Source: an uncultured Anaerolineaceae bacterium
GTDB lineage: Bacteria > Chloroflexota > Anaerolineae > Anaerolineales > E44-bin32
Assembly (NCBI GenBank): GCA_964388955.1
Contig: CAYMCO010000004.1
Coordinates: 2,487 to 66,486 of the forward strand
DNA length: 64,000 bases
Direction: 5' to 3'
Shown: in pieces, positions 1-64,000 of the stretch
Layout of the letters: each line of letters opens with the position of its first letter
Position numbering within the stretch: position 1 is the stretch's first letter
Notes under the pieces: model-generated
What the model saw: the letters and a program-made list of their open reading frames with translations, nothing else
Databases searched by the model: none
What the model was told of the DNA's origin: nothing
Program-made: the position numbers and the translations under genes

Positions 1-780
1 ATCACGTACGTCTTTGCGGGCTACCATTTGGGAAGTATCATCGGCCCCAGCGTCGGAGGGCATGTGGCAAGCGAAGCAGGGATTCGAACCGTAATTGGCC
101 TTGCGGCCGCGGTATTCACAATCACCCCCATCTCCTTGAGCCTGCTCCCCGCCGCTCCGGGGAAACCCGATCCAGGAGCCGCTCGCTATCGAGAGTTGCT
201 GTCGAACCCGGCCCTTTTGCGTCTGGTACCGCTCATGATGTTCGCCATGCTGGCGCTCTTCTTGAACTGGCCGCTGACGCCCAACTTCCTGCAGAATGTG
301 CGCCAGGTGGGCCTGAGCAAGATTGGTCTCTTTGGATCGATCAATGCTTTGGGTGGCCTGCTTCTCAGCCTGATCTTGGGCCGGATCGCGCCGTTTCCCG
401 CCTTCCTGGTTGCGCAAGCCTCCGTCCTGGGCGCCTCAACCCTGCTGTGGATCGGAAGCAGCGCCTCGTGGTATGGCCTTGGATATTTCCTGGCCGCCGG
501 CTACCGGGTCGCCAACACGCTTGCTCTGGCACTGGCTAGGCCGTTGCTGCGCGAGGTCGAAGTGGGGGTCGCATACGGAATCCTGCATGCAGGCATGGGC
601 GCCTCTGTTCTGCTGGCCGCTCCACTGGCGGGGCTGCTTTACAATCTGCGCCCATCCCTGCCCTACCCCGTGAGCGCGGCCTTGATCGCCCTTTCCATCC
701 TGCTTTTCGCCGTCTATATGCCGCGCCTGAACAGGTCGCTGCGGCCGGCCGGCGCCACACAACCGGAGGGCATGCAATGA
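1..780 (+). CDS. MFS-type transporter, C-terminal part (5' end outside window)
   Basis: Frame is open from nt 1 (listed start 28 is TTG). About 250 aa of back-to-back hydrophobic helices, typical of the C-terminal half of a major-facilitator transporter. Stop TGA 778-780 overlaps the next gene's ATG (ATGA). Confidence 0.65.
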   Translation: MTYVFAGYHLGSIIGPSVGGHVASEAGIRTVIGLAAAVFTITPISLSLLPAAPGKPDPGAARYRELLSNPALLRLVPLMMFAMLALFLNWPLTPNFLQNVRQVGLSKIGLFGSINALGGLLLSLILGRIAPFPAFLVAQASVLGASTLLWIGSSASWYGLGYFLAAGYRVANTLALALARPLLREVEVGVAYGILHAGMGASVLLAAPLAGLLYNLRPSLPYPVSAALIALSILLFAVYMPRLNRSLRPAGATQPEGMQ

Positions 781-1757
781 ATGGGTTTCTGGACTGGGGC
801 GTTGGCATCCTGCTCTGGCTGCAAGGCCTTGGCGCCTGGCTGACCCCCCCTATGACTTTCTTCACCTTCTTGGGGCAGGCAGAGTTCTATCTGTTCGTCA
901 TGCCCGCCCTGCTCTGGTGCTTCGACGCAGGGCTGGGACTGACCATCGGCGTATTGCTGATGAGCAGCGTGGGGGTCAATTCAATTCTCAAGCTGACCTT
1001 CGGACTGCCGCGCCCCATATGGGTTCGAAGAGATGTGCTGGCGCTGGGCTCCGAGTCGACGTTCGGTCTTCCTTCCGGGCACGCCCAGAATGGGGTGGTC
1101 GTCTGGGGCAGGCTGGGCGCGGCCTCACAGCGCCGTGCGGCTGCGCTAGGTTGCGGCGTGCTGATACTCCTGATCTCGGTTTCCCGCATCTATCTGGGCG
1201 TCCACTTCCCGATGGATGTCCTGGCGGGATGGGTCTTCGGCGGGATCATCCTGTGGCTCGGATTGCGGCTGGCACCTGCGGTTCGGCGCCTGTGCGGCTC
1301 CCTCAGCGTGCCGCTGTTGGTGGCAGGCTTATTCCTCATCAGCATCGCCATGGTCGGGATCGGCGCTGCAATAGCCGCGCATCGGGGCCCGGTGCCCCAA
1401 GCTTGGATCGAGAATGCCGCCCGAGGCGCGCCCGGTCCCCCCATCGATCCGCTCAACATAGACGACCTGCTGATCAGTGCCGGGGTGCTTTTCGGAATGG
1501 GTGCGGGCGGCATTCTGCTGTTTCGCGGCGCCGGATTCAGCGCGGGCGGGCCGGTCCCGGCGCGCCTGCTGCGCTATGCCCTTGGGTTGGTGGGGGTGGT
1601 TGTGACCTACTACGGTCTCCGCCTGGTCTTCCCGCCGGGCCATGCAGCGCTGCACTATCTGCGCTATGCGGCCGTGGGTTTTTGGGTGACATTCCTGGCG
1701 CCCAGGCTATTCATCCGGCTGGGATTGGCGTCTCCAAGCAAGGGCAACCCTGGCTAG
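777..1757 (+). CDS. PAP2-family (type 2 phosphatidic acid/undecaprenyl-PP-like) membrane phosphatase
   Basis: All three PAP2 motifs are present: KLTFGLPRP, LPSGHAQ and SRIYLGVHFPMD. Several TM helices. ATGA-coupled to the upstream MFS gene. Confidence 0.85.
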   Translation: MNGFLDWGVGILLWLQGLGAWLTPPMTFFTFLGQAEFYLFVMPALLWCFDAGLGLTIGVLLMSSVGVNSILKLTFGLPRPIWVRRDVLALGSESTFGLPSGHAQNGVVVWGRLGAASQRRAAALGCGVLILLISVSRIYLGVHFPMDVLAGWVFGGIILWLGLRLAPAVRRLCGSLSVPLLVAGLFLISIAMVGIGAAIAAHRGPVPQAWIENAARGAPGPPIDPLNIDDLLISAGVLFGMGAGGILLFRGAGFSAGGPVPARLLRYALGLVGVVVTYYGLRLVFPPGHAALHYLRYAAVGFWVTFLAPRLFIRLGLASPSKGNPG

Positions 1758-1833
1758 GGGCGAGCGAAGTGCGTGCCCTTGCATCGCATCGCCGGGCAGG
1801 CCGCCCCTGCGGCCAGCGACCCCAAACCCGCGC

Positions 1834-2205
1834 TCATTTTCTCTCCAACTGGCGCCAAATGAACCAATGCCCCAAGCGGTCATCCGCATCTTTGGGTGCT
1901 CGATCGTAGTACAGATCGAACACCCGTCCGTCCTCAATCTGCACTCGGAAATAGAATCGGCCCACCCCCCAAGAGCCGCGGCGTGCCGCGACCTGCAGGT
2001 GGGCCGGCTGCATGTTCTTCGCCATGCGACCGCGGCGGCCGTAGGAGGACCAGGAGCGGAGCACTCGCTCCACAACGTGCTTATCACCGCGCCAAATGAA
2101 TTCGTCCGGCGCCCCCGGCTTCTTGCTCAGCAAAGGATCGCGCGCAAAGGAGACGCGGATCTCCTCCAGGAGGAACCCGGAGGGGACCCACCTATCCTTT
2201 GGCAT
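1834..2205 (-). CDS. hypothetical protein (basic, Trp-rich)
   Basis: Uninterrupted ORF with ATG at 2205 (a longer TTG start at 2229 is possible). Product contains ...RFYFRVQIEDGRVFDLYYDR...HWFIWRQLE and has no motif I can assign. Confidence 0.5.
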   Translation of the reverse strand: MPKDRWVPSGFLLEEIRVSFARDPLLSKKPGAPDEFIWRGDKHVVERVLRSWSSYGRRGRMAKNMQPAHLQVAARRGSWGVGRFYFRVQIEDGRVFDLYYDRAPKDADDRLGHWFIWRQLERK

Positions 2206-2626
2206 GCCCCTCTCCGGAGCGAGAAGCAAGCCACACTCGAGTGGGCGCCAGGCTGAGCGCCAGGAGCACGAACGCGGCCAGGATGGTCCCGATGCCCAGG
2301 TAGAGAAGTGAGACCAGCGCGTAGAAGTGAGCGATGCGCTGGGCCCATTGCAGTCCCAGGATGACGCCCATGACGACCCCCAACCAGGAGCAGCCCAGCG
2401 CCGCCAGCGGCCAAGCCAGCCGCAAAGCAGGTTGATCGACCAGCCTTGGGAAGATGATCCAAGGGTTCGCCCGCCCGAAGATGGTGAGCGGCTCCCCTGT
2501 CAAACGCAGCGCCAAGCCCTCCGTGGCCATGGCAAGACCCAGCGCCACGCCGCAGACCCCAAAGAGATAAAGCCCGAACGGCGGTTTAGTCCCCCGCACG
2601 GCCATCGCTCCGCCCCAGGCCGGCAC
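2192..2626 (-). CDS. hypothetical integral membrane protein
   Basis: 3-4 predicted TM helices (FGLYLFGVCGVALGLAMA, LAWPLAALGCSWLGVVMGVILGL, LVSLLYLGIGTILAAFVLLAL). Short overlap with the downstream ORF. Function unknown. Confidence 0.45.
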   Translation of the reverse strand: MPAWGGAMAVRGTKPPFGLYLFGVCGVALGLAMATEGLALRLTGEPLTIFGRANPWIIFPRLVDQPALRLAWPLAALGCSWLGVVMGVILGLQWAQRIAHFYALVSLLYLGIGTILAAFVLLALSLAPTRVWLASRSGEGHAKG

Positions 2627-2655
2627 TTCCTGCCCGCAGCTCCCTCGCCCCCCGG

Positions 2656-4731
2656 TCAGCCGGACTCCGCCTGGCGCTCCTCTCTCTCCCGAGCGGCGAT
2701 GATCTCCTCGGCCACATGTGCGGGCACGACTTCGTATCCGCTCAGTTCCATCGAAAAGACACCCCGGCCGCCCGTCATGGAGCGCAGTTCACTCGTATAG
2801 CGCAGCACCTCAGCCAGGGGCACCTGGGCGGTCACGATCCCTCTCCCGTGCCGGCTGTCCATGCCCTGCACCCGCGCCCTCCGCGTGTTGAGATCCCCAA
2901 GCACATCCCCCATGCTGTCGTCGGGGACGGTGATGGTCATCGTCATGATGGGTTCCAACAGCACCGGCTTGGCCTCCCGGAAGGCGATCTTGAACGCCTC
3001 GCGACCGGCGATTTCGAATGCGATGGCTTTTGAGTCTACCGGATGCTCCTTGCCGTCTGTGACCGCCACCCGGACCTTCGTCACCGGGTAGCCCGCCACC
3101 ACGCCCTGCCGCATCACCCCGCGCACGCCTTTCTCGATGGCCGGCATGAAGCCTTGGGAGATCGCCCCCCCAAAGACCTGGTTTACAAATTCGAATTCTT
3201 CCTCTTCGAGCGGTTCGACCCGCATGTGAACCTCGGCGAACTGGCCTGCGCCGCCAGTTTGCTTCTTGTGCCGGTATTGAGAATTGCCCGTGCCAGTGAT
3301 GGTCTCCAAATAGGGCACTTTGGGGGTCTTGGTTTCCAACCCCAGCTGGAATTTCGCCTCCGCCTTGCGCACAGCGACGTCGATGTGCTGATCGCCGAGG
3401 CCCTGCAGCAGCGTCTCGCGCGTCCCACCTTCTTGCCGCCATGAGAGCGTCGGGTCTTCCTCGCATAACCGGGTCAGCGTGGGCCCCATTTTGGCCGAAT
3501 CCGCCTGGGTCTTGGGGGAAACCGCCACAGAGTACAGCGCGTTCGGATACTCCGGCATTGGGACCGTCAGCGGATGCCCCTTGTCCCCCAATGTGTCCCC
3601 CGTCCCGGTCTCGGCCAGTTTGCTCACCGCACCGATGTCCCCTGCATGCAGATGCTCGACGGGAATCTGCTCCTTGCCGCGCATCACATGCACGGTCCCC
3701 AGACGTTCCTCCTCCTCCTTGTTGTGGTTCCATACTCGACTATCCGAGTTGAGCACGCCGGAGAACACCCGCAGATAGGTGAGCTTCCCTACAAAGGGGT
3801 CTGCGGTGGTCTTCCACACATACGCGGCCAGCGGTCCCGCATCCGACGGTTCCAGCTCAACCTCGCCCTCCACTCCCCGTGCACTCACCGGCGGCGCCTT
3901 CATGGGCGACGGCAGCAGCTCCAACAGCGCCTCCATGACGGGCACAATTCCAACGGCTGCAGCCCCGGAAGCCACGAACACCGGCACAAATCGCCCTTCC
4001 GCGATGGAGAGCCGCAGGCCGCGCCCGACCTCTTCCTGGGTCAACTCCTCACCTTCCAGGTACTTCTCCAGCAATTCATCATCCCCCTCCGCCGCGGCCT
4101 CGACCAACTCCATGCGCGCCTCGGCAGCCCGCTCTGAGAATTCCTCCGGTATGGCCTCACGCGCTTCCCCCTCGGCCGGGCGGGCGGACATACTGAGCAA
4201 ATCGATTACGCCTTTGAAATCGCTCTTCTCGCCCCATGGAAGCTGAGCGGGGATGAAGGTCGCATCTGGATCCAACGTACGCACCGATTGCATCGCCCGT
4301 TCGAAGCTGGCTGTTTCCCGGTCCATCTTGCTCACGAGCACCAGGCGCGGCAGTTGGAAGGTATTGCAGTATCCCCATACCACCTCCGTGCCCACCTCCA
4401 CGCCGGCGACCGCGTCGATGACCACGATGGCCCCATCCACCACGCGCAAGGCGGAAATCACCTCTCCGATGAAGTCGGTATATCCCGGCGTATCCAGCAG
4501 GTTAATCTTGTGCTCCTTGAACTCCAGAGGCAGGATTGCCGTTGAAAGGGAAAGGCTGCGTCGGATTTCCTCCTCTTCGAAATCCGATACCGTATTCCCC
4601 TGCTCGACGCTGCCCATGCGGTTGACCACGCCGGTCACATAGAGCATCGCCTCGCCCATCGTGGTCTTTCCCCCGCCGCTGTGCGAGACCATGGCGACAT
4701 CGCGGAGGCTTTCGGTGGCATATTCTTTCAT
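2656..4731 (-). CDS. elongation factor G-like translational GTPase (EF-G paralog)
   Basis: G1 HSGGGKTT, G3 DTPGYTDF and G4 SKMD, then EF-G domains II-V (FVGKLTYLRVFSG, GGAGQFAEV, DSMGDVLGDLNTRRARVQGM). The ORF-track start 4863 is trimmed to ATG 4731 (MKEYATE), ~10 aa before the P-loop. The non-canonical P-loop suggests a paralog rather than the primary fusA. Confidence 0.88.
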   Translation of the reverse strand: MKEYATESLRDVAMVSHSGGGKTTMGEAMLYVTGVVNRMGSVEQGNTVSDFEEEEIRRSLSLSTAILPLEFKEHKINLLDTPGYTDFIGEVISALRVVDGAIVVIDAVAGVEVGTEVVWGYCNTFQLPRLVLVSKMDRETASFERAMQSVRTLDPDATFIPAQLPWGEKSDFKGVIDLLSMSARPAEGEAREAIPEEFSERAAEARMELVEAAAEGDDELLEKYLEGEELTQEEVGRGLRLSIAEGRFVPVFVASGAAAVGIVPVMEALLELLPSPMKAPPVSARGVEGEVELEPSDAGPLAAYVWKTTADPFVGKLTYLRVFSGVLNSDSRVWNHNKEEEERLGTVHVMRGKEQIPVEHLHAGDIGAVSKLAETGTGDTLGDKGHPLTVPMPEYPNALYSVAVSPKTQADSAKMGPTLTRLCEEDPTLSWRQEGGTRETLLQGLGDQHIDVAVRKAEAKFQLGLETKTPKVPYLETITGTGNSQYRHKKQTGGAGQFAEVHMRVEPLEEEEFEFVNQVFGGAISQGFMPAIEKGVRGVMRQGVVAGYPVTKVRVAVTDGKEHPVDSKAIAFEIAGREAFKIAFREAKPVLLEPIMTMTITVPDDSMGDVLGDLNTRRARVQGMDSRHGRGIVTAQVPLAEVLRYTSELRSMTGGRGVFSMELSGYEVVPAHVAEEIIAAREREERQAESG

Positions 4732-4796
4732 CAGAAGGAGGATCCTCTCATCGGGAAATAGATTCGCAGGGTGGATTGTAAGTGAGGCCGGAATGC

Positions 4797-4824
4797 TTGT
4801 CAAAGATTGAAGGGATGCTACAAT
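4797..4824 (+). promoter_or_regulatory. sigma70-like promoter candidate for the Trx-like operon
   Basis: TTGTCA (4797-4802), a 16-nt spacer, then the extended -10 TGcTACAAT (4816-4824). Followed by GAGGAG and GTG 4850. Confidence 0.4.
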
Positions 4825-4849
4825 CCCCCCACCGAAGAGGAGTGCTCCG

Positions 4850-5335
4850 GTGACCATTATCAATCAATATTCGTTTGTCATTGTGGCCTTGCTTTGCATG
4901 GTCGGGCTGGGCCTATTCCTGCTTCGAGATGGAGCGGAGGCGAGCGACATCGTCGCGCTCGCGGCGCTTCTGATCGGATTTGGCATCGCCCATACCCTGC
5001 TGTCGCCGGGTCACAGCACAGAATCCGAGCTGCAAGGTGTTCACTCCTCCATTGGCTCCGGCCGGGCGGTGCTGCTCGAATACCAAAGCCCGTATTGAAT
5101 TGCATGCATGTCAATGAGGCCTGTCGTGGACAGGATCGCACGCCAGAATGCCGGGGGCCTGGAGGTCATACGGCTGAATGCCCAAGACCCGATAGGCGCG
5201 GCCCTCAGCGAAGAATATGATCTGCGGGTGACCCCCACCTTTCTGCTCTTTGACCCGCGTGGGACGGAGATTCTGCGCGCTTTCGGTGTCATAGATCCCG
5301 CCGAAGTCTCCCAAGCCCTGGGAGAGGCGCAGTGA
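4850..5335 (+). CDS. membrane-anchored thioredoxin-like protein with in-frame TGA at the CxxC first-Cys position (candidate selenoprotein, UxxC; alternatively a nonsense pseudogene)
   Basis: ORFs 4850-5098 and 5108-5335 share one frame. Read through, the junction is AVLLEYQSPY-[TGA 5096-5098]-IAC-MSMRPVVDRIA, matching the Trx W-C-G-P-C context. VTPTFLLFD (cis-Pro region) lies downstream. Two N-terminal TM helices. Hairpin CCTGTC-GTG-GACAGG at 5120-5134. Confidence 0.55.
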
Positions 5336-5898
5336 GGCGGCTCTTCTTCGAGTTGTACTACCTGCTGGGGAATGCACCCTGGGACACCGGAATCTCGCCT
5401 CCTGAATTGCTCTCTTTCCTTCGAGACGCCGACCCGGGTCGAGCTTTGGATCTCGGATGCGGCACAGGAACCAACGCCATTACCATGGCCAAGCGCGGAT
5501 GGCAGGTGGTGGGCGTGGATTTTTCCACGCTCGCCATCTGGGCGGCTCGGCGGAAGGCCCGCCATCAGGGGCTCGAAATCGAATTCTTGAGTCGCGATGT
5601 CACAGAACTGGACGATCTCGAGGGACCCTTCGATCTTACGCTGGATATCGGCTGTCTCCATGGCCTGCACCCCGAGAAACGGCTGGATTACGCCCAGGGT
5701 GTCCGTCGGCTGGCCTCGCCCGGCGGATACTACCTGCTCTATTCATTCGTCGTGCAGGAGCCGAATTCGACCAGCAAGTGGCCGACCGCGGATGAGATCG
5801 ACGCGCTTTTCAGCGGTGCGTTCGAATTGCTCTCGACCGAATACGGGCGGGATCGGCAGCGCACCTCTGCCTGGTTTAAGTTTCAGCGCCGAGCATGA
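5332..5898 (+). CDS. class I SAM-dependent methyltransferase (TPMT/TehB-like)
   Basis: Motif I LDLGCGTGTNAITMAKRG and post-I VVGVDFS, preceded by the N-terminal APWDTGISPPEL pattern typical of the TPMT/TehB group. GTG start overlaps the stop of the upstream Trx-like ORF. Confidence 0.8.
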   Translation: MRRLFFELYYLLGNAPWDTGISPPELLSFLRDADPGRALDLGCGTGTNAITMAKRGWQVVGVDFSTLAIWAARRKARHQGLEIEFLSRDVTELDDLEGPFDLTLDIGCLHGLHPEKRLDYAQGVRRLASPGGYYLLYSFVVQEPNSTSKWPTADEIDALFSGAFELLSTEYGRDRQRTSAWFKFQRRA

Positions 5899-6818
5899 TG
5901 ACCAGGGTGCTGTTCCTGTTCATCGATGGCCTCGGCCTCGGTGCCGACGACCCCACCCTTAACCCGTTGATGCGGGCGAATATGCCCACGGTCCGCTCCT
6001 TGTTGGATGGAAAAGCCCTGACCGCTGCTTCGGCCCCTCTGCACACAGAATGGGCGTCCTTGATCTCCGTAGACGCTTGCCTGGGGATTGACGGTCGCCC
6101 CCAGTCCGCCACCGGCCAAGCCACGTTGCTCTCCGGACGCAACGTCCCCAGGGAGATCGGGGAGCATTTCGGACCGAAGCCAAACCAGGCCATTAGAAAT
6201 GTCCTGGATCAGGATAACCTGTTCCGCAATGTGCTCGAAGGCGGTGGGCAAGCCGCCCTGCTGAACGCCTATCCCCCAGCATACTTCGCGGCTATCCGCA
6301 GCGGTAGGCGGCTGCATTCCGCCATCACCTATGCCGCCTCAAGCGCTGGCATACCCATTCGCACGGCGAAGCATCTGGAAGCTGGCCAGGCGCTCTCTGC
6401 GGATTTTACCGGTGAAGGCTGGGCTGCTCGCTCGGATTTCCCCCCCGCGCCGGTATACACTCCCCAGGAAGCTGGAGGGCTGCTGGCGGACCTCGCGATG
6501 GAATACCAGCTCGCCTGGTTCGATTACTGGCTGTTGGATTACGCCGGCCATCGGGGGAGCACGGCCGAGGCCACGGCCTTGCTGGAGACCTGTGACGGCG
6601 TTCTTGCGGGGCTGCTGGAAACCCCCCAGAGCTACTCGGGACTGATCGTGCTGAGCTCCGATCACGGCAATGTCGAGGACATGGGGCGCCGAGGGCACAC
6701 ACTCAATCCTGTGCCGGCGCTCCTGATCGGCCCGAAATCCCTGCGCCTCGAGTTCACAGCCCACTTGAAGGACCTCACCGGATTTGCGCATCCGATCTTG
6801 CATGCCATATTTGCCTAG
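5895..6818 (+). CDS. alkaline-phosphatase-superfamily metalloenzyme (cofactor-independent phosphoglycerate mutase/phosphopentomutase-like)
   Basis: N-terminal metal-ligand motif FLFIDGLGLG and C-terminal LSSDHGN...RRGHT motif. ATGA overlap with the upstream methyltransferase. Confidence 0.7.
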   Translation: MMTRVLFLFIDGLGLGADDPTLNPLMRANMPTVRSLLDGKALTAASAPLHTEWASLISVDACLGIDGRPQSATGQATLLSGRNVPREIGEHFGPKPNQAIRNVLDQDNLFRNVLEGGGQAALLNAYPPAYFAAIRSGRRLHSAITYAASSAGIPIRTAKHLEAGQALSADFTGEGWAARSDFPPAPVYTPQEAGGLLADLAMEYQLAWFDYWLLDYAGHRGSTAEATALLETCDGVLAGLLETPQSYSGLIVLSSDHGNVEDMGRRGHTLNPVPALLIGPKSLRLEFTAHLKDLTGFAHPILHAIFA

Positions 6819-7100
6819 GCAAAGGGACGGACGCCTGGCCCGAGGGTGCATTCCCCATTGGCGGGCAACGCCCTTGCACTCAAGAGCCGGGTATCCGACT
6901 ACCCCCACCCCCTCTCTCCCCCTCCCCCCACGGTGATTTGGATGCGGAGAAATCAGCGCCAACGGTGGGGGCAGGGAATTGCGGTGGGGGACGCAATCGC
7001 GCTGCCGGAGTGGATGTACGGCGCCCTGCATCTCCACGATGGGCAATCTGGGGGTCGAGTGTATGGTGCCCCAGCGCTGGGCCGGAAGTCGAACATAGCT

Positions 7101-7135
7101 GCGCCCCGAAATGGAACCCACCCTGGGCCGAGGGC
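7101..7135. repeat. intergenic repeat motif, copy A
   Basis: GCGCCCCGAAATGGAACCCACCCTGGGCCGAGGGC closely resembles copy B at 7360-7397. A weaker inverted relative lies at 6834-6856. Confidence 0.45.
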
Positions 7136-7209
7136 TGCGTTCCATCCTGGGAGGCGATCTGACACGGCAGACTCGTGCCTGCCGCACCCTGTCAACAACA
7201 CAGGCCAGG

Positions 7210-7331
7210 CCTCTCGATACACGCCTCGCTCCGCTCGCCGCTGCTCGAGATGCGGCCTGCCTCGCACGTTCCGATTGTAGGGAGGCGCATCTCGAGTGCC
7301 GAGTGGTGAAACCACGAGGTGTATCGAGAGG
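7210..7331. other. nested inverted repeats (candidate structured RNA element, strand unknown)
   Basis: Outer arms CCTCTCGATACACGCCTCG (7210-7228) and CGAGGTGTATCGAGAGG (7315-7331). Inner perfect 11-bp arms CTCGAGATGCG (7244-7254) and CGCATCTCGAG (7286-7296), extendable by GCCTGCCT/AGGGAGGC. A small GTGG-TGAAA-CCAC hairpin also lies between the inner hairpin and the outer 3' arm (about 7303-7315). No convincing ORF covers it. Confidence 0.3.
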
Positions 7332-7359
7332 AGCGCCGTGCATTCACTCTCAAGCAGCC

Positions 7360-7397
7360 GCGCCCCCCGAAATGGAACACACCCGGGCCGATGAGCC
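7360..7397. repeat. intergenic repeat motif, copy B
   Basis: GCGCCCCCCGAAATGGAACACACCCGGGCCGATGAGCC is a direct repeat of copy A with a few substitutions/indels. Confidence 0.45.
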
Positions 7398-7541
7398 CTT
7401 GACACTCCGTATGTACCCTCCGTATCATGTCAGTGAAGGCCGTGCGGTCCCTCCGGCATACTATCAGAGAGGTCGGGGTTGGGTCAGGCGCGGCCGGTTC
7501 TAGAAGACGCATCGCCGGCCGATGCACACGGGGTGATATCG

Positions 7542-8141
7542 ATGGGGGGCACAAGCACGATCACTATGGCGGAAGGTATGTCTCTGCTTCCGTTGGCCCG
7601 AGGGGCTATGGAGACCTTCGTCCTCACCGGTGAGCTCCCCACCTTGGAGCTCACCGAGTTCCCCGCCACTTTGCGAGCGCCGGGCGCCTCCTTCGTCACC
7701 CTCACAAAACACGGGGCTCTGCGCGGTTGCATCGGCACCCTCGAGGCGCGTCTCCCGCTCGCAGAAGACGTACGCAGGCGAGCGGTGGATGCCGCCACTC
7801 GAGACTACCGTTTCCCGCCCGTGCGTGCGCAGGAGTTGGCTGAGATTCACATTGAGGTCTCGGTGCTGAGTGCGCCTGAACCGCTTCGCTATGGGAATCC
7901 GCAGGAGATCCCTCATCTGCTTCGACCAGGGACGGATGGGGTGGTGCTGGTTTCCGGTATGCGGCGATCAACTTTCCTGCCACAGGTATGGGAGCGGGTC
8001 CCTGAGCCGGAGCGCTTTCTCGAGATGCTTTGCCAGAAGGCCGGATTGGCCCCGGATGCCTGGCGTTACGAACCGCTGCACCTGCTCACATATCAGGTCC
8101 ACAGCTTCTGCGAAGGCGACGAAGCCGAGGCAGCGGCCTAG
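7542..8141 (+). CDS. AMMECR1 domain protein
   Basis: FVTLTKHGALRGCIGTLEA and RSTFLPQVWE patterns of the AMMECR1 family. Start uncertain (TTG 7479, ATG 7542, ATG 7566). Confidence 0.8.
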   Translation: MGGTSTITMAEGMSLLPLARGAMETFVLTGELPTLELTEFPATLRAPGASFVTLTKHGALRGCIGTLEARLPLAEDVRRRAVDAATRDYRFPPVRAQELAEIHIEVSVLSAPEPLRYGNPQEIPHLLRPGTDGVVLVSGMRRSTFLPQVWERVPEPERFLEMLCQKAGLAPDAWRYEPLHLLTYQVHSFCEGDEAEAAA

Positions 8142-8143
8142 AG

Positions 8144-8416
8144 TCACAGACTTTCAAATCGATCCACACGGAGGACAAACACCGTCGCCCGCCCATGCCC
8201 TGAGAGGTCGGGGGTGCGGCTTTTCTCCCGGATGATCTCCAGCGCACGATCGACCTTTTCCTCTTCGGTACCCACAAAGAGTGTTGTGTTCCCGCGCCGG
8301 AAGAATCCCCCCGTTGAAGCCACGCGTGTGACGCGGTACTCCTCCGCCAGCATGGCTGCAACCACCTCTTCTACCCCTTCATCGCTCAAGATGATGATCA
8401 TCAGTTTCATGCTCAT
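8144..8416 (-). CDS. PII-like cyclic-di-AMP receptor family protein (DarA/PstA/YaaQ, DUF970-like)
   Basis: The 90-aa product matches B. subtilis DarA (YaaQ) as I recall it: RVTRVASTGGFFRRGNTTLFVG and GRATVFVLRVDRFE. Its start codon abuts the stop of the antiporter gene. Confidence 0.75.
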   Translation of the reverse strand: MSMKLMIIILSDEGVEEVVAAMLAEEYRVTRVASTGGFFRRGNTTLFVGTEEEKVDRALEIIREKSRTPDLSGHGRATVFVLRVDRFESL

Positions 8417-10299
8417 ATGGCCTCGTATCGCTCAACATCAAATGCGAACACAGTCGCCCCCTTCACCTGCACGGGGATCGGATCGATCAACGGTACGGGC
8501 ACACCCTCGGGCATCGTCGACAGGTATTCAACCCGGCTTCGGGCTGTGCGCTCGAGAGTCTCAATTGCCTCCGGCAAGCGCCCCTGGGGGATTCCGATCA
8601 GCACCAGGTGGTTGGCGCGCCTGAGGAACGCCCCTCGGCTCTGCACCTGGGTGGAACGGATGCCCCTCATGGCGAGGGCGTTGATGGCCGATTCAAGATC
8701 GCGCGATTGCAGCACCACCATGATGAGCTTGTCCACTCCACCGGCACTGTCCCCTGGCTCCGCCAGATCGGTCCAAGTGCCAAAGTCGGATTCCAGGGCC
8801 GCATCCACCTCCGTGATCAGATCTTCGTATGATCCCTGAGAGATCGCCCCGGTGCGCCGCAACGAAGCCAGGGTGCTGCGTTGGGCCCGCAGCATCTCCC
8901 GCCGGGAGGTGATCAATTCGTCGTTCTCCAACTCCGGCGCACCGTCCAGCGCCTCCCGAACCCCTACCGTGAGCGCATCGATCCGATGCTGAATCCGCGG
9001 CCGCACCTTCTCCCAAATGTGCGATGAGATCAAGCCGTCATCGTGCAGTCTCGAGAGATGTTGGAGGCCGGCGCGCGCCGCGATGGCCCGGGCGTGTCTC
9101 CGCTCGTACTCGATCTGCTCCTCCGTGCGGCCCACCAACTGCAACTTGTCCACCAGCCACTCAAGGGACATCCCCTGGCCGATCATGGTGAACAGGACCA
9201 CACCGAAGGTCATCACAATCACTGTGCTGCGCTCCGCACCGAGCGCTTCCGGCAGGCTCAACGCCAAGGCGAGGGCGATGGCCCCTCGCAAGCCGCCCCA
9301 GAAAAGAACATGCCGCCACCGCTCGGGAATAGGGCGCCCCAACCGGGATAGCAGATACACGTTCAGCCCCCTGCTCACCAATACCGCCAAGATGCCCCAC
9401 AGGGTTGGCCCCAAGGTCTGCAGCATCCCCCCAATATCCATCTCCAAGCCGATCATCAAGAAGACGGCTGAATTGGCCAGAAAGGCGACATATTCCCAGA
9501 AGTTGTGCACTACGATCCTGGTCGTGGGCGACATCTCATTCCTGCTGAGGTTGCCACTCACGAGACCGGCGCACACCACCGCCAACACGCCACTGAGGTG
9601 GAACTGTTCGGCAAGCAGGTACGATCCGAACGCCAAGACGGTCGTCAATGTGGTCTCGACGAGATAATCGTCGATGTGGCCGATCAGCCGCGTGGTAAGC
9701 CACCCCAAGGCGACCCCCACGATTACCCCCCCTCCCGCCACCCGCAGAAACTCGAACAAGGCGCCGACGATGTCCAACTGCCCGATTTGAACGGCGGCCA
9801 GCGTGAGGCTGAAGATCACGATCGCGGTGCCATCGTTGAACAGGCTCTCGGCCTCCATCAGCACCTCGAGCCGTTTGGGAACGCCCAACTTGCGGAAGAT
9901 GGCCACCACGGAGACCGGATCCGTTGCTCCCACCAAGGCGCCGAAAACCAACGCCACAGCAGTCGAGAGCTTGGCGCCCCACGCCACGATGCCGCCTGTA
10001 ACGACCGTTGTCAGCACCACCCCCGGCACCGCAAACAGGAAGATCGTGCCCAGATTCTTGCGGAGTTTGTTCCAATCGATTTGAAAGGCGGCTTCGAAGA
10101 CCAAGGGCGGGATGAAAAGGAAGAGGATCAGCTCAGAGGTGACGCTTAGCTCGAGCGAAGAGCGCAAGGAGAGCGCCAGTCCCACCAAGACCAGGGCGAC
10201 GGTGTAGTGAATGCGCAGTCGCCGAACGACGATGGCGACGACGGAGACGATAAGCAGCAGTTCTAGGACCAGGCTTTCCACCCGGATTAGGCTTTCCAT
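8413..10299 (-). CDS. CPA1-type Na+(K+)/H+ antiporter with C-terminal DarA/YaaQ-like domain
   Basis: About 400 aa of TM helices with CPA1/NhaP-like signatures (LFNDGTAIVIF, GGLRGAIALALALS), then a long helical cytoplasmic linker. The last ~106 aa (nt 8416-8733) repeat the DarA pattern: KLIMVVLQSRD...QSRGAFLRRANHLVLIG...KGATVFAFDVERYE. Confidence 0.85.
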   Translation of the reverse strand: MESLIRVESLVLELLLIVSVVAIVVRRLRIHYTVALVLVGLALSLRSSLELSVTSELILFLFIPPLVFEAAFQIDWNKLRKNLGTIFLFAVPGVVLTTVVTGGIVAWGAKLSTAVALVFGALVGATDPVSVVAIFRKLGVPKRLEVLMEAESLFNDGTAIVIFSLTLAAVQIGQLDIVGALFEFLRVAGGGVIVGVALGWLTTRLIGHIDDYLVETTLTTVLAFGSYLLAEQFHLSGVLAVVCAGLVSGNLSRNEMSPTTRIVVHNFWEYVAFLANSAVFLMIGLEMDIGGMLQTLGPTLWGILAVLVSRGLNVYLLSRLGRPIPERWRHVLFWGGLRGAIALALALSLPEALGAERSTVIVMTFGVVLFTMIGQGMSLEWLVDKLQLVGRTEEQIEYERRHARAIAARAGLQHLSRLHDDGLISSHIWEKVRPRIQHRIDALTVGVREALDGAPELENDELITSRREMLRAQRSTLASLRRTGAISQGSYEDLITEVDAALESDFGTWTDLAEPGDSAGGVDKLIMVVLQSRDLESAINALAMRGIRSTQVQSRGAFLRRANHLVLIGIPQGRLPEAIETLERTARSRVEYLSTMPEGVPVPLIDPIPVQVKGATVFAFDVERYEAI

Positions 10300-10314
10300 T
10301 CTTGGTCCCTCAAT

Positions 10315-12711
10315 CTACAGGCCCTCTTGCTCCACCAGTCGCGGCGCCTCGCCATCAACAATCTCCTGCTGGCCATCCGGGAAGCGGATCACAGCCCGCG
10401 CTCCGTCCCGGCGCACCTCCAGGCCCTTCCAGCGCACTGTCACCGGCCACGGGAAGGGGTTTCTCCCCCGCACCACAACCTTGCGTGGGCTGAGCAACTC
10501 AAGCCCCAGAGTCTCTATGAATAGATGCGTTGGGGCCAACCCCGCCACGTGGTCCCGCGGGCCAAAGGCGGTCCGCTGATCTGGAGAGTACATCTGGCGA
10601 AATCCCTTTTGATCTTTCAACGCCGCGACGATGCCAGCCATCAGGCGTTCCACCAGCTCCGCGGCTTGCTCCTGGCAGCCATATTCCACCAGCGCCTCGC
10701 CGATCAGAGTATTCCAGAAAAGGGACACCCCGCAACATTCGTCCGCCAGCGCTTGATCATACGCCGGATCCTGCGCCGAGCACTCAGGGATGCCGAATGG
10801 GCGCCAGAACTGCTCCGGATCGGCCAGGGTCGCGGCGGTCACGGCCCCTGCCCCCCTCGGATCGGGAAGGCCCGTCCACAGCGGCATCAAGTTAGTCACG
10901 TCGCTGCGGCAGTAATCGGCGATCCAAATCTCGGTTTCGAGCCCTCTTCCCAATCCGCGCGCCTCAACGCGCTCGATCTCCGCGTAAATCTTCTCGCTGG
11001 TTGCCGAACCCATATCCCAGAACCATTGAAACTGCGATGCACCCAGGGGCTCCACCCGATGGCGCCCCCTCCGGCCTCGACCGTGCAGGTACACCGCGCC
11101 TTCTTTCGCCTGCGCTTCCGGGCCTCGAATGCGCACAAGCACCCTCCCCGGGGGATCGAAGGTCTGATCCAGACGGAGATCGAATTCTCCTGACCCGCTG
11201 CCCAACAGCATGCCGGGGGGCGAGAGGTGCAGTTCCCGGTCCAAGTGTCGGTAGCGCCCCCCTTGCTCGTCCCAGCTCTTCTCGATCGATTGGCGAAGGC
11301 GCGCCATGCGCTCCCGCAAGGCCGGGAGCGGCTCCTCACGGCCAAGGGCCAGCGCCATGTTGATCAAGGAGCGGCTTTCCCGGTGCAGGAGAGCGGACAG
11401 ATCCGGCGTTTCCGCCCATCGGATATCCAGGGCGCCGCCCCACTCGCGCCATCGGACGAACGAGGGCCATTCGTCAAATCCGGCTTGCAGCGTATGGTCC
11501 CACTCCGGATGCCCATCCCCATCGCGGTCGTGTCGCGGGGAGAACCAGATCTCATTGAAAGCGATCAGCCCGGGCAGCGCTTGCCTCAGAAATTCCTTGT
11601 CGCCGGTCTGCTGAAAGATCCGCCATGCCATGGTCGCCAGCAATGGGATGCAGAGCGCCTTGTTCCGCTGTCCTCCCAGGCCTGGGCGCCAGTCGATGTG
11701 CCCATCTGGAGACTGGACCGCCAGGAAGTTCAGAATCAGCCCCTTTCCCAACTCTGGCGCCGCGTTCAGGATCTGGGAGAGCACGAGATATACTTGCTGC
11801 GCCGACTGTCCATCCCATGCAGATCCATAATCTCGACCATCCCCGCGCGCAGAGAAACCGTCCCCCGGCGCACGCACATCAACGATGGAGGCATGCGGCA
11901 GATGGGACGTCGGGCTGATGAAATTCCCTAGTGCCACCTTCTGGGAGAATGCAAAGGCGGCATCCCAGTCGCCATCCCCCGTATGGATCTCGATCTGGGA
12001 GGCATTGACCAATTCAATGTGCGCCACTTCTTCATCCCAGTGCCGACCGGCTTGGTCGCGGGCCAGCTTGAAGGATGCCTCCATCTCGCCCACCGCAGCA
12101 TGCGCCCAATGGACGGTGCGGGGAAAGCCAGGCAGCAGCATTTGGTCCAAGGCCAGGCCCGGATAGGCGGCGGAATCCGCCACTGCTCCGCCCGCCATGA
12201 ACAACACGGGCTCCAGGCCCCCGGTCGCGCCAGCCAAGATGATGGCGCCCTCAACATTGACCTCCCGCATGGATTGGGGTTCATCCTCTGGGTGCAGCAG
12301 GGCGTGCAATCGCAACCGCATGCGCGCCGTCTGAGGCCCGAGATTCTGCAGGGTGAACCGGCCGACGACCGCATGGGAGCTCGGCACCCAGTACTCCGCC
12401 AGCACTCTCAAATCCGCGAAAGGCGAGAACTCAATCTTCAGGTAGTTTGGGAAAAAGCCCCTCAAGAGAGGTGGGGCCGCAAACTCGCCTGGATCGACGA
12501 CATACCGATCCTGGCGCACGAAACCCGGGAATATGCGCATCGAGCGCGCCCTCAGACCATAGCTCGTCTCCAGCGATAGCGAAGCGGGATGCTCCGCTTG
12601 CATGCAAAGCTCCCAGATCTGATCATCGAAGTAGTCCACCTCCGCCAAGCGAGCGTCGGCAGCGATTCTCAGACTGAGAGGGTCATCCGCCCCCAGCTCC
12701 CATTCTCTCAT
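10315..12711 (-). CDS. putative (alpha/alpha)6-barrel glycoside-hydrolase-like protein (GH63/MGH1/amylo-1,6-glucosidase-like; tentative)
   Basis: 798-aa ORF from ATG 12711 (12753 also possible). The W/D/E-rich central and C-terminal region (DGHIDWRPGLGG, GDGHPEWDHTLQAGFDEWPSF) resembles six-hairpin glycosidases. The family call is tentative. Confidence 0.55.
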   Translation of the reverse strand: MREWELGADDPLSLRIAADARLAEVDYFDDQIWELCMQAEHPASLSLETSYGLRARSMRIFPGFVRQDRYVVDPGEFAAPPLLRGFFPNYLKIEFSPFADLRVLAEYWVPSSHAVVGRFTLQNLGPQTARMRLRLHALLHPEDEPQSMREVNVEGAIILAGATGGLEPVLFMAGGAVADSAAYPGLALDQMLLPGFPRTVHWAHAAVGEMEASFKLARDQAGRHWDEEVAHIELVNASQIEIHTGDGDWDAAFAFSQKVALGNFISPTSHLPHASIVDVRAPGDGFSARGDGRDYGSAWDGQSAQQVYLVLSQILNAAPELGKGLILNFLAVQSPDGHIDWRPGLGGQRNKALCIPLLATMAWRIFQQTGDKEFLRQALPGLIAFNEIWFSPRHDRDGDGHPEWDHTLQAGFDEWPSFVRWREWGGALDIRWAETPDLSALLHRESRSLINMALALGREEPLPALRERMARLRQSIEKSWDEQGGRYRHLDRELHLSPPGMLLGSGSGEFDLRLDQTFDPPGRVLVRIRGPEAQAKEGAVYLHGRGRRGRHRVEPLGASQFQWFWDMGSATSEKIYAEIERVEARGLGRGLETEIWIADYCRSDVTNLMPLWTGLPDPRGAGAVTAATLADPEQFWRPFGIPECSAQDPAYDQALADECCGVSLFWNTLIGEALVEYGCQEQAAELVERLMAGIVAALKDQKGFRQMYSPDQRTAFGPRDHVAGLAPTHLFIETLGLELLSPRKVVVRGRNPFPWPVTVRWKGLEVRRDGARAVIRFPDGQQEIVDGEAPRLVEQEGL

Positions 12712-12786
12712 ATCGGCTATTCTACGAACTCGGCGGCGGATCGTCAAAGGCATGCTAGAATCCAACAGCACACCAAGGAGGCTCCC

Positions 12787-13260
12787 ATGACTCAACCGCC
12801 GCGCCACACACGAGGCGCTTATTTTGAGGATTTTGAAGTTGGCCAGCGGATCCTCACCCCCGCCAGGACCATCACCGAGGCGGACATTCAGCAATTCGCG
12901 GGCTTGTCCGGCGACTACAATCCGATCCATACCAATGCTGTGCTGGCCCAATCGACCACCTTCGGATCCCGAGTTGCCCACGGGCTGCTCATTCTGGCCA
13001 TCGCCTCGGGGCTGGCCGACCGGACGGGGTTCATCGAGGGCACCGCCATCGCCTTTCGCGAGATTCTGGACTGGAAGTTCAGCCTCCCGGTCTTCATTGG
13101 GGATACAGTGCATGTGTTGCTGGAAGTCGAAGAGACCAAGGCCCTTCCCCGGCTCGGGGGAGGCGCGGTGATCATCGCACTGAGAGTTATTAATCAGGAG
13201 GAGAAGACGGTCATGAGAGGGCGCTGGTCGGTCTTGATTCAGAGCGGGCCCGAGGCATGA
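12787..13260 (+). CDS. MaoC-like (R)-specific enoyl-CoA hydratase/dehydratase (hot-dog fold)
   Basis: AAGGAGG lies ~9 nt upstream of ATG 12787. Motif FAGLSGDYNPIHTN and downstream AHG. 157 aa. Confidence 0.85.
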   Translation: MTQPPRHTRGAYFEDFEVGQRILTPARTITEADIQQFAGLSGDYNPIHTNAVLAQSTTFGSRVAHGLLILAIASGLADRTGFIEGTAIAFREILDWKFSLPVFIGDTVHVLLEVEETKALPRLGGGAVIIALRVINQEEKTVMRGRWSVLIQSGPEA

Positions 13261-13406
13261 TTGCCGCCTCGCCTGTCTGGCTGCCCAAGCGAGGACTCCG
13301 GCGACCCTGGCCTGTGTAGGCTGCGGCCTGGCCCGTGAGGCGAGGGAGCCATTGAGTAACTCGGGCTGGCGGGATGCGGGGCGAGTGATCGATATCACCG
13401 CCTGCG

Positions 13407-13415
13407 TGCTATAAT
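13407..13415 (+). promoter_or_regulatory. extended -10 element (TGcTATAAT) 8 nt upstream of the PBP ATG
   Basis: TGCTATAAT at 13407-13415 and ATG at 13424, with no SD in between. This implies a leaderless or near-leaderless transcript if it is functional. Confidence 0.35.
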
Positions 13416-13423
13416 CGCGCAAG

Positions 13424-16400
13424 ATGAAGGACATTCCGGAAGAGGAGAAGGGGAAGGGGGATGCCGGCTTCCCTGAGCCGGATCAGGATGAAGATGCGCT
13501 GAGCCGCTTTCGCCGCCTGATCGACGAAACCCCCATGGATACAGCGGCCTCCGAAGGTGGAAAGCTTCCAGAGACTCCCGACCGGCACCCCACCGGCGAC
13601 CCGGAGGAGACCGGGGGCTGGATGGCGGATACCATCTCTCGATTGGAGAGAGAAGAGGAAGCCTCCGGGCACCCGGGTGGGGAGGTCGACTCGGACCAAG
13701 GGACATACGCCCATTCGGATGCAGCCGGTGAACCCGTCCAAGAACCCTCATCGTCGGGCGATCAGCCGCCGAACCGGCCCGCTCCCCAAGAAGCAGTTGA
13801 AACCCAACATCCACAACCCGCGGCGGATATCTCAATTCAGCCTGACGGCCCTGATGAGGGCCCGGAGAGACCGGAGCAAACCGCAGCTCACGAGTCGATT
13901 GAATCTGATCTCCCCCGGCCAGAGCCAGAAGCGGATACTTCGTCCATACCGAGTTCCCCAGAAGGGCTAGACGACCAGGCGACCATCCCCGCCGGCACGA
14001 GGAGTCCACCCGATTCTCCTTCCGTGCCCCATCCCGAGCCCTCGATCAGCCCGATGGAGGAGCTCGAGACTCCTGTGTCCGCGGCCACCACCCGGCGACA
14101 TTCGCCTGAGGATGAGCCCCCCTGGGAACCGCAAGCGGGGCCCACCCTCCCTCCGACCGCCGCCGGCCCGGAGCCTCCGGGCGCCTCAGAGGACGAATTC
14201 GTGACGCCGGTGCGTGCTACGGCCAAACCGGAAACTCCGCCAGCCCACCGCGATCAGCCTCCGGCCGGGTGGGGCCTCCAGGCGGAGCATCTTCCCAATC
14301 GGGTGCCGGAACGCGATCTCGGCGCGACCCAAGTCTCGCCCGCGGCGTATTTTCCCCGGCGAGGCGGCGATCGACCAGCGCCTCCTCGGGGCGGTGCCCG
14401 CGCCTCGCGTCTGATGGGTTTCGGCGGATGCCTGATCCGTATGGGCATCTTGGGTTTGTTCGGCGTGCTGGCGCTGCTGTTGGCCCTGGCCTCCCTGGGG
14501 ATCTATGAGTACTTTGCACTCGCGGCCACCTTGCCCCCAGTGGAGGACCTGCAAGCGAAGGCGGCCCAGTTCGAGACCAGCCGCATCCTGGATCGTAATG
14601 GCAACGAACTCTACGAGATCATCGATCCGCAGGCCGGCCGCCGCACTTATATGCCCTTGGACCAGATTTCCCCCTACATGATCGCGGCCACCGTCGCGGT
14701 CGAAGACGCCCAGTTCTACAGCCATCCCGGCTTCGACTTGCGCGCCATTACGCGGGCCATCTGGCAGAATCTTCAAGGCGGAGAAACCGTCTCGGGCGCT
14801 TCGACAATCACCCAGCAGATCGCTCGCAATCTGCTCTTCGATCCCGAGGAGAGATCCCAGCGCACCGCCCTGCGGAAGGTGCGCGAGATCCTGCTGGCAG
14901 CGGAGATCACACGCCGCTATACCAAGGATGAGATCCTGGAGCTCTATCTGAACCAATGGTACTTCGGCAACCTGGCCTATGGAGTTGAAGCCGCGGCGCA
15001 GACCTACTTCCACACATCGGCGGAGCATCTGACGCTAGCCCAAGCTTCCTTCCTGGCAGGGCTTGTCCAAGCGCCGTCGGTCTACGACATATTCTCCAAC
15101 CGGGAAGCGACGCTCAACCGGCATCGCCAGGTGCTTGCAGCGATGGTCCTGACCAGCCAGGAGCAGGGCTGCATATATGTCAGCACCTCCCAAAGCCCCA
15201 TTTGCGTTTCGCCGGAAGAAGCCGGCGCGGCAGCTGCCGCGATCGCCGATTACCCCTTCGAACCGGCTTTCACGGCCATCCGCTTTCCCCACTGGGTCAA
15301 CTACATCAGGGCGCAATTGGAGACGCTTTTCGATCCACAAACCATCTATCGCTCGGGATTCACCATCTATACCACGCTCGATCCCTACCTGCAGGAACAG
15401 GCCCAGAGCCTGGTGAAGGACCAAGTGGCGGACCTGGCGGAGGAACACCATGTGTCCAACGGGGCGCTCGTGGCTTTGCGGCCCGGCACCGGCGAGATTC
15501 TGGCCATGGTCGGCTCCCCGAACTACTTCGATGAATCCATCGCCGGTCAGATCAATATGGCGATCGAACCCCGCCAACCGGGCTCGTCGATCAAACCGCT
15601 CACGTACACCGCCGCCTTCGAGAAGGGCTGGACTCCTGCCACGTTGATCTGGGATGTCCCTTCAGAATTCCCACCCTCCGGAGACCCGAACGACCCCCGG
15701 GACCCGTATAAGCCCGTCAACTATGACGAGCGTTTCCACGGCCCGGTGCTCGTCCGGACAGCCCTCGCCAACTCCTACAACGTGCCGGCGGTCAAGACGC
15801 TCGATTTCGTGGGCATCTACGACGACCCATCCACGCCGCAGGAGGAGGGGCTGATCTCCTTCGCCGAGCGCATGGGGATCACGACCCTGACTCGCGATGA
15901 CTACGGCCTCTCACTCACCCTGGGAGGTGGCGATGTCACGTTGCTCGAACTGACCTCCGCCTTCGGCAACTTTGCCACCAACGGTGTGCGAATGCCGCCC
16001 TATGGCATCAGCCGTATTGTGGACCATACTGGAGAAGTCGTGTACGAATACGAGCTTCCTGAGGGTGCACAGGTGATCCGGCCGGAGCACGCTTTCCTGA
16101 TCACATCCATTCTATCCGACAATGCGGCTCGCACCCCGGCTTTCGGCCCCAATTCCGCTCTGAACCTACCCTTCGCGGCTGCAGCAAAGACGGGAACCAC
16201 AAACGACTTCCGGGACAACTGGACCCTGGGATACACGCCGGATGTAGCGGTCGGCGTATGGGTAGGCAACGCGGACTACACGCCGATGAAGGACACTTCG
16301 GGCCTGACTGGAGCGGCGCCCATCTGGAATGCGTACATGCGCCTCGCTATCGACCACCTGGTTGGAGGCCAGCCGACACCCTTTACACGCCCCCCGGGAA

Positions 16401-17161
16401 TCGTTGAGCACGCGATTTGCGCGATTTCCGGGACTGAGCCTTCGAAGTGGTGCCCATCCCATCGGGTGGAATTCTTCACCCAGGACCAGCAGCCGCTGCC
16501 GGAGGAGGCGGATCTATGGAAAGAGGTTTGGGTCGACAGCTACTCCCTGGAGCTGGCGTCCGCCGATTGCCCTGATTTCGCGATCGAGAAATTGGGCCTC
16601 GATATCGAGGACCGCTGGGGTCGCCGGTGGGTTCGCAAGACCAAGGACGGGAAGGAGTGGGCGGACCGCATGGGATTCTCCAAAGACGAGCTCTTCCTGG
16701 TGCCCGACCGGTTGTGCTCCACCGACAGCCCCAGGCCGATCCTGAGCTTCGCCACCCCCGATGAGGGCGCGCTCATCGACGCCGGGCCGCTGGTCATCAC
16801 CGGCCAGGCAGCCGCCACCGACCTGTTCGACCGCTGGACATTGGAGTACGGCTTGAGCTATAACCCCGAGGAATGGGTTGAACTCGTAGATAGCGATGAT
16901 CCTGTCAAAAACGTCGACGAGCTCTACGAATGGGACCTGGAAGAGGTCCCCAACGGTCAGGTCACCTTGCGCCTCACAGTGAAAGGGGAAAACGATGGTG
17001 AGGCCGCGAAGCACCTGCACTTGCGTCTGCAGCTGCCCACGCCGACCCCCACGCCCTCTCCCACACCCACTCCCACACCGACGCCCGAGCCGACCAGCAC
17101 GCCCACTCCCACATCCACTTCGTCGCCGACCCCCAGCGAGACACCCACGGCAACACCCTGA
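13424..17161 (+). CDS. class A penicillin-binding protein (PBP1A-type transglycosylase/transpeptidase) with long disordered N-terminal extension and PT-rich tail
   Basis: GT51 motifs EDAQFYSHPGFD, GASTITQQIARNL and RKVREILLA. Transpeptidase motifs SSIKPL (SxxK), SYN (SxN) and KTGTTND (KTG). Single TM helix at ~aa 330-355. Confidence 0.9.
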   Translation: MKDIPEEEKGKGDAGFPEPDQDEDALSRFRRLIDETPMDTAASEGGKLPETPDRHPTGDPEETGGWMADTISRLEREEEASGHPGGEVDSDQGTYAHSDAAGEPVQEPSSSGDQPPNRPAPQEAVETQHPQPAADISIQPDGPDEGPERPEQTAAHESIESDLPRPEPEADTSSIPSSPEGLDDQATIPAGTRSPPDSPSVPHPEPSISPMEELETPVSAATTRRHSPEDEPPWEPQAGPTLPPTAAGPEPPGASEDEFVTPVRATAKPETPPAHRDQPPAGWGLQAEHLPNRVPERDLGATQVSPAAYFPRRGGDRPAPPRGGARASRLMGFGGCLIRMGILGLFGVLALLLALASLGIYEYFALAATLPPVEDLQAKAAQFETSRILDRNGNELYEIIDPQAGRRTYMPLDQISPYMIAATVAVEDAQFYSHPGFDLRAITRAIWQNLQGGETVSGASTITQQIARNLLFDPEERSQRTALRKVREILLAAEITRRYTKDEILELYLNQWYFGNLAYGVEAAAQTYFHTSAEHLTLAQASFLAGLVQAPSVYDIFSNREATLNRHRQVLAAMVLTSQEQGCIYVSTSQSPICVSPEEAGAAAAAIADYPFEPAFTAIRFPHWVNYIRAQLETLFDPQTIYRSGFTIYTTLDPYLQEQAQSLVKDQVADLAEEHHVSNGALVALRPGTGEILAMVGSPNYFDESIAGQINMAIEPRQPGSSIKPLTYTAAFEKGWTPATLIWDVPSEFPPSGDPNDPRDPYKPVNYDERFHGPVLVRTALANSYNVPAVKTLDFVGIYDDPSTPQEEGLISFAERMGITTLTRDDYGLSLTLGGGDVTLLELTSAFGNFATNGVRMPPYGISRIVDHTGEVVYEYELPEGAQVIRPEHAFLITSILSDNAARTPAFGPNSALNLPFAAAAKTGTTNDFRDNWTLGYTPDVAVGVWVGNADYTPMKDTSGLTGAAPIWNAYMRLAIDHLVGGQPTPFTRPPGIVEHAICAISGTEPSKWCPSHRVEFFTQDQQPLPEEADLWKEVWVDSYSLELASADCPDFAIEKLGLDIEDRWGRRWVRKTKDGKEWADRMGFSKDELFLVPDRLCSTDSPRPILSFATPDEGALIDAGPLVITGQAAATDLFDRWTLEYGLSYNPEEWVELVDSDDPVKNVDELYEWDLEEVPNGQVTLRLTVKGENDGEAAKHLHLRLQLPTPTPTPSPTPTPTPTPEPTSTPTPTSTSSPTPSETPTATP
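17036..17158 (+). repeat. low-complexity Pro/Thr/Ser-coding tract (C-terminal PT linker of the PBP)
   Basis: Encodes PTPTPTPSPTPTPTPTPEPTSTPTPTSTSSPTPSETPTATP directly before the stop. Confidence 0.8.
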
Positions 17162-17184
17162 TCATCCGAGGGAGCCGCCGTGCG

Positions 17185-19404
17185 CTACAGCAACGGCATT
17201 TGAGAATCCTGGCTCTCCGGTGGATCCAAGGCCAACCGGTCGGGCAGATTCTCACGCCTCAACGTGCTGTCCTCCGCCAGCCGCCGAACGTGCCGATACT
17301 TGAGCACCCGCACGCCATCTCTGAGCCATGCGCGCACCCGCCCGTCTCGCCGCGCTTTCTCCGCCACCAAGGAGGCTCGGCCGCCAGGCATCACCAAAGT
17401 GAGTCCATCCCGCTCTCCCTCTTCGAGCGCGCTTCCAAACGTTGCGGTTTCCTGCACCCGGAAGCGGTAGGCGCGCCCGCCAGATGGAGAGTTCCACACC
17501 AGCTCTCCCCCCCGCTCGACGTCGAACCCCAAGCGATCCCCCATGGCAACCAGCAGTCGGTGCATCTCTCGAGCATCCGCCTCCCGAACCGCGCGTTGAT
17601 CCTGTTCCCTGAGACGCCAAATGCCTCGTTCAGGATCCTCCTCAGCGTAGGAACTCAAGCACGCCTGCACGAAGCGCCGCTCGGGGGTCAGCATACCCCG
17701 CATTTGGGCGCAAATCGCGCCGTCCACGTGGGGGAAGGTCACCTCATTCTGCTGGCGCAACAGTGACAGCACTGTGCGCTCCACCCGGTCCGCCAGAGGC
17801 AGTGGGGCGCCCCTTGGTCTTGAAAGCCAATAGATTCCCCTCTCAGCCTCCACGTTCTGATCCATCCGCTTGAAGATCCCCCTATCAGAGAGCGTGGCTT
17901 CAAGCAGGCCGCCGATGTTGGCGATGGTTTGACTGCCATCTTGCTGCCACAGGGCCGAGATCCCCCTGCTTCCAGCCAGACTCGACCACGCGGCGGCATG
18001 CAGCACTGCGTAGGGCGTTGGCTCGCCTCGCCGGTGAAGCGTCTCCACCATTGCGGACTGCAACTGATCCCCGACGTCCTTCCCGTCGGAGGATCCCTGA
18101 CCGCCGGCCGCCTGCCAGCGCACGGCGGCGGTCTCGGTATCCGGGCGGAATGCCCGCCCGGTCATCGCAAATCCAGCCCGCTCAAAGCCGGCGACTGCGG
18201 CCGCGAGAAACCCCGGATCCGCCTCAACGATGAGCGACAGTACAGGGGCATCGCGACCCATGGCTGATCGCACCTGATCCAAGACCGTGCGAAAAGCCCC
18301 CGCTGTCCAAGCCCAATCGTACCGCCGACGGGCGAGTGAGGCCTTGATCGCCGCGGCCGCCTCCCGGCCCCAAAGCCAGGCGGACCACAAGACGGACAGG
18401 CTCCAATAGGCAGGGTTCGGGCGGGGCACGGTCGTCACCACTCGCTCGATTTCCCCCGGACGCAATTCCAAGACAAGATCGCGGACAGAACCCGGGAAGA
18501 CCATCACCCCCCCCGGATCAGGGGACTCCCCCCGGGACCATTCGCCCAGTGGAATGCCTGACCCCGGCAACGCCCAATCCTCGACAGCCGCCTCCATCGC
18601 CCGCCATACATTCATCTCACGGTATCGGGATGAGGCGATCAGTTGCCTGGGTCTTTGGCGGCCCTCTGCGTGGGACCAGAGCGCATTCGCGGCGTCCAAG
18701 GCCGAGAGGATCAAAGCGCGTGCCGCTGCGAGAGGTCTTCCGCTCAGATCCACTTGATCGAGTTTGTTGATTACAGTCATCAAGGCATACAGCGCTCTGA
18801 CCGGATACACCGCCAACGCCGCCTCCGCATGGCGCCGGTAGGGATCACCCGGAGGGGCAACTGCGTCCAGCGCAAGCGCGTGCTGGAGACCGCGCCCGGC
18901 ATAGGATATGGCGCGCTGGCTATCCTCAAGCGAGGTCGGCTCCTCACCGCTGTGCTGGCACTGCGGGCAGCGATATCCTTTCAGGACCGGACGCTCCAAC
19001 TCCCGGTCCCATATGAAGTAATCTCCAATCACTTGTGCGCCGCAGCGTGCGCACACCGTCTGATATAGATCCAGCACGTATGGCTCCAGCCGGCCACCAT
19101 CTTTGCGCAGCGAGGCCAGGGCCGCCAGCGCGGATTGAAGCTCCTCTGCCCGAAACGGGTTCAGCGTATGCTGCAGAATGAAACGAGTGATGGGGTTGTT
19201 CACCGCCACCAGAACCGAACACCCCGACCGGGCTGCCTCGCGCACCAGCCTGGGTGAGGCGCCGAAGGGGTCCAGGAGCGAGGCTCCCTCGATCCCCGCA
19301 TCCCGAAGCAGACTCGCCACCGACCCCTCCATCAGCGGCGGAAGGAAGCGATGCAGCGGCTCAAGCTGCTGCGGTGGAAGTCCACAGGGGAAAGGAATGT
19401 CCAT
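17185..19404 (-). CDS. COG1743-like Zn-ribbon DNA-methylase homolog with degenerate catalytic motifs
   Basis: ATG 19404 chosen because the ORF-track start 19824 runs into the divergent M20 gene. LLDPFGASPRLVREAARSG...VNNPITRFIL resembles the motif I region. CARCG...CPQCQ forms a zinc ribbon. The motif IV position reads TTVPRPNPAYWSLSVLWSAWLWG instead of DPPY...FFYVWL. Confidence 0.55.
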   Translation of the reverse strand: MDIPFPCGLPPQQLEPLHRFLPPLMEGSVASLLRDAGIEGASLLDPFGASPRLVREAARSGCSVLVAVNNPITRFILQHTLNPFRAEELQSALAALASLRKDGGRLEPYVLDLYQTVCARCGAQVIGDYFIWDRELERPVLKGYRCPQCQHSGEEPTSLEDSQRAISYAGRGLQHALALDAVAPPGDPYRRHAEAALAVYPVRALYALMTVINKLDQVDLSGRPLAAARALILSALDAANALWSHAEGRQRPRQLIASSRYREMNVWRAMEAAVEDWALPGSGIPLGEWSRGESPDPGGVMVFPGSVRDLVLELRPGEIERVVTTVPRPNPAYWSLSVLWSAWLWGREAAAAIKASLARRRYDWAWTAGAFRTVLDQVRSAMGRDAPVLSLIVEADPGFLAAAVAGFERAGFAMTGRAFRPDTETAAVRWQAAGGQGSSDGKDVGDQLQSAMVETLHRRGEPTPYAVLHAAAWSSLAGSRGISALWQQDGSQTIANIGGLLEATLSDRGIFKRMDQNVEAERGIYWLSRPRGAPLPLADRVERTVLSLLRQQNEVTFPHVDGAICAQMRGMLTPERRFVQACLSSYAEEDPERGIWRLREQDQRAVREADAREMHRLLVAMGDRLGFDVERGGELVWNSPSGGRAYRFRVQETATFGSALEEGERDGLTLVMPGGRASLVAEKARRDGRVRAWLRDGVRVLKYRHVRRLAEDSTLRRENLPDRLALDPPESQDSQMPLL

Positions 19405-19535
19405 TGCCTTCAGTATACGGCAAGTCAAAGGCGGCTGGGAATGCGCCCTCGCCGGATGTACCTCACGGTATACTCTGAGACGTCCCACTTTGACCCCGGA
19501 GATGAGCCGCGAAATCCACAATAGGAGCATCCCGC

Positions 19536-20678
19536 ATGCCTGCCATCCCGATCGCTGAATTTGAGAGCCGCATGCCCGACCTGCTGGGATTGCTGCGGCA
19601 AATGGTAGAGATCGAGTCCCCGACCACGGATAAGGCCGCGGTGGACAGGCTCGGATTGTGGTTTGGGGACCAAATGACGCGCATGGGCGCGGAAGTGCGC
19701 CGCTATGGACAGAGCGCTGTGGGCGACCACTTGCTCGGCCGCTGGGGAGAGGGCGAGGGAGGGATTCTGATCCTGGGGCATATGGATACCGTGCATCCTT
19801 TGGGCTCTGCAGCGAGAATGCCATGGCGTGAGGAAGGTGGGCGCATTTGCGGCCCCGGGGTCTTGGATATGAAGGCCGGCCTCGCCTTGTCGCTCATCGC
19901 GCTGCGAGCGCTGGGGGATGCCGGCACGCTGCCAAACCAGCGGATCAGCCTGCTATGCACCTCGGACGAGGAAACCGGCAGCGTCACATCACGCGCCCTC
20001 ATCGAAGATCTGGCCCTTGCGCATTCTCTAGTCCTGGTCGTCGAGCCTGCCTTGCCCGACGGATCGCTCAAGACCTGGCGCAAGGGGATCGGAGAGTTCC
20101 ATCTGCGAGCCCGCGGTCGGGCGTCGCACGCGGGGGGCGACCCTGAAAACGGTGTCAACGCGATTATCGAAATGAGCCACCAAATCCGGCGCCTGGTGCA
20201 GGTGGCGGACGATCAACTGGGCACGACGGTCAATGTGGGAGTAATCCGGGGCGGCGTGCGTCCCAACGTCGTGCCCGAATCGTGCACCATGAAAGTGGAT
20301 ATCCGCATTAGGGATCCGCAAGAGCAGCTGCGCGTTGAGCAAGAACTGGCGGGCCTGAGCCCCGCGCTCGAAGGCGCGGAGCTCACGGTCTCTGGCGGAT
20401 GGAACCGCCCACCGATGCCGCGGTCCCCGGTGATCGCCGAAGCCTTCGCCAGAGCGAAAACCATCGCCGCCGGCCTGGGCATCGCGCTCGGCGAGGGTGG
20501 CACGGGGGGAGGCTCCGATGCTAATTTCGTCGCGCCGCTGGACGTGCCGCTGTTGGATGGCCTGGGGGCCATCGGGGGAGGAGCGCATTCGGCGCGCGAA
20601 TACGTCATCCGGGATGAACTACCCTCCCGGGCGGCCCTGCTGGCCGCGGTGATCAGCCAATGGCAATCAGCGGTTTAG
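19536..20678 (+). CDS. M20-family metallopeptidase (carboxypeptidase G2/ArgE/DapE-like)
   Basis: Motifs GHMDTV, LDMKAG, SDEETGS and GGGSDANF. Confidence 0.85.
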   Translation: MPAIPIAEFESRMPDLLGLLRQMVEIESPTTDKAAVDRLGLWFGDQMTRMGAEVRRYGQSAVGDHLLGRWGEGEGGILILGHMDTVHPLGSAARMPWREEGGRICGPGVLDMKAGLALSLIALRALGDAGTLPNQRISLLCTSDEETGSVTSRALIEDLALAHSLVLVVEPALPDGSLKTWRKGIGEFHLRARGRASHAGGDPENGVNAIIEMSHQIRRLVQVADDQLGTTVNVGVIRGGVRPNVVPESCTMKVDIRIRDPQEQLRVEQELAGLSPALEGAELTVSGGWNRPPMPRSPVIAEAFARAKTIAAGLGIALGEGGTGGGSDANFVAPLDVPLLDGLGAIGGGAHSAREYVIRDELPSRAALLAAVISQWQSAV

Positions 20679-21929
20679 CGCCGCCTGCAGGTCCGAGAAC
20701 TTATCCATCGATGCCATCAGGCGCAGAAACTGCCTCGGATTCTGCAGCCGATCCCACAGGCTGCGGACGGCCGCCCCGACCGGATCCTCACCGGCCGCGC
20801 CGCCGGGCTCATCGGCATATGCCCCGTAGAAAGCGAAGTACGCCTGGTTGAGCTTTCGGATGTGATAGCCATGCTCCCAGAACACCTGGCGGCGGGCCTC
20901 CATATATGATTCAGCCTCCGCTATCTCGCCCAGCGCCAGAAGGCGGTCCACAGTGACGCGCGTTTTGCGCATCTCAGCCCGGAAATCAAAAGTGGGCCCC
21001 TCGCTTTCCTGCGACTCCTCCGATTCAGATGGGGGTGGCGGCAGGTAAGCAGGGTAGTATCGCCCCAAGGCCATGCGACCGAGTTCCCGCCCCAAGAGTG
21101 AGGCCACCGTCTCATTCATGGTGCGCAATTCCGGGCTGGTGCTGTAATTGAGACCAAGCGGATGGAACGCCAGATAATTGTGCACCCACTCGTGGACGAT
21201 GGTCTCGACAACCCAGCTGACAGCGCTGGTTTCCTGAATCATGGTCGGATAGGTTCCCAACCCTCCGATGGGCACCACCAGCGCCGATAGACCGGTCCCT
21301 CTTTCCACCTGCTCCTCGAGCCTGATCTGCTCTCCGACGCTCAGCCCTGGGTTCAGCTGCACATTGGCCTCCTGACGGATCACATCCCGGGGGGAGACAA
21401 TCAGCGCCAGCGGGGTGCGGCTGAAATGAAAGGCGACTGGTGGAAGCACCTCCCCGGCGAAATCCAGGCCGGCATCCGCCAATATGACGGAGACTTGCTC
21501 AGCCAGCACGCTTTCTGCTGTGGATTGAATCTGGGATAGGCGCCGCTGGACATCGGACAGCTTTGCCTGGGTGCCCTGCGCCTCGGCTTCCGGGTTCTCG
21601 ATGGCGGGATCGCCAAAAATCTCATTCACACGGGCTTCCAGCGTGGAGGCCTCGCGGGCCAGACCAAAATACTCAAGCACCAGAGACGTGCGGGCCTCGG
21701 GGGCCAGATGGCCGCCGGCCCGCAAAGTGTATTGGCTGAATTTGATCGCCAGCGCGTCTGCGGTCCAGCCCAAGAATTCAAATTCGTGGGCGCGCGTATA
21801 CCGTTGCACCCGCTGGCTGGCCTCCACCATCGGCACCCCGCTGGCGGCCAAAGAGACCGTCACGACGACCAGCACCAGCCCGCGCCACAGCCAAACGAGG
21901 ATAGTTCGCGCCATGTCGCCCACTCTCAT
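20667..21929 (-). CDS. membrane-anchored putative zinc metalloprotease-like protein (HExxH)
   Basis: N-terminal TM anchor ILVWLWRGLVLVVVTVSLAA and a single HExxH (IVHEWVHNY). Otherwise unassigned. The 3' end overlaps the convergent M20 gene by 12 nt. Confidence 0.6.
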   Translation of the reverse strand: MRVGDMARTILVWLWRGLVLVVVTVSLAASGVPMVEASQRVQRYTRAHEFEFLGWTADALAIKFSQYTLRAGGHLAPEARTSLVLEYFGLAREASTLEARVNEIFGDPAIENPEAEAQGTQAKLSDVQRRLSQIQSTAESVLAEQVSVILADAGLDFAGEVLPPVAFHFSRTPLALIVSPRDVIRQEANVQLNPGLSVGEQIRLEEQVERGTGLSALVVPIGGLGTYPTMIQETSAVSWVVETIVHEWVHNYLAFHPLGLNYSTSPELRTMNETVASLLGRELGRMALGRYYPAYLPPPPSESEESQESEGPTFDFRAEMRKTRVTVDRLLALGEIAEAESYMEARRQVFWEHGYHIRKLNQAYFAFYGAYADEPGGAAGEDPVGAAVRSLWDRLQNPRQFLRLMASMDKFSDLQAALNR

Positions 21930-21979
21930 GCGAGCATAATACCAAGCGGTTTCGCCTTGTCAATGCCGCCCCCCGCCTA

Positions 21980-21988
21980 TGCTATAAT
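21980..21988 (+). promoter_or_regulatory. extended -10 element (TGcTATAAT) upstream of the epimerase gene
   Basis: TGCTATAAT at 21980-21988, ~50 nt upstream of ATG 22039. Confidence 0.35.
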
Positions 21989-22038
21989 CCAGGCCTCAAA
22001 AGGACTTTGGGCCACTATCTTACCGGTCAGAGAGCGCC

Positions 22039-22974
22039 ATGAATTTTCTGGTGACAGGCGCGGCGGGTTTCCTGGGAGCCGCCTTGTGCAATCGCCTGGT
22101 CCGCGAGGGCCATCAGGTCCGCGGATTGGACGACTTATCCGCGGGCGATCCCAGCCGCCTGCAAGGCGATGTGCTATTGACCCGCGGGGACGTCAGCGAC
22201 CGGCCGAAGCTGTGGACACTGCTCCAGAATATAGATTGCGTCTATCATCTGGCGGCGCGTGTGTCGGTGCCCGAATCCGTTCTATACCCTCGCGAATACA
22301 ACGCCGTGAACGTTGGCGGGACCGTGAGCGTGATGGAGGCAATGCGCGACGTCGGCGTGCAGCGTGTGGTCTTCATCTCCTCCGGCGCGATCTACGGGGA
22401 CCAAGGGGCCCAACCGCTCACGGAAGACACCCGACCCGATCCGCGCTCGCCCTACGCAGTATCGAAACTGGCTGCAGAGCATTACACCCATACCATTGGG
22501 GCGCTCTGGGGGATTGAGACCGTTTCGCTGCGGGTGTTTAACGCCTATGGCCCTGGCCAGCAGCTCCCGGCCGCCCATCCACCTGTCGTCCCGCACTTTC
22601 TCCGCCAGACCGCTCGGTCAGGAACCCTCGTCATCCATGGCTCAGGCAGACAAACCCGGGATTTTGTGTATGTAGACGACGTCATAGAGGCGATGGTGGC
22701 CGCCTCCACAGCCCCGGCCGTAAACCGCAGAGTGATCAACGTGGGCAGCGGAGTCGAGACCAGCATCAGGGACCTGGCGCAGTTGGTCATCGAAGCCGTT
22801 GGCAGGCCCGCGGAATGGATCTTCAAAGAGGATTTGGACGCGGGGCCCTCCCACATGTGCGCCGATATCCAATTGGCTCGCCGGAAGCTCGGATACCAAC
22901 CGCACGTCGCGTTGGAACAAGGTCTCGAGCGCATGATTCGTCAAGATCCGCGTTTCAATCCGGCCTCGGATTGA
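22039..22974 (+). CDS. NAD-dependent epimerase/dehydratase (extended SDR, UDP-glucose 4-epimerase-like)
   Basis: Rossmann motif VTGAAGFLG and catalytic YAVSK (YxxxK). 311 aa. Confidence 0.85.
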   Translation: MNFLVTGAAGFLGAALCNRLVREGHQVRGLDDLSAGDPSRLQGDVLLTRGDVSDRPKLWTLLQNIDCVYHLAARVSVPESVLYPREYNAVNVGGTVSVMEAMRDVGVQRVVFISSGAIYGDQGAQPLTEDTRPDPRSPYAVSKLAAEHYTHTIGALWGIETVSLRVFNAYGPGQQLPAAHPPVVPHFLRQTARSGTLVIHGSGRQTRDFVYVDDVIEAMVAASTAPAVNRRVINVGSGVETSIRDLAQLVIEAVGRPAEWIFKEDLDAGPSHMCADIQLARRKLGYQPHVALEQGLERMIRQDPRFNPASD

Positions 22975-23167
22975 CGTCCAATGATCCGCATGCCCTGGCG
23001 AAATGGAATTCCTCTTTCGGCAGGGCCGGCGACCAGAAGCGCCTCACAGGCCGACGCGGTTTATCGCTGCGGTCTCTCCGGCCTGAGCGGACCCCATGGC
23101 TCCCCGCGGCCCCAAAGAGAGCCGCGTGCCCATCAAGTCTCTTGCCTCACCCCACGCTCGAGTTACA

Positions 23168-23800
23168 ATGCCTAGGATGATTCGGTCAAGGCCACTCCCG
23201 CGGGCGTTCTTTCGTCGACCCACCCTGCACGTCGCCCGCGATCTCTTGGGTATGCGCCTCGTGCGCTTGGAAGGGGGCGGAGAGCGCACGGCCGGGATCG
23301 TGATCGAATGCGAAGCATATATTGGGGAGTCGGACCTCGGATGCCATGCCCGGAGCGGAAGAACCGAGCGCAACCGGTCGATGTGGGGCCCGCCCGGCCA
23401 TGCCTACGTATACTTCACCTACGGTATCCACTGGATGCTCAACGCGGTCACGGAAGCCCGCGGCTTTCCCGCCGCCGTGCTGATTCGCGCCCTGTGGCCC
23501 ACCGAGGGGATCGCACGCGTACGGCGTCGACGCGAGGGCCGCGCCTTCTCCGCGCTGACCGATGGGCCAGCCAAGCTTTGCCAGGCGCTGGCTATCGATG
23601 GTCAGATGGATGGGACCGACCTATGCGCAGAGGACACCCCGTTGTTTTTCGAGACGAGATCCGGGATTGAGGATAGACTCGTGACTACTGGTCCCCGCGT
23701 GGGGTTAAACAGTGTGCCGGAACCTTGGAGGAGCATCCCCTGGCGCTTTCGCGTGCGGGGTGATCAAGTACAGGCCCTGGTCAGAGAGGAGCAAGGATGA
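23168..23800 (+). CDS. DNA-3-methyladenine glycosylase (AAG/Mpg family)
   Basis: FFRRPTLHVARDLLG, ECEAYIG, GCHA and GPPGHAYVYFTYGIHWMLN. Start is ATG 23168 or 23177. TACAAT at 23164-23169 would make the 23177 start leaderless. Confidence 0.85.
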   Translation: MPRMIRSRPLPRAFFRRPTLHVARDLLGMRLVRLEGGGERTAGIVIECEAYIGESDLGCHARSGRTERNRSMWGPPGHAYVYFTYGIHWMLNAVTEARGFPAAVLIRALWPTEGIARVRRRREGRAFSALTDGPAKLCQALAIDGQMDGTDLCAEDTPLFFETRSGIEDRLVTTGPRVGLNSVPEPWRSIPWRFRVRGDQVQALVREEQG

Positions 23801-24576
23801 GCTTGTTGGAGGGGAAGACTGCGCTGGTTTTTGGCGTGGCAAATGATCATTCCATCGCTTGGGGCATCGCGCGCGCCATGCATGCGCACGGAGCCAGATT
23901 GGCGTTCTCCTACGCCAGCGAAGCGCTCGAGCGGAGGGTGCGGCCGCTGGCCGAATCGGTCACCGCCACCTTCATCGAGCAATGCGACGTCACCAAAGAT
24001 GAGCAGATCGAGCGCACCTTTGCCAAAGCCAAGCGAGAATTGGGGGAGATCGACGTATTGGTGCACGCCATCGCCTTTGCGGAGCCCGAGGATCTGATGG
24101 ATCGTTATGTGAAAACCAGCCGCTCCGGTTTCCACACCGCCATGGATATCAGTGTGTACTCTCTGACCGCCCTCGCCAGGGCGGCATTGCCGCTCATGCC
24201 GCAGGGCGGTTCGATCATGACTATGACCCATTATGGCGCTGACAAGGTGATGCCCAATTACAATGTCATGGGCATTGCCAAGGCGGCCCTGGAGGCCTCC
24301 GTGCGCTACCTCGCTGCCGACGTTGGAGAAGAGGGCGTCCGGGTGAATGCCATTTCCGCGGGACCCGTGCGCACCCTTTCGGCCGCGGGTGTGAAAGGCT
24401 TCAAGCGCATGCATAGAGAATATCCCAGCATCGTCCCCATGCGGCGAAATATCACGATCGACGATGTGGGCGGCGTCGCCGTCTGGCTCGCATCAGACTT
24501 GTCGCGCAGCGTCACAGGAGATGTGATCTTCGTCGACTCCGGCTACAATATTCTGGGTGCCCCTTTGGAGGAGTGA
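23797..24576 (+). CDS. fabI: enoyl-[acyl-carrier-protein] reductase (NADH), FabI
   Basis: GKTALVFGVANDHSIAWGIA, YNVMGIAKAALEASVRYLA (Y-x6-K) and GDVIFVDSGY. ATGA overlap with the mpg-like gene. Confidence 0.9.
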   Translation: MSLLEGKTALVFGVANDHSIAWGIARAMHAHGARLAFSYASEALERRVRPLAESVTATFIEQCDVTKDEQIERTFAKAKRELGEIDVLVHAIAFAEPEDLMDRYVKTSRSGFHTAMDISVYSLTALARAALPLMPQGGSIMTMTHYGADKVMPNYNVMGIAKAALEASVRYLAADVGEEGVRVNAISAGPVRTLSAAGVKGFKRMHREYPSIVPMRRNITIDDVGGVAVWLASDLSRSVTGDVIFVDSGYNILGAPLEE

Positions 24577-25766
24577 AGCAGACCGGCTCACCGGTCGTTG
24601 GAAGAGATATGTTTGAACGCGTGCGCGGAACGCTTTTCCCCCCAATGAGCTCCGATGCCATCCGGTTGCGGACTCGGGTGGCGCATTTCGTCCTTCCCAT
24701 ATTCTACTTCTTGCTGGTGTTGTGGCTCGTCGAGGGAATAACCCTGGGCCGGTTCGCGCTGAGCCTGGGATATGAAACCAGCCTCGCCCTGGTTTCTATG
24801 GGAATCCTGTCGTCGCTCGGGGTACTGACCATATGGCTCGTGCGCAGAAATCGCATCGCCAGCGCTGGACATGTGCTCGGAATCGCCTACTTCGGCTTCG
24901 CTGTCCTCCAGAGCTTCGACCTGCCCCAAAGCACCAGTCTCATGAGCTTCGGTTTTTACGCCGCCATCATGTCGGTCGGCGCTATCGTCGGCGGGCTGGC
25001 GGCGTATTATTACGCCGCTGCGGCCATCTTGTCGATGGTCGCCATTTGGCTGCAGAACCCAGCCCTGACATCAAATCCATTTGATCAAGCCACAGGAATC
25101 CCCTTCTTGGTGAGCCAGGGGGCCCTTTTTCTCGGATTGGCGGCGCTGCTGCACTTCCTCTCCATCCAGATCCAGAACACCCTGGCCAAGATGCGGGACC
25201 AGGCGAACGAAATGAAGCAACTGGCGTTGACCGATCCGCTCACCGATCTCTCCAACCGCCGCCATCTGCTCAGCCGACTCGAGCACGAGCACCAGCGCTC
25301 ACGCCGGTATCAGCGCTCGCTGAGTCTGATCTTCATTGACTTGGATGATTTCAAAGAAGTCAACGATCGCTTCGGACATCTGGTCGGGGATGACGTGCTG
25401 CGGGGGATCGCCCAGTGCCTGCGTTCCTCCATCCGATCAACAGACCTGCTGGCGCGCGTGGGAGGCGATGAATTCGCAATCCTGCTGCCGGAGACTCGGT
25501 CCGATGGCGCTCTTCGCGTGGTTGATCGGCTGCGGGAATCTCTGGCGGAATACTCAGCGCGCGCCAATCCTTCCCTCCCTCAACTGACCTTCTGCGCCGG
25601 TGTCGCCGAGCTCACACCCGCGGACGGATCCATCGACGAAATGCTCGCTCGCGCGGATCGCCTGCAGTACATGGCCAAGAGTGCGGGCAAGAACTCAACC
25701 AAGACCGAGCGCGATCTGCCAAGGGAGACACCGGTGGATGAGGGCCCTTCGCGCGCACAGTCCTGA
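24573..25766 (+). CDS. membrane-bound diguanylate cyclase (GGDEF domain)
   Basis: About 6 N-terminal TM helices, then DPLTDLSNRR and RVGGDEFAILL. GTGA overlap with the fabI stop (ATG 24609 is an alternative start). Confidence 0.85.
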   Translation: MKQTGSPVVGRDMFERVRGTLFPPMSSDAIRLRTRVAHFVLPIFYFLLVLWLVEGITLGRFALSLGYETSLALVSMGILSSLGVLTIWLVRRNRIASAGHVLGIAYFGFAVLQSFDLPQSTSLMSFGFYAAIMSVGAIVGGLAAYYYAAAAILSMVAIWLQNPALTSNPFDQATGIPFLVSQGALFLGLAALLHFLSIQIQNTLAKMRDQANEMKQLALTDPLTDLSNRRHLLSRLEHEHQRSRRYQRSLSLIFIDLDDFKEVNDRFGHLVGDDVLRGIAQCLRSSIRSTDLLARVGGDEFAILLPETRSDGALRVVDRLRESLAEYSARANPSLPQLTFCAGVAELTPADGSIDEMLARADRLQYMAKSAGKNSTKTERDLPRETPVDEGPSRAQS

Positions 25767-25866
25767 ATCCCCTCTGGCCGACAGATTGACCCCCGCGACG
25801 TCAACCAACATCCCTCCCTGTGCGCCGAACCGGCCCACCGGATTATCATCCTGGAGAGGAGCCAAT

Positions 25867-26283
25867 ATGGTTTACACGGAGTACCTTCAACTGAACACCA
25901 AGGGGGACACCGACATGCACAACCTCACTCAGAGAATCGCGCGCATCGTGCAGGATTCGGGGCTTGAGAGAGGCACGGCCACTATCTTCACCCCCTCTTC
26001 CACGAGCGCACTGACGACCATCGAATTCGAATCCGGCGCCCTACACGACCTGGCACGCGCCCTTGATGAAATCGCGCCGGCAGACCGCGAATACAAGCAT
26101 AACCTTCGCTGGCATGACGGAAACGGGCATTCCCATCTGCGGGCCGCGCTGATGGGCCCATCTCTGAACATTCCCTTTGTAGGTGGCGAACTCGCCTTGG
26201 GAACCTGGCAGCAGGTCCTCTTCCTCGACTTTGACGTTCGCCCGCGAGAGCGCAGATTGGTCGTCCAAGTCGTCGGCGAATAG
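25867..26283 (+). CDS. YjbQ/UPF0047 family protein (secondary thiamine-phosphate synthase-like)
   Basis: TSALTTIEFESG and HNLRWHDGNGHSHLRAALMGPS patterns. GGAGAGGAG lies upstream of ATG 25867. Confidence 0.8.
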   Translation: MVYTEYLQLNTKGDTDMHNLTQRIARIVQDSGLERGTATIFTPSSTSALTTIEFESGALHDLARALDEIAPADREYKHNLRWHDGNGHSHLRAALMGPSLNIPFVGGELALGTWQQVLFLDFDVRPRERRLVVQVVGE

Positions 26284-26333
26284 GACCTTTATGGTAATAT
26301 TCAGCTGAGAAAGGACACAAAGGAGAACCATTC

Positions 26334-27221
26334 GTGCAACAGGAACGACGTCGTTTGCTGGCGGTGCTGGCGCATCCGGACGATGAAAGCTTCGGACCTG
26401 GAGGAACGCTCGCCTTGTATGCCAAGCGCGGGGTTGAAGTTCACCTGATTTGTGCGACCGGCGGCGAGGAGGGAGATGTCCCGCCCGAGATGCTGCAGGA
26501 GTTTGGCGAGGTCGCTGCCTTGCGCAAGGCGGAGCTCCGCTGCGCGGCATCCTGCCTTGGCTTGGCGGGGGTGCACTTCTTGGGATATCGAGACTCGGGC
26601 ATGGCGGGATCGCCACACAACCAGGATCCGGGCGCCCTGGCTGCGGCTCCGGTGGACGAAGTTGCTGAGAAAGTCACCCAGTACATACGTGCCCTGAAGC
26701 CGCAAGTGGTCATCACCTTCGACCCCATCGGCGGCTACCGACACCCCGATCATATCGCCATTCATCGGGCGACTGTCAAGGCCTTCTACGCAGCGGGGGA
26801 CCCCGGCAAATATCCGGGAGAATTGGGGCCTTTCCAGCCAGAAAAGCTCTATTACCACACTTTTTCTCGCCGCTTCTTGAGCGTGCTGGTCAAACTGATG
26901 CCCCTCATCGGCAAAGATCCCCACAAGTGGGGTCGAAACGACGATATCGACTTGACCAAATTGGCCACCAACCACTTCCCAATCCACGCGCGCATCGACT
27001 ATAGTGAGGTGGAGGAGCTGAAACGCAGGGCGTCCGCCTGCCATGCCAGCCAGGCGGGACCCCCTACATCAGGCTTGCTGCGTTATGTATTCCGCCTGGT
27101 GGACGGGCGGGAGAATTTCATGCGCGCCTTTCCACCTGCCCGCCCTGGATTGAGAGAGAAGGATCTGTTCGCGGGGCTGGATGAGGATCGTCTGCCCATC
27201 CCAGCCGCCGCGTCTTCATAG
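26334..27221 (+). CDS. PIG-L/LmbE family N-acetylglucosaminyl deacetylase (MshB/BshB-like)
   Basis: LAVLAHPDDESFGPGGT and YRHPDH motifs. Confidence 0.8.
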   Translation: MQQERRRLLAVLAHPDDESFGPGGTLALYAKRGVEVHLICATGGEEGDVPPEMLQEFGEVAALRKAELRCAASCLGLAGVHFLGYRDSGMAGSPHNQDPGALAAAPVDEVAEKVTQYIRALKPQVVITFDPIGGYRHPDHIAIHRATVKAFYAAGDPGKYPGELGPFQPEKLYYHTFSRRFLSVLVKLMPLIGKDPHKWGRNDDIDLTKLATNHFPIHARIDYSEVEELKRRASACHASQAGPPTSGLLRYVFRLVDGRENFMRAFPPARPGLREKDLFAGLDEDRLPIPAAASS

Positions 27222-27728
27222 CCCTTTCTCGGCTCCGAATCCTGAGCTCTCGGCCGGTCTCGGCGAACTCGCCCTTTCCCCCAGGCTACGTCCCTAAGCG
27301 GCCCGGTGCTCCTTCCAGGTGTTGGGGGGATATCTCCTGCCAGCCGCCCTGCAACGAGAGCAGCAGGGGGCGATTTCTCCCCAGTGCCTCCCGGGATCCT
27401 CCGCGCAACGTGCGCAGCCTCAGGCCGATCAGACGAAACGTGTGAGTGTTGATCCCTTGTCTGGACGATACAGCCCCCGGGCGCTACAATAGCGTCGCAC
27501 TTTATTGTCAGCCCGAACCGGTTCTGATGGTAGGGGGACCATGTGACAGCTGGCAGGCCATGGCCCGTCATTGGCCTTCCCAGATGCCGACCGGTTGTCC
27601 TCTCGCCCGGTGGCTCGCAGCCGTCTCGGATCACGGACAAAAAACCGGTGTAGGGACGATCTCACTTGAGGTCGCCTCGCCGGTCACAGGGTAGAGTGCG
27701 AAACCTGCGATGATGGAGCGGAGCGTAT

Positions 27729-28256
27729 ATGCTTGATTTCCTGGCCATCCCCGTTTTCCTGTTCCCCTTCGTGATCTTCGGCCTGCGCGTGATTGACATG
27801 TCCCTGGACACCATCCGGGTGCTGTTTGTGATTCGTGGCCGCCGATCGCTGGCATGGCTGCTCGGGTTCTTCCAATCCGCGCTTTGGGTCGTCGCCATCA
27901 GCAGTGTGCTGACCAACCTCGGGAATCTATGGAACATCATCGGCTACGCCTCCGGTTTCGCAACCGGCAACGTGGTCGGGATGATGATCGAGGAGCGTTT
28001 GGCAATTGGCCATATGCATATGCGCATCATTAGTTCACGCAGGAGCAGCGCAATAGCAGAAGCCATTAGACAAGCGGGCTACGCCGCCACCGAGCTCGCC
28101 GGAAGAGGGAAGGATGGGACTGTAGGCGTGATCATCGCCAGCGTGCGCCGGCGGGATGTGGGGCGCGTGGAAGCGGAAGCCGAGCGCATCGACCCTGAGG
28201 CCTTCGTCAGCGTCGGCGACGTGCGGCCGCTGCATCGCGGCTACTGGCGCGGTTGA
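27729..28256 (+). CDS. UPF0316 family membrane protein (DUF2179-type C-terminal domain), paralog 1
   Basis: Three TM helices with RVIDMSLDTIRVLFV and GFATGNVVG, plus a soluble C-terminal domain. GGAGCGGAG lies upstream of the ATG. Confidence 0.7.
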   Translation: MLDFLAIPVFLFPFVIFGLRVIDMSLDTIRVLFVIRGRRSLAWLLGFFQSALWVVAISSVLTNLGNLWNIIGYASGFATGNVVGMMIEERLAIGHMHMRIISSRRSSAIAEAIRQAGYAATELAGRGKDGTVGVIIASVRRRDVGRVEAEAERIDPEAFVSVGDVRPLHRGYWRG

Positions 28257-28278
28257 GTGGTCCGAAGGTGAGTATCTC

Positions 28279-28830
28279 ATGCTGATGAAAACAATCCAAG
28301 CCCTGAGCGCCTCGTGGCTCCAAGCCCCCGTCTTGTACCTGTCGGCGGCAATCTTCCTGTTGCGCACCGTCGATGTCACCATCGCAACCTTGCGCATGTT
28401 CATGGTGGCACGGGGAAATCGCGCCGCGGCGTGGATCGCCGCCGCCCTTCAGTCATTGATATTCATCACCCTCATTTCGGGCCTGCTCTCCAACCTGCAG
28501 AACCCCCTCAACTTGATCGCCTTCGCCGCGGGCTTTGCCACTGGGAACGTGCTCGGAGTGACGATCGAATCGCGCCTGGCGCCAGGCCACAGCTTGATGC
28601 GCATTGTCAGTGCCAAACGTGGCAAAGCCATCGTCGAATCCCTACATCGTGAGCAACGCGGCGCCACAGAGATCCCGGCCGCAGGCATGTCCGGCATGGT
28701 GAGCTTGATCCTCTCCTTCATCCCCCGGAGGGAGGTCAAAGGGGCGGCAGAAAGCATCATTGACTTGGATCCGGAGGCCTATATTTCGGCGGAGAATGTG
28801 CGTCTGCTCGGCGGCGGTTGGCGTCCTTGA
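28279..28830 (+). CDS. UPF0316 family membrane protein, paralog 2
   Basis: Same architecture as paralog 1 (RTVDVTIATLRMFMV, GFATGNVLG). ATG 28279 chosen within ORF 28156-28830. Confidence 0.7.
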   Translation: MLMKTIQALSASWLQAPVLYLSAAIFLLRTVDVTIATLRMFMVARGNRAAAWIAAALQSLIFITLISGLLSNLQNPLNLIAFAAGFATGNVLGVTIESRLAPGHSLMRIVSAKRGKAIVESLHREQRGATEIPAAGMSGMVSLILSFIPRREVKGAAESIIDLDPEAYISAENVRLLGGGWRP

Positions 28831-28984
28831 AATACCGCTTGGCTCCGCTGGCGGAGGATTCCAGGGAAAGCTCCCCCTGGGTACTAGGAAGAATCTCAGG
28901 TTTGCACCCCCCCCTCCTTTATGGTTATAATCCTCCCACTTGGCAAGACACGCTCCTATCTAGGCCTATGCGAATGAGGCCCAA

Positions 28985-29800
28985 ATGGCATTAAAGGGCC
29001 GTCTGCGCGACTTCAGCGTTGCGCAACTTCTTAACCTGATCAATCTGGCAAAGAAATCTGGGACGCTCACGCTCGAGGCCCCGGACGAGGTGGCATGGGT
29101 TTCGTTCACCAGAGGCCGGTTGAACTACGCTCAGTTGGTGAATGAGGATGGCACCCTGACGGGAATCCTCACCCGCAACGGACGGCTGAACTCGCGCCAA
29201 GCCAAACTCATTAAGTCGCGCGCAAAGAATATGCAGGACAAGGAGTTGGGGCTTCTGCTCATCAACTCCGGCTATCTCACTCAGCAGCAAATCCTCGACA
29301 GCATCCGCAAATACGTACTGGACATCGTCTACCAGCTATTCACCTGGACCGATGGCTATTTCCGCTTTGATCCCGAACTCCTGGCGCCACAGGACCGTAT
29401 CACGCTGCGCATGGAGCTGGAGAACGTGATCATCGAGGGATCGCGCCATGTGCGCGAGGCCGAGCAGCTGCAGGAGGAGATGCCCAATCTGGATATGGCG
29501 CTGAATTTCGTCGAGCGAGCTGGTGCAAACATCAAAGACATCAGTCTCAACGCCACCGAGTGGAAGGTGGTCAACTACATCAATCCAAAGAATTCCGTCC
29601 GCCAGATCGCCAAGGCCTTGAAGATGAGCGATTTCGAGATCCGGCATGTGGTCTTCGGTTTGCTGCAAGCCGGCCTTGTGGAAATCGTCCGGCCCGAGGG
29701 CATGCCGCTTCCCCCGCAAGCTCGGCGCATCAAACCCGTCGACAAGGAACGTCAAGTTTCGCTGGTCAACCGCTTGATGCAGCGCATTCGTTCGCTCTAG
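28985..29800 (+). CDS. DUF4388 domain protein
   Basis: N-terminal LKGRLRDFSVAQLLNLINLAKKSGTLTL signature of DUF4388. TATAAT at 28926-28931 lies upstream. Confidence 0.65.
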   Translation: MALKGRLRDFSVAQLLNLINLAKKSGTLTLEAPDEVAWVSFTRGRLNYAQLVNEDGTLTGILTRNGRLNSRQAKLIKSRAKNMQDKELGLLLINSGYLTQQQILDSIRKYVLDIVYQLFTWTDGYFRFDPELLAPQDRITLRMELENVIIEGSRHVREAEQLQEEMPNLDMALNFVERAGANIKDISLNATEWKVVNYINPKNSVRQIAKALKMSDFEIRHVVFGLLQAGLVEIVRPEGMPLPPQARRIKPVDKERQVSLVNRLMQRIRSL

Positions 29801-29813
29801 CTGAGGAACTGCC

Positions 29814-30365
29814 ATGCAGACCGTGAAAATGGTGGTCACCGGGCCCTTCAATTCCGGAAAGACCTCCTTCATCCGCTCCGTGAGCGAGATCGATGTGGTC
29901 TCCACAGAACGCAAGATCACCACGGAAGCAGAGCGGGTCAAAGCCACCACCACCGTCGCCATGGATTTTGGACGCATCACGGTGGATGATGAATTGGTGC
30001 TGTACTTGTTCGGCACGCCGGGCCAGAAGCGATTTGACTTCATGTGGGAGATCCTGTCCGAAGGCATGCTCGGTTTTATCGTTATGGTGGACAGCGCCCG
30101 GCCGGAAACCTTTCGAGAAGCAAAGGGCATCCTGCATACGTTCCGCGCCTATGCCCCCACCCCTTATGTGGTCGCCGCAAACAAGCAGGACCTGGACGAC
30201 GCGTGGAAGGTCAATGACCTGCGGATCGCACTCAAGCTCAGCAACGATATCAAGATGCTCCCCTGCGTCGCGAGTGACCGGGAGTCCGTGAAGAGCGTCC
30301 TGCTCCAATTGCTATACAGCATCTTGGAAGAGATGGGCGTGGAGGCGAAACAAGGCCGCAGCTAG
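29814..30365 (+). CDS. small Ras-superfamily GTPase (CvnD/MglA-like, COG2229-type)
   Basis: G1 GPFNSGKTS, G3 FGTPGQ and G4 NKQD. 183 aa. Lies 13 nt downstream of the DUF4388 gene. Confidence 0.8.
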   Translation: MQTVKMVVTGPFNSGKTSFIRSVSEIDVVSTERKITTEAERVKATTTVAMDFGRITVDDELVLYLFGTPGQKRFDFMWEILSEGMLGFIVMVDSARPETFREAKGILHTFRAYAPTPYVVAANKQDLDDAWKVNDLRIALKLSNDIKMLPCVASDRESVKSVLLQLLYSILEEMGVEAKQGRS

Positions 30366-30486
30366 ACCCCGGCCCGACTCCTATCGAGACCTCCGCGAGG
30401 CAACCTTCACTGAGGCGCAACTTTCGCTCGGCACAGCGCATTCAAAGGCAGCATCTCTCATTCTTGACCAGCATAGGAGGAGACCC

Positions 30487-30744
30487 ATGGGAAGTCAGAT
30501 CGCCGGCTGGATTCTGTTTGTATTGGGACTTGTGTTGTATGCCGTCGCCATCTGGGGCCGGGTGAGCGAACTGTTCTCCCCCAAGCGCGTTGCTGCCGAC
30601 CTGGCATCTATCGAAGATAGCGCGGAAGCCATCGCCAAACTGGCTGAGGCGTTGTCAAAATTCTCACAGGACATTCAGTTCGCGATTCTAGGCTCCGGCT
30701 GCCTGGCAGCGGGTCTCTATCTGCTTGCAACCCGCCCCTTCTGA
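30487..30744 (+). CDS. small hypothetical membrane protein (2 TM)
   Basis: AGGAGG lies upstream of the ATG. Hydrophobic N- and C-terminal helices flank an amphipathic middle segment. Confidence 0.5.
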   Translation: MGSQIAGWILFVLGLVLYAVAIWGRVSELFSPKRVAADLASIEDSAEAIAKLAEALSKFSQDIQFAILGSGCLAAGLYLLATRPF

Positions 30745-30848
30745 GCGCAGGACGCCAGATATGCCGATAGCAGCTCTTGATTTGCGGGTCTACCCCCGAG
30801 AAATCGGGCACGCGCAAGCGCGCAACTTTGGGTAGACTTTGAGCGTTA

Positions 30849-31397
30849 ATGGCCACTCCATATCGGAGGGTCGATTCGATGCCAAAACACTTCATTCGCC
30901 ACACAAAGCGGGCCATGAGCGAAGAGATCACGATCCACAAGATGGATCACAACGGAGAGGAGTTGCTCGCCTACGTCGGCAACCTGCTCGAGCTGACTCC
31001 AAACTCGATTACCATCGAGGCTCGCTTCCAGCGCGACGATGTGGAGGTGGGGGGTCTGCAGATCCAGCGCGGGGACCGCTTCGTGGAGCACTTCTACACT
31101 GATCATTGGTACAACATCTTTTCTGTCTATGACGAGAGAACGGACCTGCTGAAGGGATGGTACTGCAATATCACCCGGCCGGCTCGCATTGAGCCGGCCC
31201 ATGTCTACGCCGATGACCTGGCGCTGGACGTGATCGTGTTTCCCGATGGCCGCTGGCTGGTGACGGATGAAGAGGAATTTGCCGACCTGGATCTGAACCT
31301 ATCCGAGCGGCGGAACGCGCTCCAAGCGGTCACCGAGCTTCAGGCCATGGTGATACGGAGGCAGGGGGTGTTCTCAACGATCTCCTTACACGGCTGA
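30849..31397 (+). CDS. DUF402 domain protein (FomD/nucleoside-diphosphatase-like)
   Basis: DHWYNIFSVYD, GWYCNITRPA and DLALDV patterns. Start uncertain (30849, 30879 or 30915). Confidence 0.7.
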   Translation: MATPYRRVDSMPKHFIRHTKRAMSEEITIHKMDHNGEELLAYVGNLLELTPNSITIEARFQRDDVEVGGLQIQRGDRFVEHFYTDHWYNIFSVYDERTDLLKGWYCNITRPARIEPAHVYADDLALDVIVFPDGRWLVTDEEEFADLDLNLSERRNALQAVTELQAMVIRRQGVFSTISLHG

Positions 31398-31805
31398 CGG
31401 GAGCGGCCACCATCCCCTATCGGCTGCCCGTCAACCACCAGCGGCTCGCCACAGGTCTGGTAGAGCACGCCAGGATTCTTCCCAATTCTGGCGTCCCTCG
31501 CTGCCCCGAGCCTCCCGGTCACCCCCCTTCCCGAGACACCGTCAGAGGAGTCATCGACGGCTCGATTCCAGGGCGGGTACGGCGTTGGGAACGTCAGAGC
31601 ATAGGCGCCAGAGGCAGGATCAGCCCCAATTCGCCCTTGATTACGGGGAACGCCAGGCAGAAGGGGATCAGCAGGAGCACGCCGATGTGGAACAATCGCG
31701 ACCCGTTTCTCCTGCCGTGGCCGGAGTGATGGGCCGGGTTCCAGAACCACCTTGCAGCGGGGACCCGCCGTGGGTCAAGTGGATGGACGCTCCGCGGTTG
31801 AGCGA

Positions 31806-32648
31806 TTAGAGAGTGAACCCACTCCATGTCCCGGTCAGCAGGTAGCGAATCAGATCCACCAATCCGATTTGCAGGAATGCGAGCGCGACCCCTGCGAGCA
31901 CCGCAGGCAGCATCCCCACCCAGCGGCCGGGGGCGTTCTGCCAGCCCGTCGCCATAACGAACAAGGTGGTATACAGCATGCCAAGCATGAGGATCACCCC
32001 CATGCTGCTGATCAGCGCCAGCGGATAAAGGATCAGGGGGTTCCCGGTCAAGACCAGCAGTATCAGGGCCAACGCCCCTGCGGACAACAGGCCGAGATCC
32101 CGCCAGGATCGCAGCGACGCTTGTCGCCCCCAATCGCTCCAGAGCACCTGATTCATAGTGGGGGCAACCGCATTCACCAGCGCCAAGCCCGCGAATGTGC
32201 CTGTGACCAACCTCAGGATGTTCGATGGGGGATAGACATGCGGAGCCGCCGGAAAGAAATGCAGATAACTGTTCAACCCGTCCCCCGCATACAGCAATCC
32301 AAAAATAGCCAGCGGAATCCACAACCGACGGGGAGGGTTCAGGCCAAACTTCAGGCGCCCCGATAGTGCGAAGAAGGCAAACGTCAGCATGACGCCGAGA
32401 TACAAGCCGGTGCACCTGGCGCACAGTGGAAGCGGGCGATCCCCGAGGTGGAACGAGCGCAGCTCTATGCGATGGCAAACCGCGTATGCCACTGCGTCCG
32501 CCTTGCCCAACAGACCGCCCGGCGTGTTGAGGGCCCATACGCCGACCACCACTCCAGCAACCAGCAATGCCGCCAGCCGTACGGCGTACCCACTCGAGGT
32601 CCCGTTTGCGGAGGGTACGGTTTCTTGGGATTGCGTCATGGAGCCCAT
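31806..32648 (-). CDS. DUF2085 family membrane protein
   Basis: AVCHRIELRSFHLGDRPLPLCARCTGLYLG plus several TM helices. Start trimmed to ATG 32648 (or 32639) because 32738 would overlap the tRNA promoter and gene. Confidence 0.7.
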   Translation of the reverse strand: MGSMTQSQETVPSANGTSSGYAVRLAALLVAGVVVGVWALNTPGGLLGKADAVAYAVCHRIELRSFHLGDRPLPLCARCTGLYLGVMLTFAFFALSGRLKFGLNPPRRLWIPLAIFGLLYAGDGLNSYLHFFPAAPHVYPPSNILRLVTGTFAGLALVNAVAPTMNQVLWSDWGRQASLRSWRDLGLLSAGALALILLVLTGNPLILYPLALISSMGVILMLGMLYTTLFVMATGWQNAPGRWVGMLPAVLAGVALAFLQIGLVDLIRYLLTGTWSGFTL

Positions 32649-32684
32649 TATAGCGCGGCATGAGGGGCGCAAATCGCGCCCGGC

Positions 32685-32713
32685 TTGACGGTCCCTAAGG
32701 GGCAAATTATAAT
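32685..32713 (+). promoter_or_regulatory. near-consensus sigma70 promoter for tRNA-Asn
   Basis: TTGACG (32685-32690), a 17-nt spacer, then TATAAT (32708-32713). The tRNA 5' end is 10 nt downstream. Confidence 0.55.
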
Positions 32714-32723
32714 CTTGCCGCCT

Positions 32724-32798
32724 TCCTCGGTAGCTCAACGGCAGAGCGGGCGGCTGTTAACCGCTAGGTTGCAGGTTCGAATCCTGCCCGAGGAGCCA
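32724..32798 (+). tRNA. tRNA-Asn: tRNA-Asn (anticodon GTT), CCA encoded
   Basis: Manual cloverleaf. Acceptor TCCTCGG/CCGAGGA, D arm GCTC-AACGGCA-GAGC, anticodon arm GGCGG-CTGTTAA-CCGCT, variable AGGTT, T arm GCAGG-TTCGAAT-CCTGC, discriminator G, then CCA. Confidence 0.9.
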
Positions 32799-32818
32799 TA
32801 TCTGGGGGTCACTCCACC

Positions 32819-32845
32819 AAATAACCCCACATATAGGGGTTATTT
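32819..32845 (+). terminator. hairpin between tRNA-Asn and the integrase gene (terminator candidate)
   Basis: Perfect 10-bp stem AAATAACCCC / GGGGTTATTT with a 7-nt loop. The T-rich 3' arm is followed by GTCGTT. Confidence 0.5.
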
Positions 32846-32849
32846 GTCG

Positions 32850-34019
32850 TTAACCGACATGCATGGGTGCAAATGGGGTGCAACGGGCATCCAGGGGAGA
32901 CAGTAGATCATCCATTAACTCCGCCGCTTCTTCCTGCTTGCTCGGGATCAGGTGCCCATACACATCGAGGGTGATGCTGGGTCTGGAGTGGCCCAGCCGC
33001 TGGGACACGATCAGCAGCGGGATCCCGTGGTTCAGCATCAACGATGCCGCCGTGTGCCTGAGATCGTGGAAGCGGATCTTCGGAAGCCCGGAAGCCACAA
33101 GCACCTTTCGAAACCCCCTGCGCAGATTGCTGTTCAAGATCGGCGTGCCCACACGAGTCGGAAATACCAGGTCGTGATCAGCCCAGGCTTCACCCGCCGT
33201 CTTTCTTTTCTCAAGCGCCGTCATCTGTTGCATCCTGAGTATCTCCAGCGCCTTCTGCCCCAGGGTGATCGTGCGATTGCCCCGCTTGGACTTCGGTTTC
33301 GAAAATCGATATCCCCCTCCCCTGGGCCTAGTCACCTGCCGGCGGACTTTCAACCGGTCCCTGCGCCAATCGATGTCCACCCATTTCAGACCAATGAGCT
33401 CACCCTGGCGCATGCCGGTGTGGATGGCCAGGTAGTACAGGGGATAGTACTGGTCCTGCAGGGCCAGGGCAGTGTCGAGGAACACCTGGATCTGACCCTC
33501 GTCATAGATCCGCATCTCTGTTTGTTTGGGCTTTGGGGGTGTAGTCGCTTTGCAGGGGTTGCGAGCGAGCGTCCCCAGCTTCATAGCATGGCCCAGGGCG
33601 GAATTCAGGACTTTGTGGGCGCAATGAACCGCATGGGCGCTGAGCCCGTCCCTTTTCAAGGTGGCGTAGTAGCTCTGGATCCGGTCGGGCTTGAGGTCCT
33701 TCAGCTTCACTCTGCCCAGATATGGCAGGATTCGCTTCGTGATGATCCACTCATACAGCTCATTTGTGCGCTGCGCTCTGGATGAGCCCAAGGAGACCAG
33801 CCAATCTGACAAGAAATCGGCCAGCGGCATTTCGGCTCCATCAAAGTCGTATCCCTGGTCGGCCAGATTGCGGATGTCCTTGAGCCATTCCTGGCACTCT
33901 TCCTGCGTATCGCCGGTGAAGCTTCTCCGCTTGCCATCGATGGTAATCTGAGCCCGCCAGTTCCCTCGGTCAACCCGTTTGTAGATGCAGCCCTCATGGT
34001 TCGCGCGTCGTTTCGCCAT
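32850..34019 (-). CDS. tyrosine-type site-specific integrase (phage integrase family)
   Basis: N-terminal arm/SAM-like region. Catalytic region with HTGMRQGEL, HDLRHTAAS and LGHSRPSITLDVYGHL (catalytic Tyr). Lies immediately 3' of the tRNA-Asn gene. Confidence 0.9.
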   Translation of the reverse strand: MAKRRANHEGCIYKRVDRGNWRAQITIDGKRRSFTGDTQEECQEWLKDIRNLADQGYDFDGAEMPLADFLSDWLVSLGSSRAQRTNELYEWIITKRILPYLGRVKLKDLKPDRIQSYYATLKRDGLSAHAVHCAHKVLNSALGHAMKLGTLARNPCKATTPPKPKQTEMRIYDEGQIQVFLDTALALQDQYYPLYYLAIHTGMRQGELIGLKWVDIDWRRDRLKVRRQVTRPRGGGYRFSKPKSKRGNRTITLGQKALEILRMQQMTALEKRKTAGEAWADHDLVFPTRVGTPILNSNLRRGFRKVLVASGLPKIRFHDLRHTAASLMLNHGIPLLIVSQRLGHSRPSITLDVYGHLIPSKQEEAAELMDDLLSPLDARCTPFAPMHVG

Positions 34020-34208
34020 TTCCTCACTTCTCCTTTCGAAAAGGAGACTTGAGGAAAGGCGGCTCTTCGGCCGTTCTGCCTTCAGTTGTTAAAGTGCACA
34101 GACTGCTCGAGATTGTATCAGCGAGCGGGTGATAATGGAGTCGATCGGATGGAGACATGCTGGCCAAGTTCAACGCGATATTTCCGACACTGGCCAGCGT
34201 GTCACAGC

Positions 34209-34448
34209 TCAGATATTGCCAACGCCCTCCCTTCTCGCGAGCACGAAGCGTTTGAGATCCTCAGGCCGGATTCGGACCGAGCGCCCGATGCGCACGCTGG
34301 GCAGATCGCCCCGCTGCAGCAGCAGGTAGGCTGTCGAGAGCCCGATGCTGAGCTTCTCGGCCACTTCGTCCGCGGTGAGCAACCTATCACGGATGCTCGT
34401 CTCAAGTTGGCTTCCATACCCCGGCACGCTCATGAATGCGCCTCCCAC
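34209..34448 (-). CDS. excisionase/MerR-type helix-turn-helix DNA-binding protein
   Basis: LLTADEVAEKLSIGLSTAYLLLQRGDLPSVRIGRSVRIRPEDL. Lies upstream of and co-oriented with the integrase. ATG 34433 is an alternative start. Confidence 0.65.
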   Translation of the reverse strand: MGGAFMSVPGYGSQLETSIRDRLLTADEVAEKLSIGLSTAYLLLQRGDLPSVRIGRSVRIRPEDLKRFVLARREGVGNI

Positions 34449-35695
34449 TGATCCTAAGATGGCATTTTCTGCTCAATATGACATCTCCAGTCTAGGCGCA
34501 TGCACCCTCATCATACGTCAGGGGAACGTGATGGCAGGGTTATCTGAGTGCTATGATAGGGAGCGAACAAAGCCGCATCCAAGATAGAAAGCACTCCAGA
34601 CAATCCCGATCAGCGGGGGTCACTAGGCTCGGCGTCTTCCCCCAACCGATCCTACCCGGGCCTCACTCTGGCGCAATGGAGAGATGCCATCGGGCATGCG
34701 CCTGACTTCATCCTCCGGGGCTGTGTTCTTGGAAGAAGCTACAGGGATCGATCCACTTCAGTCCCGCCATCTCCTCATAGTCGCTCTCAGCGGATATATG
34801 GTATCCAGCCCTCGTTTGGACGTGACGGCCGCGCGCACGCAGCCGCGGACTGGCGATCCTTGCTGGCTGAATTACTCGAGCGGAGGTCTCTGCCAAGTCT
34901 CGCCCATGATCCTCCGCCTTCATCTGTTTCCAGTCAGCCAATAGGCCGCGGTGTGACACAAACTCGTGTTGCACATTGCCACCATTCGACCGAAAACGCT
35001 TCCAACTCCGCTCGCTCAGAAGCATCACGGACAAGCTCCCTCACGATGGTGTAGCCGAATGAACGATGCGGTGAGCCTCACCGTACTGTTTCTTAGCTAC
35101 GTCGACCTGAAGACGGCCTGTGGGCGTGGCCATTGGTCACAGATGGCAGTGTTTCAAGAAGGAACTAATGCGCCTGATGATGTCTAAAGCTGCGGTGCCG
35201 GTCGTGGCCTAGCCTAACCTGCGAATCGGCAAATGCGCGAAGATAGGGTCTCCGAGGCGGCGTCACTATATCATTCCGTGTTTATTTCCACTAGATAGGA
35301 TTGGAGGCACGCATATGTTAAGGGGGCCCCCTCATTCGAATAGCACCATTGGGCCGCCCCTTTTTCTCTTGGCGGATTGTCCACTATATTGGGGAGAATT
35401 CAGCTGAGTTTCGGAGATTTGGCGATAACCTATTCAGCGTAACAAAGGACACACTGAACTTGAATGAATTGAGCCTCGTTTCGCTATCTGGTGGCATTCC
35501 TTGCACAGGCAAGGAACAGGACGAAAGCAGCCTCTACATCTTCTCGCCCCGCGTATATGGCGCCCAAATCCTCCATTCAGCATTGATTGTCCGAAGTTAT
35601 GTTGGAATCTTAGAGAAAGCTGAACTGTTGTAGGTCAATGACAATGCCGCCCGAATAGTTCTGCCCGCCCTGGCAGTCGGGCCAGGGAGAAAACG

Positions 35696-36031
35696 TCACC
35701 CCCTGAATGTGTTCGACCTGGACTGGACGATGAACGGTTTTCGCCAGGGATGATCCGGAGGTGGCTTGTAGGGTCGACGTGTGGCGCTTCGCTGGCGCGT
35801 CTGTTTGGGCGGTTTGTTTGCTGCCTTGACGGGTTGGGGGTCGGCTGGCGTCAACTTGCCCACGGCTGGCGGCCCGGCGAGCAGAGGTTTGAAGCGAGCT
35901 ACAGGCTTTCCCTGAAAGCAAACCAGAAGCTGACCATTGAGCAGCTGGCGAATTTCGACCCAAATTCGCGCGCCATATCCCCCTGAAATCTCGATAGAGC
36001 TCCAGCCACCATTCTTTCGGTCGGGCAGCAT
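35696..36031 (-). pseudogene. C-terminal remnant of an rve/ISNCY-like transposase
   Basis: SIEISGGYGARIWVEIRQLLNGQLLVCFQGKPVARF...PPPDHPWRKP resembles the C-terminal beta-barrel and tail of integrase-core transposases. The N-terminal catalytic part is absent because the SDR gene abuts at 36053. Confidence 0.4.
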
Positions 36032-36052
36032 CGAAATCTTGGACCTTGCGAG

Positions 36053-36829
36053 TCAATCCATCACAAACCCCGCGGAGAAATTGACGGCTTGCCCAGTCTC
36101 ATTGTAGTCGTCTGATGCCATGAAGATCGTCATTGCTGCAATCTGGTCGAGACTAACGAGGCTTCGCAGAGGGGAGGCTGCTATCTCCTCCTCGACGACC
36201 TCGGCGTAAGTCGCTCTTCTCGAAGACGCCGTCTCCTTCCACACCTTTTCCATGCGCGCGCCAGGTACAGAACCGGGGCAGATGGCGTTGACGCGGATAT
36301 TGTGGATGCCGACCTCCATGGCCATCGATTGGGTTAGACCCAGCAACCCGAATTTCGAAGCGCAATACGCGGCTCTCATCGGCATCCCTACCTTACCCGC
36401 CACCGACGAGATATTGATGATGGCGCCTCGCCGTCGAGGGATCATTACCTTGAGCACCTCTTTCGAGCAAAGCATCGCCCCCGTGAGATTGACGGACAGT
36501 GTAGACTCCCAGTCCTCCTTCTGAAGATCGACGACCACCGCCGTTGGCCCGGGAATCCCAGCGTTGTTTATTAGAATATCCACTCGCTTGAAACGGTCGA
36601 GAGTCTCGCAAACCATGCGTTCGACCTGATCCTCAGCCGTGACATCGGCGATGATTGGCAGGGCCACGCCGCCCGTGGATTCGATTTCCTCAACCACACC
36701 CATCACCCGCTCCTTGTTCCGGGCGACAACCACCACGCTCGCCCCTTCTTGTGCGAAGCGCAACGATATGGCCCTCCCAATTCCGCTGTTTCCTCCAGTG
36801 ACGATGGTCACTTTGTCTTCGAACCTCAT
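36053..36829 (-). CDS. short-chain dehydrogenase/reductase (classical SDR)
   Basis: TGGNSGIGRAI (TGxxxGIG), NNAG and S...YCASK (YxxxK). ATG 36829 preferred over GTG 36838. Confidence 0.85.
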   Translation of the reverse strand: MRFEDKVTIVTGGNSGIGRAISLRFAQEGASVVVVARNKERVMGVVEEIESTGGVALPIIADVTAEDQVERMVCETLDRFKRVDILINNAGIPGPTAVVVDLQKEDWESTLSVNLTGAMLCSKEVLKVMIPRRRGAIINISSVAGKVGMPMRAAYCASKFGLLGLTQSMAMEVGIHNIRVNAICPGSVPGARMEKVWKETASSRRATYAEVVEEEIAASPLRSLVSLDQIAAMTIFMASDDYNETGQAVNFSAGFVMD

Positions 36830-37108
36830 TGGCCCCACTCCGCTGGAAAAAGAGCTGGAGAAAGAGGGAGCGATGTCTGCTCCAGCCCCAACGAGACACC
36901 ACCCTGTCTATGGAAACAGATGATCGATGTCCTGGAGGCTATCGCCGTGGGATCCGTGACTGCATCCAGCCGTCGCGCAGACGTGCAATGGGCTCGAGCA
37001 TCGTATGGCCTATGGAACGTCCCCTCACATCGCGCCTTCCACTTGCGAAAACCGAATCTGACCCCACGATTGTCCCGGCCCGCAAGGTGGGTGAGCTCAA
37101 TGCGCATC

Positions 37109-38569
37109 TCAACGCAATTCCTCCTGTGCCTCAGACATTATCCGGTCCATCTCTATCGTCTGGCGGCGATCCAGGATCGGCTCCCGGGGCGCTTTCAACA
37201 GCTCCACGACTTTCTCGTGTGCCATCTGGTCGATGCGTTTTGAGCCTTGCTCTTCCCAAATCTTGAGGGGCGACCGGTTCGCCAACAACGGATCGACGTA
37301 TTCTGACCGGAAGTACTTCAATGTGTGATCGTGAGTCAGGTAGTGCCCCTTGGGGCCTACGTCTGCAATGGCGTCGACCCCTAGCGCAAGGGAATCGATC
37401 TCGAATCCTTTGCCAATCCTCGAGAGCCTTCGGTGCAGCTGCGCATCGAGGACCAACTGCTCCAGACTTGAGGCGGCACTGGAACTGAGGCTTCCGGCGC
37501 CGGCGAGAATATTCGCCCCGCACAGATGGCCGATTTGCGCCATCATGACTTTCTCGATCGCTGCCTGTTCATCGCAAGCGTGGGAGTCACATGCCATCCC
37601 CTTGGCAACGACTGGCAGTCCGTAGTGCTTTCCCAGCTCAATTAGCGCATGAGACATCAGGATGTTTTCCGGTGCGCCGTGGATCGCGTGTCCCGTCTTC
37701 ATGTCGAAGACCATGGGCCGGGGCGAATAGAAGACTCGAGACTGCGGATAGAGCGTGCGACAGATGAGGAGCCCGGCCAGAACCTCGGCATTCGCCGCCA
37801 CCACGGCGCCCGCCACAGTGACAGGGAGGGTGGCGCCGGCGAGCCCGGAGGAGTTGATCTCCACTGGCATGTTGTGCCGGCCGGCCTCCAGCACAACCTT
37901 GAGCTGATCCTCAGAAAAGTGGAGAGGGCTGGATACTGAGGCCAGGATGATCACTCGCGGTCCGGCCCTCTCAGATGCAGCAGACAGCATCCGGCTCAGC
38001 CAGGGCACAGATCTGCTCGACATCGGGTTGATCATTATTGGCTTACGAGTGTTTTCCAGCGCCATGCGGAGCGCCCACAGGTCTTGCATGGGGGCGGGGA
38101 CGTCGGAAGGGCAAAGACATCCCACAATTTCGATTTCATCGAGGCAATCCGCTATGCGCACCCAACCCCTGATATCCTCAATCGTGGACGGTCTCGTCTG
38201 ATCTCCCGGTGCGCAAGAAACCAGGCGAGCTCCCCCCAGGGTGCGGCAACTGATCTGTCCCGAGGAGCCGATATGAACGTCCTGCCCGGCGCCGAGCCCA
38301 CGAAGGACGAAAGGGTCCGGTGGTGATCCCGTAAAATCCATAAGCGTGGAGGTGGGGAAGCACACAGCGTGATTACCCTTGTTGGTGAATCCACCGACGC
38401 TCCCGAGGCGCTGCCGGACTTCCTCATTCTCAACAATCAGACCTACTTCATTGAGAACCTTGAAAGACGCCATCGTGAATTCTTCGACTGTCTCATCGCT
38501 CAACAACGGCTGAAACGTGGGAAGCGCACCAATCGGATGAGTGCTGTTTCGAGACATTTCGAGTTCCAT
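37109..38569 (-). CDS. MttB-superfamily (trimethylamine methyltransferase family) homolog without pyrrolysine codon
   Basis: Full-length family pattern as I recall it: FKVLNEVGLIV, SLEQLVLDAQL and ALGVDAIADVGPKGHYLTHDHT. GGAGG lies ~6 nt upstream of ATG 38569. No in-frame TAG. Confidence 0.78.
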   Translation of the reverse strand: MELEMSRNSTHPIGALPTFQPLLSDETVEEFTMASFKVLNEVGLIVENEEVRQRLGSVGGFTNKGNHAVCFPTSTLMDFTGSPPDPFVLRGLGAGQDVHIGSSGQISCRTLGGARLVSCAPGDQTRPSTIEDIRGWVRIADCLDEIEIVGCLCPSDVPAPMQDLWALRMALENTRKPIMINPMSSRSVPWLSRMLSAASERAGPRVIILASVSSPLHFSEDQLKVVLEAGRHNMPVEINSSGLAGATLPVTVAGAVVAANAEVLAGLLICRTLYPQSRVFYSPRPMVFDMKTGHAIHGAPENILMSHALIELGKHYGLPVVAKGMACDSHACDEQAAIEKVMMAQIGHLCGANILAGAGSLSSSAASSLEQLVLDAQLHRRLSRIGKGFEIDSLALGVDAIADVGPKGHYLTHDHTLKYFRSEYVDPLLANRSPLKIWEEQGSKRIDQMAHEKVVELLKAPREPILDRRQTIEMDRIMSEAQEELR

Positions 38570-38760
38570 CGGGCCTCCACGATATGTGGCTATTCCCACT
38601 CTTACCCAGCAGGAGGATGCCCCTACATATACTCTTCGTCAGGGGGGCATAGTGAGGCACCATGTGGCCTATGCCGAGGACGATCAGCGATGGCCGGCCA
38701 TTCTGTCGTGCTATGCCGGTGCATCGCCCCCGGCTTCCAAGCAGTTAATTGCTTTCGCTC

Positions 38761-40551
38761 TCATAGGGTCGGCGTGCTCTGCAACAACCTGAGTGTGTAT
38801 TGTTGTTTGGGCTCTGTGAAAACGCTTGTAAAATCACCCGACTCCACGACCAGACCGTCCTTCATGACGATTACCCGGTCGGCGATTGAGGATGCCAGCG
38901 CGAGATTGTGAGTTATGAACAGCAGGGTGAGATCGAATTCCCTTTGTAGGCTCCGCAGTAGTTCAATGATGGAGGCTTGGACTGATACGTCCAGTGCCGA
39001 TGTGATCTCGTCGCATATGAGAAGCTTCGGCTCGGCTGTCAGCGCGCGGGCAATGGCTACACGTTGTTTCTCTCCGCCGCTCAGTTGGTCGGGATAGCTG
39101 TCCATAAACCAGGTGGCCATCCTCATCTTGGAAAGAAACTCGGCTGTCTTCTCGCGGGCCGACTTCTTGTCCATGCCGTAGAACAGTTCCAGCGGCCTGC
39201 CGATGATTTGTCTCACCGTTTGTCTTGGGTTGAGCGACCCATCAGGGTTCTGAAAAACGATCTGAATGATGCGCCGGCACCTCTTCGATCGCTGCCCGGC
39301 CTGCAAGGGGAGGTTCTCGCCGAGAAGGTCGATCTGGCCATCAGCCTTCTTGTGCAATCCGGCTAGGCACCGGGCCGTCGTCGTCTTGCCACTCCCCGAT
39401 TCACCGACCAGTGCGAGACACTCACCCCCAAACATGTTAAAGCTGAGGCTCCGAATGACTTGTTGGCGACCGAACCACGCATCGAGATTCCGGACACTCA
39501 ACAGCGGCTTACTTCTATGCGCGGCCAGCGAGAGGGAGTGCCCGGAATCAACTTTGCTTTCCTCTTCGTACAGCCAATTGGCACGATAGCACTTCGATCG
39601 GTGGCCGGGAGCGACTTCGACAGGGGGAGGGAAGGTCTGATAGCATTCGTCAATGGCAAATCTGCACCTCGGGGAGAAGAAGCACCCTCGAGGTCGGTCG
39701 TGCAGGGCGACGGCATGTCCCGGAATTCCTCTGAGAATCCGTCTCGCCGTGATAGAGGGAATAGCTCGAAGTAGCTCTCGGGTGTATGGATGGGAAGGCT
39801 TCTGGAAGAGAGATTCCTCCGAAGCATATTCGACGATGCGTCCTCCGTACATGACCGCAACGTAATCTGCCAGATCGGCGATAACCGCCAAATCATGCGT
39901 CACATAGAGGGCGCTTGCATTGTAAATGCGGCAGAGGGATCGGATTGTGTCGAGAATGTGCGCCTGGGTGGTCACATCCAATCCCGTGGTAGGCTCATCA
40001 AGTACGATGACCTTCGGCCGGCAAGCGAATGCCATGGCGAGCAACACACGCTGCTGCTGTCCTCCGGAAAGTTGGTGTGGATAGCGTCGAAGGAAAGGCG
40101 GTTCGGGCGGCAGCTTCACCTCGGCGAGGACCTCGTGCATTCGCTCTTCGCGTTTGCTCGGCGCAAGATTCCTCAAATGGGAGCTCATTGTCTCCTGGAG
40201 TTGCAGCCCGATCCGCAGAGCGGGATTGAGGGCCATGGAAGGATCCTGCGGCATGTACGAGATGAGCCGGCCCCGGATTTCTCTCAGTTCGCGACGGGAC
40301 AACTGCAAGACTCGTCTCCCGGCGATAATCACTTCGCCTTCGGCAATCCTAGCGCCCTTCCGCGTGTGCCCGAGAAGCGCCATCGCTGCCGTTGTCTTTC
40401 CAGACCCGGACTCACCCACCAATCCCAACACATTCCCTTCAGGAATGTGCATTGAGACACTGTCGATAATGTCAACCCCGGATCCCGACAGCTCGACCCT
40501 CAGGTTCTCGGCTACGACGGTCATTCCCCTGCCACCTGTTGGTCTGGTCAT
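38761..40551 (-). CDS. ABC transporter ATP-binding protein, fused double NBD (DppD/DppF-like)
   Basis: Two Walker A motifs (GESGSGKTT, twice), signatures LSGGQQQRV and LSGGEKQRV, and Walker B VLDEPT and ICDEIT. ATGA overlap with the upstream permease stop. The ORF-track start 40962 is rejected. Confidence 0.88.
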   Translation of the reverse strand: MTRPTGGRGMTVVAENLRVELSGSGVDIIDSVSMHIPEGNVLGLVGESGSGKTTAAMALLGHTRKGARIAEGEVIIAGRRVLQLSRRELREIRGRLISYMPQDPSMALNPALRIGLQLQETMSSHLRNLAPSKREERMHEVLAEVKLPPEPPFLRRYPHQLSGGQQQRVLLAMAFACRPKVIVLDEPTTGLDVTTQAHILDTIRSLCRIYNASALYVTHDLAVIADLADYVAVMYGGRIVEYASEESLFQKPSHPYTRELLRAIPSITARRILRGIPGHAVALHDRPRGCFFSPRCRFAIDECYQTFPPPVEVAPGHRSKCYRANWLYEEESKVDSGHSLSLAAHRSKPLLSVRNLDAWFGRQQVIRSLSFNMFGGECLALVGESGSGKTTTARCLAGLHKKADGQIDLLGENLPLQAGQRSKRCRRIIQIVFQNPDGSLNPRQTVRQIIGRPLELFYGMDKKSAREKTAEFLSKMRMATWFMDSYPDQLSGGEKQRVAIARALTAEPKLLICDEITSALDVSVQASIIELLRSLQREFDLTLLFITHNLALASSIADRVIVMKDGLVVESGDFTSVFTEPKQQYTLRLLQSTPTL

Positions 40552-41447
40552 TCGATTCTCGCCAGTGCGCGTGCAACTCCATCGGTGATCATGTTCGTGC
40601 CGATGGTCAACAGAGCGATCGCCAGGATCGGCCCCGCGATAACAGATGGTTGCACACGGAGGCCAGTTCTGTTCTCGTTGATCATCAGACCCCAATCTGC
40701 GGCAGGAGGCTGCAATCCGAAGCCCAGGAAACTCAGCGATGCGATTATGGCGATGGAGAACGTCAATCGGAGGCCCGCTTCGACCATAAGTGGGCCGGTT
40801 ACATTGGGAAGGATCTCCCTGACCAATATCCAGGTCATTTTCTCCCCGCGCGCTTCGGCCGCCTCCACATAGCTCTGGACGGCCACCCCGAGAGTTGCGG
40901 CTCGAATGACTCGAGCGACCTTGGGAATATGGGTCACCGCAACGGCGAGAACCAGCAGCCACAACTGTGGGCCCAGGGTGGTTATGAAGAGAAGGGTAAA
41001 GACAATAGATGGAAGTGAGAGAACTGTATCCATCAGAAACATCAGCAGATCATCCAGCCAGTTCCTGAAGTAACCCGCGGCAAGGCCCACAGTTGTCCCC
41101 CCCAATACGCCCAAGACTGTGGCCAGAGTCGACAGGCCGAGTATTGACCAGCCGCCCCACAGAAATCGAGACAGCGCATCTCTACCCAGGTAATCTGTGC
41201 CGAGCAGAGAGGTGCTGGAAGGTGAGGTATATGGGCTGTTGACGAATTCAGTCGGTGAGTAGGGCGAAAAGAATGGGCCGAAAACCGCGATGATCACCAG
41301 CGTACCGGTGATGGCGATCCCTACCTGAGTTGAGCGGATGGAAAGAGCCCGCCGCAGCACCGTTTCTTCGCTGCTGGAGGGCGAAGAAGAAAGCGTCTCT
41401 CCAGCCGAGTCCCCTTTCCCTGCTTCTGCCCCAGCAATCATCTGCAA
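40548..41447 (-). CDS. ABC transporter permease (DppC/OppC-like)
   Basis: Six TM helices and the EAA-type loop VEAAEARGEKMTWILVREILPN. Confidence 0.85.
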   Translation of the reverse strand: MQMIAGAEAGKGDSAGETLSSSPSSSEETVLRRALSIRSTQVGIAITGTLVIIAVFGPFFSPYSPTEFVNSPYTSPSSTSLLGTDYLGRDALSRFLWGGWSILGLSTLATVLGVLGGTTVGLAAGYFRNWLDDLLMFLMDTVLSLPSIVFTLLFITTLGPQLWLLVLAVAVTHIPKVARVIRAATLGVAVQSYVEAAEARGEKMTWILVREILPNVTGPLMVEAGLRLTFSIAIIASLSFLGFGLQPPAADWGLMINENRTGLRVQPSVIAGPILAIALLTIGTNMITDGVARALARIE

Positions 41448-42392
41448 CTAGGCCCTCAGCTTTGGTGTGAGAAGTATGGCTGAAATATCGGCAAGCAGAT
41501 TCATGAATATGTACACAAGCGCGATAAACAGCGACAGTGCCTGCACCAGCGGGACATCCCGCAGTGCCACTGCGTCGATTAGCGCCTGGCCGACACCGGG
41601 ATAGCGGAATACATATTCAACCACGACGATGCCTCCCGCCATCCATGCGATATTGAGCGCCACAACCTGTATGGTGGGGACAATGGCATTTGGCAGTGCA
41701 TGTCGAAGGTAGACGGTTGGGTCCTGCAGGCCTTTCAACCAGGCCATCTGTATGTATTCACTATCCAGCACTTCCAGCATGGAGGCGCGAAGCATCCGCC
41801 CAATATATGGGGAGGTTGCCAGCACCAGAGTGGCAATTGGAAGCACATAAATCCCTACCCGAGCCCACCCCGTGTCGCCCGGCAGCAGCAGGGATGTCGG
41901 CGGAAACAATCGGAATATGACTGTAGCGAAAACGAAAATCAAGATCATGCCAAGTACAAAGACGGGTAGCGCCACCAGGGTCAGCGTGGCTGTGCTTACG
42001 GCATGATCCAAGAGCCGACCGCGCCAGACTGCGCTGAGGATCCCCAGCGCGATGCCAAGAGGGATTGCGACTATGGATGCGAAAGTGAGCAAGATCAATG
42101 AATTGGAGATGCGCGATCCCAGAACTTCTGCGACAGGCTTGCCGGAAGCCAGTGAAACTCCCAGATCCCCAGATAACAACGATGTGACCCACTTCTGGTA
42201 TTGTACGGGGGGCGGGTCATTCAGGTTGAGCCGGTCACGCAGTATTTCCAATCTCTCCGGCGTGGCGTCGCGGCCCAAAATGGCCTGTGCCGCGTCGCCT
42301 GGCAGGATTTGCGTGGCCGAGAATACCACGATCGATAACAGGATGAGGGTACCAAGTGCCCGGATGATCCTTTTGGCCAGTAGTTCTAACAT
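41448..42392 (-). CDS. ABC transporter permease (DppB/OppB-like)
   Basis: Six TM helices and the loop YIQMAWLKGLQDPTVYLRHALPNA. Its stop abuts the downstream permease start. Confidence 0.85.
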   Translation of the reverse strand: MLELLAKRIIRALGTLILLSIVVFSATQILPGDAAQAILGRDATPERLEILRDRLNLNDPPPVQYQKWVTSLLSGDLGVSLASGKPVAEVLGSRISNSLILLTFASIVAIPLGIALGILSAVWRGRLLDHAVSTATLTLVALPVFVLGMILIFVFATVIFRLFPPTSLLLPGDTGWARVGIYVLPIATLVLATSPYIGRMLRASMLEVLDSEYIQMAWLKGLQDPTVYLRHALPNAIVPTIQVVALNIAWMAGGIVVVEYVFRYPGVGQALIDAVALRDVPLVQALSLFIALVYIFMNLLADISAILLTPKLRA

Positions 42393-42575
42393 CCAGCTCC
42401 ATTAGTGAGTCGGCTTCTCAGCTCGATCAGGCCGACGAAAGGCGTGACATTCGCATGATGTCTGCATACACTAGCGGCATAGGACTCAATATTGTGCCCC
42501 ATCCAGAGTATTCTAATCCGATTGGCCACGGAAGGGCAGCTATCCAGCTGCCCTTCCGTCCGATCCTTCGCGGCA

Positions 42576-44180
42576 CTAGACGAACCGAGCCTCGCGAAAT
42601 CGATAGGATGTCAGGCTGATTCCCGATTTGTCTGGAATGAAACCCTCCAGGTTGGAAGAATAGGCATCGACGTTGTTCTTGAAGCCCCAGATGATGTACC
42701 CGCCGCTCTCATAGAGTATTTTCTGCGCTTCGTGCAAGGGGTCACAGCGCTTGGACCTGTCCACCGTGCTTCGTGCATCTTCGAGCAGGCCATTGAAAGT
42801 GGGGTCATCGAAATGGGTCTCGTTGAACGGAGCACCGGTCACCATGCACTGGAAAGACTGTGGAATGATGTTCCGCGTAAACCAGAAGCTGGTGGAAAAG
42901 GCATATTTCAAGTAGTAGTCGCTCCAGAATTCACTCGAAGGCACCTTTCTGAGGACCACATTCAGGCCGGCGCCCTTTGCCTGTTCGGCAAACACCTCAC
43001 AGGCCTCGACCATACCACCCGAAGCCGGGGAGGTCACCAGGGTCACCTCTGAAACGCCCGCAGATTTCAAGAGTGATTTGGCCTCATTGAGATCTTGCCC
43101 ACGTTGTGGCAGGTCGGAAGCGTAGCAGGGGTCCCAGGGGGAATAGAGGTCATTCCCGATCCATCCCTGGCCGGACAGCGCCTGGTCAATCATCTGTTGC
43201 CGGTCAACGATCAAGCGGCATGCCTGACGGACCCGGACATCATCAAATGGCTCCATATCCACGGCCATGAGGATGGGAACCCAGCCCCCGCCTTTGGATA
43301 CCAGCACCTCGAGAGACGAGTCCTGCTCAGTTGCTGCTATTTCTCCAAAGGGAAGCGAATTGATGGCCTGGACTTGGCCGCCGACAAGCGCGTTGACCCG
43401 TGCGGTATCGTCCTGGAAGCCAATGATGACGACCTCGTCGACATATGGCTGGCCGTCTCTCCAGTAGTTTTCGTGCCGCGGAAATACACTCTGCTGCCCA
43501 GGTGTAAAGCTGCTGTACTTGAACGGGCCCGTGCCAACGGGGGACGATGGATCATATCCCTCGGGCACTATGACGTTGTGGCGCTGAGCCAATTGGTCAT
43601 CGAACACGGCGGAGGGTTCGTCGAGAGCAAACTTGACCGTCCGGTCATCGACTTTGGTAATGCCCTCCGGACTCAGATTGCTCAGGATCTTGGCTCCCGA
43701 CGTTGGGTCGTCCGGATCGATAATCCTTCGGAATGACCAGACCACGTCGTCGGCTGTCAGGATCTTCCCATTGTGGAATTCGATGCCTTCTTTGAGCCGG
43801 ACGACCCATTCATCTGCCGAATCATTGGGTGTCAATTCCTCGGCGAGGACATTCTCGATCTGGTAATCGGTATCGTAAGCGACGAGGCCCTCGTAGAGCT
43901 GCTTGTTCCGGGCGATATCGATCTCGGAAGTGGCTCTGTGAGCATCGAGAGTGTCCTTTTCCGAACCGCCCGAAATGCCTACCAGCAGCCTCCCGCCGCG
44001 GCTGGGTTCGGTTGCTGCTGGCGCCGAGGTCGGCCCTGCCGCCGGTTGACCCCCACAGGCGGCGAGCAACGAGGCTGCGGTGGGCGCCAATCCCAACGCA
44101 CCAGCGATTTTGAAGAACTCCCGACGACTCACCTTCCCCTGTTCGAGGTCTCTTCGAAGATTGCCCACTTGGTCTTTCAT
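42576..44180 (-). CDS. ABC transporter substrate-binding lipoprotein, SBP family 5 (peptide/opine/nickel type), Tat-exported
   Basis: Twin-arginine leader SRREFFK plus lipobox LLAAC. About 500-aa family-5 SBP body. Confidence 0.85.
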   Translation of the reverse strand: MKDQVGNLRRDLEQGKVSRREFFKIAGALGLAPTAASLLAACGGQPAAGPTSAPAATEPSRGGRLLVGISGGSEKDTLDAHRATSEIDIARNKQLYEGLVAYDTDYQIENVLAEELTPNDSADEWVVRLKEGIEFHNGKILTADDVVWSFRRIIDPDDPTSGAKILSNLSPEGITKVDDRTVKFALDEPSAVFDDQLAQRHNVIVPEGYDPSSPVGTGPFKYSSFTPGQQSVFPRHENYWRDGQPYVDEVVIIGFQDDTARVNALVGGQVQAINSLPFGEIAATEQDSSLEVLVSKGGGWVPILMAVDMEPFDDVRVRQACRLIVDRQQMIDQALSGQGWIGNDLYSPWDPCYASDLPQRGQDLNEAKSLLKSAGVSEVTLVTSPASGGMVEACEVFAEQAKGAGLNVVLRKVPSSEFWSDYYLKYAFSTSFWFTRNIIPQSFQCMVTGAPFNETHFDDPTFNGLLEDARSTVDRSKRCDPLHEAQKILYESGGYIIWGFKNNVDAYSSNLEGFIPDKSGISLTSYRFREARFV

Positions 44181-44227
44181 GTCGCCCTCCTCCCAGGCAA
44201 CTATCTGCGCCCCCCTTCAATCTCTTT

Positions 44228-44242
44228 CGATAATCGATTATA
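44228..44242. promoter_or_regulatory. candidate operator 1 (CGATAATCGATTATA, core palindrome ATAATCGATTAT)
   Basis: Exact 15-nt copy of the site at 44378-44392. Lies ~50 nt upstream of the SBP start codon (minus strand). Confidence 0.45.
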
Positions 44243-44340
44243 GATTATTCTATACAAACGTCAACGTGGAGTCAAACATAAATTCCCGACAAGTTGCTCT
44301 CAGGAGAAGGTCTTTCGCATCCCAGCGATGCCAAAGTAAC

Positions 44341-44369
44341 TTGCCATTTGCAGAGCGCAAGGATACAAT
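44341..44369 (+). promoter_or_regulatory. sigma70-like promoter candidate for the GntR gene/plus arm
   Basis: TTGCCA (44341-44346), a 17-nt spacer, then TACAAT (44364-44369). Confidence 0.45.
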
Positions 44370-44377
44370 GATGAAAA

Positions 44378-44392
44378 CGATAATCGATTATA
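44378..44392. promoter_or_regulatory. candidate operator 2 (CGATAATCGATTATA)
   Basis: Second exact copy, located between the -10 element and the AGGAG/ATG of the GntR gene. Confidence 0.45.
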
Positions 44393-44398
44393 GGAGCT

Positions 44399-45124
44399 AT
44401 GATGACGCACCCAATCCCAACGCCGCCATTGCTCAGCGAGCAAGCGTATATGGTGCTACGTGAAGCGATCATTCGTGGCGAAATGAACCCAGGGGAAAGG
44501 ATTGTGGAAACGGTCCTCGCTGGGGAATTGAACATGAGCCAGGCCCCTGTGCGAGAAGCCTTGCGAAGGTTGGAGGAGGAGGGGCTGGTTGAGAACCGGC
44601 CGCGCAGAGGCAGCTTTGTGGCCAAGATCGATGCAAAGGATCTCCAGGAGATCATGGCCGTTAGGGCGGTCCTGGAGGGGCTTGCCGCCAGAGAGGTCGC
44701 TGAACATGGGATCGTTGAATGCATGGATGCCTTACAGGACCTGATGGACGGAATGAGGCAAGATGCAGCAAACAGTGATTTGAAAGCGTTGACTGCCAAA
44801 GACTACGAGTACCACGATGTATTGTGTAGATTGTGCCAGAACCGGACCCTTTACAGGCATTGGTCGATTATCCATGCCAGAATCCGCTTCTACTTGAATT
44901 TCGCGAACATCTCTTATCCCTACCCGGTGGAAATCGCAGAAGGGCATCAGCCGCTCATAGATGCCATGCAGCATCGCAATCCGGATCTGGCGGAGAGGCG
45001 AGCCAGGATTCATGTGCACGAATCCTATTACAAGCAGATCGAACCGATGCTTACTCCCAAAGATGAACGGGATGGGGGGAAGAGGGGAGAGATAATGGAG
45101 GTGGGTGAGAGAAGCCTGAGATAA
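44399..45124 (+). CDS. GntR-family transcriptional regulator (FadR/FCD subfamily)
   Basis: Winged HTH YMVLREAIIRGEMNPGERIVETVLAGELNMSQAPVREALRRLEEEGLV plus a helical FCD-like C-terminal domain. Confidence 0.85.
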   Translation: MMTHPIPTPPLLSEQAYMVLREAIIRGEMNPGERIVETVLAGELNMSQAPVREALRRLEEEGLVENRPRRGSFVAKIDAKDLQEIMAVRAVLEGLAAREVAEHGIVECMDALQDLMDGMRQDAANSDLKALTAKDYEYHDVLCRLCQNRTLYRHWSIIHARIRFYLNFANISYPYPVEIAEGHQPLIDAMQHRNPDLAERRARIHVHESYYKQIEPMLTPKDERDGGKRGEIMEVGERSLR

Positions 45125-45328
45125 TTCTGAACGGCTGAGGGGTGTCCGAGAATGCCCGTCGGGGACGGCGGATTTCGCCCTATGCAGTCCACTTCTATTC
45201 GCTCGAAGCCCATGGAACTCGATTGGCTGGCCAGCATCCGAGGATGAGCAAGGGCTGGGGCCGGTGGATATGCACCTAAGAAGGCTCCCAGCATTGGCTG
45301 CAGGGAATCCATTTGGGCCCAGGGATGG

Positions 45329-45360
45329 GAACGACATCCCCATTGGATGTCGTTTCTTTC
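45329..45360 (+). terminator. hairpin + T-rich tract (intrinsic terminator candidate)
   Basis: AACGACATCC-CCATT-GGATGTCGTT (10-bp perfect stem) followed by TCTTTC. Lies between the GntR and crotonase genes. Confidence 0.4.
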
Positions 45361-45406
45361 AAATCGACCAAGATTTCCGTAACGCGAGAGATGAAAGGAC
45401 GAGCCG

Positions 45407-46183
45407 ATGAATCAGACGAGAAATCCGGTGCTCTATGAAAGGAAAGGCCCCAGCGCTTGGATATGGTTCGACCGTGATGAAAAGCGGAATGCGTGGACAC
45501 CTGAATTAGTCGAGCAGTTTCAGGATTGTCTCGAGGAGGCAGACAACGATCCCGAGGTGAGATGCGTCGTGGTGAGCGGGAAGGGCAAGTGTTTTTGCGC
45601 TGGAATGGATCTGGCCGTAGCCCAAGATCTAGATCTGAGTGGATACCGTGAATACTACCGGAAATATGAGAATCTAAGGGAGACCATCAAGTGGGTTTCG
45701 AAGCCGGTCATTGCTCGCATAAACGGCGATGCCTATGGTGACGGCGTGGCGATTCTGGAATGCTTTGACATCATAGTCGCCGTGGCGGAAGCCCGATTCG
45801 GTTTGCGTGAAATCAACGCGGGATTGGGCGCCGGAGGGCTGCTTTTCTTTGACATCAGCCGGACCAGAGCCCTTGAATTGTGCATTACAGGCCGCACATT
45901 CAGCGGAACCGAAGGAGAGAACTGGGGTCTGATTACAAAGGCAGTCGCCCCGGACCAGCTTGACGAATGCGTGGAGGAATACATAGAGATATTCAGCAAG
46001 CTGCCGCCCGTCGCGGTTTCATATACGAAGAGGGTGGCCAACATGGTCCTCAGCATCGCCGGTCAGGATGCGGCCCGGAAGGTCATGCGGGAACTGCAGA
46101 TCAACACGTTTGACACCAAGGACCGGGAGGAGGCCATGCTCGCTTTCTTGGAAAAGCGAAAGCCGGTCTTCAAGGGGGGATAA
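45407..46183 (+). CDS. enoyl-CoA hydratase/isomerase family protein (crotonase fold, CaiD-like)
   Basis: VVVSGKGKCFCAGMDL oxyanion-hole region and overall crotonase length (258 aa). Confidence 0.85.
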   Translation: MNQTRNPVLYERKGPSAWIWFDRDEKRNAWTPELVEQFQDCLEEADNDPEVRCVVVSGKGKCFCAGMDLAVAQDLDLSGYREYYRKYENLRETIKWVSKPVIARINGDAYGDGVAILECFDIIVAVAEARFGLREINAGLGAGGLLFFDISRTRALELCITGRTFSGTEGENWGLITKAVAPDQLDECVEEYIEIFSKLPPVAVSYTKRVANMVLSIAGQDAARKVMRELQINTFDTKDREEAMLAFLEKRKPVFKGG

Positions 46184-46304
46184 GAAATCAGAATGATGTC
46201 GGAGCCGGCCTTTGCCGTTGGGTCATGAATCACCGCGCTGAACTCGAGAGGTGCTTCTGGATGCAAGATAGACCATTGATCAAGTGGGGGTGCTTTCGCC
46301 AATC

Positions 46305-47507
46305 ATGAATGGTGCTCTTGAGGGCCTACGGGCTGTTGAAGTGGGTGGGGGGATCTCTGGTTCTTTCTGTGCTCTGCTGATCGCCGGGTTTGGTGGGGAG
46401 GTGATCAAGATCGTCCCCCCATCATCCCGAGAGAGAGGTGGGGCGGGGCCCGAGGGTGAAAATCCGTTGGCCGAGGAAAGTTCGACTGGCTTGTTCGCGG
46501 CATTGAACAGGGGAAAGATGAGTGTCTCCCTAGACTTGACGGAGGCGGTCGGTCGTCAAATACTCATCGACCTCGCCGCCCAATGCGATGTACTCATCAT
46601 GAGCCACCCTCCCAACCAAGCGCAACAGCCGGAAGTGCCGCTCAAGAGACTTTCGCAGGCCAACCCGGGCATGATCGTGACATCGGCCTCGAATTTTGGA
46701 CTCGACGGGCCTTATGCTGGCTATCTCGCGGACGAGTTGATCCTCGATGCGCTTGGCGGCTTCGTCTACGGGATTGGCGAGCCGGAAAAGGAGCCGCTAG
46801 GCTGCCAGGGGATTCAATCGCAGGTGTTGGCGGGAGCCTGTGCCTACTTCGGCACGCTGGTGGCACTGATCTCGCGTGATCGAAATGGAGACGGCCAATC
46901 TGTTGACGTTTCGATTCAAGAGACCTTGGCAACATTGCTGGAATCCTCGCTGACCCTGGCTTCTTATAGTGGTTGGATCTGGCGTCGAAGTGGGCGACAT
47001 AGAGCGGTCGCGTACCATCCGATCTCCAACTATCCATGCCGGGATGGGTATCTGAACATCTCCATATTGGAGGACTACGAATGGAGGTCATTCTGCGAGC
47101 TCTTGGGAGCGCCTCAATTGGCAAGTGACCCCAGGTTTTCTACAGCCAAAGATAGGCTTGAGAACGCCGATGAAATCGACGGGTTGATTGGGGCCTGGCT
47201 ACAGGATCGATCGTGTGACGAAATCTATCACGAGGGTCAAGCCCGCAGAATTGCCTGTGGCCCGGTGAATACGGTTAAAGATGTCATCGCTAGTCGCCAG
47301 TTGGAAAGCCGGGAATTCTTCACGGAACTCACAGAAGGCCCCGCCTCCTTGAAGGTCACTCGGCCCCCATTTAAGATGGGCAGGACGAAATGGAACTGCC
47401 TCGACGCGCCGCATGGGCCGGGAGAGGATAATGGGCTGATCTACGAGGGCCTATTGGGCTATGATGCCGATTTCTTGGGGCAGCTGCAAAGAGAAGGGAT
47501 CATCTAA
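46305..47507 (+). CDS. family III CoA-transferase (CaiB/BaiF-type), copy 1
   Basis: N-terminal LEGLRAVEVGGGISGSFCALLIAGFGGEVIKI pattern. ATG 46305 preferred over GTG 46284. Confidence 0.85.
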   Translation: MNGALEGLRAVEVGGGISGSFCALLIAGFGGEVIKIVPPSSRERGGAGPEGENPLAEESSTGLFAALNRGKMSVSLDLTEAVGRQILIDLAAQCDVLIMSHPPNQAQQPEVPLKRLSQANPGMIVTSASNFGLDGPYAGYLADELILDALGGFVYGIGEPEKEPLGCQGIQSQVLAGACAYFGTLVALISRDRNGDGQSVDVSIQETLATLLESSLTLASYSGWIWRRSGRHRAVAYHPISNYPCRDGYLNISILEDYEWRSFCELLGAPQLASDPRFSTAKDRLENADEIDGLIGAWLQDRSCDEIYHEGQARRIACGPVNTVKDVIASRQLESREFFTELTEGPASLKVTRPPFKMGRTKWNCLDAPHGPGEDNGLIYEGLLGYDADFLGQLQREGII

Positions 47508-48803
47508 GTGAGCCGGCCTAGCGGGGACGGGTCCGGATATCCCCTCGGGAATGTCCGCATCTTGGACTGCACTCACTCTTGGGCAGGCCCCTTGGCGACG
47601 CAGATGCTCGCTTTCTTCGGAGCCCAAGTGATCCATATCGAGGCGCCTCACCGGCCGGATCGGTGGCGCGGCCCGGTCGATCCGGCAGCAGACGACCGAT
47701 TCACTTACCGTTATCCGGGCGCTTCACCTGGCGAAAGGCCGTTCGACCGCAACGCGCTCTTCAATGAGAAGAACACGAACAAGCTGGGTTTGACACTCAA
47801 TCTACTTCATCCCAAGGGCCGTGAAATCTTTGGCGCGCTGGTTCGAATAAGCGATGCAGTTGTCACAAACTTCAGTGCCCCGGCAATCCGGAAATTACAT
47901 TTGGACCATGACAGCCTGGCCGAGGTGAACCCCGAGATCGTCACCCTCTCGCTCACTGGAATGGGAGAGACCGGCCCGGAAAGAGATTATGTGGCTTGGG
48001 GAGTGACCATAGAGGCCTTGAGTGGGCTGTCAAGCATGAAAGGGTACAAGGACGGGCCTCCACTGCTCTCAAACATGGCCTATGGGGATCCGGTTGGGGG
48101 GATCTTTGGGGCGGTGGCCCTGATCACGGCAATTTGGGAAAGCCGGAAGACCGGGAGAGGCCAGCACATCGACTTGTCTCTGCTCGAATGCTCAACAACG
48201 CTGCTGCTCGACATGATCGCGGACCACTCCCTTTCGGGTTCAATCCCAAAGAGGAAAGGAAACCGGCACGAGAGCTATGCACCGAGAGGGTGCTATCGGT
48301 GCAGAGGAGAGGATAAGTGGCTCGCGATCGCAGTCACCAGCGACGCTGAATGGCGCGCATTGCAGCTGGCCATGGGGGAACCGCAATGGGCCAAGAGTGA
48401 ACGGTTCTCTACCTCAGTCGGACGAGTCAAATATCAGGATGAGATAGACAAGAACCTCGAAGAGTGGACATGTGACTTCGAACCGGATGAGCTAATGAAG
48501 GCTCTCCAGGATGCCGGCGTACCGGCGGGGTCCGTGCTCAGCAACCGGGAACTGCTGGATAATGAACAACTGAGCTCGAGGAGATTCTTCACTTTGCTTA
48601 GGCACCCTCAGGCTGGAGAGAATCCGTATCCCCGGATGCCAATCCTCTTGTCACGCACTCCAGGAGGATTGCGGAGTCCGGCACCAATGTTCGGTGAGCA
48701 CAATCGTTGGATTGTCTGTGATCTGCTTGGCTATTCCGAACAGGAATATGCCTCACTCGTGGAAGAGCAGGTCATAGGCAGTAGGCCGCTGCAAAAGGAA
48801 TAA
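47508..48803 (+). CDS. family III CoA-transferase (CaiB/BaiF-type), copy 2
   Basis: LGNVRILDCTHSWAGPLATQMLAFFGAQVIHIE pattern. The GTG start directly follows the copy 1 stop. Confidence 0.85.
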   Translation: MSRPSGDGSGYPLGNVRILDCTHSWAGPLATQMLAFFGAQVIHIEAPHRPDRWRGPVDPAADDRFTYRYPGASPGERPFDRNALFNEKNTNKLGLTLNLLHPKGREIFGALVRISDAVVTNFSAPAIRKLHLDHDSLAEVNPEIVTLSLTGMGETGPERDYVAWGVTIEALSGLSSMKGYKDGPPLLSNMAYGDPVGGIFGAVALITAIWESRKTGRGQHIDLSLLECSTTLLLDMIADHSLSGSIPKRKGNRHESYAPRGCYRCRGEDKWLAIAVTSDAEWRALQLAMGEPQWAKSERFSTSVGRVKYQDEIDKNLEEWTCDFEPDELMKALQDAGVPAGSVLSNRELLDNEQLSSRRFFTLLRHPQAGENPYPRMPILLSRTPGGLRSPAPMFGEHNRWIVCDLLGYSEQEYASLVEEQVIGSRPLQKE

Positions 48804-48893
48804 CCTTCGGAAGTTGGTACGGCGCGGCGCTTGGAGGGCATCGATCCGGATGGCTGAAAATACAAACAGAGGACAAATCGCGAGGGCGTGAGC

Positions 48894-49568
48894 ATGGCCA
48901 ACATAGATGAGGAAGGAGTGTCCACGATTGTGCGCGCCTTCCAGGATACAGCATTTGAGGAGATCCCCGCTCTGGTCAGCAAGAGTATTGATTCTGGAGG
49001 AAGCGCGACGAGCATACTCGAAGACGGACTCACCAAAGGCCTGCGGGAAATCGGGGATCGGTTCAGCCGCGGTGAACTATACCTTCCGGAAATGATGATG
49101 GCTGCAGACGCATGGAAGAGGGGAGTGGCAATACTCGATCCATTGCTGGCATCAAGCGGATACCAGCAGAAGCCGATGACGCGAGTAGTAATCGGGACTG
49201 TGAAGGGGGACATTCACTCTCTCGGCAGACAAATAGTGACCACACTACTGAGGACCGCCGGCTGCACGGTGATCGACATTGGCGAAGATGCCCCCGCCTC
49301 GAGATTCGTTCAGGAGGCAGAAGATCAATCCGCGGATATCATCGCGGCCTCCGCACTGATGACCACCACAATGCCACAACAGCGCGAAATAATGGAGCAC
49401 CTCAGGGCGAGAGGCCGGCGTCAGGATTTCTTTGTCATAGTGGGTGGGGGGTGCACTACACAGGAATGGGCTGATGAAATTGGGGCGGACGGGTACGGTG
49501 AAACGGCGGCCGACGCCGTCAGCCTGATGCATGCGTTCGTCAAAGAAGGGAAGGGGGAAGCCCGGTGA
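48894..49568 (+). CDS. corrinoid (cobalamin-binding) protein, MtmC/MttC-like
   Basis: N-terminal helical cap domain plus a B12-binding Rossmann domain with GTVKGDIHSLGRQIV (DxHxxG), SALMTTT and VIVGGG. Confidence 0.85.
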   Translation: MANIDEEGVSTIVRAFQDTAFEEIPALVSKSIDSGGSATSILEDGLTKGLREIGDRFSRGELYLPEMMMAADAWKRGVAILDPLLASSGYQQKPMTRVVIGTVKGDIHSLGRQIVTTLLRTAGCTVIDIGEDAPASRFVQEAEDQSADIIAASALMTTTMPQQREIMEHLRARGRRQDFFVIVGGGCTTQEWADEIGADGYGETAADAVSLMHAFVKEGKGEAR

Positions 49569-50953
49569 TTTCATTTCAGGAGGTCGTCCGAAGGGCGCAT
49601 ACCGGCCCCATCACATCCGAGAGGGAATTTGAGCTTGAACTCTTCATCCCAACATCACGGCGCCTGGCTGAAAGGTTTGGAATAGTCTTTGACCCCGAAA
49701 CGCCTGTGCCTGACGACGACCATCTAGCCGACAGGGTTTGGCAGGCGGGCGTCGAGTTCTTTTCAGAGATTGGGGTCTTTTGCCCGGACACTGAGCGGAG
49801 GATCCTTTTCTCACGTGAGGAAATCGAACGGCTCTTGCATGACCCACCTTCGGAAGTATGGTTCGGGGGTGGAACGGACCGTCGCCCGTTTCCCAGGCGC
49901 ATTCCCGAGAGCGAGACCCGCCCGTGGTGTTCGGTTGGCGCAGCTGGCTGTCCCGTATCCAGCGAAACAATCCTAAAGAATCTAGTCCGTCATTACGCCC
50001 TTAATCCGTATTGCGATTCGGTGACCACGCCTAGCTTGGCGCTCCTGGACGGTTTCCCAATCGTAGCCGGAAGTCCTCTTGAGGTCGAGGGTGCCATCCG
50101 CAGCGTGATGATATCGCGTGAAGGGTTGCGACAAGCGGGGCGCCCCGATCTCGCGATTGTAAATGCTGTGGCGACCGCTACGCATGCGGTGGGCCACATC
50201 GCAGGGGCGGCCCATGGAATACGCACGACGGATGCGTTGGAGATCGGGGCGCACCATGAGATGAGGGTGGATTATGACTCTTTGAACAAGGTTTCATATG
50301 CCATCAGCAAGGGTCATCAAATCTGGGCGGAAAATGGGGTCGTTCTCGGTGGAATTGCAGGCGGCCCAGCCACAACGGCCATTGTCACCGCCGCGTACAA
50401 CCTCTTGGATATGCTTGTGCTGAGAGGCTCGCTCCAACACCCATTCCCGATCCATGTCAATCTGAGGACAACGACATCAAGGGATACTCTCTGGGTTCGC
50501 AGCATTTCCAATCAGGCGATATCGAGAAATAGCTGGCTGCCAATCGCCAACCTGGGATATGTCGGCGCTGGCCCCGCAACTCAAATGGCCTTCTTGGAGA
50601 CTGCTGCATGGGTGATCGCGTCCGTCGCGAGTGGAGGTTCAATAGAAGCGGAGGGGATTGCGAAGAACGCGCACACGGATCATACCGGCCCTCTGGAACC
50701 TTACTTTGCATGCGAGGTCGCGCATGCGGTCTCCGGCTGGGGGAGAAGCCGGGCCAATGAGATAGTGAAATCCCTCCTTGAAAAGTACGAAGCCGGCCTT
50801 GATGACCCGCCCCAAGGGACAAGAATCCAGGAATGTATGGATATCGGGACAGGGGAAATCGAAGATGGTTATCGTCGAACATACCTTGAGGCGCGCGACA
50901 AGATCGCCAAAATGTGTGGGCTGCAATTCAAATGGGCTTCAATCTATGACTGA
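49565..50953 (+). CDS. MtmB-family (monomethylamine methyltransferase) homolog without pyrrolysine codon
   Basis: 462 aa, against 458 aa for MtmB. FFSEIGVFCPDTERRILFSREEIERL, AGRPDLAIVNAV and C-terminal QECMDIGTGEIEDGYRRTYLEARDKIAKMCGLQF parallel M. barkeri MtmB segments as I recall them. GTGA overlap with the corrinoid protein stop. No in-frame TAG. Confidence 0.7.
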   Translation: MISFQEVVRRAHTGPITSEREFELELFIPTSRRLAERFGIVFDPETPVPDDDHLADRVWQAGVEFFSEIGVFCPDTERRILFSREEIERLLHDPPSEVWFGGGTDRRPFPRRIPESETRPWCSVGAAGCPVSSETILKNLVRHYALNPYCDSVTTPSLALLDGFPIVAGSPLEVEGAIRSVMISREGLRQAGRPDLAIVNAVATATHAVGHIAGAAHGIRTTDALEIGAHHEMRVDYDSLNKVSYAISKGHQIWAENGVVLGGIAGGPATTAIVTAAYNLLDMLVLRGSLQHPFPIHVNLRTTTSRDTLWVRSISNQAISRNSWLPIANLGYVGAGPATQMAFLETAAWVIASVASGGSIEAEGIAKNAHTDHTGPLEPYFACEVAHAVSGWGRSRANEIVKSLLEKYEAGLDDPPQGTRIQECMDIGTGEIEDGYRRTYLEARDKIAKMCGLQFKWASIYD

Positions 50954-51105
50954 GTTCTCTGATGAAAATCTATCGCAATGAGCAGAGCGCCGACGGATCC
51001 AGGATGTTCGCTGAGTGGCGCGAAAAGAGGGTTCCAACGCCATCGTGAGAGTCGCCTGGGTCTTGAGGCGGCTTGTGATGTACCGACCAGTATGGGAGTG
51101 GCAGG

Positions 51106-52989
51106 ATGGCATACGGTTATCAGGGCTGCATCCTTCGTGTCGATCTTTCTGCTCGTACGACGAGGGTAGAACGGCCAGATGACGCGTTTTATCGGGAGTA
51201 TATGGGGGGAAGTGCTCTTGGCCTCTGCTACCTTCTGCAAGATTCCTCGGCATGGGTCGACCCATTCGATCCCGCCAACACCTTGGTATTGGCGCTGAGT
51301 GTTCTGACAGGAGCACCCGCCCCGGGGCTGAGCCGGATAACAGCCGTAGCCAAATCCCCCCTCACAGGGGCCATAGGAGATTCGCAGGCAGGGGGTTTCT
51401 TTCCGGCCCATTTGAAGTTCGCGGGATTTGACGCCATCGTCATTGAAGGCAGAGCGGAACGCCCCGTCTACCTATACCTCCACGATGGTCAGGCAGAACT
51501 GTTGCCGGCTGCCCATTTATGGCGGAAACCAACGGATCAGGTGGAAGTGATGATCCAAGAGGAATTGGGGAGCAGGAAGGTCCATGTGCTTCAGTGCGGC
51601 CCCGCCGGGGAGCGATTGGTTCGTTTCGCGGCGTTGATTAACAGGTGTAACCGCGCCAACGGTCGAACCGGCATGGGTGCAGTCTTCGGGAGCAAAAGAC
51701 TGAAGGCGATTGTCGTTTCCGGAAATCGCAAGCCAGGTCTAGCAAATCGGAAAAGACTGCTGGAGTTGGCAAGATGGGGCTCTGACAACTTCGAGTCCTC
51801 CAACATTGTTGGGCTGGGCAAATATGGGACTGCACACATCATGCATTATCAAAACTCAGCCGGTGGCCAGGTAACTCACAATTGGGAAAGCGGTGTCTTC
51901 GATGGCGCAGATTCCCTTGACGGCCGAACAATGGCTGACACGATTCTCAAGGCACGGGACACGTGCTATGCATGTCCCGTCCGCTGCAAGCGAATTGTCA
52001 AAGTGTCCAACGAATCCTGGCAAGTCGATCCGAAATTCGGGGGGCCAGAGTACGAGACGTTATCAGCGTTCGGATCTTACTGCGCAGTGGATGACCTAGC
52101 TGCCGTTTCAGCGGCAAATCAATTGTGCAACCAGTACGGGATGGACACGATATCATGCGGGGCCACGATCTCATGGGCAATGGATTGTTTTGCCCGGGGG
52201 ATACTCGGTGTTAACGACACGGGAGGGCTTGAACTGAAGTTCGGTGATGCAGAAACAATGGTCAAGGTTGTTGAGATGATAGCCAAGCGCGAGGGGTTCG
52301 GGGATTTGCTGGCGGAGGGATCGGCTCGCGCTGCGGCCACGATTGGCCGCGGCTCCGAGCAACTCGTGGTCGCTGTCAAGAATCAGGAAATCCCCGCACA
52401 CATGCCTCATCTCAAACGTAGTTTGGGGCTCATCTACGCGGTTAATCCCTTCGGACCCGACCACCAATCTTCCGAGCACGATCCCTCTTATAAGCACTAT
52501 ACAGACCGCATGGCTGCTATCGGTCTCACGGATCCGCAACCGCTAGATGCCCTGAACTTGGGAAAGGTGCGGTTCGCACTGATCACTCAACATGTCTACT
52601 CCTGTTTGGATTCCCTGAACGTATGCCAGTTTGTGTTTGGTCCCTCTTGGCAGTTGTATGACATTGGTCAGCTTGCGGATGTCGTACAAGCGGTGGCGGG
52701 GTGGGACGTAACAATCGATGAACTCCTTAAGCTGGGGGAGCGGAGGCTGAACATGATGCGAGTTTTCAATTCTCGAGCGGGATTTTCCCGCCGGGAAGAT
52801 AAGTTGCCGTTGAAGCTGCGCATCCCCTTGCAGGGAGGGAAGACAGAAGGCCTTCACATCACTGAGGAGGAGATCAGCGGGGCAAAAGATATGTACTATG
52901 AGTTGGCTGGATGGGATATTGAATCGGGGAATCCTTCCACCAAGACCCTGGAACGTTTGGGGTTGGGGTGGGCCAGTGATGAGAAATAA
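51106..52989 (+). CDS. aldehyde:ferredoxin oxidoreductase family (tungsto-/molybdopterin AOR)
   Basis: N-terminal GCILRVDLS...YMGGSALG and the [4Fe-4S] ligand region CYACPVRCKR. 627 aa. Confidence 0.88.
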   Translation: MAYGYQGCILRVDLSARTTRVERPDDAFYREYMGGSALGLCYLLQDSSAWVDPFDPANTLVLALSVLTGAPAPGLSRITAVAKSPLTGAIGDSQAGGFFPAHLKFAGFDAIVIEGRAERPVYLYLHDGQAELLPAAHLWRKPTDQVEVMIQEELGSRKVHVLQCGPAGERLVRFAALINRCNRANGRTGMGAVFGSKRLKAIVVSGNRKPGLANRKRLLELARWGSDNFESSNIVGLGKYGTAHIMHYQNSAGGQVTHNWESGVFDGADSLDGRTMADTILKARDTCYACPVRCKRIVKVSNESWQVDPKFGGPEYETLSAFGSYCAVDDLAAVSAANQLCNQYGMDTISCGATISWAMDCFARGILGVNDTGGLELKFGDAETMVKVVEMIAKREGFGDLLAEGSARAAATIGRGSEQLVVAVKNQEIPAHMPHLKRSLGLIYAVNPFGPDHQSSEHDPSYKHYTDRMAAIGLTDPQPLDALNLGKVRFALITQHVYSCLDSLNVCQFVFGPSWQLYDIGQLADVVQAVAGWDVTIDELLKLGERRLNMMRVFNSRAGFSRREDKLPLKLRIPLQGGKTEGLHITEEEISGAKDMYYELAGWDIESGNPSTKTLERLGLGWASDEK

Positions 52990-52997
52990 GCCGCACC

Positions 52998-53026
52998 CCC
53001 GAGTATCTGCTTCGGGCTTTCCGTTT
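52998..53026 (+). terminator. weak hairpin + T-rich tract after the AOR gene
   Basis: CCCGAG-TATCTGC-TTCGGG followed by CTTTCCGTTT. Confidence 0.3.
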
Positions 53027-53234
53027 GACCCATGTTTGCGCCTGCCAGATTCTCGTGGCCCCACACGCGCATTTCAATGAAATCAACTCGCGGCTTTCCA
53101 GGATATTGAGTTTACGCAAAGAAAGAGCAGTTTGAAAGCTTCCGAAACCTGAAATCTGAGAGCGAATCGGTGGACGAACCGGAGTAGATATCCCACGGCG
53201 AACCATTGCCCGGATAGGGAGTGAACAATCAGCC

Positions 53235-55712
53235 ATGATAGGGGCAATAGATCGAGATCGACCTGGAGAACCCTTGCCGACCAGCGCTCGGGTTGTTGTT
53301 ATCGGTGGCGGTATCGTAGGATGCAGCGTGGCGTATCATCTGACAAAGCTCGGCTGGGAAGACGTAATCCTATTGGAACGCAAGCAGCTCACTTGTGGAT
53401 CGACATGGCATGCCGCCGGCTTAGTCACACAACTCCGGGCGACCGAGAACATGACAAAGCTAGCGAAATATACCCAAGAGCTATACTCAAACTTGGAAGA
53501 AGAGACTGGCCAGGCGACAGGTTTTGCCCATGTGGGATCAATCAACCTGGCAACCACCCCTGCGCGCCTTGAGGAGTTGCGCCGAGCTTGTTCGATGGCC
53601 CGCTGTTTCGGTGTGGAGGCTGTTGAGATCTCCCCGAAAGAGATTCACGAGAGGTGGCCGTTGGCCTACGCAGGCGACCTATTAGCAGGATTCTACTTCC
53701 CGAAGGATGCGAAAACAAATCCAATCGACACCACACTCGCGCTTGCGAAGGGAGCGAGGAAACGGGGGGCGGAGATCTTCGAGGGGGTAAAGGTGATTGG
53801 GGTCACCACGGAGAATGGCAGAGCGACCGGAGTGGTGACCTCCAAAGGAAGCGTCGCGGCCGAATACGTTGTTAACTGCGCGGGGATGTGGGGCAGAGAA
53901 CTGGGCAACATGGTTGGTGTTAGAGTTCCACTTCAAGCGGCCGAACACTATTATCTGATAACCGAGCCAATTGAGGGCTTGGACCCTCACCTTCCGATTC
54001 TCAAGGATACGGACAGATGTGCCTATTATCGGGAGGAAACCGGTGGATTGATGATAGGGTTCTTCGAGCCAACTGCGGTGCCATGGGCGTGCAGCGGAAT
54101 CCCCGATGACTGTTCATTCACGGAAATCCCACCGGATTGGGATCGGATGATGCCGTACGTCGAGACAGCGATGGAGCGAGTGCCGGCCGCGGCAACGGTG
54201 GGAATAAGAAAGATGCTCAACGGGCCCGAGAGCTTCACCCCCGATGACCGGTATCTTCTGGGCGAGGCACCGGAGTTGAAGAACTACTTCGTGGCAGCAG
54301 GTTTCAATTCACTAGGGATCCTGTCGGCGGGGGGAGCGGGAAAAGTTCTAGCGGAATGGATCATCGATGGTCAACCTCAAATGGACATCTGGGATGTCGA
54401 TATCAGCAGGACCCTCCCATTCCAGAGCAACCCGCGGTTTCTGAGAAACCGCACAGTGGAAATCCTTGGATTCGCCTACGGAAATCATTGGCCGTACCGG
54501 CAATATAACAGTGCAAGGAATGTCAGAAAGTCAATTCTACATGACCGGCTAGCGGAGGCGGGTGCCTGTTTTGGCGAAGCTGCAGGATGGGAGCGAGCCA
54601 ATTGGTATGCGCCTGGCGGGGTTGAACCGAAGTACCAATACTCTTGGAACAGGCAGAACTGGTTCGAGTACAACAAGGAAGAACACACCGCGGCCAGAAA
54701 TCAGGCCGTGCTTCTGGACCAGAGTTCGTTCTCCAAGTTCCTGGTTCAGGGTCGGGATGCCGGCGAGGTGCTTGACCGCATCTGTGCCAACAGCGTTGCA
54801 GTGCGGGTTGGCAAGTGCGTCTATACCCAGTGGTTGAACAGTCGGGGAACGATCGAAGCGGATCTGACCGTGTCTCGATTGGATGAGGGCCGGTACCTGA
54901 TAATCTGCGCGGGGGCCACCCATACCCATGTTCATACCTGGCTGAGGCGGAACATCCCCGCCGAGGCGCACGCATTCATAACAGATGTCACGTCCGCATA
55001 TGCGATGATAAACATCCAAGGTCCGAATTCGCGCGAGCTCCTGCAACGACTTACCAGTGCGGATCTTTCCTCCGAGGCTTTTCCATATTTGACCTGCCGG
55101 ACTATTGATCTTGCATATGCGCTGGTAGAAGCGTTGCGAATTACATATGTCGGAGAGTTGGGATGGGAACTCTATATACCGACGGAATTTGCCCTGTCGG
55201 TCTATGATGCGCTCGTCGATGAAGGAAGAGATCTTGGGTTGAGGCATGCCGGCTATCACACTCTGAATAGTCTCAGAATAGAAAAGGGGTATCGAGACTT
55301 TGGGCATGATATCGGGGCTGATGATACTCCGTTCGAAGCCGGCTTAGGATTTGCGGTGAAGCTCGAGGGGAAGAGGCGTTTCATCGGCAGGGATGCGTTG
55401 CTGCGCCAGAAGGAGAGAGGGAACCTCACGCGACGGTTGGTTCAATTCCTGCTGGAGGATCCCGAGCCCCTCATGTATCATAACGAGCCCATATTCCAAG
55501 AAGGGCAGCTTGTTGGCTACACCACTTCCGCGATGTACGGGCATACTCTTGGGGGCTCCGTGGCTCTTGGCTACATCAATGATCCGGAGGGTGTCACCAA
55601 GGAAAAGATAAACGCAGGCAATTTCGAGATCGAGGTCGCGGGGAGACGGTACCCGGCGGCAGCCTCGTTGAGACCCATGTTCGACCCGGATAATAGGAAG
55701 ATACTTGCATAA
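53235..55712 (+). CDS. dimethylglycine/sarcosine-dehydrogenase-like flavoenzyme (FAD oxidoreductase + GcvT folate-binding domain)
   Basis: VVIGGGIVGCSVAYHL dinucleotide fold, GSTWHAAGL (covalent-FAD His context), and a C-terminal aminomethyltransferase-like region (YVGELGWELY, GYTTSAMYGHTLG). 825 aa. Confidence 0.85.
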   Translation: MIGAIDRDRPGEPLPTSARVVVIGGGIVGCSVAYHLTKLGWEDVILLERKQLTCGSTWHAAGLVTQLRATENMTKLAKYTQELYSNLEEETGQATGFAHVGSINLATTPARLEELRRACSMARCFGVEAVEISPKEIHERWPLAYAGDLLAGFYFPKDAKTNPIDTTLALAKGARKRGAEIFEGVKVIGVTTENGRATGVVTSKGSVAAEYVVNCAGMWGRELGNMVGVRVPLQAAEHYYLITEPIEGLDPHLPILKDTDRCAYYREETGGLMIGFFEPTAVPWACSGIPDDCSFTEIPPDWDRMMPYVETAMERVPAAATVGIRKMLNGPESFTPDDRYLLGEAPELKNYFVAAGFNSLGILSAGGAGKVLAEWIIDGQPQMDIWDVDISRTLPFQSNPRFLRNRTVEILGFAYGNHWPYRQYNSARNVRKSILHDRLAEAGACFGEAAGWERANWYAPGGVEPKYQYSWNRQNWFEYNKEEHTAARNQAVLLDQSSFSKFLVQGRDAGEVLDRICANSVAVRVGKCVYTQWLNSRGTIEADLTVSRLDEGRYLIICAGATHTHVHTWLRRNIPAEAHAFITDVTSAYAMINIQGPNSRELLQRLTSADLSSEAFPYLTCRTIDLAYALVEALRITYVGELGWELYIPTEFALSVYDALVDEGRDLGLRHAGYHTLNSLRIEKGYRDFGHDIGADDTPFEAGLGFAVKLEGKRRFIGRDALLRQKERGNLTRRLVQFLLEDPEPLMYHNEPIFQEGQLVGYTTSAMYGHTLGGSVALGYINDPEGVTKEKINAGNFEIEVAGRRYPAAASLRPMFDPDNRKILA

Positions 55713-56313
55713 CTCCTGATTAAGTTGGACGAACCATGCTCGTCCGAACATGGCTCAGTGCTTTTTATCACGTGGATGCGAGGATTGGAGGTCGGCTGAA
55801 ACGCCGTGAGGATGACGCTCGGGAGGTATGGATAATACTGACAGTTTTCCAACGAGTGAAATAAAATCGGCCTCCGATAATGAGCATAGTCGGTGGCCGC
55901 CAGAAATGATTCTCCCTTGGGGGGCACGGGTAGGTTGAACATCCGGCGGCATATCCTCGTCTTGCGAAAAGGCGCTCTTGGTACGCACGCGACCCTTGAC
56001 AGGAAGCTGTGAGATTCTATGAGGAAACGGGAATACGGTTAGGCCTCGGGATTGAGGATGTACCTAATCCTTGTTTGAGCCCCACCTCTTCTCATTATGA
56101 AAGCCCGGTCTTGGGATTGTTGATGCGCGGCTCGAAACAGTCACCGAGCAGCTGTTTCAAGTTTCTGTCGAGCCCCGTTGTCAACCTTAACCTGCAAGCG
56201 TTCTGCCAATCTGCTCGCCCAATTCGCCCAGCGAGTCTCATGGGCCACAGTTTGACGTCAACTATTCCCATCAACGACAATTGGAATTCCGGTTTCGTGC
56301 TGTTGAGTCTGCC

Positions 56314-56745
56314 CTATGCCACCCCCTTTTCGCTCCGCCGTTTGGATTGCTCCAACCGATAGCTCGGCAGATTGAATTCCAGGATGATGCTGTGATGGAC
56401 CAATCGATCCATGGCCGCAGGCGTGGTCATGGGATCCTTGAATATGCGCTCCCATTTTGAGAAAGGGAGGTTGCTGGTGAGCAGGACACTGCGGCGCTCG
56501 TATCGATCCGCCAGCAGCGTAAACAGCACCTCCAATGGGAGCCAGGACTCTCGCAGCAGCCTGGCGATATGGTTTTGGCGCCGCGCTTCGCGCTCCGTCT
56601 CCACCAGGCCGAAGAGGTACTGCTCGTAGCTGAGCGCCTCCTCTCGCGCCTGGTCAGCCAGATCCCGGTAGCATTCCCGGATGGCGGGAAGGCGCAGCTC
56701 TTTCAGATACTGGGTCAGCTCAACACCCTGCTGCTCTCCGATCAT
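56314..56745 (-). pseudogene. istB: istB remnant with internal deletion of the ATPase core
   Basis: N-terminal LRLPAIRECYRDLADQA and C-terminal RYERRSVLLTSNLPFSKWERIF...DRLVHHS...SYRL are joined directly. No Walker A is present in the 143 aa. Confidence 0.7.
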
Positions 56746-58291
56746 GAGATTTCCATCCCCGCATTCAGCACCGCATCATAGGCCGCCAGGTCCACTTCCG
56801 GGATGCTGATGTCCAGCGGTTTCTCAGGCCTCTGGCCTGAGCTCGCGATCGCATCCACCGCCTCCGCTGTGATGGGCTCCTGCCTCTCGATCAAGAGCCG
56901 CAGGGCATCATCCACGGCAGCTTCGCTCTCGCGTGCCGCCTGGTGCAGGATGCGCAGATATTCTTTGCTGGCCCGTGATGGTGCATGCCGCCGCTTCAGG
57001 GCGTCGTAGGCCATGCGGATGCGGCTGCTGGGAAACAGATCCGCCCGGTAGCGGTAGTTCTCGAAGGCGCCTGGCTTGCGCACCAGCCAGTCGATGATGT
57101 GCCTGTACTGGATGTGGTGCTTGCCTTCTCCACGCAGCCGGGGGATGCTCTCCAGACGGCGCTGGGCATACCACACTTCCAGATGCTCAGCATAGAGGCG
57201 CACGTTGACCTGCTCGCCGATCAGTCGGCTGTCCACCGAATAGACATCCTTCGCCACCCGGATCGTGCTGCCAGGGCGCACCCTCACCCGCAGTCGCTTG
57301 CAGGCTTCCAGACGGCCTTGGGGGAGCCACTTCAGGAGCTTCAGCTCCTCCGGCAGCCGCTCCCGCCGCCCGGCATTGAGCTGCTTGAGCAGTTTGCGCA
57401 CAAAAGCCTCGTACTCCTCCCGGCTGTTGAAGTCCCGACTGCCGCGCAGCATCAGCGACTGATCCAGCGCATTTTTGCCTGCCCTGGCGGGCTAGGCCAG
57501 GGAAGCCGTGGTGCCTTTGCTCCACGTCCCCGTTTTCGTTCGGCTGCGCAGCCTGGATTTTGCGCCCGCGCAGCCCATTGTGCCTCAGCAGCGCACCGTA
57601 GCGGCGGGTGAACTCCCCCGGATTGCCGGTCTTATGCACCACCGTCGACAGCCCGTCGGCGCGCTGGGCCGCCGGCACGCCACCCAGCTCCCAGAGCGCG
57701 TTCTGCCGCAGGTGCCCGGCACGGGTCAAGCCCTTCGCTCAGGCTCTCAAAGCTCTCGCAGAAGCAGATCGCCCCCGTCTCCCAATTTGAGTAGGGCAGC
57801 ACGAAATGGTAGATCAGGTGCTCGAAGGGGATGCGCTGGCTCGTCACCCCCAGATCGCCCATGTAGCCGAAAGCGGACTCACACATTTCTCCCGGGCGGT
57901 ATTCCTGAGGAAAGAATACTTCCTCCGGCTGCCCTTCCAGTGCACGCCAGGTCTTCACCCACCGCTGCAGTGTTCTCAACTGCCCATCCGCAAACCGGCC
58001 GGGATAGCGGCGCCGCCTATCCTCCCTGGTCAGGATCTTCGACAACAAGGTCTTCGCCTCAAGCCCAGAGTTGACCTCTAGTTTTCCTCTCACCTCATCC
58101 CAGACTTCTGCAAAGGGATCCGGGCGCGTGCGCCAGGTGTGTTCCGCCCTCACTTCGCTGGGCAGCCGTCCCAGATCACGGTACTTGCGGGCTGTCTTCT
58201 CATCCATACCAGCTTTCGCTGCCGCATTGGCCAGCGTTCTTTGCCTCTTCATCAGCTTCCAAAGCCTCCTCGCCTGTTGATCGGTGACCAT
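56742..58291 (-). pseudogene. istA: istA transposase, frameshifted (three frames)
   Basis: IstA homology is split over ORFs 57632-58330, 57187-57729 and 56742-57452. ATG 58291 is preceded by AAGGAGG. The stop overlaps the istB start (ATGA). Confidence 0.7.
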
Positions 58292-58528
58292 CCAACCTCC
58301 TTCTTGACAAGAAGCTGGATTGTCACACATCCCCGATTTTCCGGGAATTCTAATTGTCGCTGATCACACCATCCAGCAGTGAGGCAAATTGAGTGCTTGC
58401 CGCTGCAAGCGCAGTTCCTTGGCTCAGAAGCAAGAAGCGTCCAAGAAGTGAAGGGCACTGGTCAACGACAGGAGTCCTCAAGCAGCACATGGATGTCACT
58501 AGTGCCGGTTAAGGCATTATTGGCCGGT

Positions 58529-59260
58529 TCAGTAGGCCGAGCTAGCCCAAAGGAAGGCCGCAATGCCAATGGAGATTCCGCACCCGATGGCGCCCCCTAA
58601 GACACATCCAAGCATGGCGTGAGAGTTAATGCGCAGGCCAGTACAGGGATCAATTGCTATCAATAAACAAAGCAAACAATCAGTATCCCTTAGATGTGCA
58701 GAACTTATGTAGTCCTGCCACGAGCCATCGCAGTGTTCCGTTCGTAGCTCGTACTGTCGCTTCTGTTCATCTTCTGTGCATTGGTGCAGCGCCCGCCCAC
58801 TGAAGGAAAGCCGGGCAACATTGCCTCCCGGATATTCGAGCAATCCCGAATACATGCTTTCCCAGAATACCCGTATCCGCAAGACTTCCGCAAAAAGCGG
58901 CATATACTCCAATTGAGGGATTGCCCGTGCCACCTCAACTACGGGAGCCAGTGCGCGATCCCTTGCTCCGCCCTCTTCTGGTTGAGCAAGAGAGAGTTCC
59001 ATAGGAGTGCTGATTTCTTTTTCTTTTGGGATAACGAAACGCTCATCGAGGGTGACTTCTCCTTCTTTCTGGACAATGACGCCATATGGCCTTCTGTCGG
59101 TTATCAGGACCGGGACAACATCGTTAGGAATGCCTTCTCCATAGACCGCCAAATGAAGCGCCTCACCCGTCTTTTTCACGACCAAAACCAAGTCGTGCCC
59201 TGTGGAGTCTTTGGCGGTGACGCATCGTCGAGGGGCTTCAGTAGACGTTGGTGCTTCCAT
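58529..59260 (-). CDS. orphan hypothetical protein with Cys-rich, Gly-zipper C-terminal membrane segment
   Basis: Uninterrupted ORF in a lower-GC patch. ATG 59260 (TTG 59296 possible). C-terminus reads DCLLCLLIAIDPCTGLRINSHAMLGCVLGGAIGCGISIGIAAFLW. No recognisable family. Confidence 0.4.
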   Translation of the reverse strand: MEAPTSTEAPRRCVTAKDSTGHDLVLVVKKTGEALHLAVYGEGIPNDVVPVLITDRRPYGVIVQKEGEVTLDERFVIPKEKEISTPMELSLAQPEEGGARDRALAPVVEVARAIPQLEYMPLFAEVLRIRVFWESMYSGLLEYPGGNVARLSFSGRALHQCTEDEQKRQYELRTEHCDGSWQDYISSAHLRDTDCLLCLLIAIDPCTGLRINSHAMLGCVLGGAIGCGISIGIAAFLWASSAY

Positions 59261-59967
59261 TAATGTCTCCAGAGATAGTCGGATTTGCGTACTCAAGCTT
59301 CCCGGCGCGGCTTGTCTCCATGGCGGTCGATGGATCGGCGGGGCTCAGTGCCGGTTGTTCTCCGCTCTCGTCATTCACGCACATTGTTGTCTAATGCGAG
59401 AGCAGCCCCGGCGAGCTCCAACAGGACTCCGTGTGAGAACGCCTGTTATTATGAGATCATGGACCCAAAACCGCCATTTGGCCAGCGACAAGTGCGCTGC
59501 GAATAGCGTGCTGGTTGATGGCCAAATTGCTGCTCTCTCGTTCTAGAGATTGCGGCCGTAGAGCATTGGCGGGAGACGTCTCCTACCGTTCTTATCACTC
59601 AGCCCAGGAATCTCCTCGAGGGGCTTTCCAATGCCCGCTTACCCGAAGATGCGGAGATCCGGGTGGCTGGCCCGAGACGCGGGAAACTGCAGCCGTCAAT
59701 GGGTCTTCTGCTACTTATCGATACCGTTTCTGCCATCTTCGCCGGTTCTACCAACCTGTCGAGGTCTGGGTCGGGCGTCAGCACCCTCGCGGCCACCCCG
59801 AGGGGGCAGTTGTCAATGCCCATGCGAGGACTCGTTCTCCGCTGTCAAGGAGATATTCTTCTCTTCATCAATCGGCCCGTTGACCTCAAGAATGCCCCTC
59901 ATCCGATACGAACTGCTGCCTCTTCCTTTTCTTCCGGTCGTTTTCAGCATTCGCCTATACGGCGAGG

Positions 59968-61065
59968 GTGATTGGCATACGCACCATGGGAAGCACTCTA
60001 GTCAGCAAGAAACTCGCCGGCCTGGGAGCCGCCTTGATTGGTCAACTGCTCTGCCTCGCCCTCCAACGCTCGATCCCGATCTGGGTTGATTGCCCGATGG
60101 TCGCGCTGATCCAGGAACGAGATGCCGTCACGGGCGTGATGGTCGAGAAAGAAGGAAAGAGAACCGCGATTCCTGCCAAGGCAATCATCCTGGCCGCGGG
60201 GCCCTCGCCCGGAACCTGGAAATGCGCCAGAAATACCACACACACAATTACGATCGACTGGACGGCCGCCACAGAAGGAGATCTGGCCAGCCCATCCAGG
60301 CAGGAATGGCCATCGGCGCGACGACCGCTCTGATAGATGACGCGTAGTGGGCACCGGCCTTTTTGGACAGCAAAGGGAGGACCCAATTCATGCACTGGGA
60401 GCGCTCAGCGCCCTTTGGAATGATTGTGGACAGTTCGGGAAAGCGGTTTATGAACGAATCCGCCTCCTCCGGCGATTGCGGTTACTGGCAATACGAACGC
60501 AACCAAGAGGCTCCGGCTATCCCTGCGTATCTGATGGCGGACTCACGCGATCGGAAGTACTATCTCTTTGGAATGATGCCGCCAAGGATGACGCCTAAGG
60601 AGGCGTATGAATCAGGATTCATGGTGAAAGTCGATTCGCCCGTCGAACTCGCCCACGCTTTCGGAATCGACACGGGCAACCTTGAGCAGACGGCGCAACG
60701 CTTCAATCCGTTCGGAACGACTGGAAGGAAAGGACATCGATTTTCATCGCGGCGATGGTGCCCGCTATCGTGTCTGCTGCGATCCCTAGGTTAAGCTGAA
60801 CCATAATCTTGGAGCGATCGAAAAACCACCATTCTTCGCGGTTCACGTCTGGCCCGGCCACCTCGGCACAAAGGGCAGGCTTTTGACCGATGACATTGCG
60901 CGGATCTTGCGAGAAAATGGAAGCGCCATCAAGGGCTTGTATGCCGCAGGAAACACCTCGGCGTCGGTCATGGGCTGGATCTATCCTGGACCTGGTTCAA
61001 CGATAGGACTTGCGGTGGTGGTTGGGATGATCGCCGGGCAGGATGCTGGCCGGATTGAACTGTGA
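59968..61065 (+). pseudogene. KstD/fumarate-reductase-type FAD flavoprotein, N-terminally truncated and multiply frameshifted
   Basis: Homologous segments lie in different frames: AKAIILAAG (59968 ORF), NLEMRQKY...GQPIQAGMAIGA (60090 ORF), RFMNES...VDSPVELAHAFGID...RFN (60363 ORF), and PPFFAVHVWPGHLGTKGRLLTDD...GLYAAGN (to 61065). The GxGxxG N-terminus is missing. Confidence 0.6.
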
Positions 61066-61133
61066 TGGCGGCAGGCAGGCTGCCGAAGCAGGCGCGTCGA
61101 CAGCGCGCCCACGAGAATTCAAGGAGGCGTGAT

Positions 61134-62327
61134 ATGGCAAACCCGATCTTGACAATGGGTGAGGCGCTGCTGAAACACAAGCTGCATCTGGGCACACTAA
61201 CGGGCATGGAGCGGTTCATGGTGTCGGCTGTCACGTTGGCCGACCGCCCCAGCACATTTCTAGGGGCCACCAATGTGGAACCGGATTTGGTGGACCCCAA
61301 GTTCGACTATGTGCTGCTCTCGCAAAGCGTCGAGGCCAACCTGGAACTCTTTGACCTAATACGCCAGAGGGTACATGCAGATGTGGTGGGAACGCCCTAT
61401 TGGCTGGGGCTGATGTTTACGGGAGCGGCGGAGCTCGGCACGGTATTCAAGATCGAGAAGCGGCGCGTGCCCTATGCCGTGGACTATCCCATCAAGAAGC
61501 AGGAGGATATCACCGAGATCAAGGTCCCTGAGGGTGCGACGGGCTACCTCAAAATGTCCTTTGATATCAACAAGGAGGCGCAACGGCGGTACCCTGACTC
61601 TTTGTTCATGCTTGTCACTGATGGCCCTTGGGACTTGGCCATGCTGCTGCGCGGTGACCATGACCTGCCCACGGACCTGCGCATTCACAGGGACTACACT
61701 GAGGCCAAGGATCAGGCCACGAAGGACAAGATCCGGCGATTCGGGAATCCGGACATCTATCCAGCCATCATGGAGCTGACCACTCAACTGGCCATCCGCA
61801 TAATCCAATTGGCGCAAGAGAACGGGTTGTCCCTGACGGGCTCCGCTCTGGTTGACCAGTACGCGGCGAAACCCATCATGGGCCGCGACGACTATTTCAA
61901 GTACGTGCACCCCTACCGCGTCCGCGTGTGGGAGACCATGGGCAAGAAGGTGATCGCTGGCTATATGGTCCCTTCGCCGGAGGAGGCGGAGCAGAACATG
62001 CAGGATCGGATGCTCGGAAAGTCGCAAGGAGCGTTCAGCAACTATATCTTCCCCCAGACCCCGGAGGGCATCACGCTGCCTGAGTACGACCGTCCCAGTT
62101 TGGAGCTGGCGAAGAAGTACAAGCAAAGCTACAGCTACTTCATCCACGGCAAGTACCTGCGCGATGCCAGCGAGGCTCAGCTCGATGCGACGGTGCAGCG
62201 CATCTGCGGGCTGGCGACGGATGTTGGAGCAAATCTGATGGTCACCATCGCTTCGGTGCCGCCAGGGGCCAGCCTGGAAAAGGCCAACTATGTCTTCAAG
62301 CTCGTCGAGAAATACGGGAGGTACTAG
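61134..62327 (+). CDS. putative corrinoid-dependent methyltransferase (URO-D/MtaA-MtbA-like fold, tentative)
   Basis: AAGGAGG lies upstream of ATG 61134. The segment LSLTGSALVDQYAAKPIMGRDDYFKYVHPYRVRVWETMGKK resembles the URO-D-family D..a...isp..f.ef..Py region. The stop is 1 nt from the start of a corrinoid protein gene. Confidence 0.5.
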   Translation: MANPILTMGEALLKHKLHLGTLTGMERFMVSAVTLADRPSTFLGATNVEPDLVDPKFDYVLLSQSVEANLELFDLIRQRVHADVVGTPYWLGLMFTGAAELGTVFKIEKRRVPYAVDYPIKKQEDITEIKVPEGATGYLKMSFDINKEAQRRYPDSLFMLVTDGPWDLAMLLRGDHDLPTDLRIHRDYTEAKDQATKDKIRRFGNPDIYPAIMELTTQLAIRIIQLAQENGLSLTGSALVDQYAAKPIMGRDDYFKYVHPYRVRVWETMGKKVIAGYMVPSPEEAEQNMQDRMLGKSQGAFSNYIFPQTPEGITLPEYDRPSLELAKKYKQSYSYFIHGKYLRDASEAQLDATVQRICGLATDVGANLMVTIASVPPGASLEKANYVFKLVEKYGRY

Positions 62328-62328
62328 G

Positions 62329-62949
62329 ATGAAGACGGCAATTGCAGCGTGCGTGGCCGAAGGCAACGTCTATGAAATAGAGGACCTGGTTACCAGCGCC
62401 CTTGCCGCGGGGGAGAATGCCAAGGATCTCCTTGAGGCCATGATGGCGGGACTCAAAACCTGCGGTGCTCACTTCGAGTCTGGCGAGTACTTCTTGCCGG
62501 AGCTGATGGGCGCCGGCGAGGCCTTTACTGTGGGCATGAAGGTTCTGGCCCCTCTACTGGCCCCCGGCGACAGGACTTCGCAGGGCACCGTCGTCCTCGG
62601 CACAGTCCAAGGGGACGTACATGATATCGGCAAGAACCTGGTGGGTTTTATGCTCGAGAGCGCCGGCTTTACGGTGGTGAACCTCGGCGTGGACGTGTCC
62701 GCCGAGGTCTTTGTCCAGGCCGTCCGCGACCACGAGCCCCAGGTGCTGGGCCTCTCCGGTCTGTTGACCACCACCATGCTGGGTATGGGGGACGTGATCG
62801 AAGAGCTGAAGCGCCAGCGCCTGCGCGACAAGGTCAAAGTGATCATCGGCGGCGCGCCGGTCTCCAAAAAGTATGCGGAGCAGATCGGCGCTGATGGCTT
62901 TGGCAACGACGCCGCCCAGGCCGTCAAACTGGTGCGCTCGCTGCTCTAG
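62329..62949 (+). CDS. corrinoid (cobalamin-binding) protein, second copy
   Basis: Cap domain plus GTVQGDVHDIGKNLV (DxHxxG), SGLLTTTM and VIIGGAP. GGGAGG lies upstream of ATG 62329. Confidence 0.88.
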   Translation: MKTAIAACVAEGNVYEIEDLVTSALAAGENAKDLLEAMMAGLKTCGAHFESGEYFLPELMGAGEAFTVGMKVLAPLLAPGDRTSQGTVVLGTVQGDVHDIGKNLVGFMLESAGFTVVNLGVDVSAEVFVQAVRDHEPQVLGLSGLLTTTMLGMGDVIEELKRQRLRDKVKVIIGGAPVSKKYAEQIGADGFGNDAAQAVKLVRSLL

Positions 62950-63079
62950 GCTGTCAATATGCAGTTGCCTGAGCTTCGGACCTAAGTTCGGACACAATTA
63001 ATAACCAAGAGCTTGAACGACCGAAGCACTTCGGCAACCGGGCGTCCGATCTTATGTATGGCCAACGTAGCTAAGTGTT

Positions 63080-64000
63080 TCAGGAGCACAAACAGACCGG
63101 AGTAGCATTGCCATTTCTGACTCGCCCTTGCTCTGGGCCCTCTATTGGGACGGACGGCAGGCCCGTATAGACGGTCGCGCAGCGCCTCCCCCACCAACAA
63201 AGGCAATCATGACCATGGCCAGCAATTTCTCCATGTTCTCCTGCTTCTTGTTCCCTGGCCTGTCGGCCGAGGACAGGCATGACCTTGTCGATGCAGAGCA
63301 GGCTCTTCAGATCCTTGAAGCTCTGCTTGGTTTTCGTGCGCCGCTGATATATGGGCAGCCCTTCCTCCGGATCCGGGTTGCTGATGACCCACAGCGGCTC
63401 TCTCAGCCCTTTCCGCCACACGCCGGCCACATTGACCCACACGTTGCCTTTGTACCGCAGGCCGCGGTAGTTGACCTGCTTTCCCCGAGTTACGTGCAGC
63501 TTCACCCGTCTGTCCTCGTTGCCGGGCAGTGTCGGCTGATGTCTGCCCAGATTGAGGCGCATCACAAAGAGATTCCCTCTTCGACCAGCGCTTGCATAGG
63601 CACTTCGTAGCTGAATTCGCGGTCCAGCACCAGGATCTTGTCCCCGATCAGTTCCTTCACCTGCCGCAGGCAGCGGCGGTGCTCCAGGTTGCGCGAACTA
63701 GGTTCCGTCTCCAGAGTGCGAGATGAATCGCAGACAAACGCGAAGGGCAAAGCCCGCCCCCGGAATGGTGTGGCCAGGAGCAGCGCCCAAGAGCCGCGGG
63801 TCTTGCCTTCCTTGATCGGTCCCATATAGGGGGTCGCGCGCGCTTGTGGGCGCTCGATCTCAGTCGGTTCGCCTCCGTCGAACAGCATTTGCAGAGCTTC
63901 ACGTGGATCCACCCGGGCAAAGAAGCGCTGGAGCACCCTGTAATCTGCATCCGGACTGCCCGGCAACGTTAGCGGCGGGAGCCTCCTCGCTGGATGTGTC
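63080..64000 (-). pseudogene. IS4-like DDE transposase, frameshifted; N-terminus beyond window end
   Basis: LVLDREFSY (DDE Asp context) is in ORF 63562-63966, which stays open to nt 64000. SFKDLKSLL (DDE Glu region) is in ORF 63080-63565. The two parts meet at 63562-63565 in different frames. Confidence 0.65.

Follow-up and report, generated by a model that had tools for sequence, protein, structure and literature searches.

Within the 64-kb stretch of DNA analysed here (the window), positions 4850-5335 very probably form one membrane-anchored thioredoxin gene in which the UGA at 5096-5098 is decoded as selenocysteine (Sec). We take the UGA to be, almost certainly, a Sec codon because 64 of 80 related Anaerolineales genomes keep the TGA together with a co-varying hairpin. 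The product would be a protein of 161 residues, in which two N-terminal membrane helices are followed by a classical thioredoxin domain, and its attacking active-site residue would be Sec, in the motif QSPY-U-I-A-C. The ribosome would read the UGA as Sec with the help of the mRNA hairpin at 5120-5134, whose 6-bp stem carries a GUG loop 27 nt past the UGA and which would act as a SECIS element recruiting SelB and Sec-tRNA(Sec). The mature protein may then serve as a membrane-tethered selenol/thiol-disulfide oxidoreductase with its catalytic domain facing outward, as the charge distribution suggests. A membrane-anchored thioredoxin-like selenoprotein had been inferred in the first-pass annotation of this DNA, and that inference is now supported by the position of the TGA, the orthologues, the covariation of the hairpin and the fold.

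An in-frame TGA at the catalytic cysteine of a thioredoxin gene

From the GTG at 4850 to the TGA at 5333-5335, translation of the plus strand of 4850-5335 gives a single frame whose sole interruption is TGA 5096-5098. The open reading frames 4850-5098 and 5108-5335 had been described as sharing one frame and being split by a TGA and three codons, and translation confirmed this: the gap consists of TGA 5096-5098 and the codons ATT GCA TGC, and the junction on read-through is ...AVLLEYQSPY-[TGA]-IAC-MSMRPVVDRIA.... The accompanying claim that the TGA takes the place of the first Cys of a thioredoxin CxxC motif was also borne out, as the codon aligns with the invariant nucleophilic Cys of the homologues. 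A first protein search returned nine full-length homologues (159-163 aa) that share the motif LLExQSPYC(L/I)AC, and the first Cys of CxxC was invariant at the TGA-aligned position in 129 of 129 database homologues. The features of the locus and its neighbours are given in Table 1.

Table 1. Positions of the predicted selenoprotein gene, its parts and the neighbouring genes in the window
Feature	Positions	Strand	Basis or remark
SD-like GAGGAG	4837..4842	+	7 nt 5' of the GTG start; read from sequence
Predicted selenoprotein CDS, 161 codons plus terminal TGA, Sec as codon 83	4850..5335	+	Single frame; Pfam Thioredoxin/Thioredoxin_2 match across the TGA; homologues of 159-163 aa
Predicted membrane helix 1, about residues 8-26	4871..4927	+	Helix 9-27 of the AlphaFold model of homologue P0001, mapped by alignment; hydrophobic
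Predicted membrane helix 2, about residues 31-51	4940..5002	+	Helix 32-52 of the P0001 AlphaFold model
UGA, predicted Sec codon, in place of the first CxxC Cys	5096..5098	+	TGA in 64/80 loci, TGC/TGT in 16/80; 4 assemblies
TGC, predicted resolving Cys of UxxC	5105..5107	+	Cys invariant in 81/81 family sequences and 129/129 database proteins
Putative bacterial SECIS hairpin	5118..5136	+	Core stem 5120-5125/5129-5134, apical loop GUG 5126-5128
TPTF, thioredoxin cis-proline motif	5231..5242	+	T128, P129 and T130 invariant; aligned to thioredoxin IPTL
Ordinary TGA terminator of the predicted selenoprotein gene	5333..5335	+	Shares GTGA with the GTG start of the downstream gene
Class I SAM methyltransferase (TPMT/TehB-like)	5332..5898	+	Pfam Methyltransf_25 1.4e-20; TPMT 52.9 bits (cut-off 26)
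Metalloenzyme-superfamily protein (PF01676)	5895..6818	+	Start overlaps the methyltransferase stop (ATGA)
EF-G paralogue, divergently transcribed	2656..4731	-	All EF-G domains, including IV and C

The gene had been suspected to be missed by ORF calling, and it is indeed split in the public gene calls on this organism's contigs, which comprise an 82-aa fragment without a Pfam match and, apart from it, one of 69 aa that matches Thioredoxin_2. The 69-aa piece begins at the GUG of the hairpin loop. Similarly, NCBI carries 83-aa N-terminal pieces of relatives under the name "hypothetical protein". The protein collection yielded 129 full-length relatives, every one a Cys form with a name such as "thioredoxin family protein"; a Sec form of full length was absent from this set.

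Conservation of the TGA and of the frame behind it

A scan of one genome per species gave 247 relatives, and the best 80 of these were kept. All 80 come from metagenome-assembled genomes of Anaerolineales/Chloroflexota and share 35-52% identity with the window protein. Whether orthologues carry Cys or TGA at this codon had been singled out as a check on the Sec reading; among the best 80 of 247, the codon aligned to the window TGA is TGA in 64 loci and TGC or TGT in 16. With the window added, these become 81 family members and 65 TGA forms, the totals used below. The TGA and Cys states are interspersed on a rough neighbour-joining tree, and about ten switches between them are needed. The region 3' of the TGA is under protein-coding selection in the TGA forms: divergence there amounts to 0.325, 0.253 and 0.576 at first, second and third codon positions, respectively, and no further stop occurs within 69 codons in any of the 64 TGA forms.

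These data bear on the possibility that the gene is a pseudogene, in which a nonsense mutation turned TGC or TGT into TGA and left only a truncated 82-residue membrane peptide or no product. A TGC is one mutation from TGA, the closest relative found among the best 80 of 247 (L001) carries TGC, and gene callers give two fragments, all of which speaks for such a history. However, the same TGA is found in 64 species with the downstream frame open and under purifying selection, and the hairpin covariation described below is limited to the TGA forms. The base at 5098 had also been flagged as a possible sequencing error. Contigs from four sequencing runs, belonging to two sediment-metagenome studies and assembled independently, all contain TGA 5096-5098; one of the four assemblies represents a slightly diverged strain, which keeps the TGA although the surrounding sequence has changed, both changes 5' of the TGA being synonymous. 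The pseudogene, which the first-pass annotation had named only as an alternative, is thus ruled out by the conservation of the TGA, the open and selected frame and the covariation of the hairpin, and we give it a negligible probability.

Another possibility is that the locus encodes two polypeptides, namely a small two-helix membrane protein that stops at the TGA and a C-terminal thioredoxin fragment with its own initiation site. In the window, ATG 5108 stands just after the TGA, and the callers choose GTG 5126, which yields a 69-aa product with a Thioredoxin_2 match. Yet neither start is a conserved property of the family: ATG is present at codon +4 in only 27 of the 65 TGA forms and absent in 38, and 18 of the 65 have no ATG, GTG or TTG anywhere in codons +1 to +7. 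In the window, ATG 5108 is not preceded by an SD-like sequence. The earlier claim that the downstream half has no independent start therefore stands. A C-terminal fragment would, in addition, miss strand beta-1 and the entire active site, and the Cys forms are single proteins of about 160 aa. Two separate products seem to us highly improbable.

A genome-wide reassignment of TGA to a sense codon in this lineage would account for the in-frame TGA, which is itself the whole of the evidence for it. Of the 81 family members, 64, the window among them, use TGA to terminate this very gene, and for this reason we regard the genetic code as not reassigned, in agreement with the previous remark that TGA serves as an ordinary stop as well. 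A codon-usage screen of the whole window produced no other convincing in-frame TGA either, and reassignment is scarcely conceivable. Taken together, the TGA shared by 64 loci, the open and selected frame, the lack of a conserved start, the TGA terminators and the four assemblies exclude, for practical purposes, a pseudogene, a sequencing error, two genes and code reassignment.

A hairpin that co-varies in the TGA forms

A hairpin had been proposed at 5120-5134, and it proved to co-vary in the TGA forms and to have decayed in the Cys forms. In the window it reads CCTGTC-GTG-GACAGG and begins 24 nt past the T of the TGA. It is present in the minimum-free-energy fold of 5090-5170 (81 nt); a 45-nt fold of the window sequence favours a competing structure without the hairpin (-10.7 kcal/mol). 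In many relatives the stem has two further pairs, whose counterparts in the window are G.U and a G.A mismatch. The hairpin is embedded in the codons for (K/R)-P-(I/V)-V-D-(G/R/E), the conserved start of helix alpha-1, and the alignments of the 65 TGA forms and of the 16 Cys forms are each gapless over 72 nt.

Pair 40-48 joins the first base of the Ile/Val codon to the Asp wobble base; among the 65 TGA forms it occurs as G-C (34 sequences) or A-U (30), with zero mismatches and zero wobbles. Pair 39-49, between the wobble base of the Pro codon and the first base of the codon after Asp, is C-G in 56, U-A in 7 and G-C in 1, again with zero mismatches. Parsimony places about eight independent double changes at pair 40-48 and about four at pair 39-49. 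The observed covariation was reached by 0 of 500 shuffles, the fraction of paired cells was 88.5% as against 23-43% in slid registers, and RNAalifold, run unguided, recovered the top four stem pairs. In the Cys forms (n=16), by contrast, the same helix was paired in 60.2% of cells, which is the shuffle level, and the mean local folding energy was -4.8 kcal/mol compared with -8.7 kcal/mol in the TGA forms (p = 9e-5). The encoded residues also diversify in the Cys forms, with T or S at the I/V position and A, S, T, D or Q after Asp. In a few Cys forms whose sisters are TGA forms, a relic of the hairpin persists.

The published consensus for bacterial SECIS elements gives an apical loop of 3-9 nt, 4-16 bp in the upper stem, a G among the first two loop nucleotides, a distance of 16-37 nt between UGA and loop and a minimum free energy of at most -7.5 kcal/mol (PMC13188914 Fig. 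2). A SECIS check of the region had been recommended, and the window hairpin lies within all of these limits, having a loop of 3 nt (GUG), a stem of 6 bp, a spacing of 27 nt and, for the 19-nt hairpin, a folding energy of -8.0 kcal/mol. The energy limit was passed by 74% of the TGA forms when a 23-nt segment was folded. Like the bSECISearch consensus and the SECIS of E. coli fdhF, the element is an intra-ORF hairpin directly 3' to the UGA whose small apical loop starts in GU, and its spacing, stem length and energy are within the consensus ranges. It stands out by its small size: the stem spans 6-8 bp, and the 3-nt loop is as short as the bSECISearch model permits. Unlike the consensus and fdhF elements, the family element lies wholly within the codons of a conserved helix and restricts the residues there to P-(I/V)-V-D-(G/R/E/A) in the Sec forms. 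The distance between UGA and hairpin in the window is also greater than in E. coli fdhF, and a bulged U is not evident in the window element.

No match to any Rfam SECIS family was obtained, either at gathering thresholds over the whole window or at E <= 10 over 5060-5200; this was expected, because bacterial SECIS elements are heterogeneous. A second helix following the UGA, 5099-5103/5111-5115, was also considered. Its pairing came to 69.7% in the TGA forms and 61.3% in the Cys forms, and for want of specificity this helix was set aside.

The conserved hairpin also frames the question of which residue is inserted, as the sequence data show recoding and a SECIS-like element and cannot name the residue. 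The UGA might be recoded through the hairpin with a residue other than Sec, either Cys delivered by a tRNA-Sec-like opal-suppressor tRNA(Cys) together with a SelB paralogue, or a residue introduced by hairpin-stimulated near-cognate read-through. A tRNA(Cys) bearing the anticodon UCA (selC*) and a selB* have been described (PMC5389517), but reports of this Cys-at-UGA system concern deltaproteobacteria and possibly Nitrospirae rather than Chloroflexi, and it co-occurs with a complete Sec system (PMC5389517). Nothing relevant on a UGA-to-Cys system in Chloroflexi was found in PMC5424206. Moreover, Cys codons are freely usable and are used by 16 relatives, which makes it hard to explain why some 64 species would maintain a costly UGA and hairpin for the sake of Cys, and ordinary read-through would not select a GU-starting loop at SECIS-like spacing. 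Insertion of a residue other than Sec is, in our estimate, very unlikely, and Sec is the preferred assignment.

Fold, subfamily and topology of the protein

The fused protein matched both Pfam Thioredoxin (PF00085; 29.2 bits, cut-off 23.5) and Thioredoxin_2 (PF13098; 27.2 bits, cut-off 27) over residues 67-158, a range that spans the TGA. The family profile was aligned to solved classical thioredoxins at E = 5.8e-15, with sPYClaC on PWCGPC and tPtF on the cis-Pro motif IPTL, so that Sec would replace the attacking Cys. As a structure model we used a 53%-identical Cys homologue (P0001), which stands in for the window protein. Its AlphaFold model (pLDDT 90.6) has a thioredoxin fold preceded by two long N-terminal helices, and the best PDB matches of the model were thioredoxins (TM-scores 0.74-0.81, target-normalised) and the DsbD gamma domain. 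With a CxxC-type motif where helix alpha-1 begins, a cis-Pro loop and the beta-alpha-beta-alpha-beta-beta-alpha fold, the protein belongs to the thioredoxin superfamily. The two N-terminal transmembrane helices claimed at the outset are therefore found as a high-confidence prediction in this homologue.

Scores of the window protein on equivalog models were all below cut-off: 37.4 vs 96.8 bits for the NCBI thioredoxin model TIGR01068, 29.0 vs 138 for NF006898 and 33.6 vs 125 for NF008229. The score on the DsbE subfamily model was 21.3 (cut-off 123), and the NCBI models of thioredoxin-like selenoproteins (SaoT, the HUIPC motif family, VPGUxxT etc.) gave no match at E <= 0.01. Because the scores are far under the TrxA, TrxC, thioredoxin and DsbE cut-offs and no selenoprotein model matched, the protein is placed in a distinct subfamily; judged by these comparisons, neither TrxA nor TrxC is its orthologue.

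In the family as a whole, K+R average 2.6 in the interhelical loop and 0.2 in the N-terminal tail, and the flank behind helix 2 is acidic. Read by the positive-inside rule only, this distribution suggests that the thioredoxin domain lies outside the cell.

Relation to known selenoproteins

Thioredoxins (PF00085) and thiol:disulfide interchange proteins (PF13098) with a UxxC motif are established selenoprotein families (PMC13188914). A selenoprotein thioredoxin, for example WP_010956703.1 of Treponema denticola, has been verified experimentally, and the thiol:disulfide interchange or thiol-disulfide isomerase-like selenoproteins (PF13098 or cd02966, UxxC) are predicted families (PMC13188914 Table 1). 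As UxxC selenoproteins of the thioredoxin fold are already known, the genes described here represent a new subfamily, spread across the order, and not a novel mechanism, and the case for such a subfamily of thioredoxin-fold selenoproteins in Chloroflexota is well supported. We found no earlier description of this subfamily, or of thioredoxin selenoproteins of Chloroflexota, in the searchable literature, and a 2026 review of prokaryotic selenoproteomes does not mention Chloroflexota (PMC13188914).

With the selenoprotein thioredoxins (PF00085), the family shares the thioredoxin fold, Sec in the predicted role of the attacking Cys of CxxC with a Cys two residues on, the existence of Cys homologues and an intra-CDS SECIS-like hairpin just 3' of the UGA. 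It differs from them in the predicted two-helix N-terminal membrane anchor of the window protein, in the active site, which is QSPY-U-(I/L/V/M)-(A/G)-C instead of W-U-G-P-C, in the low thioredoxin equivalog score given above, in its restriction, as sampled, to Anaerolineales/Chloroflexota, and in its conserved operon with a methyltransferase. The thiol:disulfide interchange selenoproteins (PF13098) are similar in that the window protein matches PF13098, would carry UxxC and is probably a membrane-tethered extracytoplasmic oxidoreductase. By both sequence and fold, however, the solved proteins nearest to the family are not of the TlpA/ResA/DsbE type but are classical thioredoxins and the DsbD gamma domain. 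The latter (PDB 1UC7, 2FWG; TM-score about 0.65) is likewise a thioredoxin-like domain tethered to membrane helices, and the window protein has a weak match to the NCBIfam model of the DsbD C-terminal region. Unlike DsbD, however, it has neither the DsbD membrane core nor the alpha domain, its predicted anchor consists of two helices, and its active site would contain Sec.

The main value of the family lies in annotation and in the evolution of Sec/Cys exchange and of SECIS elements. The truncated "hypothetical protein" and the stray fragment constitute a systematic annotation error that affects dozens of publicly available Anaerolineales genomes. With about ten Sec/Cys switches, some of which left relic hairpins, the family amounts to a natural experiment on the gain and loss of a minimal SECIS element within the codons of a conserved helix. 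For biochemistry, it also supplies the same membrane thioredoxin in paired Sec and Cys variants.

Selenocysteine machinery and other in-frame TGA codons

Searches of the 64-kb window and the 80 neighbourhoods with E. coli SelA, SelB and SelD (tblastn) gave no selA, selB or selD match below E = 0.5, and ARAGORN found no tRNA-Sec in the same sequences. SelB has been reported in single-cell genomes of Anaerolineales and in Anaerolinea thermophila, a species that lacks an annotated Sec dehydrogenase (PMC4959059), and tRNA-Sec has been reported in Chloroflexi (PMC5389517). From these published reports for Anaerolineales and Chloroflexi, the source organism may be expected to possess the Sec machinery. 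The EF-G paralogue upstream of the thioredoxin gene was considered as a SelB and rejected, because it has the full EF-G domain set III, IV and C.

A raw stop-to-stop screen of the window returned 145 noisy in-frame TGA candidates, and a codon-usage score left two of them, the thioredoxin TGA and a frame at 25301 on the minus strand. The latter was rejected as a shadow frame overlapping a longer plus-strand ORF. By these two screens, no second selenoprotein gene was detected in the 64-kb window.

A conserved neighbourhood with a methyltransferase

Among the best 80 of 247 relatives, the methyltransferase gene lies directly downstream of the thioredoxin gene in 74 loci and the PF01676 metalloenzyme gene is found downstream in 67, and the EF-G paralogue is located upstream on the opposite strand in 75. 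The operon with a TPMT/TehB-like methyltransferase that had been claimed for the window is thus a recurrent arrangement. In the window, the three plus-strand genes overlap by GTGA and ATGA, and the methyltransferase (5332-5898) is probably translationally coupled to the selenoprotein gene. The gene order is kept in Sec and Cys forms alike, with the pairing of thioredoxin and methyltransferase equally conserved in both.

Since this pairing extends to the Cys forms and is independent of Sec, a functional tie between the thioredoxin and the methyltransferase stays a matter of speculation, as it had been labelled before, suggestive though the common theme of selenium is. A broader proposal, which we consider unlikely, is that the Sec/Cys membrane thioredoxin, the TPMT/TehB-like methyltransferase and the PF01676 protein make up one membrane-associated pathway, in which the thioredoxin would reduce or capture a chalcogen or thiol substrate and the methyltransferase would methylate it, for instance in the handling of Se, Te or As; the protein might at the same time be the main selenoprotein that maintains the Sec machinery in Anaerolineales. 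If the last part of this proposal were true, it would explain the presence of SelB in Anaerolinea thermophila without an annotated Sec-containing dehydrogenase (PMC4959059).

As for the methyltransferase itself, its Pfam scores exceed the cut-offs for TPMT (52.9 vs 26) and TehB (35.5 vs 20.4), the generic Methyltransf_25 model scores higher, and its scores on the NCBIfam TehB equivalogs (43.7 vs 303 and 40.4 vs 218) are below cut-off. Its closest solved structures, 8GDU and 6MRO, are uncharacterised methyltransferases.

Probable operon and neighbouring genes

The selenoprotein gene, the TPMT/TehB-like methyltransferase gene and the PF01676 metalloenzyme gene are likely to form one operon, in which the GTGA and ATGA stop/start overlaps read from the sequence would couple their translation. 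The order of these three genes is kept in 67–74 of the 80 species, whether the thioredoxin is in the Sec or the Cys form. In 75 of the 80 loci the selenoprotein gene has a divergently transcribed EF-G paralogue as its neighbour; this paralogue was considered as a candidate SelB and rejected, as it carries all EF-G domains.

Features around the selenoprotein gene (window positions)
Feature	Position	Strand	Remark
EF-G paralogue	2656-4731	-	full set of EF-G domains; divergent from selenoprotein gene
GTGA stop/start overlap	5332-5335		selenoprotein gene to methyltransferase gene
ATGA stop/start overlap	5895-5898		methyltransferase gene to PF01676 metalloenzyme gene

Elsewhere in the window, a PF00999 Na+/H+ exchanger (8416-10314, minus strand) carries a C-terminally fused cyclic-di-AMP receptor domain, PF06153. 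Two long minus-strand ORFs, 17188-19893 (902 aa) and 20670-21959 (430 aa), had no Pfam match at E <= 1e-5.

Hairpins in Sec and Cys forms

Some Cys forms (L043:6232-6303, L047:4600-4671, L049:6232-6303 and L073:933-1004) retain the SECIS hairpin as a relic whose stem is still wholly or mostly paired. In three of these loci, L043, L049 and L073, the Cys codon is TGT, not TGC; L037 and L079, which are sisters of these three, carry TGA. The pattern looks like a recent Sec-to-Cys replacement. A possible second small helix directly 3' of the UGA (5099-5103 with 5111-5115) reaches 69.7% pairing in the TGA forms versus 61.3% in the Cys forms, and is therefore not specific to the Sec form.

Annotation, strain variation and taxonomic labels

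In the public gene calls of the source organism, a 69-aa C-terminal fragment (5126-5335; L083:2845-3054) starts at GTG 5126. These three nucleotides make up the apical loop of the SECIS element, and the start is an annotation artefact produced by the Val codon that they form. A variant strain in sediment-metagenome run X5, from a second study, differs from the window at 4997, 5083, 5282 and 5295, giving two synonymous changes 5' of the UGA together with F145V and D149G. The latter hits an Asp that is invariant elsewhere and lies 31 nt from the contig end; it may be an assembly artefact. Mis-binned contigs are the probable source of two odd labels: a contig labelled 'Methanosarcinales archaeon' (L011, JAIWHF010000059.1), which holds a typical Anaerolineales locus with a motif region near-identical to those of L007 and L012, and the Cys-form homologue P0086, labelled Bacteroidota.

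Follow-up and report, generated by a model that had tools for sequence, protein, structure and literature searches.

A two-armed gene cluster between a tRNA-Asn and IS21 debris

Do the 14 genes that fill 20 kb (36053-55712) of DNA from a sediment Chloroflexota bacterium serve a single pathway, or do they lie side by side as independent modules? The initial annotation had read them as an import and N-demethylation system for a methylated amine. We have analysed the cluster within the window, that is, the whole stretch of DNA, 64 kb long. Profile (Pfam) matches bear out all 14 gene and family assignments (Table 1), and both methyltransferase homologues, described as lacking TAG, are continuous, with zero in-frame stops. 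With two non-pyrrolysine methyltransferase homologues, one corrinoid protein, an enzyme of the dimethylglycine dehydrogenase (DMGDH) type, a shared operator and uniform GC3, the cluster is real, and it is probably co-regulated and dedicated to the catabolism of an N-methylated compound, as had been proposed.

Table 1. Features of the cluster and its surroundings
Feature	Position	Strand	Evidence and remarks
tRNA-Asn (GTT)	32724..32798	+	ARAGORN; Rfam tRNA 69.3 bits; probable integration site, left island edge
Tyrosine recombinase (phage-type integrase)	32850..34019	-	Phage_integrase 93.4 bits + Phage_int_SAM_3
Short-chain dehydrogenase (SDR)	36053..36838	-	adh_short 211 bits; last minus-arm gene
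Non-pyrrolysine MttB-superfamily methyltransferase homologue	37109..38599	-	PF06253 258.8 bits, profile 23-489 of 500
Fused two-domain ABC ATPase (Dpp/Opp D+F type)	38761..40551	-	two ABC_tran stretches + oligo_HPY
Two ABC permeases	40548-41447, 41448-42392	-	BPD_transp_1 with OppC_N or BPD_transp_1_N
Family-5 solute-binding protein, Tat-exported lipoprotein	42576..44180	-	SBP_bac_5 247.4 bits
Divergent spacer, 218 bp	44181..44398	.	two promoter-like sites + two exact operator copies
GntR/FCD regulator	44399..45124	+	GntR 61.7 bits + FCD 79.4 bits
Hairpin	45330..45354	+	perfect 10-bp stem, 5-nt loop, T-rich tail; between regulator and crotonase genes
Crotonase-family enoyl-CoA hydratase	45407..46183	+	ECH_1 149.5 bits
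Two abutting family-III CoA-transferase genes	46284-47507, 47508-48803	+	CoA_transf_3 261.9 and 329 bits
Corrinoid protein	48888..49568	+	B12-binding_2 + B12-binding
Non-pyrrolysine MtmB-family homologue	49565..50953	+	PF05369 263.9 bits, profile 5-448 of 450
Aldehyde:ferredoxin oxidoreductase (AOR; tungsten/molybdenum pterin type)	51106..52989	+	AFOR_N 229 bits + AFOR_C 385.3 bits
Dimethylglycine/sarcosine-dehydrogenase-type flavoenzyme, folate-binding domain	53235..55712	+	DAO + FAO_M + GCV_T + GCV_T_C
IS21 remnants	56314..57452	-	truncated IstB + IstA C-terminal part; right edge of low-GC3 block
URO-D-superfamily protein + second corrinoid protein, overlapping genes	61134-62327, 62290-62949	+	family profile; B12-binding 97.1 bits

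GC3 is uniform, at 0.60-0.69, in all 14 cluster genes on both arms. The 12 core genes on the left flank have values of 0.69-0.80, and the gene pair on the right (61134-62949) has 0.78. The integrase lies 52 bp from tRNA-Asn, and the IstB remnant covers profile positions 174-236 only (IstB_IS21 98.5 bits; Mu-transpos_C_2 45.7 bits). Because of its low GC3 and its position between tRNA-Asn/integrase and IS21 debris, the cluster was probably acquired horizontally; a search for an att repeat of the island found none. Against a second strain (strain 2, 98.3% identical), which covers seven cluster genes, pN/pS is 0.08-0.37 (0.08 for the solute-binding protein, 0.32 for the MttB homologue, 0.36 for the SDR), and the minus arm is under purifying selection. 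The composition bears on a rival explanation, a mosaic of two to three independent modules without a single pathway: (a) importer, MttB homologue and SDR; (b) the CoA-transferase pair and crotonase; (c) the corrinoid protein and MtmB homologue, with AOR and DMGDH. That GC3 is alike in all 14 genes and unlike both flanks argues against such an assembly.

A duplicated operator in the divergent spacer

The two arms diverge from the spacer as first described. Of all promoter-like sites in the 20-kb region, the two that match best lie here, one per strand (11/12 and 10/12 matches). A 16-nt operator, CGATAATCGATTATAG, is duplicated in exact copies at both promoters (44228-44243 and 44378-44393); the regulator gene has it in common with the transporter arm. 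Because its core is palindromic and both strands are counted, the two sites give 4 matches (0.16 expected), and there are no further copies elsewhere in the 64 kb. Both copies are identical in strain 2, despite changes at 19/218 spacer bases. The GntR/FCD regulator is the likely binder of this palindrome.

The hairpin ahead of the crotonase gene may be a terminator or attenuator, and no operator copy lies 5' of that gene; on these two counts, the enzymes of the plus arm need not be co-regulated. The confinement of the operator to the divergent spacer and the hairpin would suit a mosaic, as would spacers of 153 and 246 bp ahead of the AOR and DMGDH genes, respectively. All eight plus-arm genes, however, are co-directional, and the gap between the transferase and corrinoid genes measures 85 bp.

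The importer and the MttB homologue

The Tat-lipoprotein signal claimed for the solute-binding protein is present: at the N-terminus its translation reads SRREFFK (Tat motif), then LLAAC (lipobox). Family-5 binding proteins usually have peptides, opines or metals as ligands, not betaines. The ABC ATPase open reading frame (38761-40962, 733 aa) is too long; since sister-contig gene calls are shorter (587-596 aa; 596 aa in strain 2), we place the start near 40551.

The MttB homologue, whose true start is probably 10 codons further in, at 38569 (486 aa), is an orphan: among 5.8 billion proteins its next relative is 33% identical, and it matches the structures of MttB (154 bits) and MtgB (146 bits) about equally. 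The pyrrolysine position aligns to Ala336. The earlier analogy with betaine-type MttB enzymes is weakened, as MtgB residues Y97, R312, H348 and F356 align to L121, V331, A366 and S374, so that none of the four glycine-betaine-binding residues is kept. R312, the carboxylate-binding Arg, is reported to be conserved across all characterised quaternary-amine MttBs, namely MtgB, MtcB, MtpB and MtyB (PMC13080624). Those systems share MtqC, MtqA and RamQ (PMC8604678, PMC13080624); the cluster resembles them in its non-pyrrolysine MttB fold, in a corrinoid protein that is probably shared, and in having the second methyltransferase and activator encoded elsewhere. It differs in that its MttB homologue is at most 33% identical to any relative found and has Val for the carboxylate-binding Arg.

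The corrinoid/MtmB pair and its missing partners

The corrinoid protein carries the expected DxHxxG motif as DIHSLG at residue 108 (read from the translation), and its gene overlaps that of the MtmB homologue by 4 bases. The MtmB homologue has Asn200 at the pyrrolysine position, invariant across 112 homologues. Its best relatives (67% identical) lie within a Chloroflexota clade in which the acidic residues aligning with MtmB E229 and E259, residues that we presume to have a role in MtmB, are invariant. The closest relatives come from anoxic marine sediment at Loki's Castle (SDBU01), an origin that fits the oxygen-sensitive AOR. MtqB/MtqC of Methanococcoides methylutens Q3c, active on tetramethylammonium and choline, represents the sole non-pyrrolysine MtmB with demonstrated function, and the MtqB clade has a Met/Cys signature (PMC13044021). 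The present pair can be likened to it by family and gene order, having a full-length non-pyrrolysine MtmB-family protein whose gene adjoins a corrinoid gene; unlike in that system, a coenzyme-M methyltransferase is missing from the cluster.

Neither a pterin-binding methyltransferase nor a RamA-type activator was found among the scanned open reading frames of the window. The initial annotation was right to list a methyl-corrinoid:THF methyltransferase and the activator as absent, and its description of the pathway as self-contained has to be dropped. Both are encoded apart, and shared, in Eubacterium limosum (PMC8604678), by analogy with which their location elsewhere would be the usual arrangement. 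A partner had been suspected at 61134-62949. A corrinoid protein does lie there with a URO-D-superfamily protein, possibly as a further methyltransferase system, but IS21 debris and a pseudogene cut the pair off from the cluster, its GC3 is core-like and it has no operator copy; it is probably outside the acquired block. The URO-D-superfamily protein is divergent and rare (37 matches among 1.84 billion representatives). As a single sequence it has zero Pfam or PDB matches; its family profile matches URO-D structures (E = 3e-7), with PF01208 in 7/9 aligned sequences.

CoA-ester enzymes and the carnitine analogy

The paired transferases had been called CaiB/BaiF-type, which stands at the level of the family (CoA_transf_3) and not beyond: they score 81.6 and 104.3 bits with the CaiB model, whose cut-off is 413, and reach higher scores with other transferase models. 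Among solved structures, BbsF, a subunit of benzylsuccinate CoA-transferase, comes nearest to transferase 2 (245.7 bits; runner-up 166), and transferase 1 matches both BbsE and BbsF. By sequence, both most resemble the heteromeric BbsEF rather than CaiB, and they are probably one heteromeric enzyme. BbsEF is the succinyl-CoA:(R)-benzylsuccinate CoA-transferase of anaerobic toluene degradation, where it is accompanied by the crotonase BbsH and the SDR BbsCD. The cluster likewise combines a crotonase and an SDR with two family-III transferase paralogues encoded side by side; the similarity is moderate, and unlike the Bbs system the cluster lacks the acyl-CoA dehydrogenase BbsG, the thiolase BbsAB and the benzylsuccinate synthase context. 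For a beta-oxidation-like reading, too, acyl-CoA dehydrogenase and thiolase are missing from the cluster. The best solved relative of the crotonase is 3-hydroxypropionyl-CoA dehydratase (5zai, 142.4 bits). The nearest NCBIfam models of the SDR (3-hydroxybutyrate dehydrogenase, FabG) all score under cut-off.

A carnitine, crotonobetaine or γ-butyrobetaine pathway, towards which the initial annotation inclined, with CaiB/CaiD-like enzymes acting on betainyl-CoA esters and MtcB/MtyB-like demethylation, is very unlikely in our view. It would agree with the family matches (CoA_transf_3, ECH_1, MTTB), with structural-genomics entries labelled 'carnitinyl-CoA dehydratase' that match the crotonase at 109-118 bits, and with an SDR that, being 3-hydroxybutyrate-dehydrogenase-like, could oxidise a 3-hydroxy acid, e.g. 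carnitine. The low CaiB scores and the rank of BbsF point the other way, as do the missing carboxylate-binding Arg and the absence of CaiA, CaiC, CaiT and any BCCT or OpuAC-type uptake system. The E. coli Cai pathway (CaiTABCDE) has in common with the cluster a family-III CoA-transferase and a crotonase, and is unsupported as its model.

AOR, the flavoenzyme and a route from choline

AOR matches Pyrococcus furiosus AOR (1aor) at 400 bits and has the motif CYACPVRC (CxxCxxxC; read from the translation); its gene is found in 0 of 86 other loci. The best match of the DMGDH-type enzyme is mammalian DMGDH (5l46, 534 bits). Its GSTWHAAG we take to be the covalent-FAD histidine motif, and its correct length is 825 aa, since the automatic 794-aa call would remove the GxGxxG motif.

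This match to DMGDH would suit a route in which choline is converted to betaine aldehyde (SDR), glycine betaine (AOR), dimethylglycine (MttB homologue) and sarcosine (DMGDH type), with the MtmB homologue as a 'monomethylglycine' methyltransferase yielding glycine. Such a route, which we consider improbable, gains from glycine-cleavage/serine-cycle-type neighbours in relatives that echo the betaine-induced serine cycle (PMC12478193), and from the use of choline by the sole characterised non-pyrrolysine MtmB (PMC13044021). It is opposed by the loss of all MtgB betaine-binding residues and by the peptide/opine type of the importer, and it leaves no job for the transferase pair or crotonase; moreover, efficient secondary-amine demethylation by a non-pyrrolysine enzyme is not known (MtyB, <1% activity; PMC8604678).

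The cluster had also been said to mix anaerobic and aerobic enzyme types that are normally split, with no characterised pathway known for its gene set. That statement is superseded: in aerobic marine bacteria, corrinoid-dependent MtgBCD is followed by flavin/folate demethylation of dimethylglycine and sarcosine, the genes often being co-located and in other cases scattered (PMC12478193). Like this route in Ruegeria pomeroyi (PMC12478193), the cluster has a PF06253 methyltransferase, a separate corrinoid protein and downstream DMGDH-type demethylation, with a link to glycine/serine metabolism in relatives. It differs in that the window contains no pterin-binding MtgD, RamA or DUF1638, that the betaine-binding residues are missing from the MttB homologue, that an MtmB-family enzyme, a CoA-ester module and AOR are added, and that its host belongs to the Chloroflexota of sediments.

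Recurrence of the modules and a stepwise model

The gene-neighbourhood search found the full combination at no other locus, and its modules singly. The CoA-transferase pair with crotonase is found in L023, L030, L035, L041, L047, L059 and L084, where the pair is also encoded by adjacent genes and methyltransferases are never nearby. The corrinoid/MtmB module is found in L007-L016; near MtmB relatives at 59-67% identity, transferases, crotonase and AOR never occur. Wherever a locus extends far enough upstream, a corrinoid gene is found immediately 5' of the gene for the MtmB homologue. Recurrent neighbours of the pair are genes for GntR/FCD regulators, SDR, DMGDH-like and MttB proteins, glycine-cleavage P protein and serine-cycle-type functions, and some relatives adjoin glycine-cleavage P protein, class-V aminotransferase, glycerate kinase and enolase.

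Because modules (b) and (c) recur apart and never together, a mosaic origin is a possibility that we take seriously, if a doubtful one. Chloroflexota of the host's type carry many paralogues of the cluster families, and CaiB/BaiF transferases and SDRs are greatly expanded in SAR202 Chloroflexota (PMC5395668). Against it stands locus L009, where the MtmB/corrinoid pair lies beside an SDR, an MttB gene and a DMGDH-like homologue (41% identical).

The reading that we prefer, and to which we give about an even chance, is one horizontally acquired cluster for stepwise catabolism of an N-methyl compound in an anaerobic-sediment-type Chloroflexota. The lipoprotein and ABC importer would take up an N-methylated organic compound, probably neither glycine betaine nor carnitine. 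At the two divergent promoters, the GntR/FCD repressor would sit on the copies of the palindrome ATAATCGATTAT and be released by substrate or product. The orphan MttB homologue and the MtmB homologue, the latter presumably translationally coupled to the corrinoid gene, would transfer N-methyl groups onto the single corrinoid protein, with the methyl-corrinoid:folate methyltransferase and reductive activator supplied from elsewhere in the genome; the DMGDH-type flavoenzyme would oxidatively remove a further N-methyl group to tetrahydrofolate. Activation of the carbon skeleton may fall to the BbsEF-like heteromeric CoA-transferase, for which succinyl-CoA is the most likely donor, with subsequent processing by crotonase, SDR and AOR. 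Joining corrinoid-dependent to flavin/folate demethylation has a precedent (MtgBCD, 2025); the full combination with a CoA-ester module and an AOR was seen in the source organism only.

Gene content of the two arms

All 14 genes that the initial annotation had assigned to the cluster (36053-55712) are present at the same coordinates, and ORF listing with Pfam and NCBIfam scans agrees with the families proposed. The finer features could likewise be read in the translations: a Tat motif (SRREFFK) and a lipobox (LLAAC) in the binding protein, the DxHxxG motif of the corrinoid protein as DIHSLG, and, matching the reported lack of TAG codons, continuous ORFs with zero internal stops for both methyltransferase genes. 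The aldehyde:ferredoxin oxidoreductase (AOR) is typical of its family (400 bits to the Pyrococcus furiosus enzyme, 1aor) and carries the [4Fe-4S] cysteines, CxxCxxxC being present as CYACPVRC with the later Cys following.

Some gene calls were corrected. The ATPase ORF is over-extended, the calls on sister contigs being 587-596 aa; the MttB homologue probably starts 10 codons downstream of the ORF start; and the long start of the dimethylglycine dehydrogenase (DMGDH)-type enzyme is correct because the shorter automatic call would lose the GxGxxG motif. A 93-aa ORF called between the MttB and SDR genes of strain 2 (L086, a contig of a close relative) resembles non-coding sequence and was not counted as a gene.

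Features of the cluster and its surroundings
Feature	Coordinates	Location	Details
tRNA-Asn	32724-32798	left boundary	
SDR	36053-36838	minus arm	
MttB-family protein	37109-38599	minus arm	PF06253, 258.8 bits, profile positions 23-489 of 500, full length
ATPase with two ABC domains		minus arm	
Two permeases		minus arm	
Family-5 solute-binding protein	42576-44180	minus arm	
GntR/FCD regulator	44399-45124	plus arm	
Crotonase	45407-46183	plus arm	
Two family-III CoA-transferases	46284-47507 and 47508-48803	plus arm	PF02515; genes abut (47507/47508)
Corrinoid protein	48888-49568	plus arm	
MtmB-family protein	49565-50953	plus arm	PF05369, 263.9 bits, full length
AOR	51106-52989	plus arm	AFOR_N 229 bits, AFOR_C 385.3 bits
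DMGDH-type enzyme	53235-55712	plus arm	DAO/FAO_M/GCV_T/GCV_T_C; 534 bits to DMGDH
Truncated IS21 IstB and C-terminal part of IstA	56314-57452	right edge of cluster	
Flavoprotein pseudogene (FAD_binding_2)	59968-60333, 60363-60794, 60883-61065	between IS debris and URO-D-like gene	three reading frames
Second corrinoid protein	62290-62949		DVHDIG motif; B12-binding, 97.1 bits

The cluster is probably an acquired island

Ordinary chromosomal genes occupy the left 32 kb of the window, among them those for an EF-G-like protein, PBP1, FabI and a Na+/H+ exchanger. The exchanger (8413-10299) has a cyclic-di-AMP receptor domain (CdAMP_rec) fused to its C-terminus, a DUF4388 protein is directly followed by a small Ras-like GTPase (ATP_bind_1/Ras; 28985-30365), and three ORFs (17185-19824, 20667-21929 and 31594-32661; 879, 420 and 355 aa) match no Pfam family at the thresholds applied.

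A tyrosine integrase gene lies 52 bp past the tRNA-Asn gene. GC3 is 0.60-0.69 in all 14 cluster genes, 0.69-0.80 in 12 core genes to their left and 0.78 in the gene pair at 61134-62949. Cluster GC3 is uniform and distinct from the flanks, and both arms therefore have one compositional history, unlike either flank. The features by which tRNA-integrated islands are recognized (a tRNA gene, an adjacent integrase and deviant composition) are all found here, and the cluster is probably an acquired island in a Chloroflexota genome. No repeat of at least 13 nt of the tRNA-Asn 3' end or flank occurs anywhere in the window, which leaves the island without a defined right boundary; its far end may lie past base 64000 or be degraded. 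The ORF adjoining the IS21 remnants (within 56314-58330) gives weak helix-turn-helix matches at most, and the ORFs at the right end of the window (63080-63966) give no family match; both stretches look like mobile-element decay. Named relatives of the MtmB and CoA-transferase proteins belong to Chloroflexota, Dehalococcoidia and Anaerolineae.

A palindromic operator in the divergent spacer

Of the promoter-like sites in the 20-kb region, the best two are both in the 218-bp spacer between the arms, one on each strand. The spacer also has two exact copies of CGATAATCGATTATAG, with a perfectly palindromic core, ATAATCGATTAT. The copy at 44228-44243 overlaps the minus-arm promoter at its -10 hexamer, and that at 44378-44393 is situated after the plus promoter and before the start codon of the regulator gene. 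Allowing up to three mismatches, a search returned four matches (the two sites on both strands) versus 0.16 expected, with no further copies in the 64-kb window. Strain 2, from a sister sequencing run, spans 35958-45242 at 98.3% DNA identity. Its spacer differs at 19 of 218 bases, but neither operator copy has changed, and the four promoter hexamers together carry a single change, in the minus-arm -35. The seven genes covered by strain 2 have pN/pS of 0.08-0.37 and so are maintained by selection.

This layout supports control by one protein, which would autoregulate the regulator gene and control the transporter/MttB/SDR arm. It does not prove that the regulator controls the plus-arm enzymes: the 283-bp gap ahead of the crotonase gene has no operator copy, and a perfect 10-bp hairpin with a T-rich tail is located there (45330-45354). 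The palindrome is absent from 79 other loci of related genomes and metagenomes; relatives therefore use other operators.

The MttB homologue lacks the betaine-binding residues of MtgB

Among 5.8 billion proteins the nearest relative of the MttB homologue, its own strain variant aside, is 33% identical. That relative (L087, L088) has its own corrinoid protein, a TRAP transporter (DctPQM) and a glutamine-synthetase-family gene alongside. When compared with structures, the homologue scores about equally to pyrrolysine MttB (154 bits) and to MtgB (146 bits), and its Ala336 aligns to Pyl334 of 7xcl.

MtgB binds glycine betaine through Y97 and F356 (cation-π), R312 (salt bridge to the carboxylate) and H348 (hydrogen bond), and R312 is reported to be conserved across all characterized quaternary-amine members (PMC13080624). 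The aligned residues of our homologue are, respectively, L121, S374, V331 and A366, and the positions of F356, R312 and H348 fall in a confidently aligned block. Full-length PF06253 and the lack of an in-frame UAG are shared with the characterized non-pyrrolysine MttBs, whereas the Arg, the aromatic cage and the His are absent. Judged by these residues, the absence of all four argues that the protein is not a glycine-betaine methyltransferase, and a free carboxylate may not be recognized in the known way.

A conserved MtmB clade paired with a corrinoid protein

The best relatives of the MtmB homologue are 67% identical over the full length and include a contig of the Loki's Castle deep-sea sediment assembly SDBU01. 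When 112 homologues with identities as low as ~48% are aligned, conservation reaches at least 98% at 71 positions. Asn200, invariant in all 112, aligns with Pyl202 of Methanosarcina barkeri MtmB (1l2q); E226 and E256, both within the at least 98% conserved set, align with MtmB E229 and E259, which we take to be the acidic residues located beside pyrrolysine. The MtmB-homologue gene shares 4 bases with the corrinoid gene, and wherever a related locus extends far enough, down to 33% identity, a corrinoid gene lies immediately upstream of MtmB. A scan of representative genomes with this protein as query returned only Anaerolineae and Chloroflexota loci of 33-38% identity.

Recurrent neighbors of the MtmB relatives are GntR/FCD regulators, enolase, glycerate kinase (DUF4147/MOFRL) and 2-hydroxyacid dehydrogenases. 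A conserved layout in L007, L009 and L012 combines a branched-chain-type ABC importer, an M28 peptidase, an SDR and a class-V aminotransferase with an MttB homologue and two glycine-cleavage P subunits; within it a DMGDH-like enzyme occurs in L009 only. Downstream of the corrinoid/MtmB pair, all five of L010, L011, L015, L016 and the JGI contig Bm7f-p49 (59-66% identity) carry enolase, glycerate kinase (DUF4147/MOFRL) and GntR/FCD genes, a link to glycerate/PEP metabolism that is conserved among them; L010, L015 and L016 have, in addition, an FAA-hydrolase gene and one for a 2-hydroxyacid or Ldh_2 dehydrogenase. A second MtmB paralogue stands in tandem in L014 and Bm7f-p49.

The neighborhood of the MtmB relatives points to glycine, serine and one-carbon metabolism, which echoes the serine-cycle induction in Ruegeria grown on glycine betaine (PMC12478193). 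MtqB, the only characterized non-pyrrolysine MtmB, acts on tetramethylammonium and choline, and the study describing it left most bacterial non-pyrrolysine MtmBs without an assigned function (PMC13044021). The window protein resembles the MtqB type in being a full-length PF05369 member without pyrrolysine and with its cognate corrinoid gene adjoining. A choline/glycine-betaine route for the cluster is nevertheless improbable, as the MttB active-site residues, the type of importer and the model scores all speak against it. Rather unlikely, too, is a broader role in which the Chloroflexota MtmB clade would be a Pyl-independent methyltransferase for a secondary or tertiary N-methyl amine, e.g. 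sarcosine or another N-methyl amino acid, and would together with the orphan MttB carry out stepwise, O2-independent betaine-type demethylation past the first methyl. We know of no characterized non-pyrrolysine system that efficiently demethylates betaine-type compounds beyond the first methyl group.

The CoA-transferases resemble BbsEF rather than CaiB

The second transferase (47508-48803) is closest to one subunit of the heteromeric succinyl-CoA:benzylsuccinate CoA-transferase, BbsF (245.7 bits; the next structure scores 166); the first (46284-47507) matches both Bbs subunits at ~110 bits. As with BbsEF, two paralogous PF02515 genes are adjacent and closest to the Bbs subunits; unlike the BbsEF context, the 14 genes include neither an acyl-CoA dehydrogenase nor a thiolase. 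The crotonase has a 3-hydroxypropionyl-CoA dehydratase as its closest relative. The CaiB-type reading of the initial annotation holds at family level only, since the transferases score 81.6 and 104.3 bits against a cut-off of 413 (NCBIfam NF002914). The CaiA reductase, CaiC ligase and CaiT antiporter are not among the 14 genes. The carnitine/γ-butyrobetaine route that it favored also conflicts with the MttB active-site residues, importer type and model scores, and is very improbable.

At many metagenome loci (30-48% identity) abutting transferase pairs occur close to a crotonase gene and in some cases an SDR gene, with different importers and zero methyltransferases. L023, for example, holds an FMN-dependent dehydrogenase, the transferase pair, an SDR, a crotonase and an NMO-family gene, and L084 is a further such locus. 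The best relatives in a metagenome scan with the second transferase were at most 45% identical, none with methyltransferases; its closest relatives (59-64% identity) are on short contigs or in decayed context beside urease genes. In L081-L083 (~61-64%) a 573-aa extended gene follows a 118-aa fragment of the first transferase beside a urease operon, which looks like a decayed copy of the pair. The AOR is found in none of the 86 other collected loci.

SAR202 Chloroflexota are known for expanded CoA-transferase and SDR families, and their transferases resemble DddD (PMC5395668). This resemblance and that of the crotonase to 3-hydroxypropionyl-CoA dehydratase prompted us to consider a DMSP/acrylate route, which we rejected as there is no specific evidence in its favor; we found no literature on corrinoid MttB-type DMSP demethylation.

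Missing components and a second corrinoid pair

As the initial annotation had anticipated, the ORFs scanned across the 64-kb window encode no pterin-binding methyltransferase (MtgD/MtqA), RamA or DUF1638 protein. The second methyltransferase and activator may be encoded elsewhere in the genome. In E. limosum the corrinoid protein, second methyltransferase and activator are encoded apart from the many MttB paralogues they serve in common (PMC8604678), and in Ruegeria the parts of the system are dispersed across the genome (PMC12478193), so their absence from the window is not unusual. The cluster differs from the MtgBCD type in this respect and agrees with it in having a downstream N-demethylation enzyme co-located, here of the DMGDH type.

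In the pair at 61134-62949 the gene for a 397-aa protein overlaps the second corrinoid gene. As a single sequence the 397-aa protein has no Pfam or PDB match and a mean AlphaFold2 pLDDT of 41.7. When 1.84 billion representative proteins were scanned in full with HMMER, only 37 proved to be relatives, ~6 of them full length; the family profile matches uroporphyrinogen decarboxylase structures (E = 3e-7), and PF01208 is matched by seven of nine aligned sequences. Profile searches thus place the protein as a putative divergent member of the URO-D superfamily. None of the eight invariant positions of the family alignment is His or Cys, so there is no obvious zinc site. The URO-D fold is that of MtaA/MtbA-type methyltransferases, and the pair is therefore probably another corrinoid methyltransferase system, in which the 397-aa protein may represent an undescribed methyltransferase type. 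The pair had been suggested as the missing partner of the cluster. It is probably not part of the acquired cluster, given its core-like GC3, the IS debris and pseudogene in between and the lack of an operator copy, but it could serve the cluster in trans.

A catabolic unit or a mosaic

The likeliest account, which we put at roughly even odds, is that the whole cluster was acquired as one unit for the catabolism of an imported N-methylated compound. In such a unit, the imported compound would be demethylated by two pyrrolysine-free methyltransferases loading one corrinoid protein, the DMGDH-type enzyme would pass a further methyl group to folate, and the carbon skeleton would be handled by the BbsEF-like transferase, crotonase, SDR and AOR, with a second methyltransferase and activator supplied in trans. 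Each module recurs alone and the full set is seen nowhere else, which favors a mosaic of independently functioning modules; we hold this account to be possible, if doubtful.

Corrinoid and flavin/folate N-demethylation, which the initial annotation took to be normally split between anaerobic and aerobic routes, occur together as an established pattern (PMC12478193), and paralogue-rich CoA-transferase clusters are already known in Chloroflexota. What is new is the gene combination, the orphan MttB, the well-conserved MtmB clade of Chloroflexota, in which Asn occupies the pyrrolysine position, and the defined pair of operator and regulator. If the genes form a mosaic only, the cluster is another paralogue-rich catabolic island of the type known from Chloroflexota.

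Methylated amines and betaines are major pools of carbon, nitrogen and methane precursors in marine sediments. To our knowledge, substrates are known for one non-pyrrolysine MtmB and a handful of non-pyrrolysine MttBs. With its importer, regulator and operator, corrinoid protein and two methyltransferases, the cluster is a compact test bed; its main value would lie in assigning substrates to the widespread Chloroflexota MtmB clade and the orphan MttB, and it could reveal whether anaerobes go beyond a single demethylation of betaines.

Follow-up and report, generated by a model that had tools for sequence, protein, structure and literature searches.

Relatives of the three methylamine methyltransferases of methanogens that do without pyrrolysine (Pyl) are emerging as the demethylases that anaerobes use on osmolytes and on amines from the diet. 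Among these Pyl-free enzymes the MttB side is well explored and includes MtgB, MtpB, MtcB and MtyB, which act on glycine betaine, proline betaine, carnitine and gamma-butyrobetaine respectively. On the MtmB side there is, to our knowledge, exactly one characterised member.

MtqB of Methanococcoides methylutens Q3c is a non-Pyl MtmB homologue that demethylates tetramethylammonium and choline and shows a trace of monomethylamine activity (Kashyap et al., March 2026, PMC13044021). Its clade (MtqB is ACT9XH_RS04775) holds Methanococcoides and Methanosarcina proteins together with a bacterial branch and lies near the Pyl-containing MtmBs, and docking surrounded the ligand with conserved Met, Cys and aromatic residues, which are given as logo positions without residue numbers (PMC13044021). 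The characterised non-Pyl MttB enzymes all act on quaternary amines, as does the sole characterised non-Pyl MtmB (PMC13044021, PMC9768040). In 'Ca. Formimonas warabiya' DCMF, the protein most strongly induced by dichloromethane was another non-Pyl member of the MtmB superfamily, Ga0180325_111810 (PMC9768040). An earlier note on the present locus, made from the sequence, held that no non-Pyl MtmB homologue is known to have an assigned substrate; with the description of MtqB on tetramethylammonium and choline this statement is outdated (PMC13044021).

The methyltransferase gene and its corrinoid partner

Within the window, the 64-kb stretch of DNA that was analysed as a whole, a plus-strand open reading frame with a GTG start and a TGA stop (49565-50953) encodes a protein of 462 aa, the proposed MT1 (substrate:corrinoid) methyltransferase. 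A profile search with PF05369 gave E=3.5e-78 and 263.9 bits (cutoff 25), the match running end to end from residues 6-450 to profile positions 5-448 of 450. With phmmer the protein matched 1L2Q/1NTH at E=1.2e-48. Its AlphaFold (AF2) model, with a pLDDT of 92.9, was placed by Foldseek on M. barkeri MtmB (1L2Q) with E=2.4e-41, TM scores of 0.94/0.95 and an rmsd of 1.7 Å over 454 columns, while MttB structures reached only a TM of about 0.5 on the same model, at 10-12% identity. Overall identity to M. barkeri MtmB is ~28%. The similarity is far beyond chance, and the gene is an intact member of the MtmB superfamily; no NCBIfam model claims its product.

No in-frame TAG is found in the reading frame. 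In the HMMER alignment the column of MtmB Pyl202 is occupied by Val199 (context AGRPDLAI-V-NAV), followed directly by Asn200, which is invariant within the clade of the window protein. Relative to MtmB, one residue is inserted after Val199 and the G-P-E-T motif is gone. A hidden Pyl codon or a sequencing artefact was considered and rejected, because the frame is open with the codons GTC-AAC and Val/Ile-Asn at the Pyl column is common to 100+ relatives. A true Pyl-type mtmB of a Dehalococcoidales MAG (L084) keeps TAG-GPET at this column, so the contrast between Pyl and non-Pyl forms is clear inside one phylum. Within the 64-kb window there is no tRNA-Pyl, the sole tRNA being tRNA-Asn, and no pyl genes are present among the annotated ORFs.

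Immediately upstream lies the gene for the cognate corrinoid (B12-binding) protein (48894-49568, plus strand; ORF bounds 48888/48894-49568), which has the domains PF02607 and PF02310 and the DxHxxG motif in the form D-I-H-S-L-G. Its stop TGA (49566-49568) overlaps the methyltransferase GTG (49565-49567) as GTGA, a purine-rich GGGAAGGGGGAAG stands just 5' of that GTG, and the genes called in the closest relatives show the same 4-nt overlap; the two genes are apparently translationally coupled. TIGR02370 scored 199.9 bits on the corrinoid protein against a trusted cutoff of 215.3, with the MtgC and MtbC models as near-equal runners-up, all below their own cutoffs. The orthologous partner in a relative, L086, scored 220.2 with TIGR02370, above the cutoff. 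Judged by these profile scores the protein appears to be of a generic methyltransferase-cognate type and not specifically MtmC-like.

Much of what the earlier note had read from the letters survived this comparison. The 462-aa frame and its GTGA overlap with a DxHxxG corrinoid gene were confirmed with their coordinates, the three MtmB segment parallels that it had drawn were all reproduced in the HMMER alignment, and the assignment to the MtmB family without Pyl, with an ordinary residue at the Pyl site, agrees with the profile and structure matches. The alignment to PF05369 and to MtmB structures that it proposed gave a full-length match in which Val199 replaces Pyl202. Its description of the partner as MtmC-like stands for the corrinoid domains and motif and is not borne out for a specific MtmC relationship.

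Glu226 and Glu256 of the window clade are the counterparts of MtmB Glu229 and Glu259; most other non-Pyl clades carry Leu, Met or Ile in these columns. By alignment, H211, E226, H231, N257, N279, D282, H292 and R312, plus W349, are specific to the window clade, and several of the clade-specific His, Asn, Asp and Arg residues fall in predicted beta-strands of the barrel. The retention of the two glutamates together with the clade-specific polar residues suggests, from alignment and strand positions only, a polar pocket that could fit a protonated amine bearing a carboxylate. For the active-site roles in MtmB alignment-derived conservation was used, as a literature search for residue names gave nothing usable.

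Conservation and gene context

The window clade consists mostly of Chloroflexota MAGs whose proteins are 48-67% identical to the window protein. Its 28 members, nearly all 461-463 aa long, share a mean column identity of 71% and 69 invariant columns, and all are intact and lack TAG, which was counted as a sign of functional conservation. The nearest representative outside the clade is 43% identical to the window protein, and for the representatives closest to MtmB this value is 28-30%. Altogether, non-Pyl MtmB homologues form 905 clusters at 50% identity, and the MtmB superfamily contains >100 deeply divergent subfamilies that differ in the residues at the Pyl column. When 84 other loci were compared, a corrinoid homologue adjoined the MtmB-like gene in 74, the prevailing order being corrinoid gene, then methyltransferase; this pair is a conserved unit.

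This survey of homologues and neighbourhoods, which the earlier note had suggested, bears on its claim of a new substrate:corrinoid methyltransferase type. Because the substrate of MtqB is known and the superfamily is large, the window protein is not a new type; it is an uncharacterised Chloroflexota-type branch of an already known non-Pyl MtmB superfamily. A published function for the exact clade, named in that note as counter-evidence, was not found in the literature.

The pair lies in a cluster of same-strand genes with short gaps that would be read from two divergent promoter-like sites, each with a copy of a palindrome. The plus-strand unit opens with a GntR/FCD-family regulator (44399-45124; PF00392 and PF07729) and continues with an enoyl-CoA hydratase/isomerase family protein (45407-46183; PF00378, E=1.4e-43) and two family III (CaiB-like) CoA-transferases (46284-47507, PF02515, E=1.2e-77; 47508-48803, PF02515, E=4.9e-98). 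Downstream of the pair, on the same strand, are an aldehyde:ferredoxin oxidoreductase of the tungsto/molybdopterin AOR family (51106-52989; PF02730 and PF01314) and a DMGDH/sarcosine-dehydrogenase-like flavoprotein with a folate-binding GcvT domain (53235-55712, start possibly 53328; PF01266, PF16350, PF01571 and PF08669). The minus strand encodes an Opp/Dpp-type ABC transporter (38761-44180; PF00496, PF00528 twice, PF00005 twice and PF08352), made up of a family-5 binding protein (42576-44180), two permeases and a fused double ATPase. It also encodes a second MT1, a non-Pyl MttB-superfamily methyltransferase (37109-38599; PF06253, E=7.9e-77), which scored 308.6 bits with TIGR02369, under the cutoff of 525, and had PDB matches to 7XCL and to MtgB (2QNE/9YCE). 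A short-chain dehydrogenase (SDR) resembling 3-hydroxybutyrate dehydrogenase follows (36053-36838, minus strand; PF00106; NF009093 at 216 bits, under the cutoff of 258).

The two operator-like sites are exact copies of a 16-nt repeat, CGATAATCGATTATAG, containing the palindrome ATAATCGATTAT. Copy 1 (44228-44243) overlaps the -10 of the minus-strand promoter-like site, and copy 2 (44378-44393) sits 9 nt past the -10 of the promoter-like site on the plus strand and 6 nt ahead of the start of gntR. In the whole window the exact 12-nt palindrome occurs at these copies only, and allowing up to 2 mismatches there were 4 matches versus 0.85 expected. The arrangement is apparently that of a cluster under one regulator. 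No riboswitch or other RNA element was found near the operon.

A tRNA-Asn gene (32724-32798, plus strand) and a tyrosine integrase gene (32850-34019, minus strand) adjoin each other (32724-34019) and likely mark the left end of an island carrying the cluster. To their right the GC content drops from about 0.63 to about 0.56, and no right-hand att site in the form of a tRNA-Asn 3'-end repeat was found within the window. IS21 fragments are located next to the cluster. The 64-kb window holds no MT2 (pterin-binding or URO-D type), no RamA/RACo activase and no aminotransferase.

Around the closest relatives GntR/FCD, SDR and MttB-like genes recur, with the SDR genes coming after the pair. Over the family as a whole, class-III aminotransferases adjoin the pair in 17 loci and class-I/II enzymes in 7, some of these loci also having a methylmalonate-semialdehyde dehydrogenase or an AOR, and in Dehalococcoidia loci the MtmB-like and aminotransferase paralogs multiply together. 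AOR homologues adjoin the pair in 3 other loci, RACo activases adjoin homologous pairs in three (L082, L083 and L085), and Opp/Dpp-like transporters are found next to it in Thermoleophilia and Asgard loci. MttB-like and DMGDH-like genes co-occur with the pair here and beside a 66%-identical relative (P0010), whose DMGDH-like neighbour encodes a product 42% identical to that of the window. Between contexts the pair is 66% and 54% identical and the partner genes 26-42%.

None of the 84 other loci has a counterpart of the hydratase, of either CoA-transferase or of the DMGDH-like gene, so that guilt by association is thin here; a DMGDH-like gene is present in one relative outside that set, L086. 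The neighbours were therefore rejected as a family-wide signal, the more so as close homologues of CoA-transferase 2 adjoin urease genes and their context is uninformative. The earlier note had the pair embedded in a catabolic cluster. This is right for the window, where the layout is operon-like and includes MttB-like and DMGDH-like genes, and does not extend to the 84 loci, in which only the corrinoid gene is constant. A reading of the relatives' cluster as a route from glycine betaine through glycine and serine to glycerate was also weakened. The 'class-V aminotransferase' beside the relatives is cysteine-desulfurase-like (TIGR01976), so that one seeming connection with glycine/serine metabolism falls away, and the MttB beside the closest relatives is a generic non-Pyl MttB.

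Proposed function and alternative substrates

With MtqB/MtqC there is precedent for a C-then-B pair working as a non-Pyl MtmB system, and the 462-aa protein very probably serves in the generic role of MT1 in a corrinoid-dependent demethylation system of three components. Its N-methylated substrate would bind at the mouth of the TIM barrel on the C-terminal side, and the methyl group would then be handed to the upstream-encoded corrinoid protein, which would be in its Co(I) state and is presumably made in step with the enzyme. Closing the cycle would take two further proteins encoded outside the window: an MT2, presumably with tetrahydrofolate as acceptor, and a reductive activase that depends on ATP.

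Direct evidence covers the family, the fold, the lack of Pyl, the conserved corrinoid partner and the operon layout; methyl transfer itself, the step performed and the nature of the substrate are inferred. The pair would sit on an integrase/tRNA-Asn-linked island within a GntR-controlled regulon, in which an Opp-type importer, the MttB-like enzyme and the DMGDH-like folate-dependent demethylase would join it. Three demethylases could then correspond to the three methyls of an imported trimethylammonium compound with a carboxylate on its carbon skeleton, one of which the MtmB-like enzyme would probably take, and the skeleton would fall to the hydratase, the SDR, the aldehyde oxidoreductase and both CoA-transferases. 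In the assignment that we prefer, the quaternary compound would lose its first methyl to the MttB-like enzyme, and a tertiary or secondary amine intermediate would lose a later one to the MtmB-like enzyme. The co-occurrence of MttB-like and DMGDH-like genes here and at P0010, the joint multiplication of MtmB-like and aminotransferase paralogs in Dehalococcoidia and the predicted polar pocket were counted for this later step, and the aminotransferases and aldehyde-oxidising enzymes beside the pair imply a primary-amine product that would go on to an aldehyde and an acid. One N-methyl step of the cluster's pathway, as the earlier note proposed, remains the most plausible reading. We hold the full explanation, a Pyl-free MT1 in a later step of a trimethylammonium pathway, tentatively, and a non-quaternary (tertiary or secondary) amine as the substrate is, if anything, slightly more tentative. 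A narrower version would give the Chloroflexota clade an N-methyl amino acid with a secondary or tertiary amine as its substrate, for instance sarcosine, dimethylglycine or the N-methyl form of a beta- or gamma-amino acid, with Glu226, Glu256 and the polar pocket replacing pyrrolysine. It would explain the frequent aminotransferase neighbours; we consider it rather unlikely. The local gene context could also reflect island mosaicism, IS21 fragments being next door, and as the pair is far better conserved than its partners, its substrate may be some widespread small molecule that has nothing to do with the skeleton genes found here.

The alternative that survives best makes the window protein an MtqB-like quaternary-amine:corrinoid methyltransferase, which would take a first methyl, from a substrate with a permanent charge, in parallel to the MttB-like enzyme and not after it. 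Candidate substrates would be choline, tetramethylammonium, a betaine or a carnitine- or butyrobetaine-type compound. The sole characterised non-Pyl MtmB does exactly this, the gene order is that of mtqC-mtqB, and a quaternary amine can be demethylated without activation of the Pyl type. The non-Pyl MttB enzymes characterised so far all use such substrates as well, so the prior from characterised enzymes favours a quaternary substrate, and the CaiB-like CoA-transferases and crotonase of the window recall carnitine/crotonobetaine metabolism. Against this, the window clade appears to be far from the surroundings of Pyl-MtmB where MtqB was placed (~28% to MtmB itself, 28-30% to the representatives closest to it), and no named Methanococcoides or Methanosarcina protein was found among the window homologues down to 48% identity. 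The residues of the predicted pocket region appear polar and acidic and do not seem to be the Met/Cys/aromatic set of MtqB, and the aminotransferases adjacent across the family are hard to square with a single trimethylammonium demethylation. Taken together, we regard a quaternary substrate as possible but unlikely.

Considerably less probable is a non-amine methyl or methylene donor, such as a halomethane, a methylated thiol or a methoxylated compound, with the nitrogen-metabolism neighbours as coincidental island cargo. The dichloromethane-induced protein of 'Ca. Formimonas warabiya', the >100 subfamilies with their different Pyl-column residues and the lack of conservation of the window context all speak for such a donor. 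However, the clade of the Formimonas type shares only 36% identity with the window protein and carries another motif (FLV-AVGT), the window gene stands amid amine-related genes with one apparent regulator, and its relatives repeatedly adjoin aminotransferase, MttB-like and DMGDH-like genes. Finally, a true monomethylamine methyltransferase without pyrrolysine, or a decayed and inactive relic of one, is very improbable and monomethylamine activity would not be expected: relatives are auto-annotated 'monomethylamine:corrinoid methyltransferase', MtqB has its trace activity and both MtmB glutamates are matched, yet Pyl is replaced by Val with the insertion and the loss of G-P-E-T, the Dehalococcoidales Pyl-type gene retains its motif, the relatives' names are Pfam-derived with no NCBIfam model claiming the window protein, and a relic would not fit the strong conservation of length and sequence over many genomes or the corrinoid partner in 74/84 loci.

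Chloroflexota of this branch are abundant in sediments and the subsurface, and the window protein, intact and well conserved, can represent this large and uncharacterised group. Given its compact cluster, apparently with a single regulator, candidate substrates can be sought among the intermediates of a single pathway for a trimethylammonium compound. Should the substrate prove non-quaternary, this would be the first case in which a simple (non-quaternary) methylamine is demethylated via a corrinoid protein without pyrrolysine, and the need for pyrrolysine or a permanent positive charge in corrinoid-dependent amine demethylation would have to be revised. A quaternary substrate would instead be a further, unremarkable case in a series that keeps growing.

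Comparison with characterised methyltransferases

M. barkeri MtmB (1L2Q/1NTH) and the window protein share the Pfam family, the TIM-barrel fold and a cognate DxHxxG corrinoid protein, and have in common the AGRP motif, Asp223, Glu226, Glu232, Glu256, Tyr332 and other scaffold residues. They differ at the Pyl site, where MtmB has UAG/Pyl and G-P-E-T and the window protein Val199 and the insertion, and in their hosts, a methanogen and a non-methanogen. The non-Pyl MttB enzymes belong to a different protein family (PF06253, in contrast to PF05369 of the window protein), yet follow the same logic, in that members of a Pyl family that lack Pyl have come to demethylate other methylated amines. These bacterial enzymes depend on corrinoid and are linked to tetrahydrofolate, and one gene of this kind (37109-38599) is part of the same regulon.

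Ga0180325_111810 resembles the window protein as a bacterial, Pyl-free member of the MtmB superfamily with an adjacent corrinoid gene, but is tied by published work to halomethane and not to amine metabolism. The Formimonas homologue in our comparison, L065, which may not be Ga0180325_111810 itself, is 36% identical and has FFV-AVGT as its Pyl-column motif, unlike the window protein.

In MtqB/MtqC, as in the window pair, a Pyl-free MtmB-superfamily MT1 of ~460 aa is encoded directly 3' of its own corrinoid gene (product roughly 216-226 aa), and a separate MT2 and a RamA-type activase are encoded elsewhere. A homologue search seeded with a Thermodesulfobacteriota 'GMGIINHMSSC' protein returned no named Methanococcoides protein, and cluster look-ups gave MAG and metagenome names only. 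MtqB belongs to an archaeon, where its methyl groups go to coenzyme M and methanogenesis, whereas the window protein is bacterial and Chloroflexota-like and presumably feeds tetrahydrofolate. By its published description MtqB has a Met/Cys/aromatic pocket, in contrast to the window clade with Val-Asn at the Pyl site and acidic and polar residues.

The corrinoid and MtmB-like gene pair

ORF calling recovered the two overlapping plus-strand genes described in the earlier note, joined by a GTGA tetranucleotide that holds both the corrinoid stop and the MtmB-like start and is directly preceded by a purine-rich stretch. The first encodes a corrinoid protein of 224 or 226 aa (start at ATG 48894 or GTG 48888, end at 49568), the second a 462-aa MtmB-like protein (GTG 49565 to TGA 50953), here called the window protein. 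The corrinoid protein contains both B12-binding domains (PF02607 and PF02310) and the cobalt-ligand motif D-I-H-S-L-G. Because its score with TIGR02370 ('methyltransferase cognate corrinoid protein') is just below the cutoff (199.9 against 215.3 bits), and the MtgC and MtbC models score close behind, it is by its profile matches a generic cognate corrinoid protein and not MtmC in particular.

PF05369, the Pfam MtmB family, covers the full length of the window protein with E=3.5e-78, well beyond chance, and HMMER matched the protein to the M. barkeri MtmB chains 1L2Q/1NTH with E=1.2e-48. The three MtmB segment parallels given in the earlier note are all found in the HMMER alignment. None of the NCBIfam models claims the protein. 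An AlphaFold2 model built with 28 relatives is confident (pLDDT 92.9, pTM 0.93) and superposes on 1L2Q with a TM score of 0.94 and an rmsd of 1.7 A over 454 columns, whereas structures of the MttB family reach a TM score of only about 0.5. The absence of a pyrrolysine (Pyl) codon was borne out: there is no in-frame TAG in the ORF, and Val199 aligns with Pyl202 of MtmB. Asn200 is a one-residue insertion after it relative to MtmB, and the G-P-E-T segment that follows Pyl in MtmB is missing.

Distribution and conserved neighbourhood

HMMER was run exhaustively over 1.84 billion cluster representatives (clusters at 50% identity). At E<=1e-3 it returned 905 clusters, of which 182 reached E<=1e-30; beyond the window protein's own cluster, the best-matching representative is 43% identical. 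Because the residue in the Pyl column differs from representative to representative, the deep subfamilies of the superfamily are, on this alignment, taken to number well over one hundred. At 90% identity, at least 120 clusters make up the clade of the window protein itself; they are 48-67% identical to it and nearly all 461-463 aa long, and the named ones all come from Chloroflexota MAGs (Dehalococcoidia, Anaerolineales). When 28 clade members were aligned the mean column identity was 71%, with the motif AGRPGMP-I-V-N and an invariant Asn200. Scanning one genome per species gave 79 loci from several phyla: those in Chloroflexota are 49-66% identical to the window protein, those in Thermoleophilia, Bathyarchaeia, Methanomethylicia and Asgard archaea 38-46%, and those in Planctomycetota, Desulfobacterota, Spirochaetota and Formimonas 31-41%. 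Each group has its own Pyl-column motif. In a distance tree the window protein clusters with Anaerolineales-type sequences, with a Dehalococcoidia group as sister; its identity with M. barkeri MtmB is 27.9%.

A genuine Pyl-type mtmB was also identified in a Chloroflexota MAG, Dehalococcoidales bacterium BLK2-2.bin.81 (JAWOBD010000048.1; L084:2018-2044). Here AGRPGMGF is followed directly by an in-frame TAG and then by GPETPLTSEG, conservation runs to the C-terminus, and the N-terminal part is 47.6% identical to M. barkeri MtmB, which suggests Pyl decoding in a Dehalococcoidales lineage.

A BLAST comparison of the window's neighbour genes with 84 other loci placed the corrinoid protein beside the MtmB-like gene in 74; Opp-type ATPases occur in 24, MttB-like genes in 12 and an aldehyde:ferredoxin oxidoreductase (AOR) in three, while the enoyl-CoA hydratase, the CoA-transferases and the dimethylglycine/sarcosine-dehydrogenase-like (DMGDH-like) gene had matches in none of the 84. 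Urease genes adjoin close homologs of the second CoA-transferase and are uninformative. Unbiased clustering of flanking ORFs showed the corrinoid gene preceding the MtmB-like gene in most loci, class-III aminotransferases in 17, class-I/II aminotransferases and LarA-like genes in seven each, RACo-type corrinoid activases in three, and a CoA-acylating methylmalonate-semialdehyde dehydrogenase adjoining the aminotransferase in three.

Tandem MtmB-like paralogs are frequent in the same clustering, with up to four copies. Two to four stand together in loci L017, L019, L039, L082 and others, and in some arrays each has its own corrinoid gene (C-B-B-C-B-C-B in L082, C being the corrinoid and B the MtmB-like gene); such arrays point to substrate diversification of the kind seen in the non-Pyl MttB family. 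In Dehalococcoidia loci, class-III aminotransferase paralogs, two or three per locus, are interspersed among the MtmB-like genes, together with an Lrp-type regulator. In three loci from Methanomethylicia / Desulfurococcaceae MAGs (L029, L037, L063), a class-III aminotransferase and a CoA-acylating methylmalonate-semialdehyde dehydrogenase (TIGR01722, over its cutoff) adjoin the pair. As these two enzymes form the classic catabolic pair for beta-alanine and 3-aminoisobutyrate, their presence hints at N-methylated beta-amino acids as substrates in these archaea.

The three closest long-contig relatives (66-67% identity) share one cluster, which contains a GntR regulator, an amino-acid-type ABC transporter, an M20/M28 peptidase, a second GntR, the gene pair with the same 4-nt overlap, a short-chain dehydrogenase (SDR), a cysteine-desulfurase-like protein, a non-Pyl MttB and glycine-cleavage P subunits; one of the three also has a DMGDH-like gene. 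Compared with this cluster, the window's pair is 66% and 54% identical, and its DMGDH-like, SDR, GntR and MttB-like partners 42%, 35%, 30% and 26%. Because the pair is much better conserved than its partner types, it is, on these identities, a portable module joined to differing accessory genes.

Local cluster, regulation and genomic island

On the plus strand, separated by short gaps, are gntR (44399-45124), the enoyl-CoA hydratase, two CaiB-like CoA-transferases, the corrinoid gene, the MtmB-like gene, the AOR and a DMGDH-like flavoprotein with a folate-binding GcvT domain. Divergent from gntR, a minus-strand unit encodes an Opp/Dpp-type ABC transporter, a non-Pyl MttB-like protein and a 3-hydroxybutyrate-dehydrogenase-like SDR. 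The divergent intergenic region of 218 nt carries two exact copies of CGATAATCGATTATAG (44228-44243 and 44378-44393), candidate operators for the GntR/FCD regulator. Each includes the perfect palindrome ATAATCGATTAT, which has no other exact match in the window and, allowing up to two mismatches, four matches against 0.85 expected. At the best minus-strand promoter-like site a copy overlaps the -10, and at the best plus-strand one the second copy lies 9 nt downstream of its -10, a layout expected of a single GntR-type repressor that would govern both operons. Within the 64-kb window no second methyltransferase (MT2), RamA/RACo reductive activase, aminotransferase, tRNA-Pyl or riboswitch was found.

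The whole methylamine cluster lies to the right of a tRNA-Asn (32724-32798, plus strand) and an immediately adjoining tyrosine integrase (32850-34019, minus strand), where GC falls from about 0.63 in the housekeeping region to about 0.56. These two genes are likely the left boundary of an island carrying the cluster, probably acquired horizontally; an att repeat matching this end was not found within the window. The DMGDH-like gene is directly followed by IS21-family remnants (56314-58330, minus strand), an IstB-like ORF (PF01695, Logan gene call) together with IstA-like ORFs, as would fit a mobile region of mosaic make-up. The housekeeping part includes two minus-strand ORFs without a Pfam match at E<=1e-5 (17185-19824, 879 aa; 20667-21929, 420 aa). 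Another minus-strand gene of the window (8413-10299) encodes a Na+/H+ exchanger (PF00999) that carries a cyclic-di-AMP receptor domain (PF06153) as a C-terminal fusion.

Proposed function and known Pyl-free relatives

The earlier note's premise that no Pyl-free MtmB homolog had an assigned substrate is contradicted by MtqB of Methanococcoides methylutens Q3c, a non-Pyl MtmB homolog shown by proteomics and enzyme assay to methylate cob(I)alamin from tetramethylammonium and choline, with trace activity on monomethylamine (Kashyap et al., Front Microbiol, March 2026; PMC13044021). In 'Ca. Formimonas warabiya', dichloromethane induced another Pyl-free member of the superfamily more strongly than any other protein (Holland et al. 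2022; PMC9768040). We found no paper on the Chloroflexota branch.

Its fold and family membership, a conserved corrinoid partner with an overlapping gene, RACo genes beside homologs and the precedent of MtqB make it very probable that the window protein is a substrate:corrinoid methyltransferase. In this role it would methylate the corrinoid protein in its Co(I) state; an MT2 with its gene elsewhere would then take the methyl group from the corrinoid protein and pass it on, presumably to tetrahydrofolate. Its substrate choice we infer from the regulon: with three demethylases (MttB-like, MtmB-like and DMGDH-like), an importer and enzymes suited to a skeleton that bears a carboxylate, its products may strip a trimethylammonium compound of its three methyl groups one after another. 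As the non-Pyl MttB enzymes characterised so far remove a quaternary amine's first methyl (PMC13044021, PMC9768040), the MttB-like enzyme would act first and the MtmB-like enzyme at a later step.

That the window protein takes a tertiary or secondary amine at this later step is our tentative preference, held at somewhat less than an even chance. Three observations across the family favour it. Aminotransferases, often with aldehyde-oxidising enzymes, adjoin the pair family-wide and would imply a primary-amine product; Dehalococcoidia loci multiply MtmB-like and aminotransferase paralogs together. Glu226 and Glu256 (MtmB Glu229 and Glu259) are kept in the window clade, at positions that hydrophobic residues occupy in most other Pyl-free clades, and several of the clade-specific His, Asn, Asp and Arg residues lie in predicted beta-strands of the barrel. 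However, the local gene context is not conserved, and every characterised Pyl-free enzyme, MtqB included, uses quaternary amines (PMC13044021, PMC9768040). This strong prior favours an MtqB-like quaternary-amine enzyme, which we consider rather unlikely, though the next most likely reading. A non-amine methyl donor is improbable, and a true monomethylamine enzyme or an inactive relic more improbable still. If the window protein did turn out to demethylate a non-quaternary amine while lacking pyrrolysine, for which there is an outside chance, that would be notable.

The first reading, of an MtmB homolog that lacks Pyl, has a corrinoid partner and lies in an N-demethylation cluster, is right in this part, but its novelty was overstated because the kind is known and large, with one function assigned since 2026; the window protein is a new, uncharacterised member of this superfamily, and the pair is a good, compact candidate for a second assignment. 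MtqB is reported to branch near the Pyl-MtmBs (PMC13044021), and the nearest representatives to MtmB that we found (39-41% identical to it) share only 28-30% identity with the window protein. Going by MtqB's published placement, the window protein probably lies outside the MtqB clade. The adjacent genes for MtqC (216 aa) and MtqB (459 aa) have the same order as the window pair (PMC13044021).
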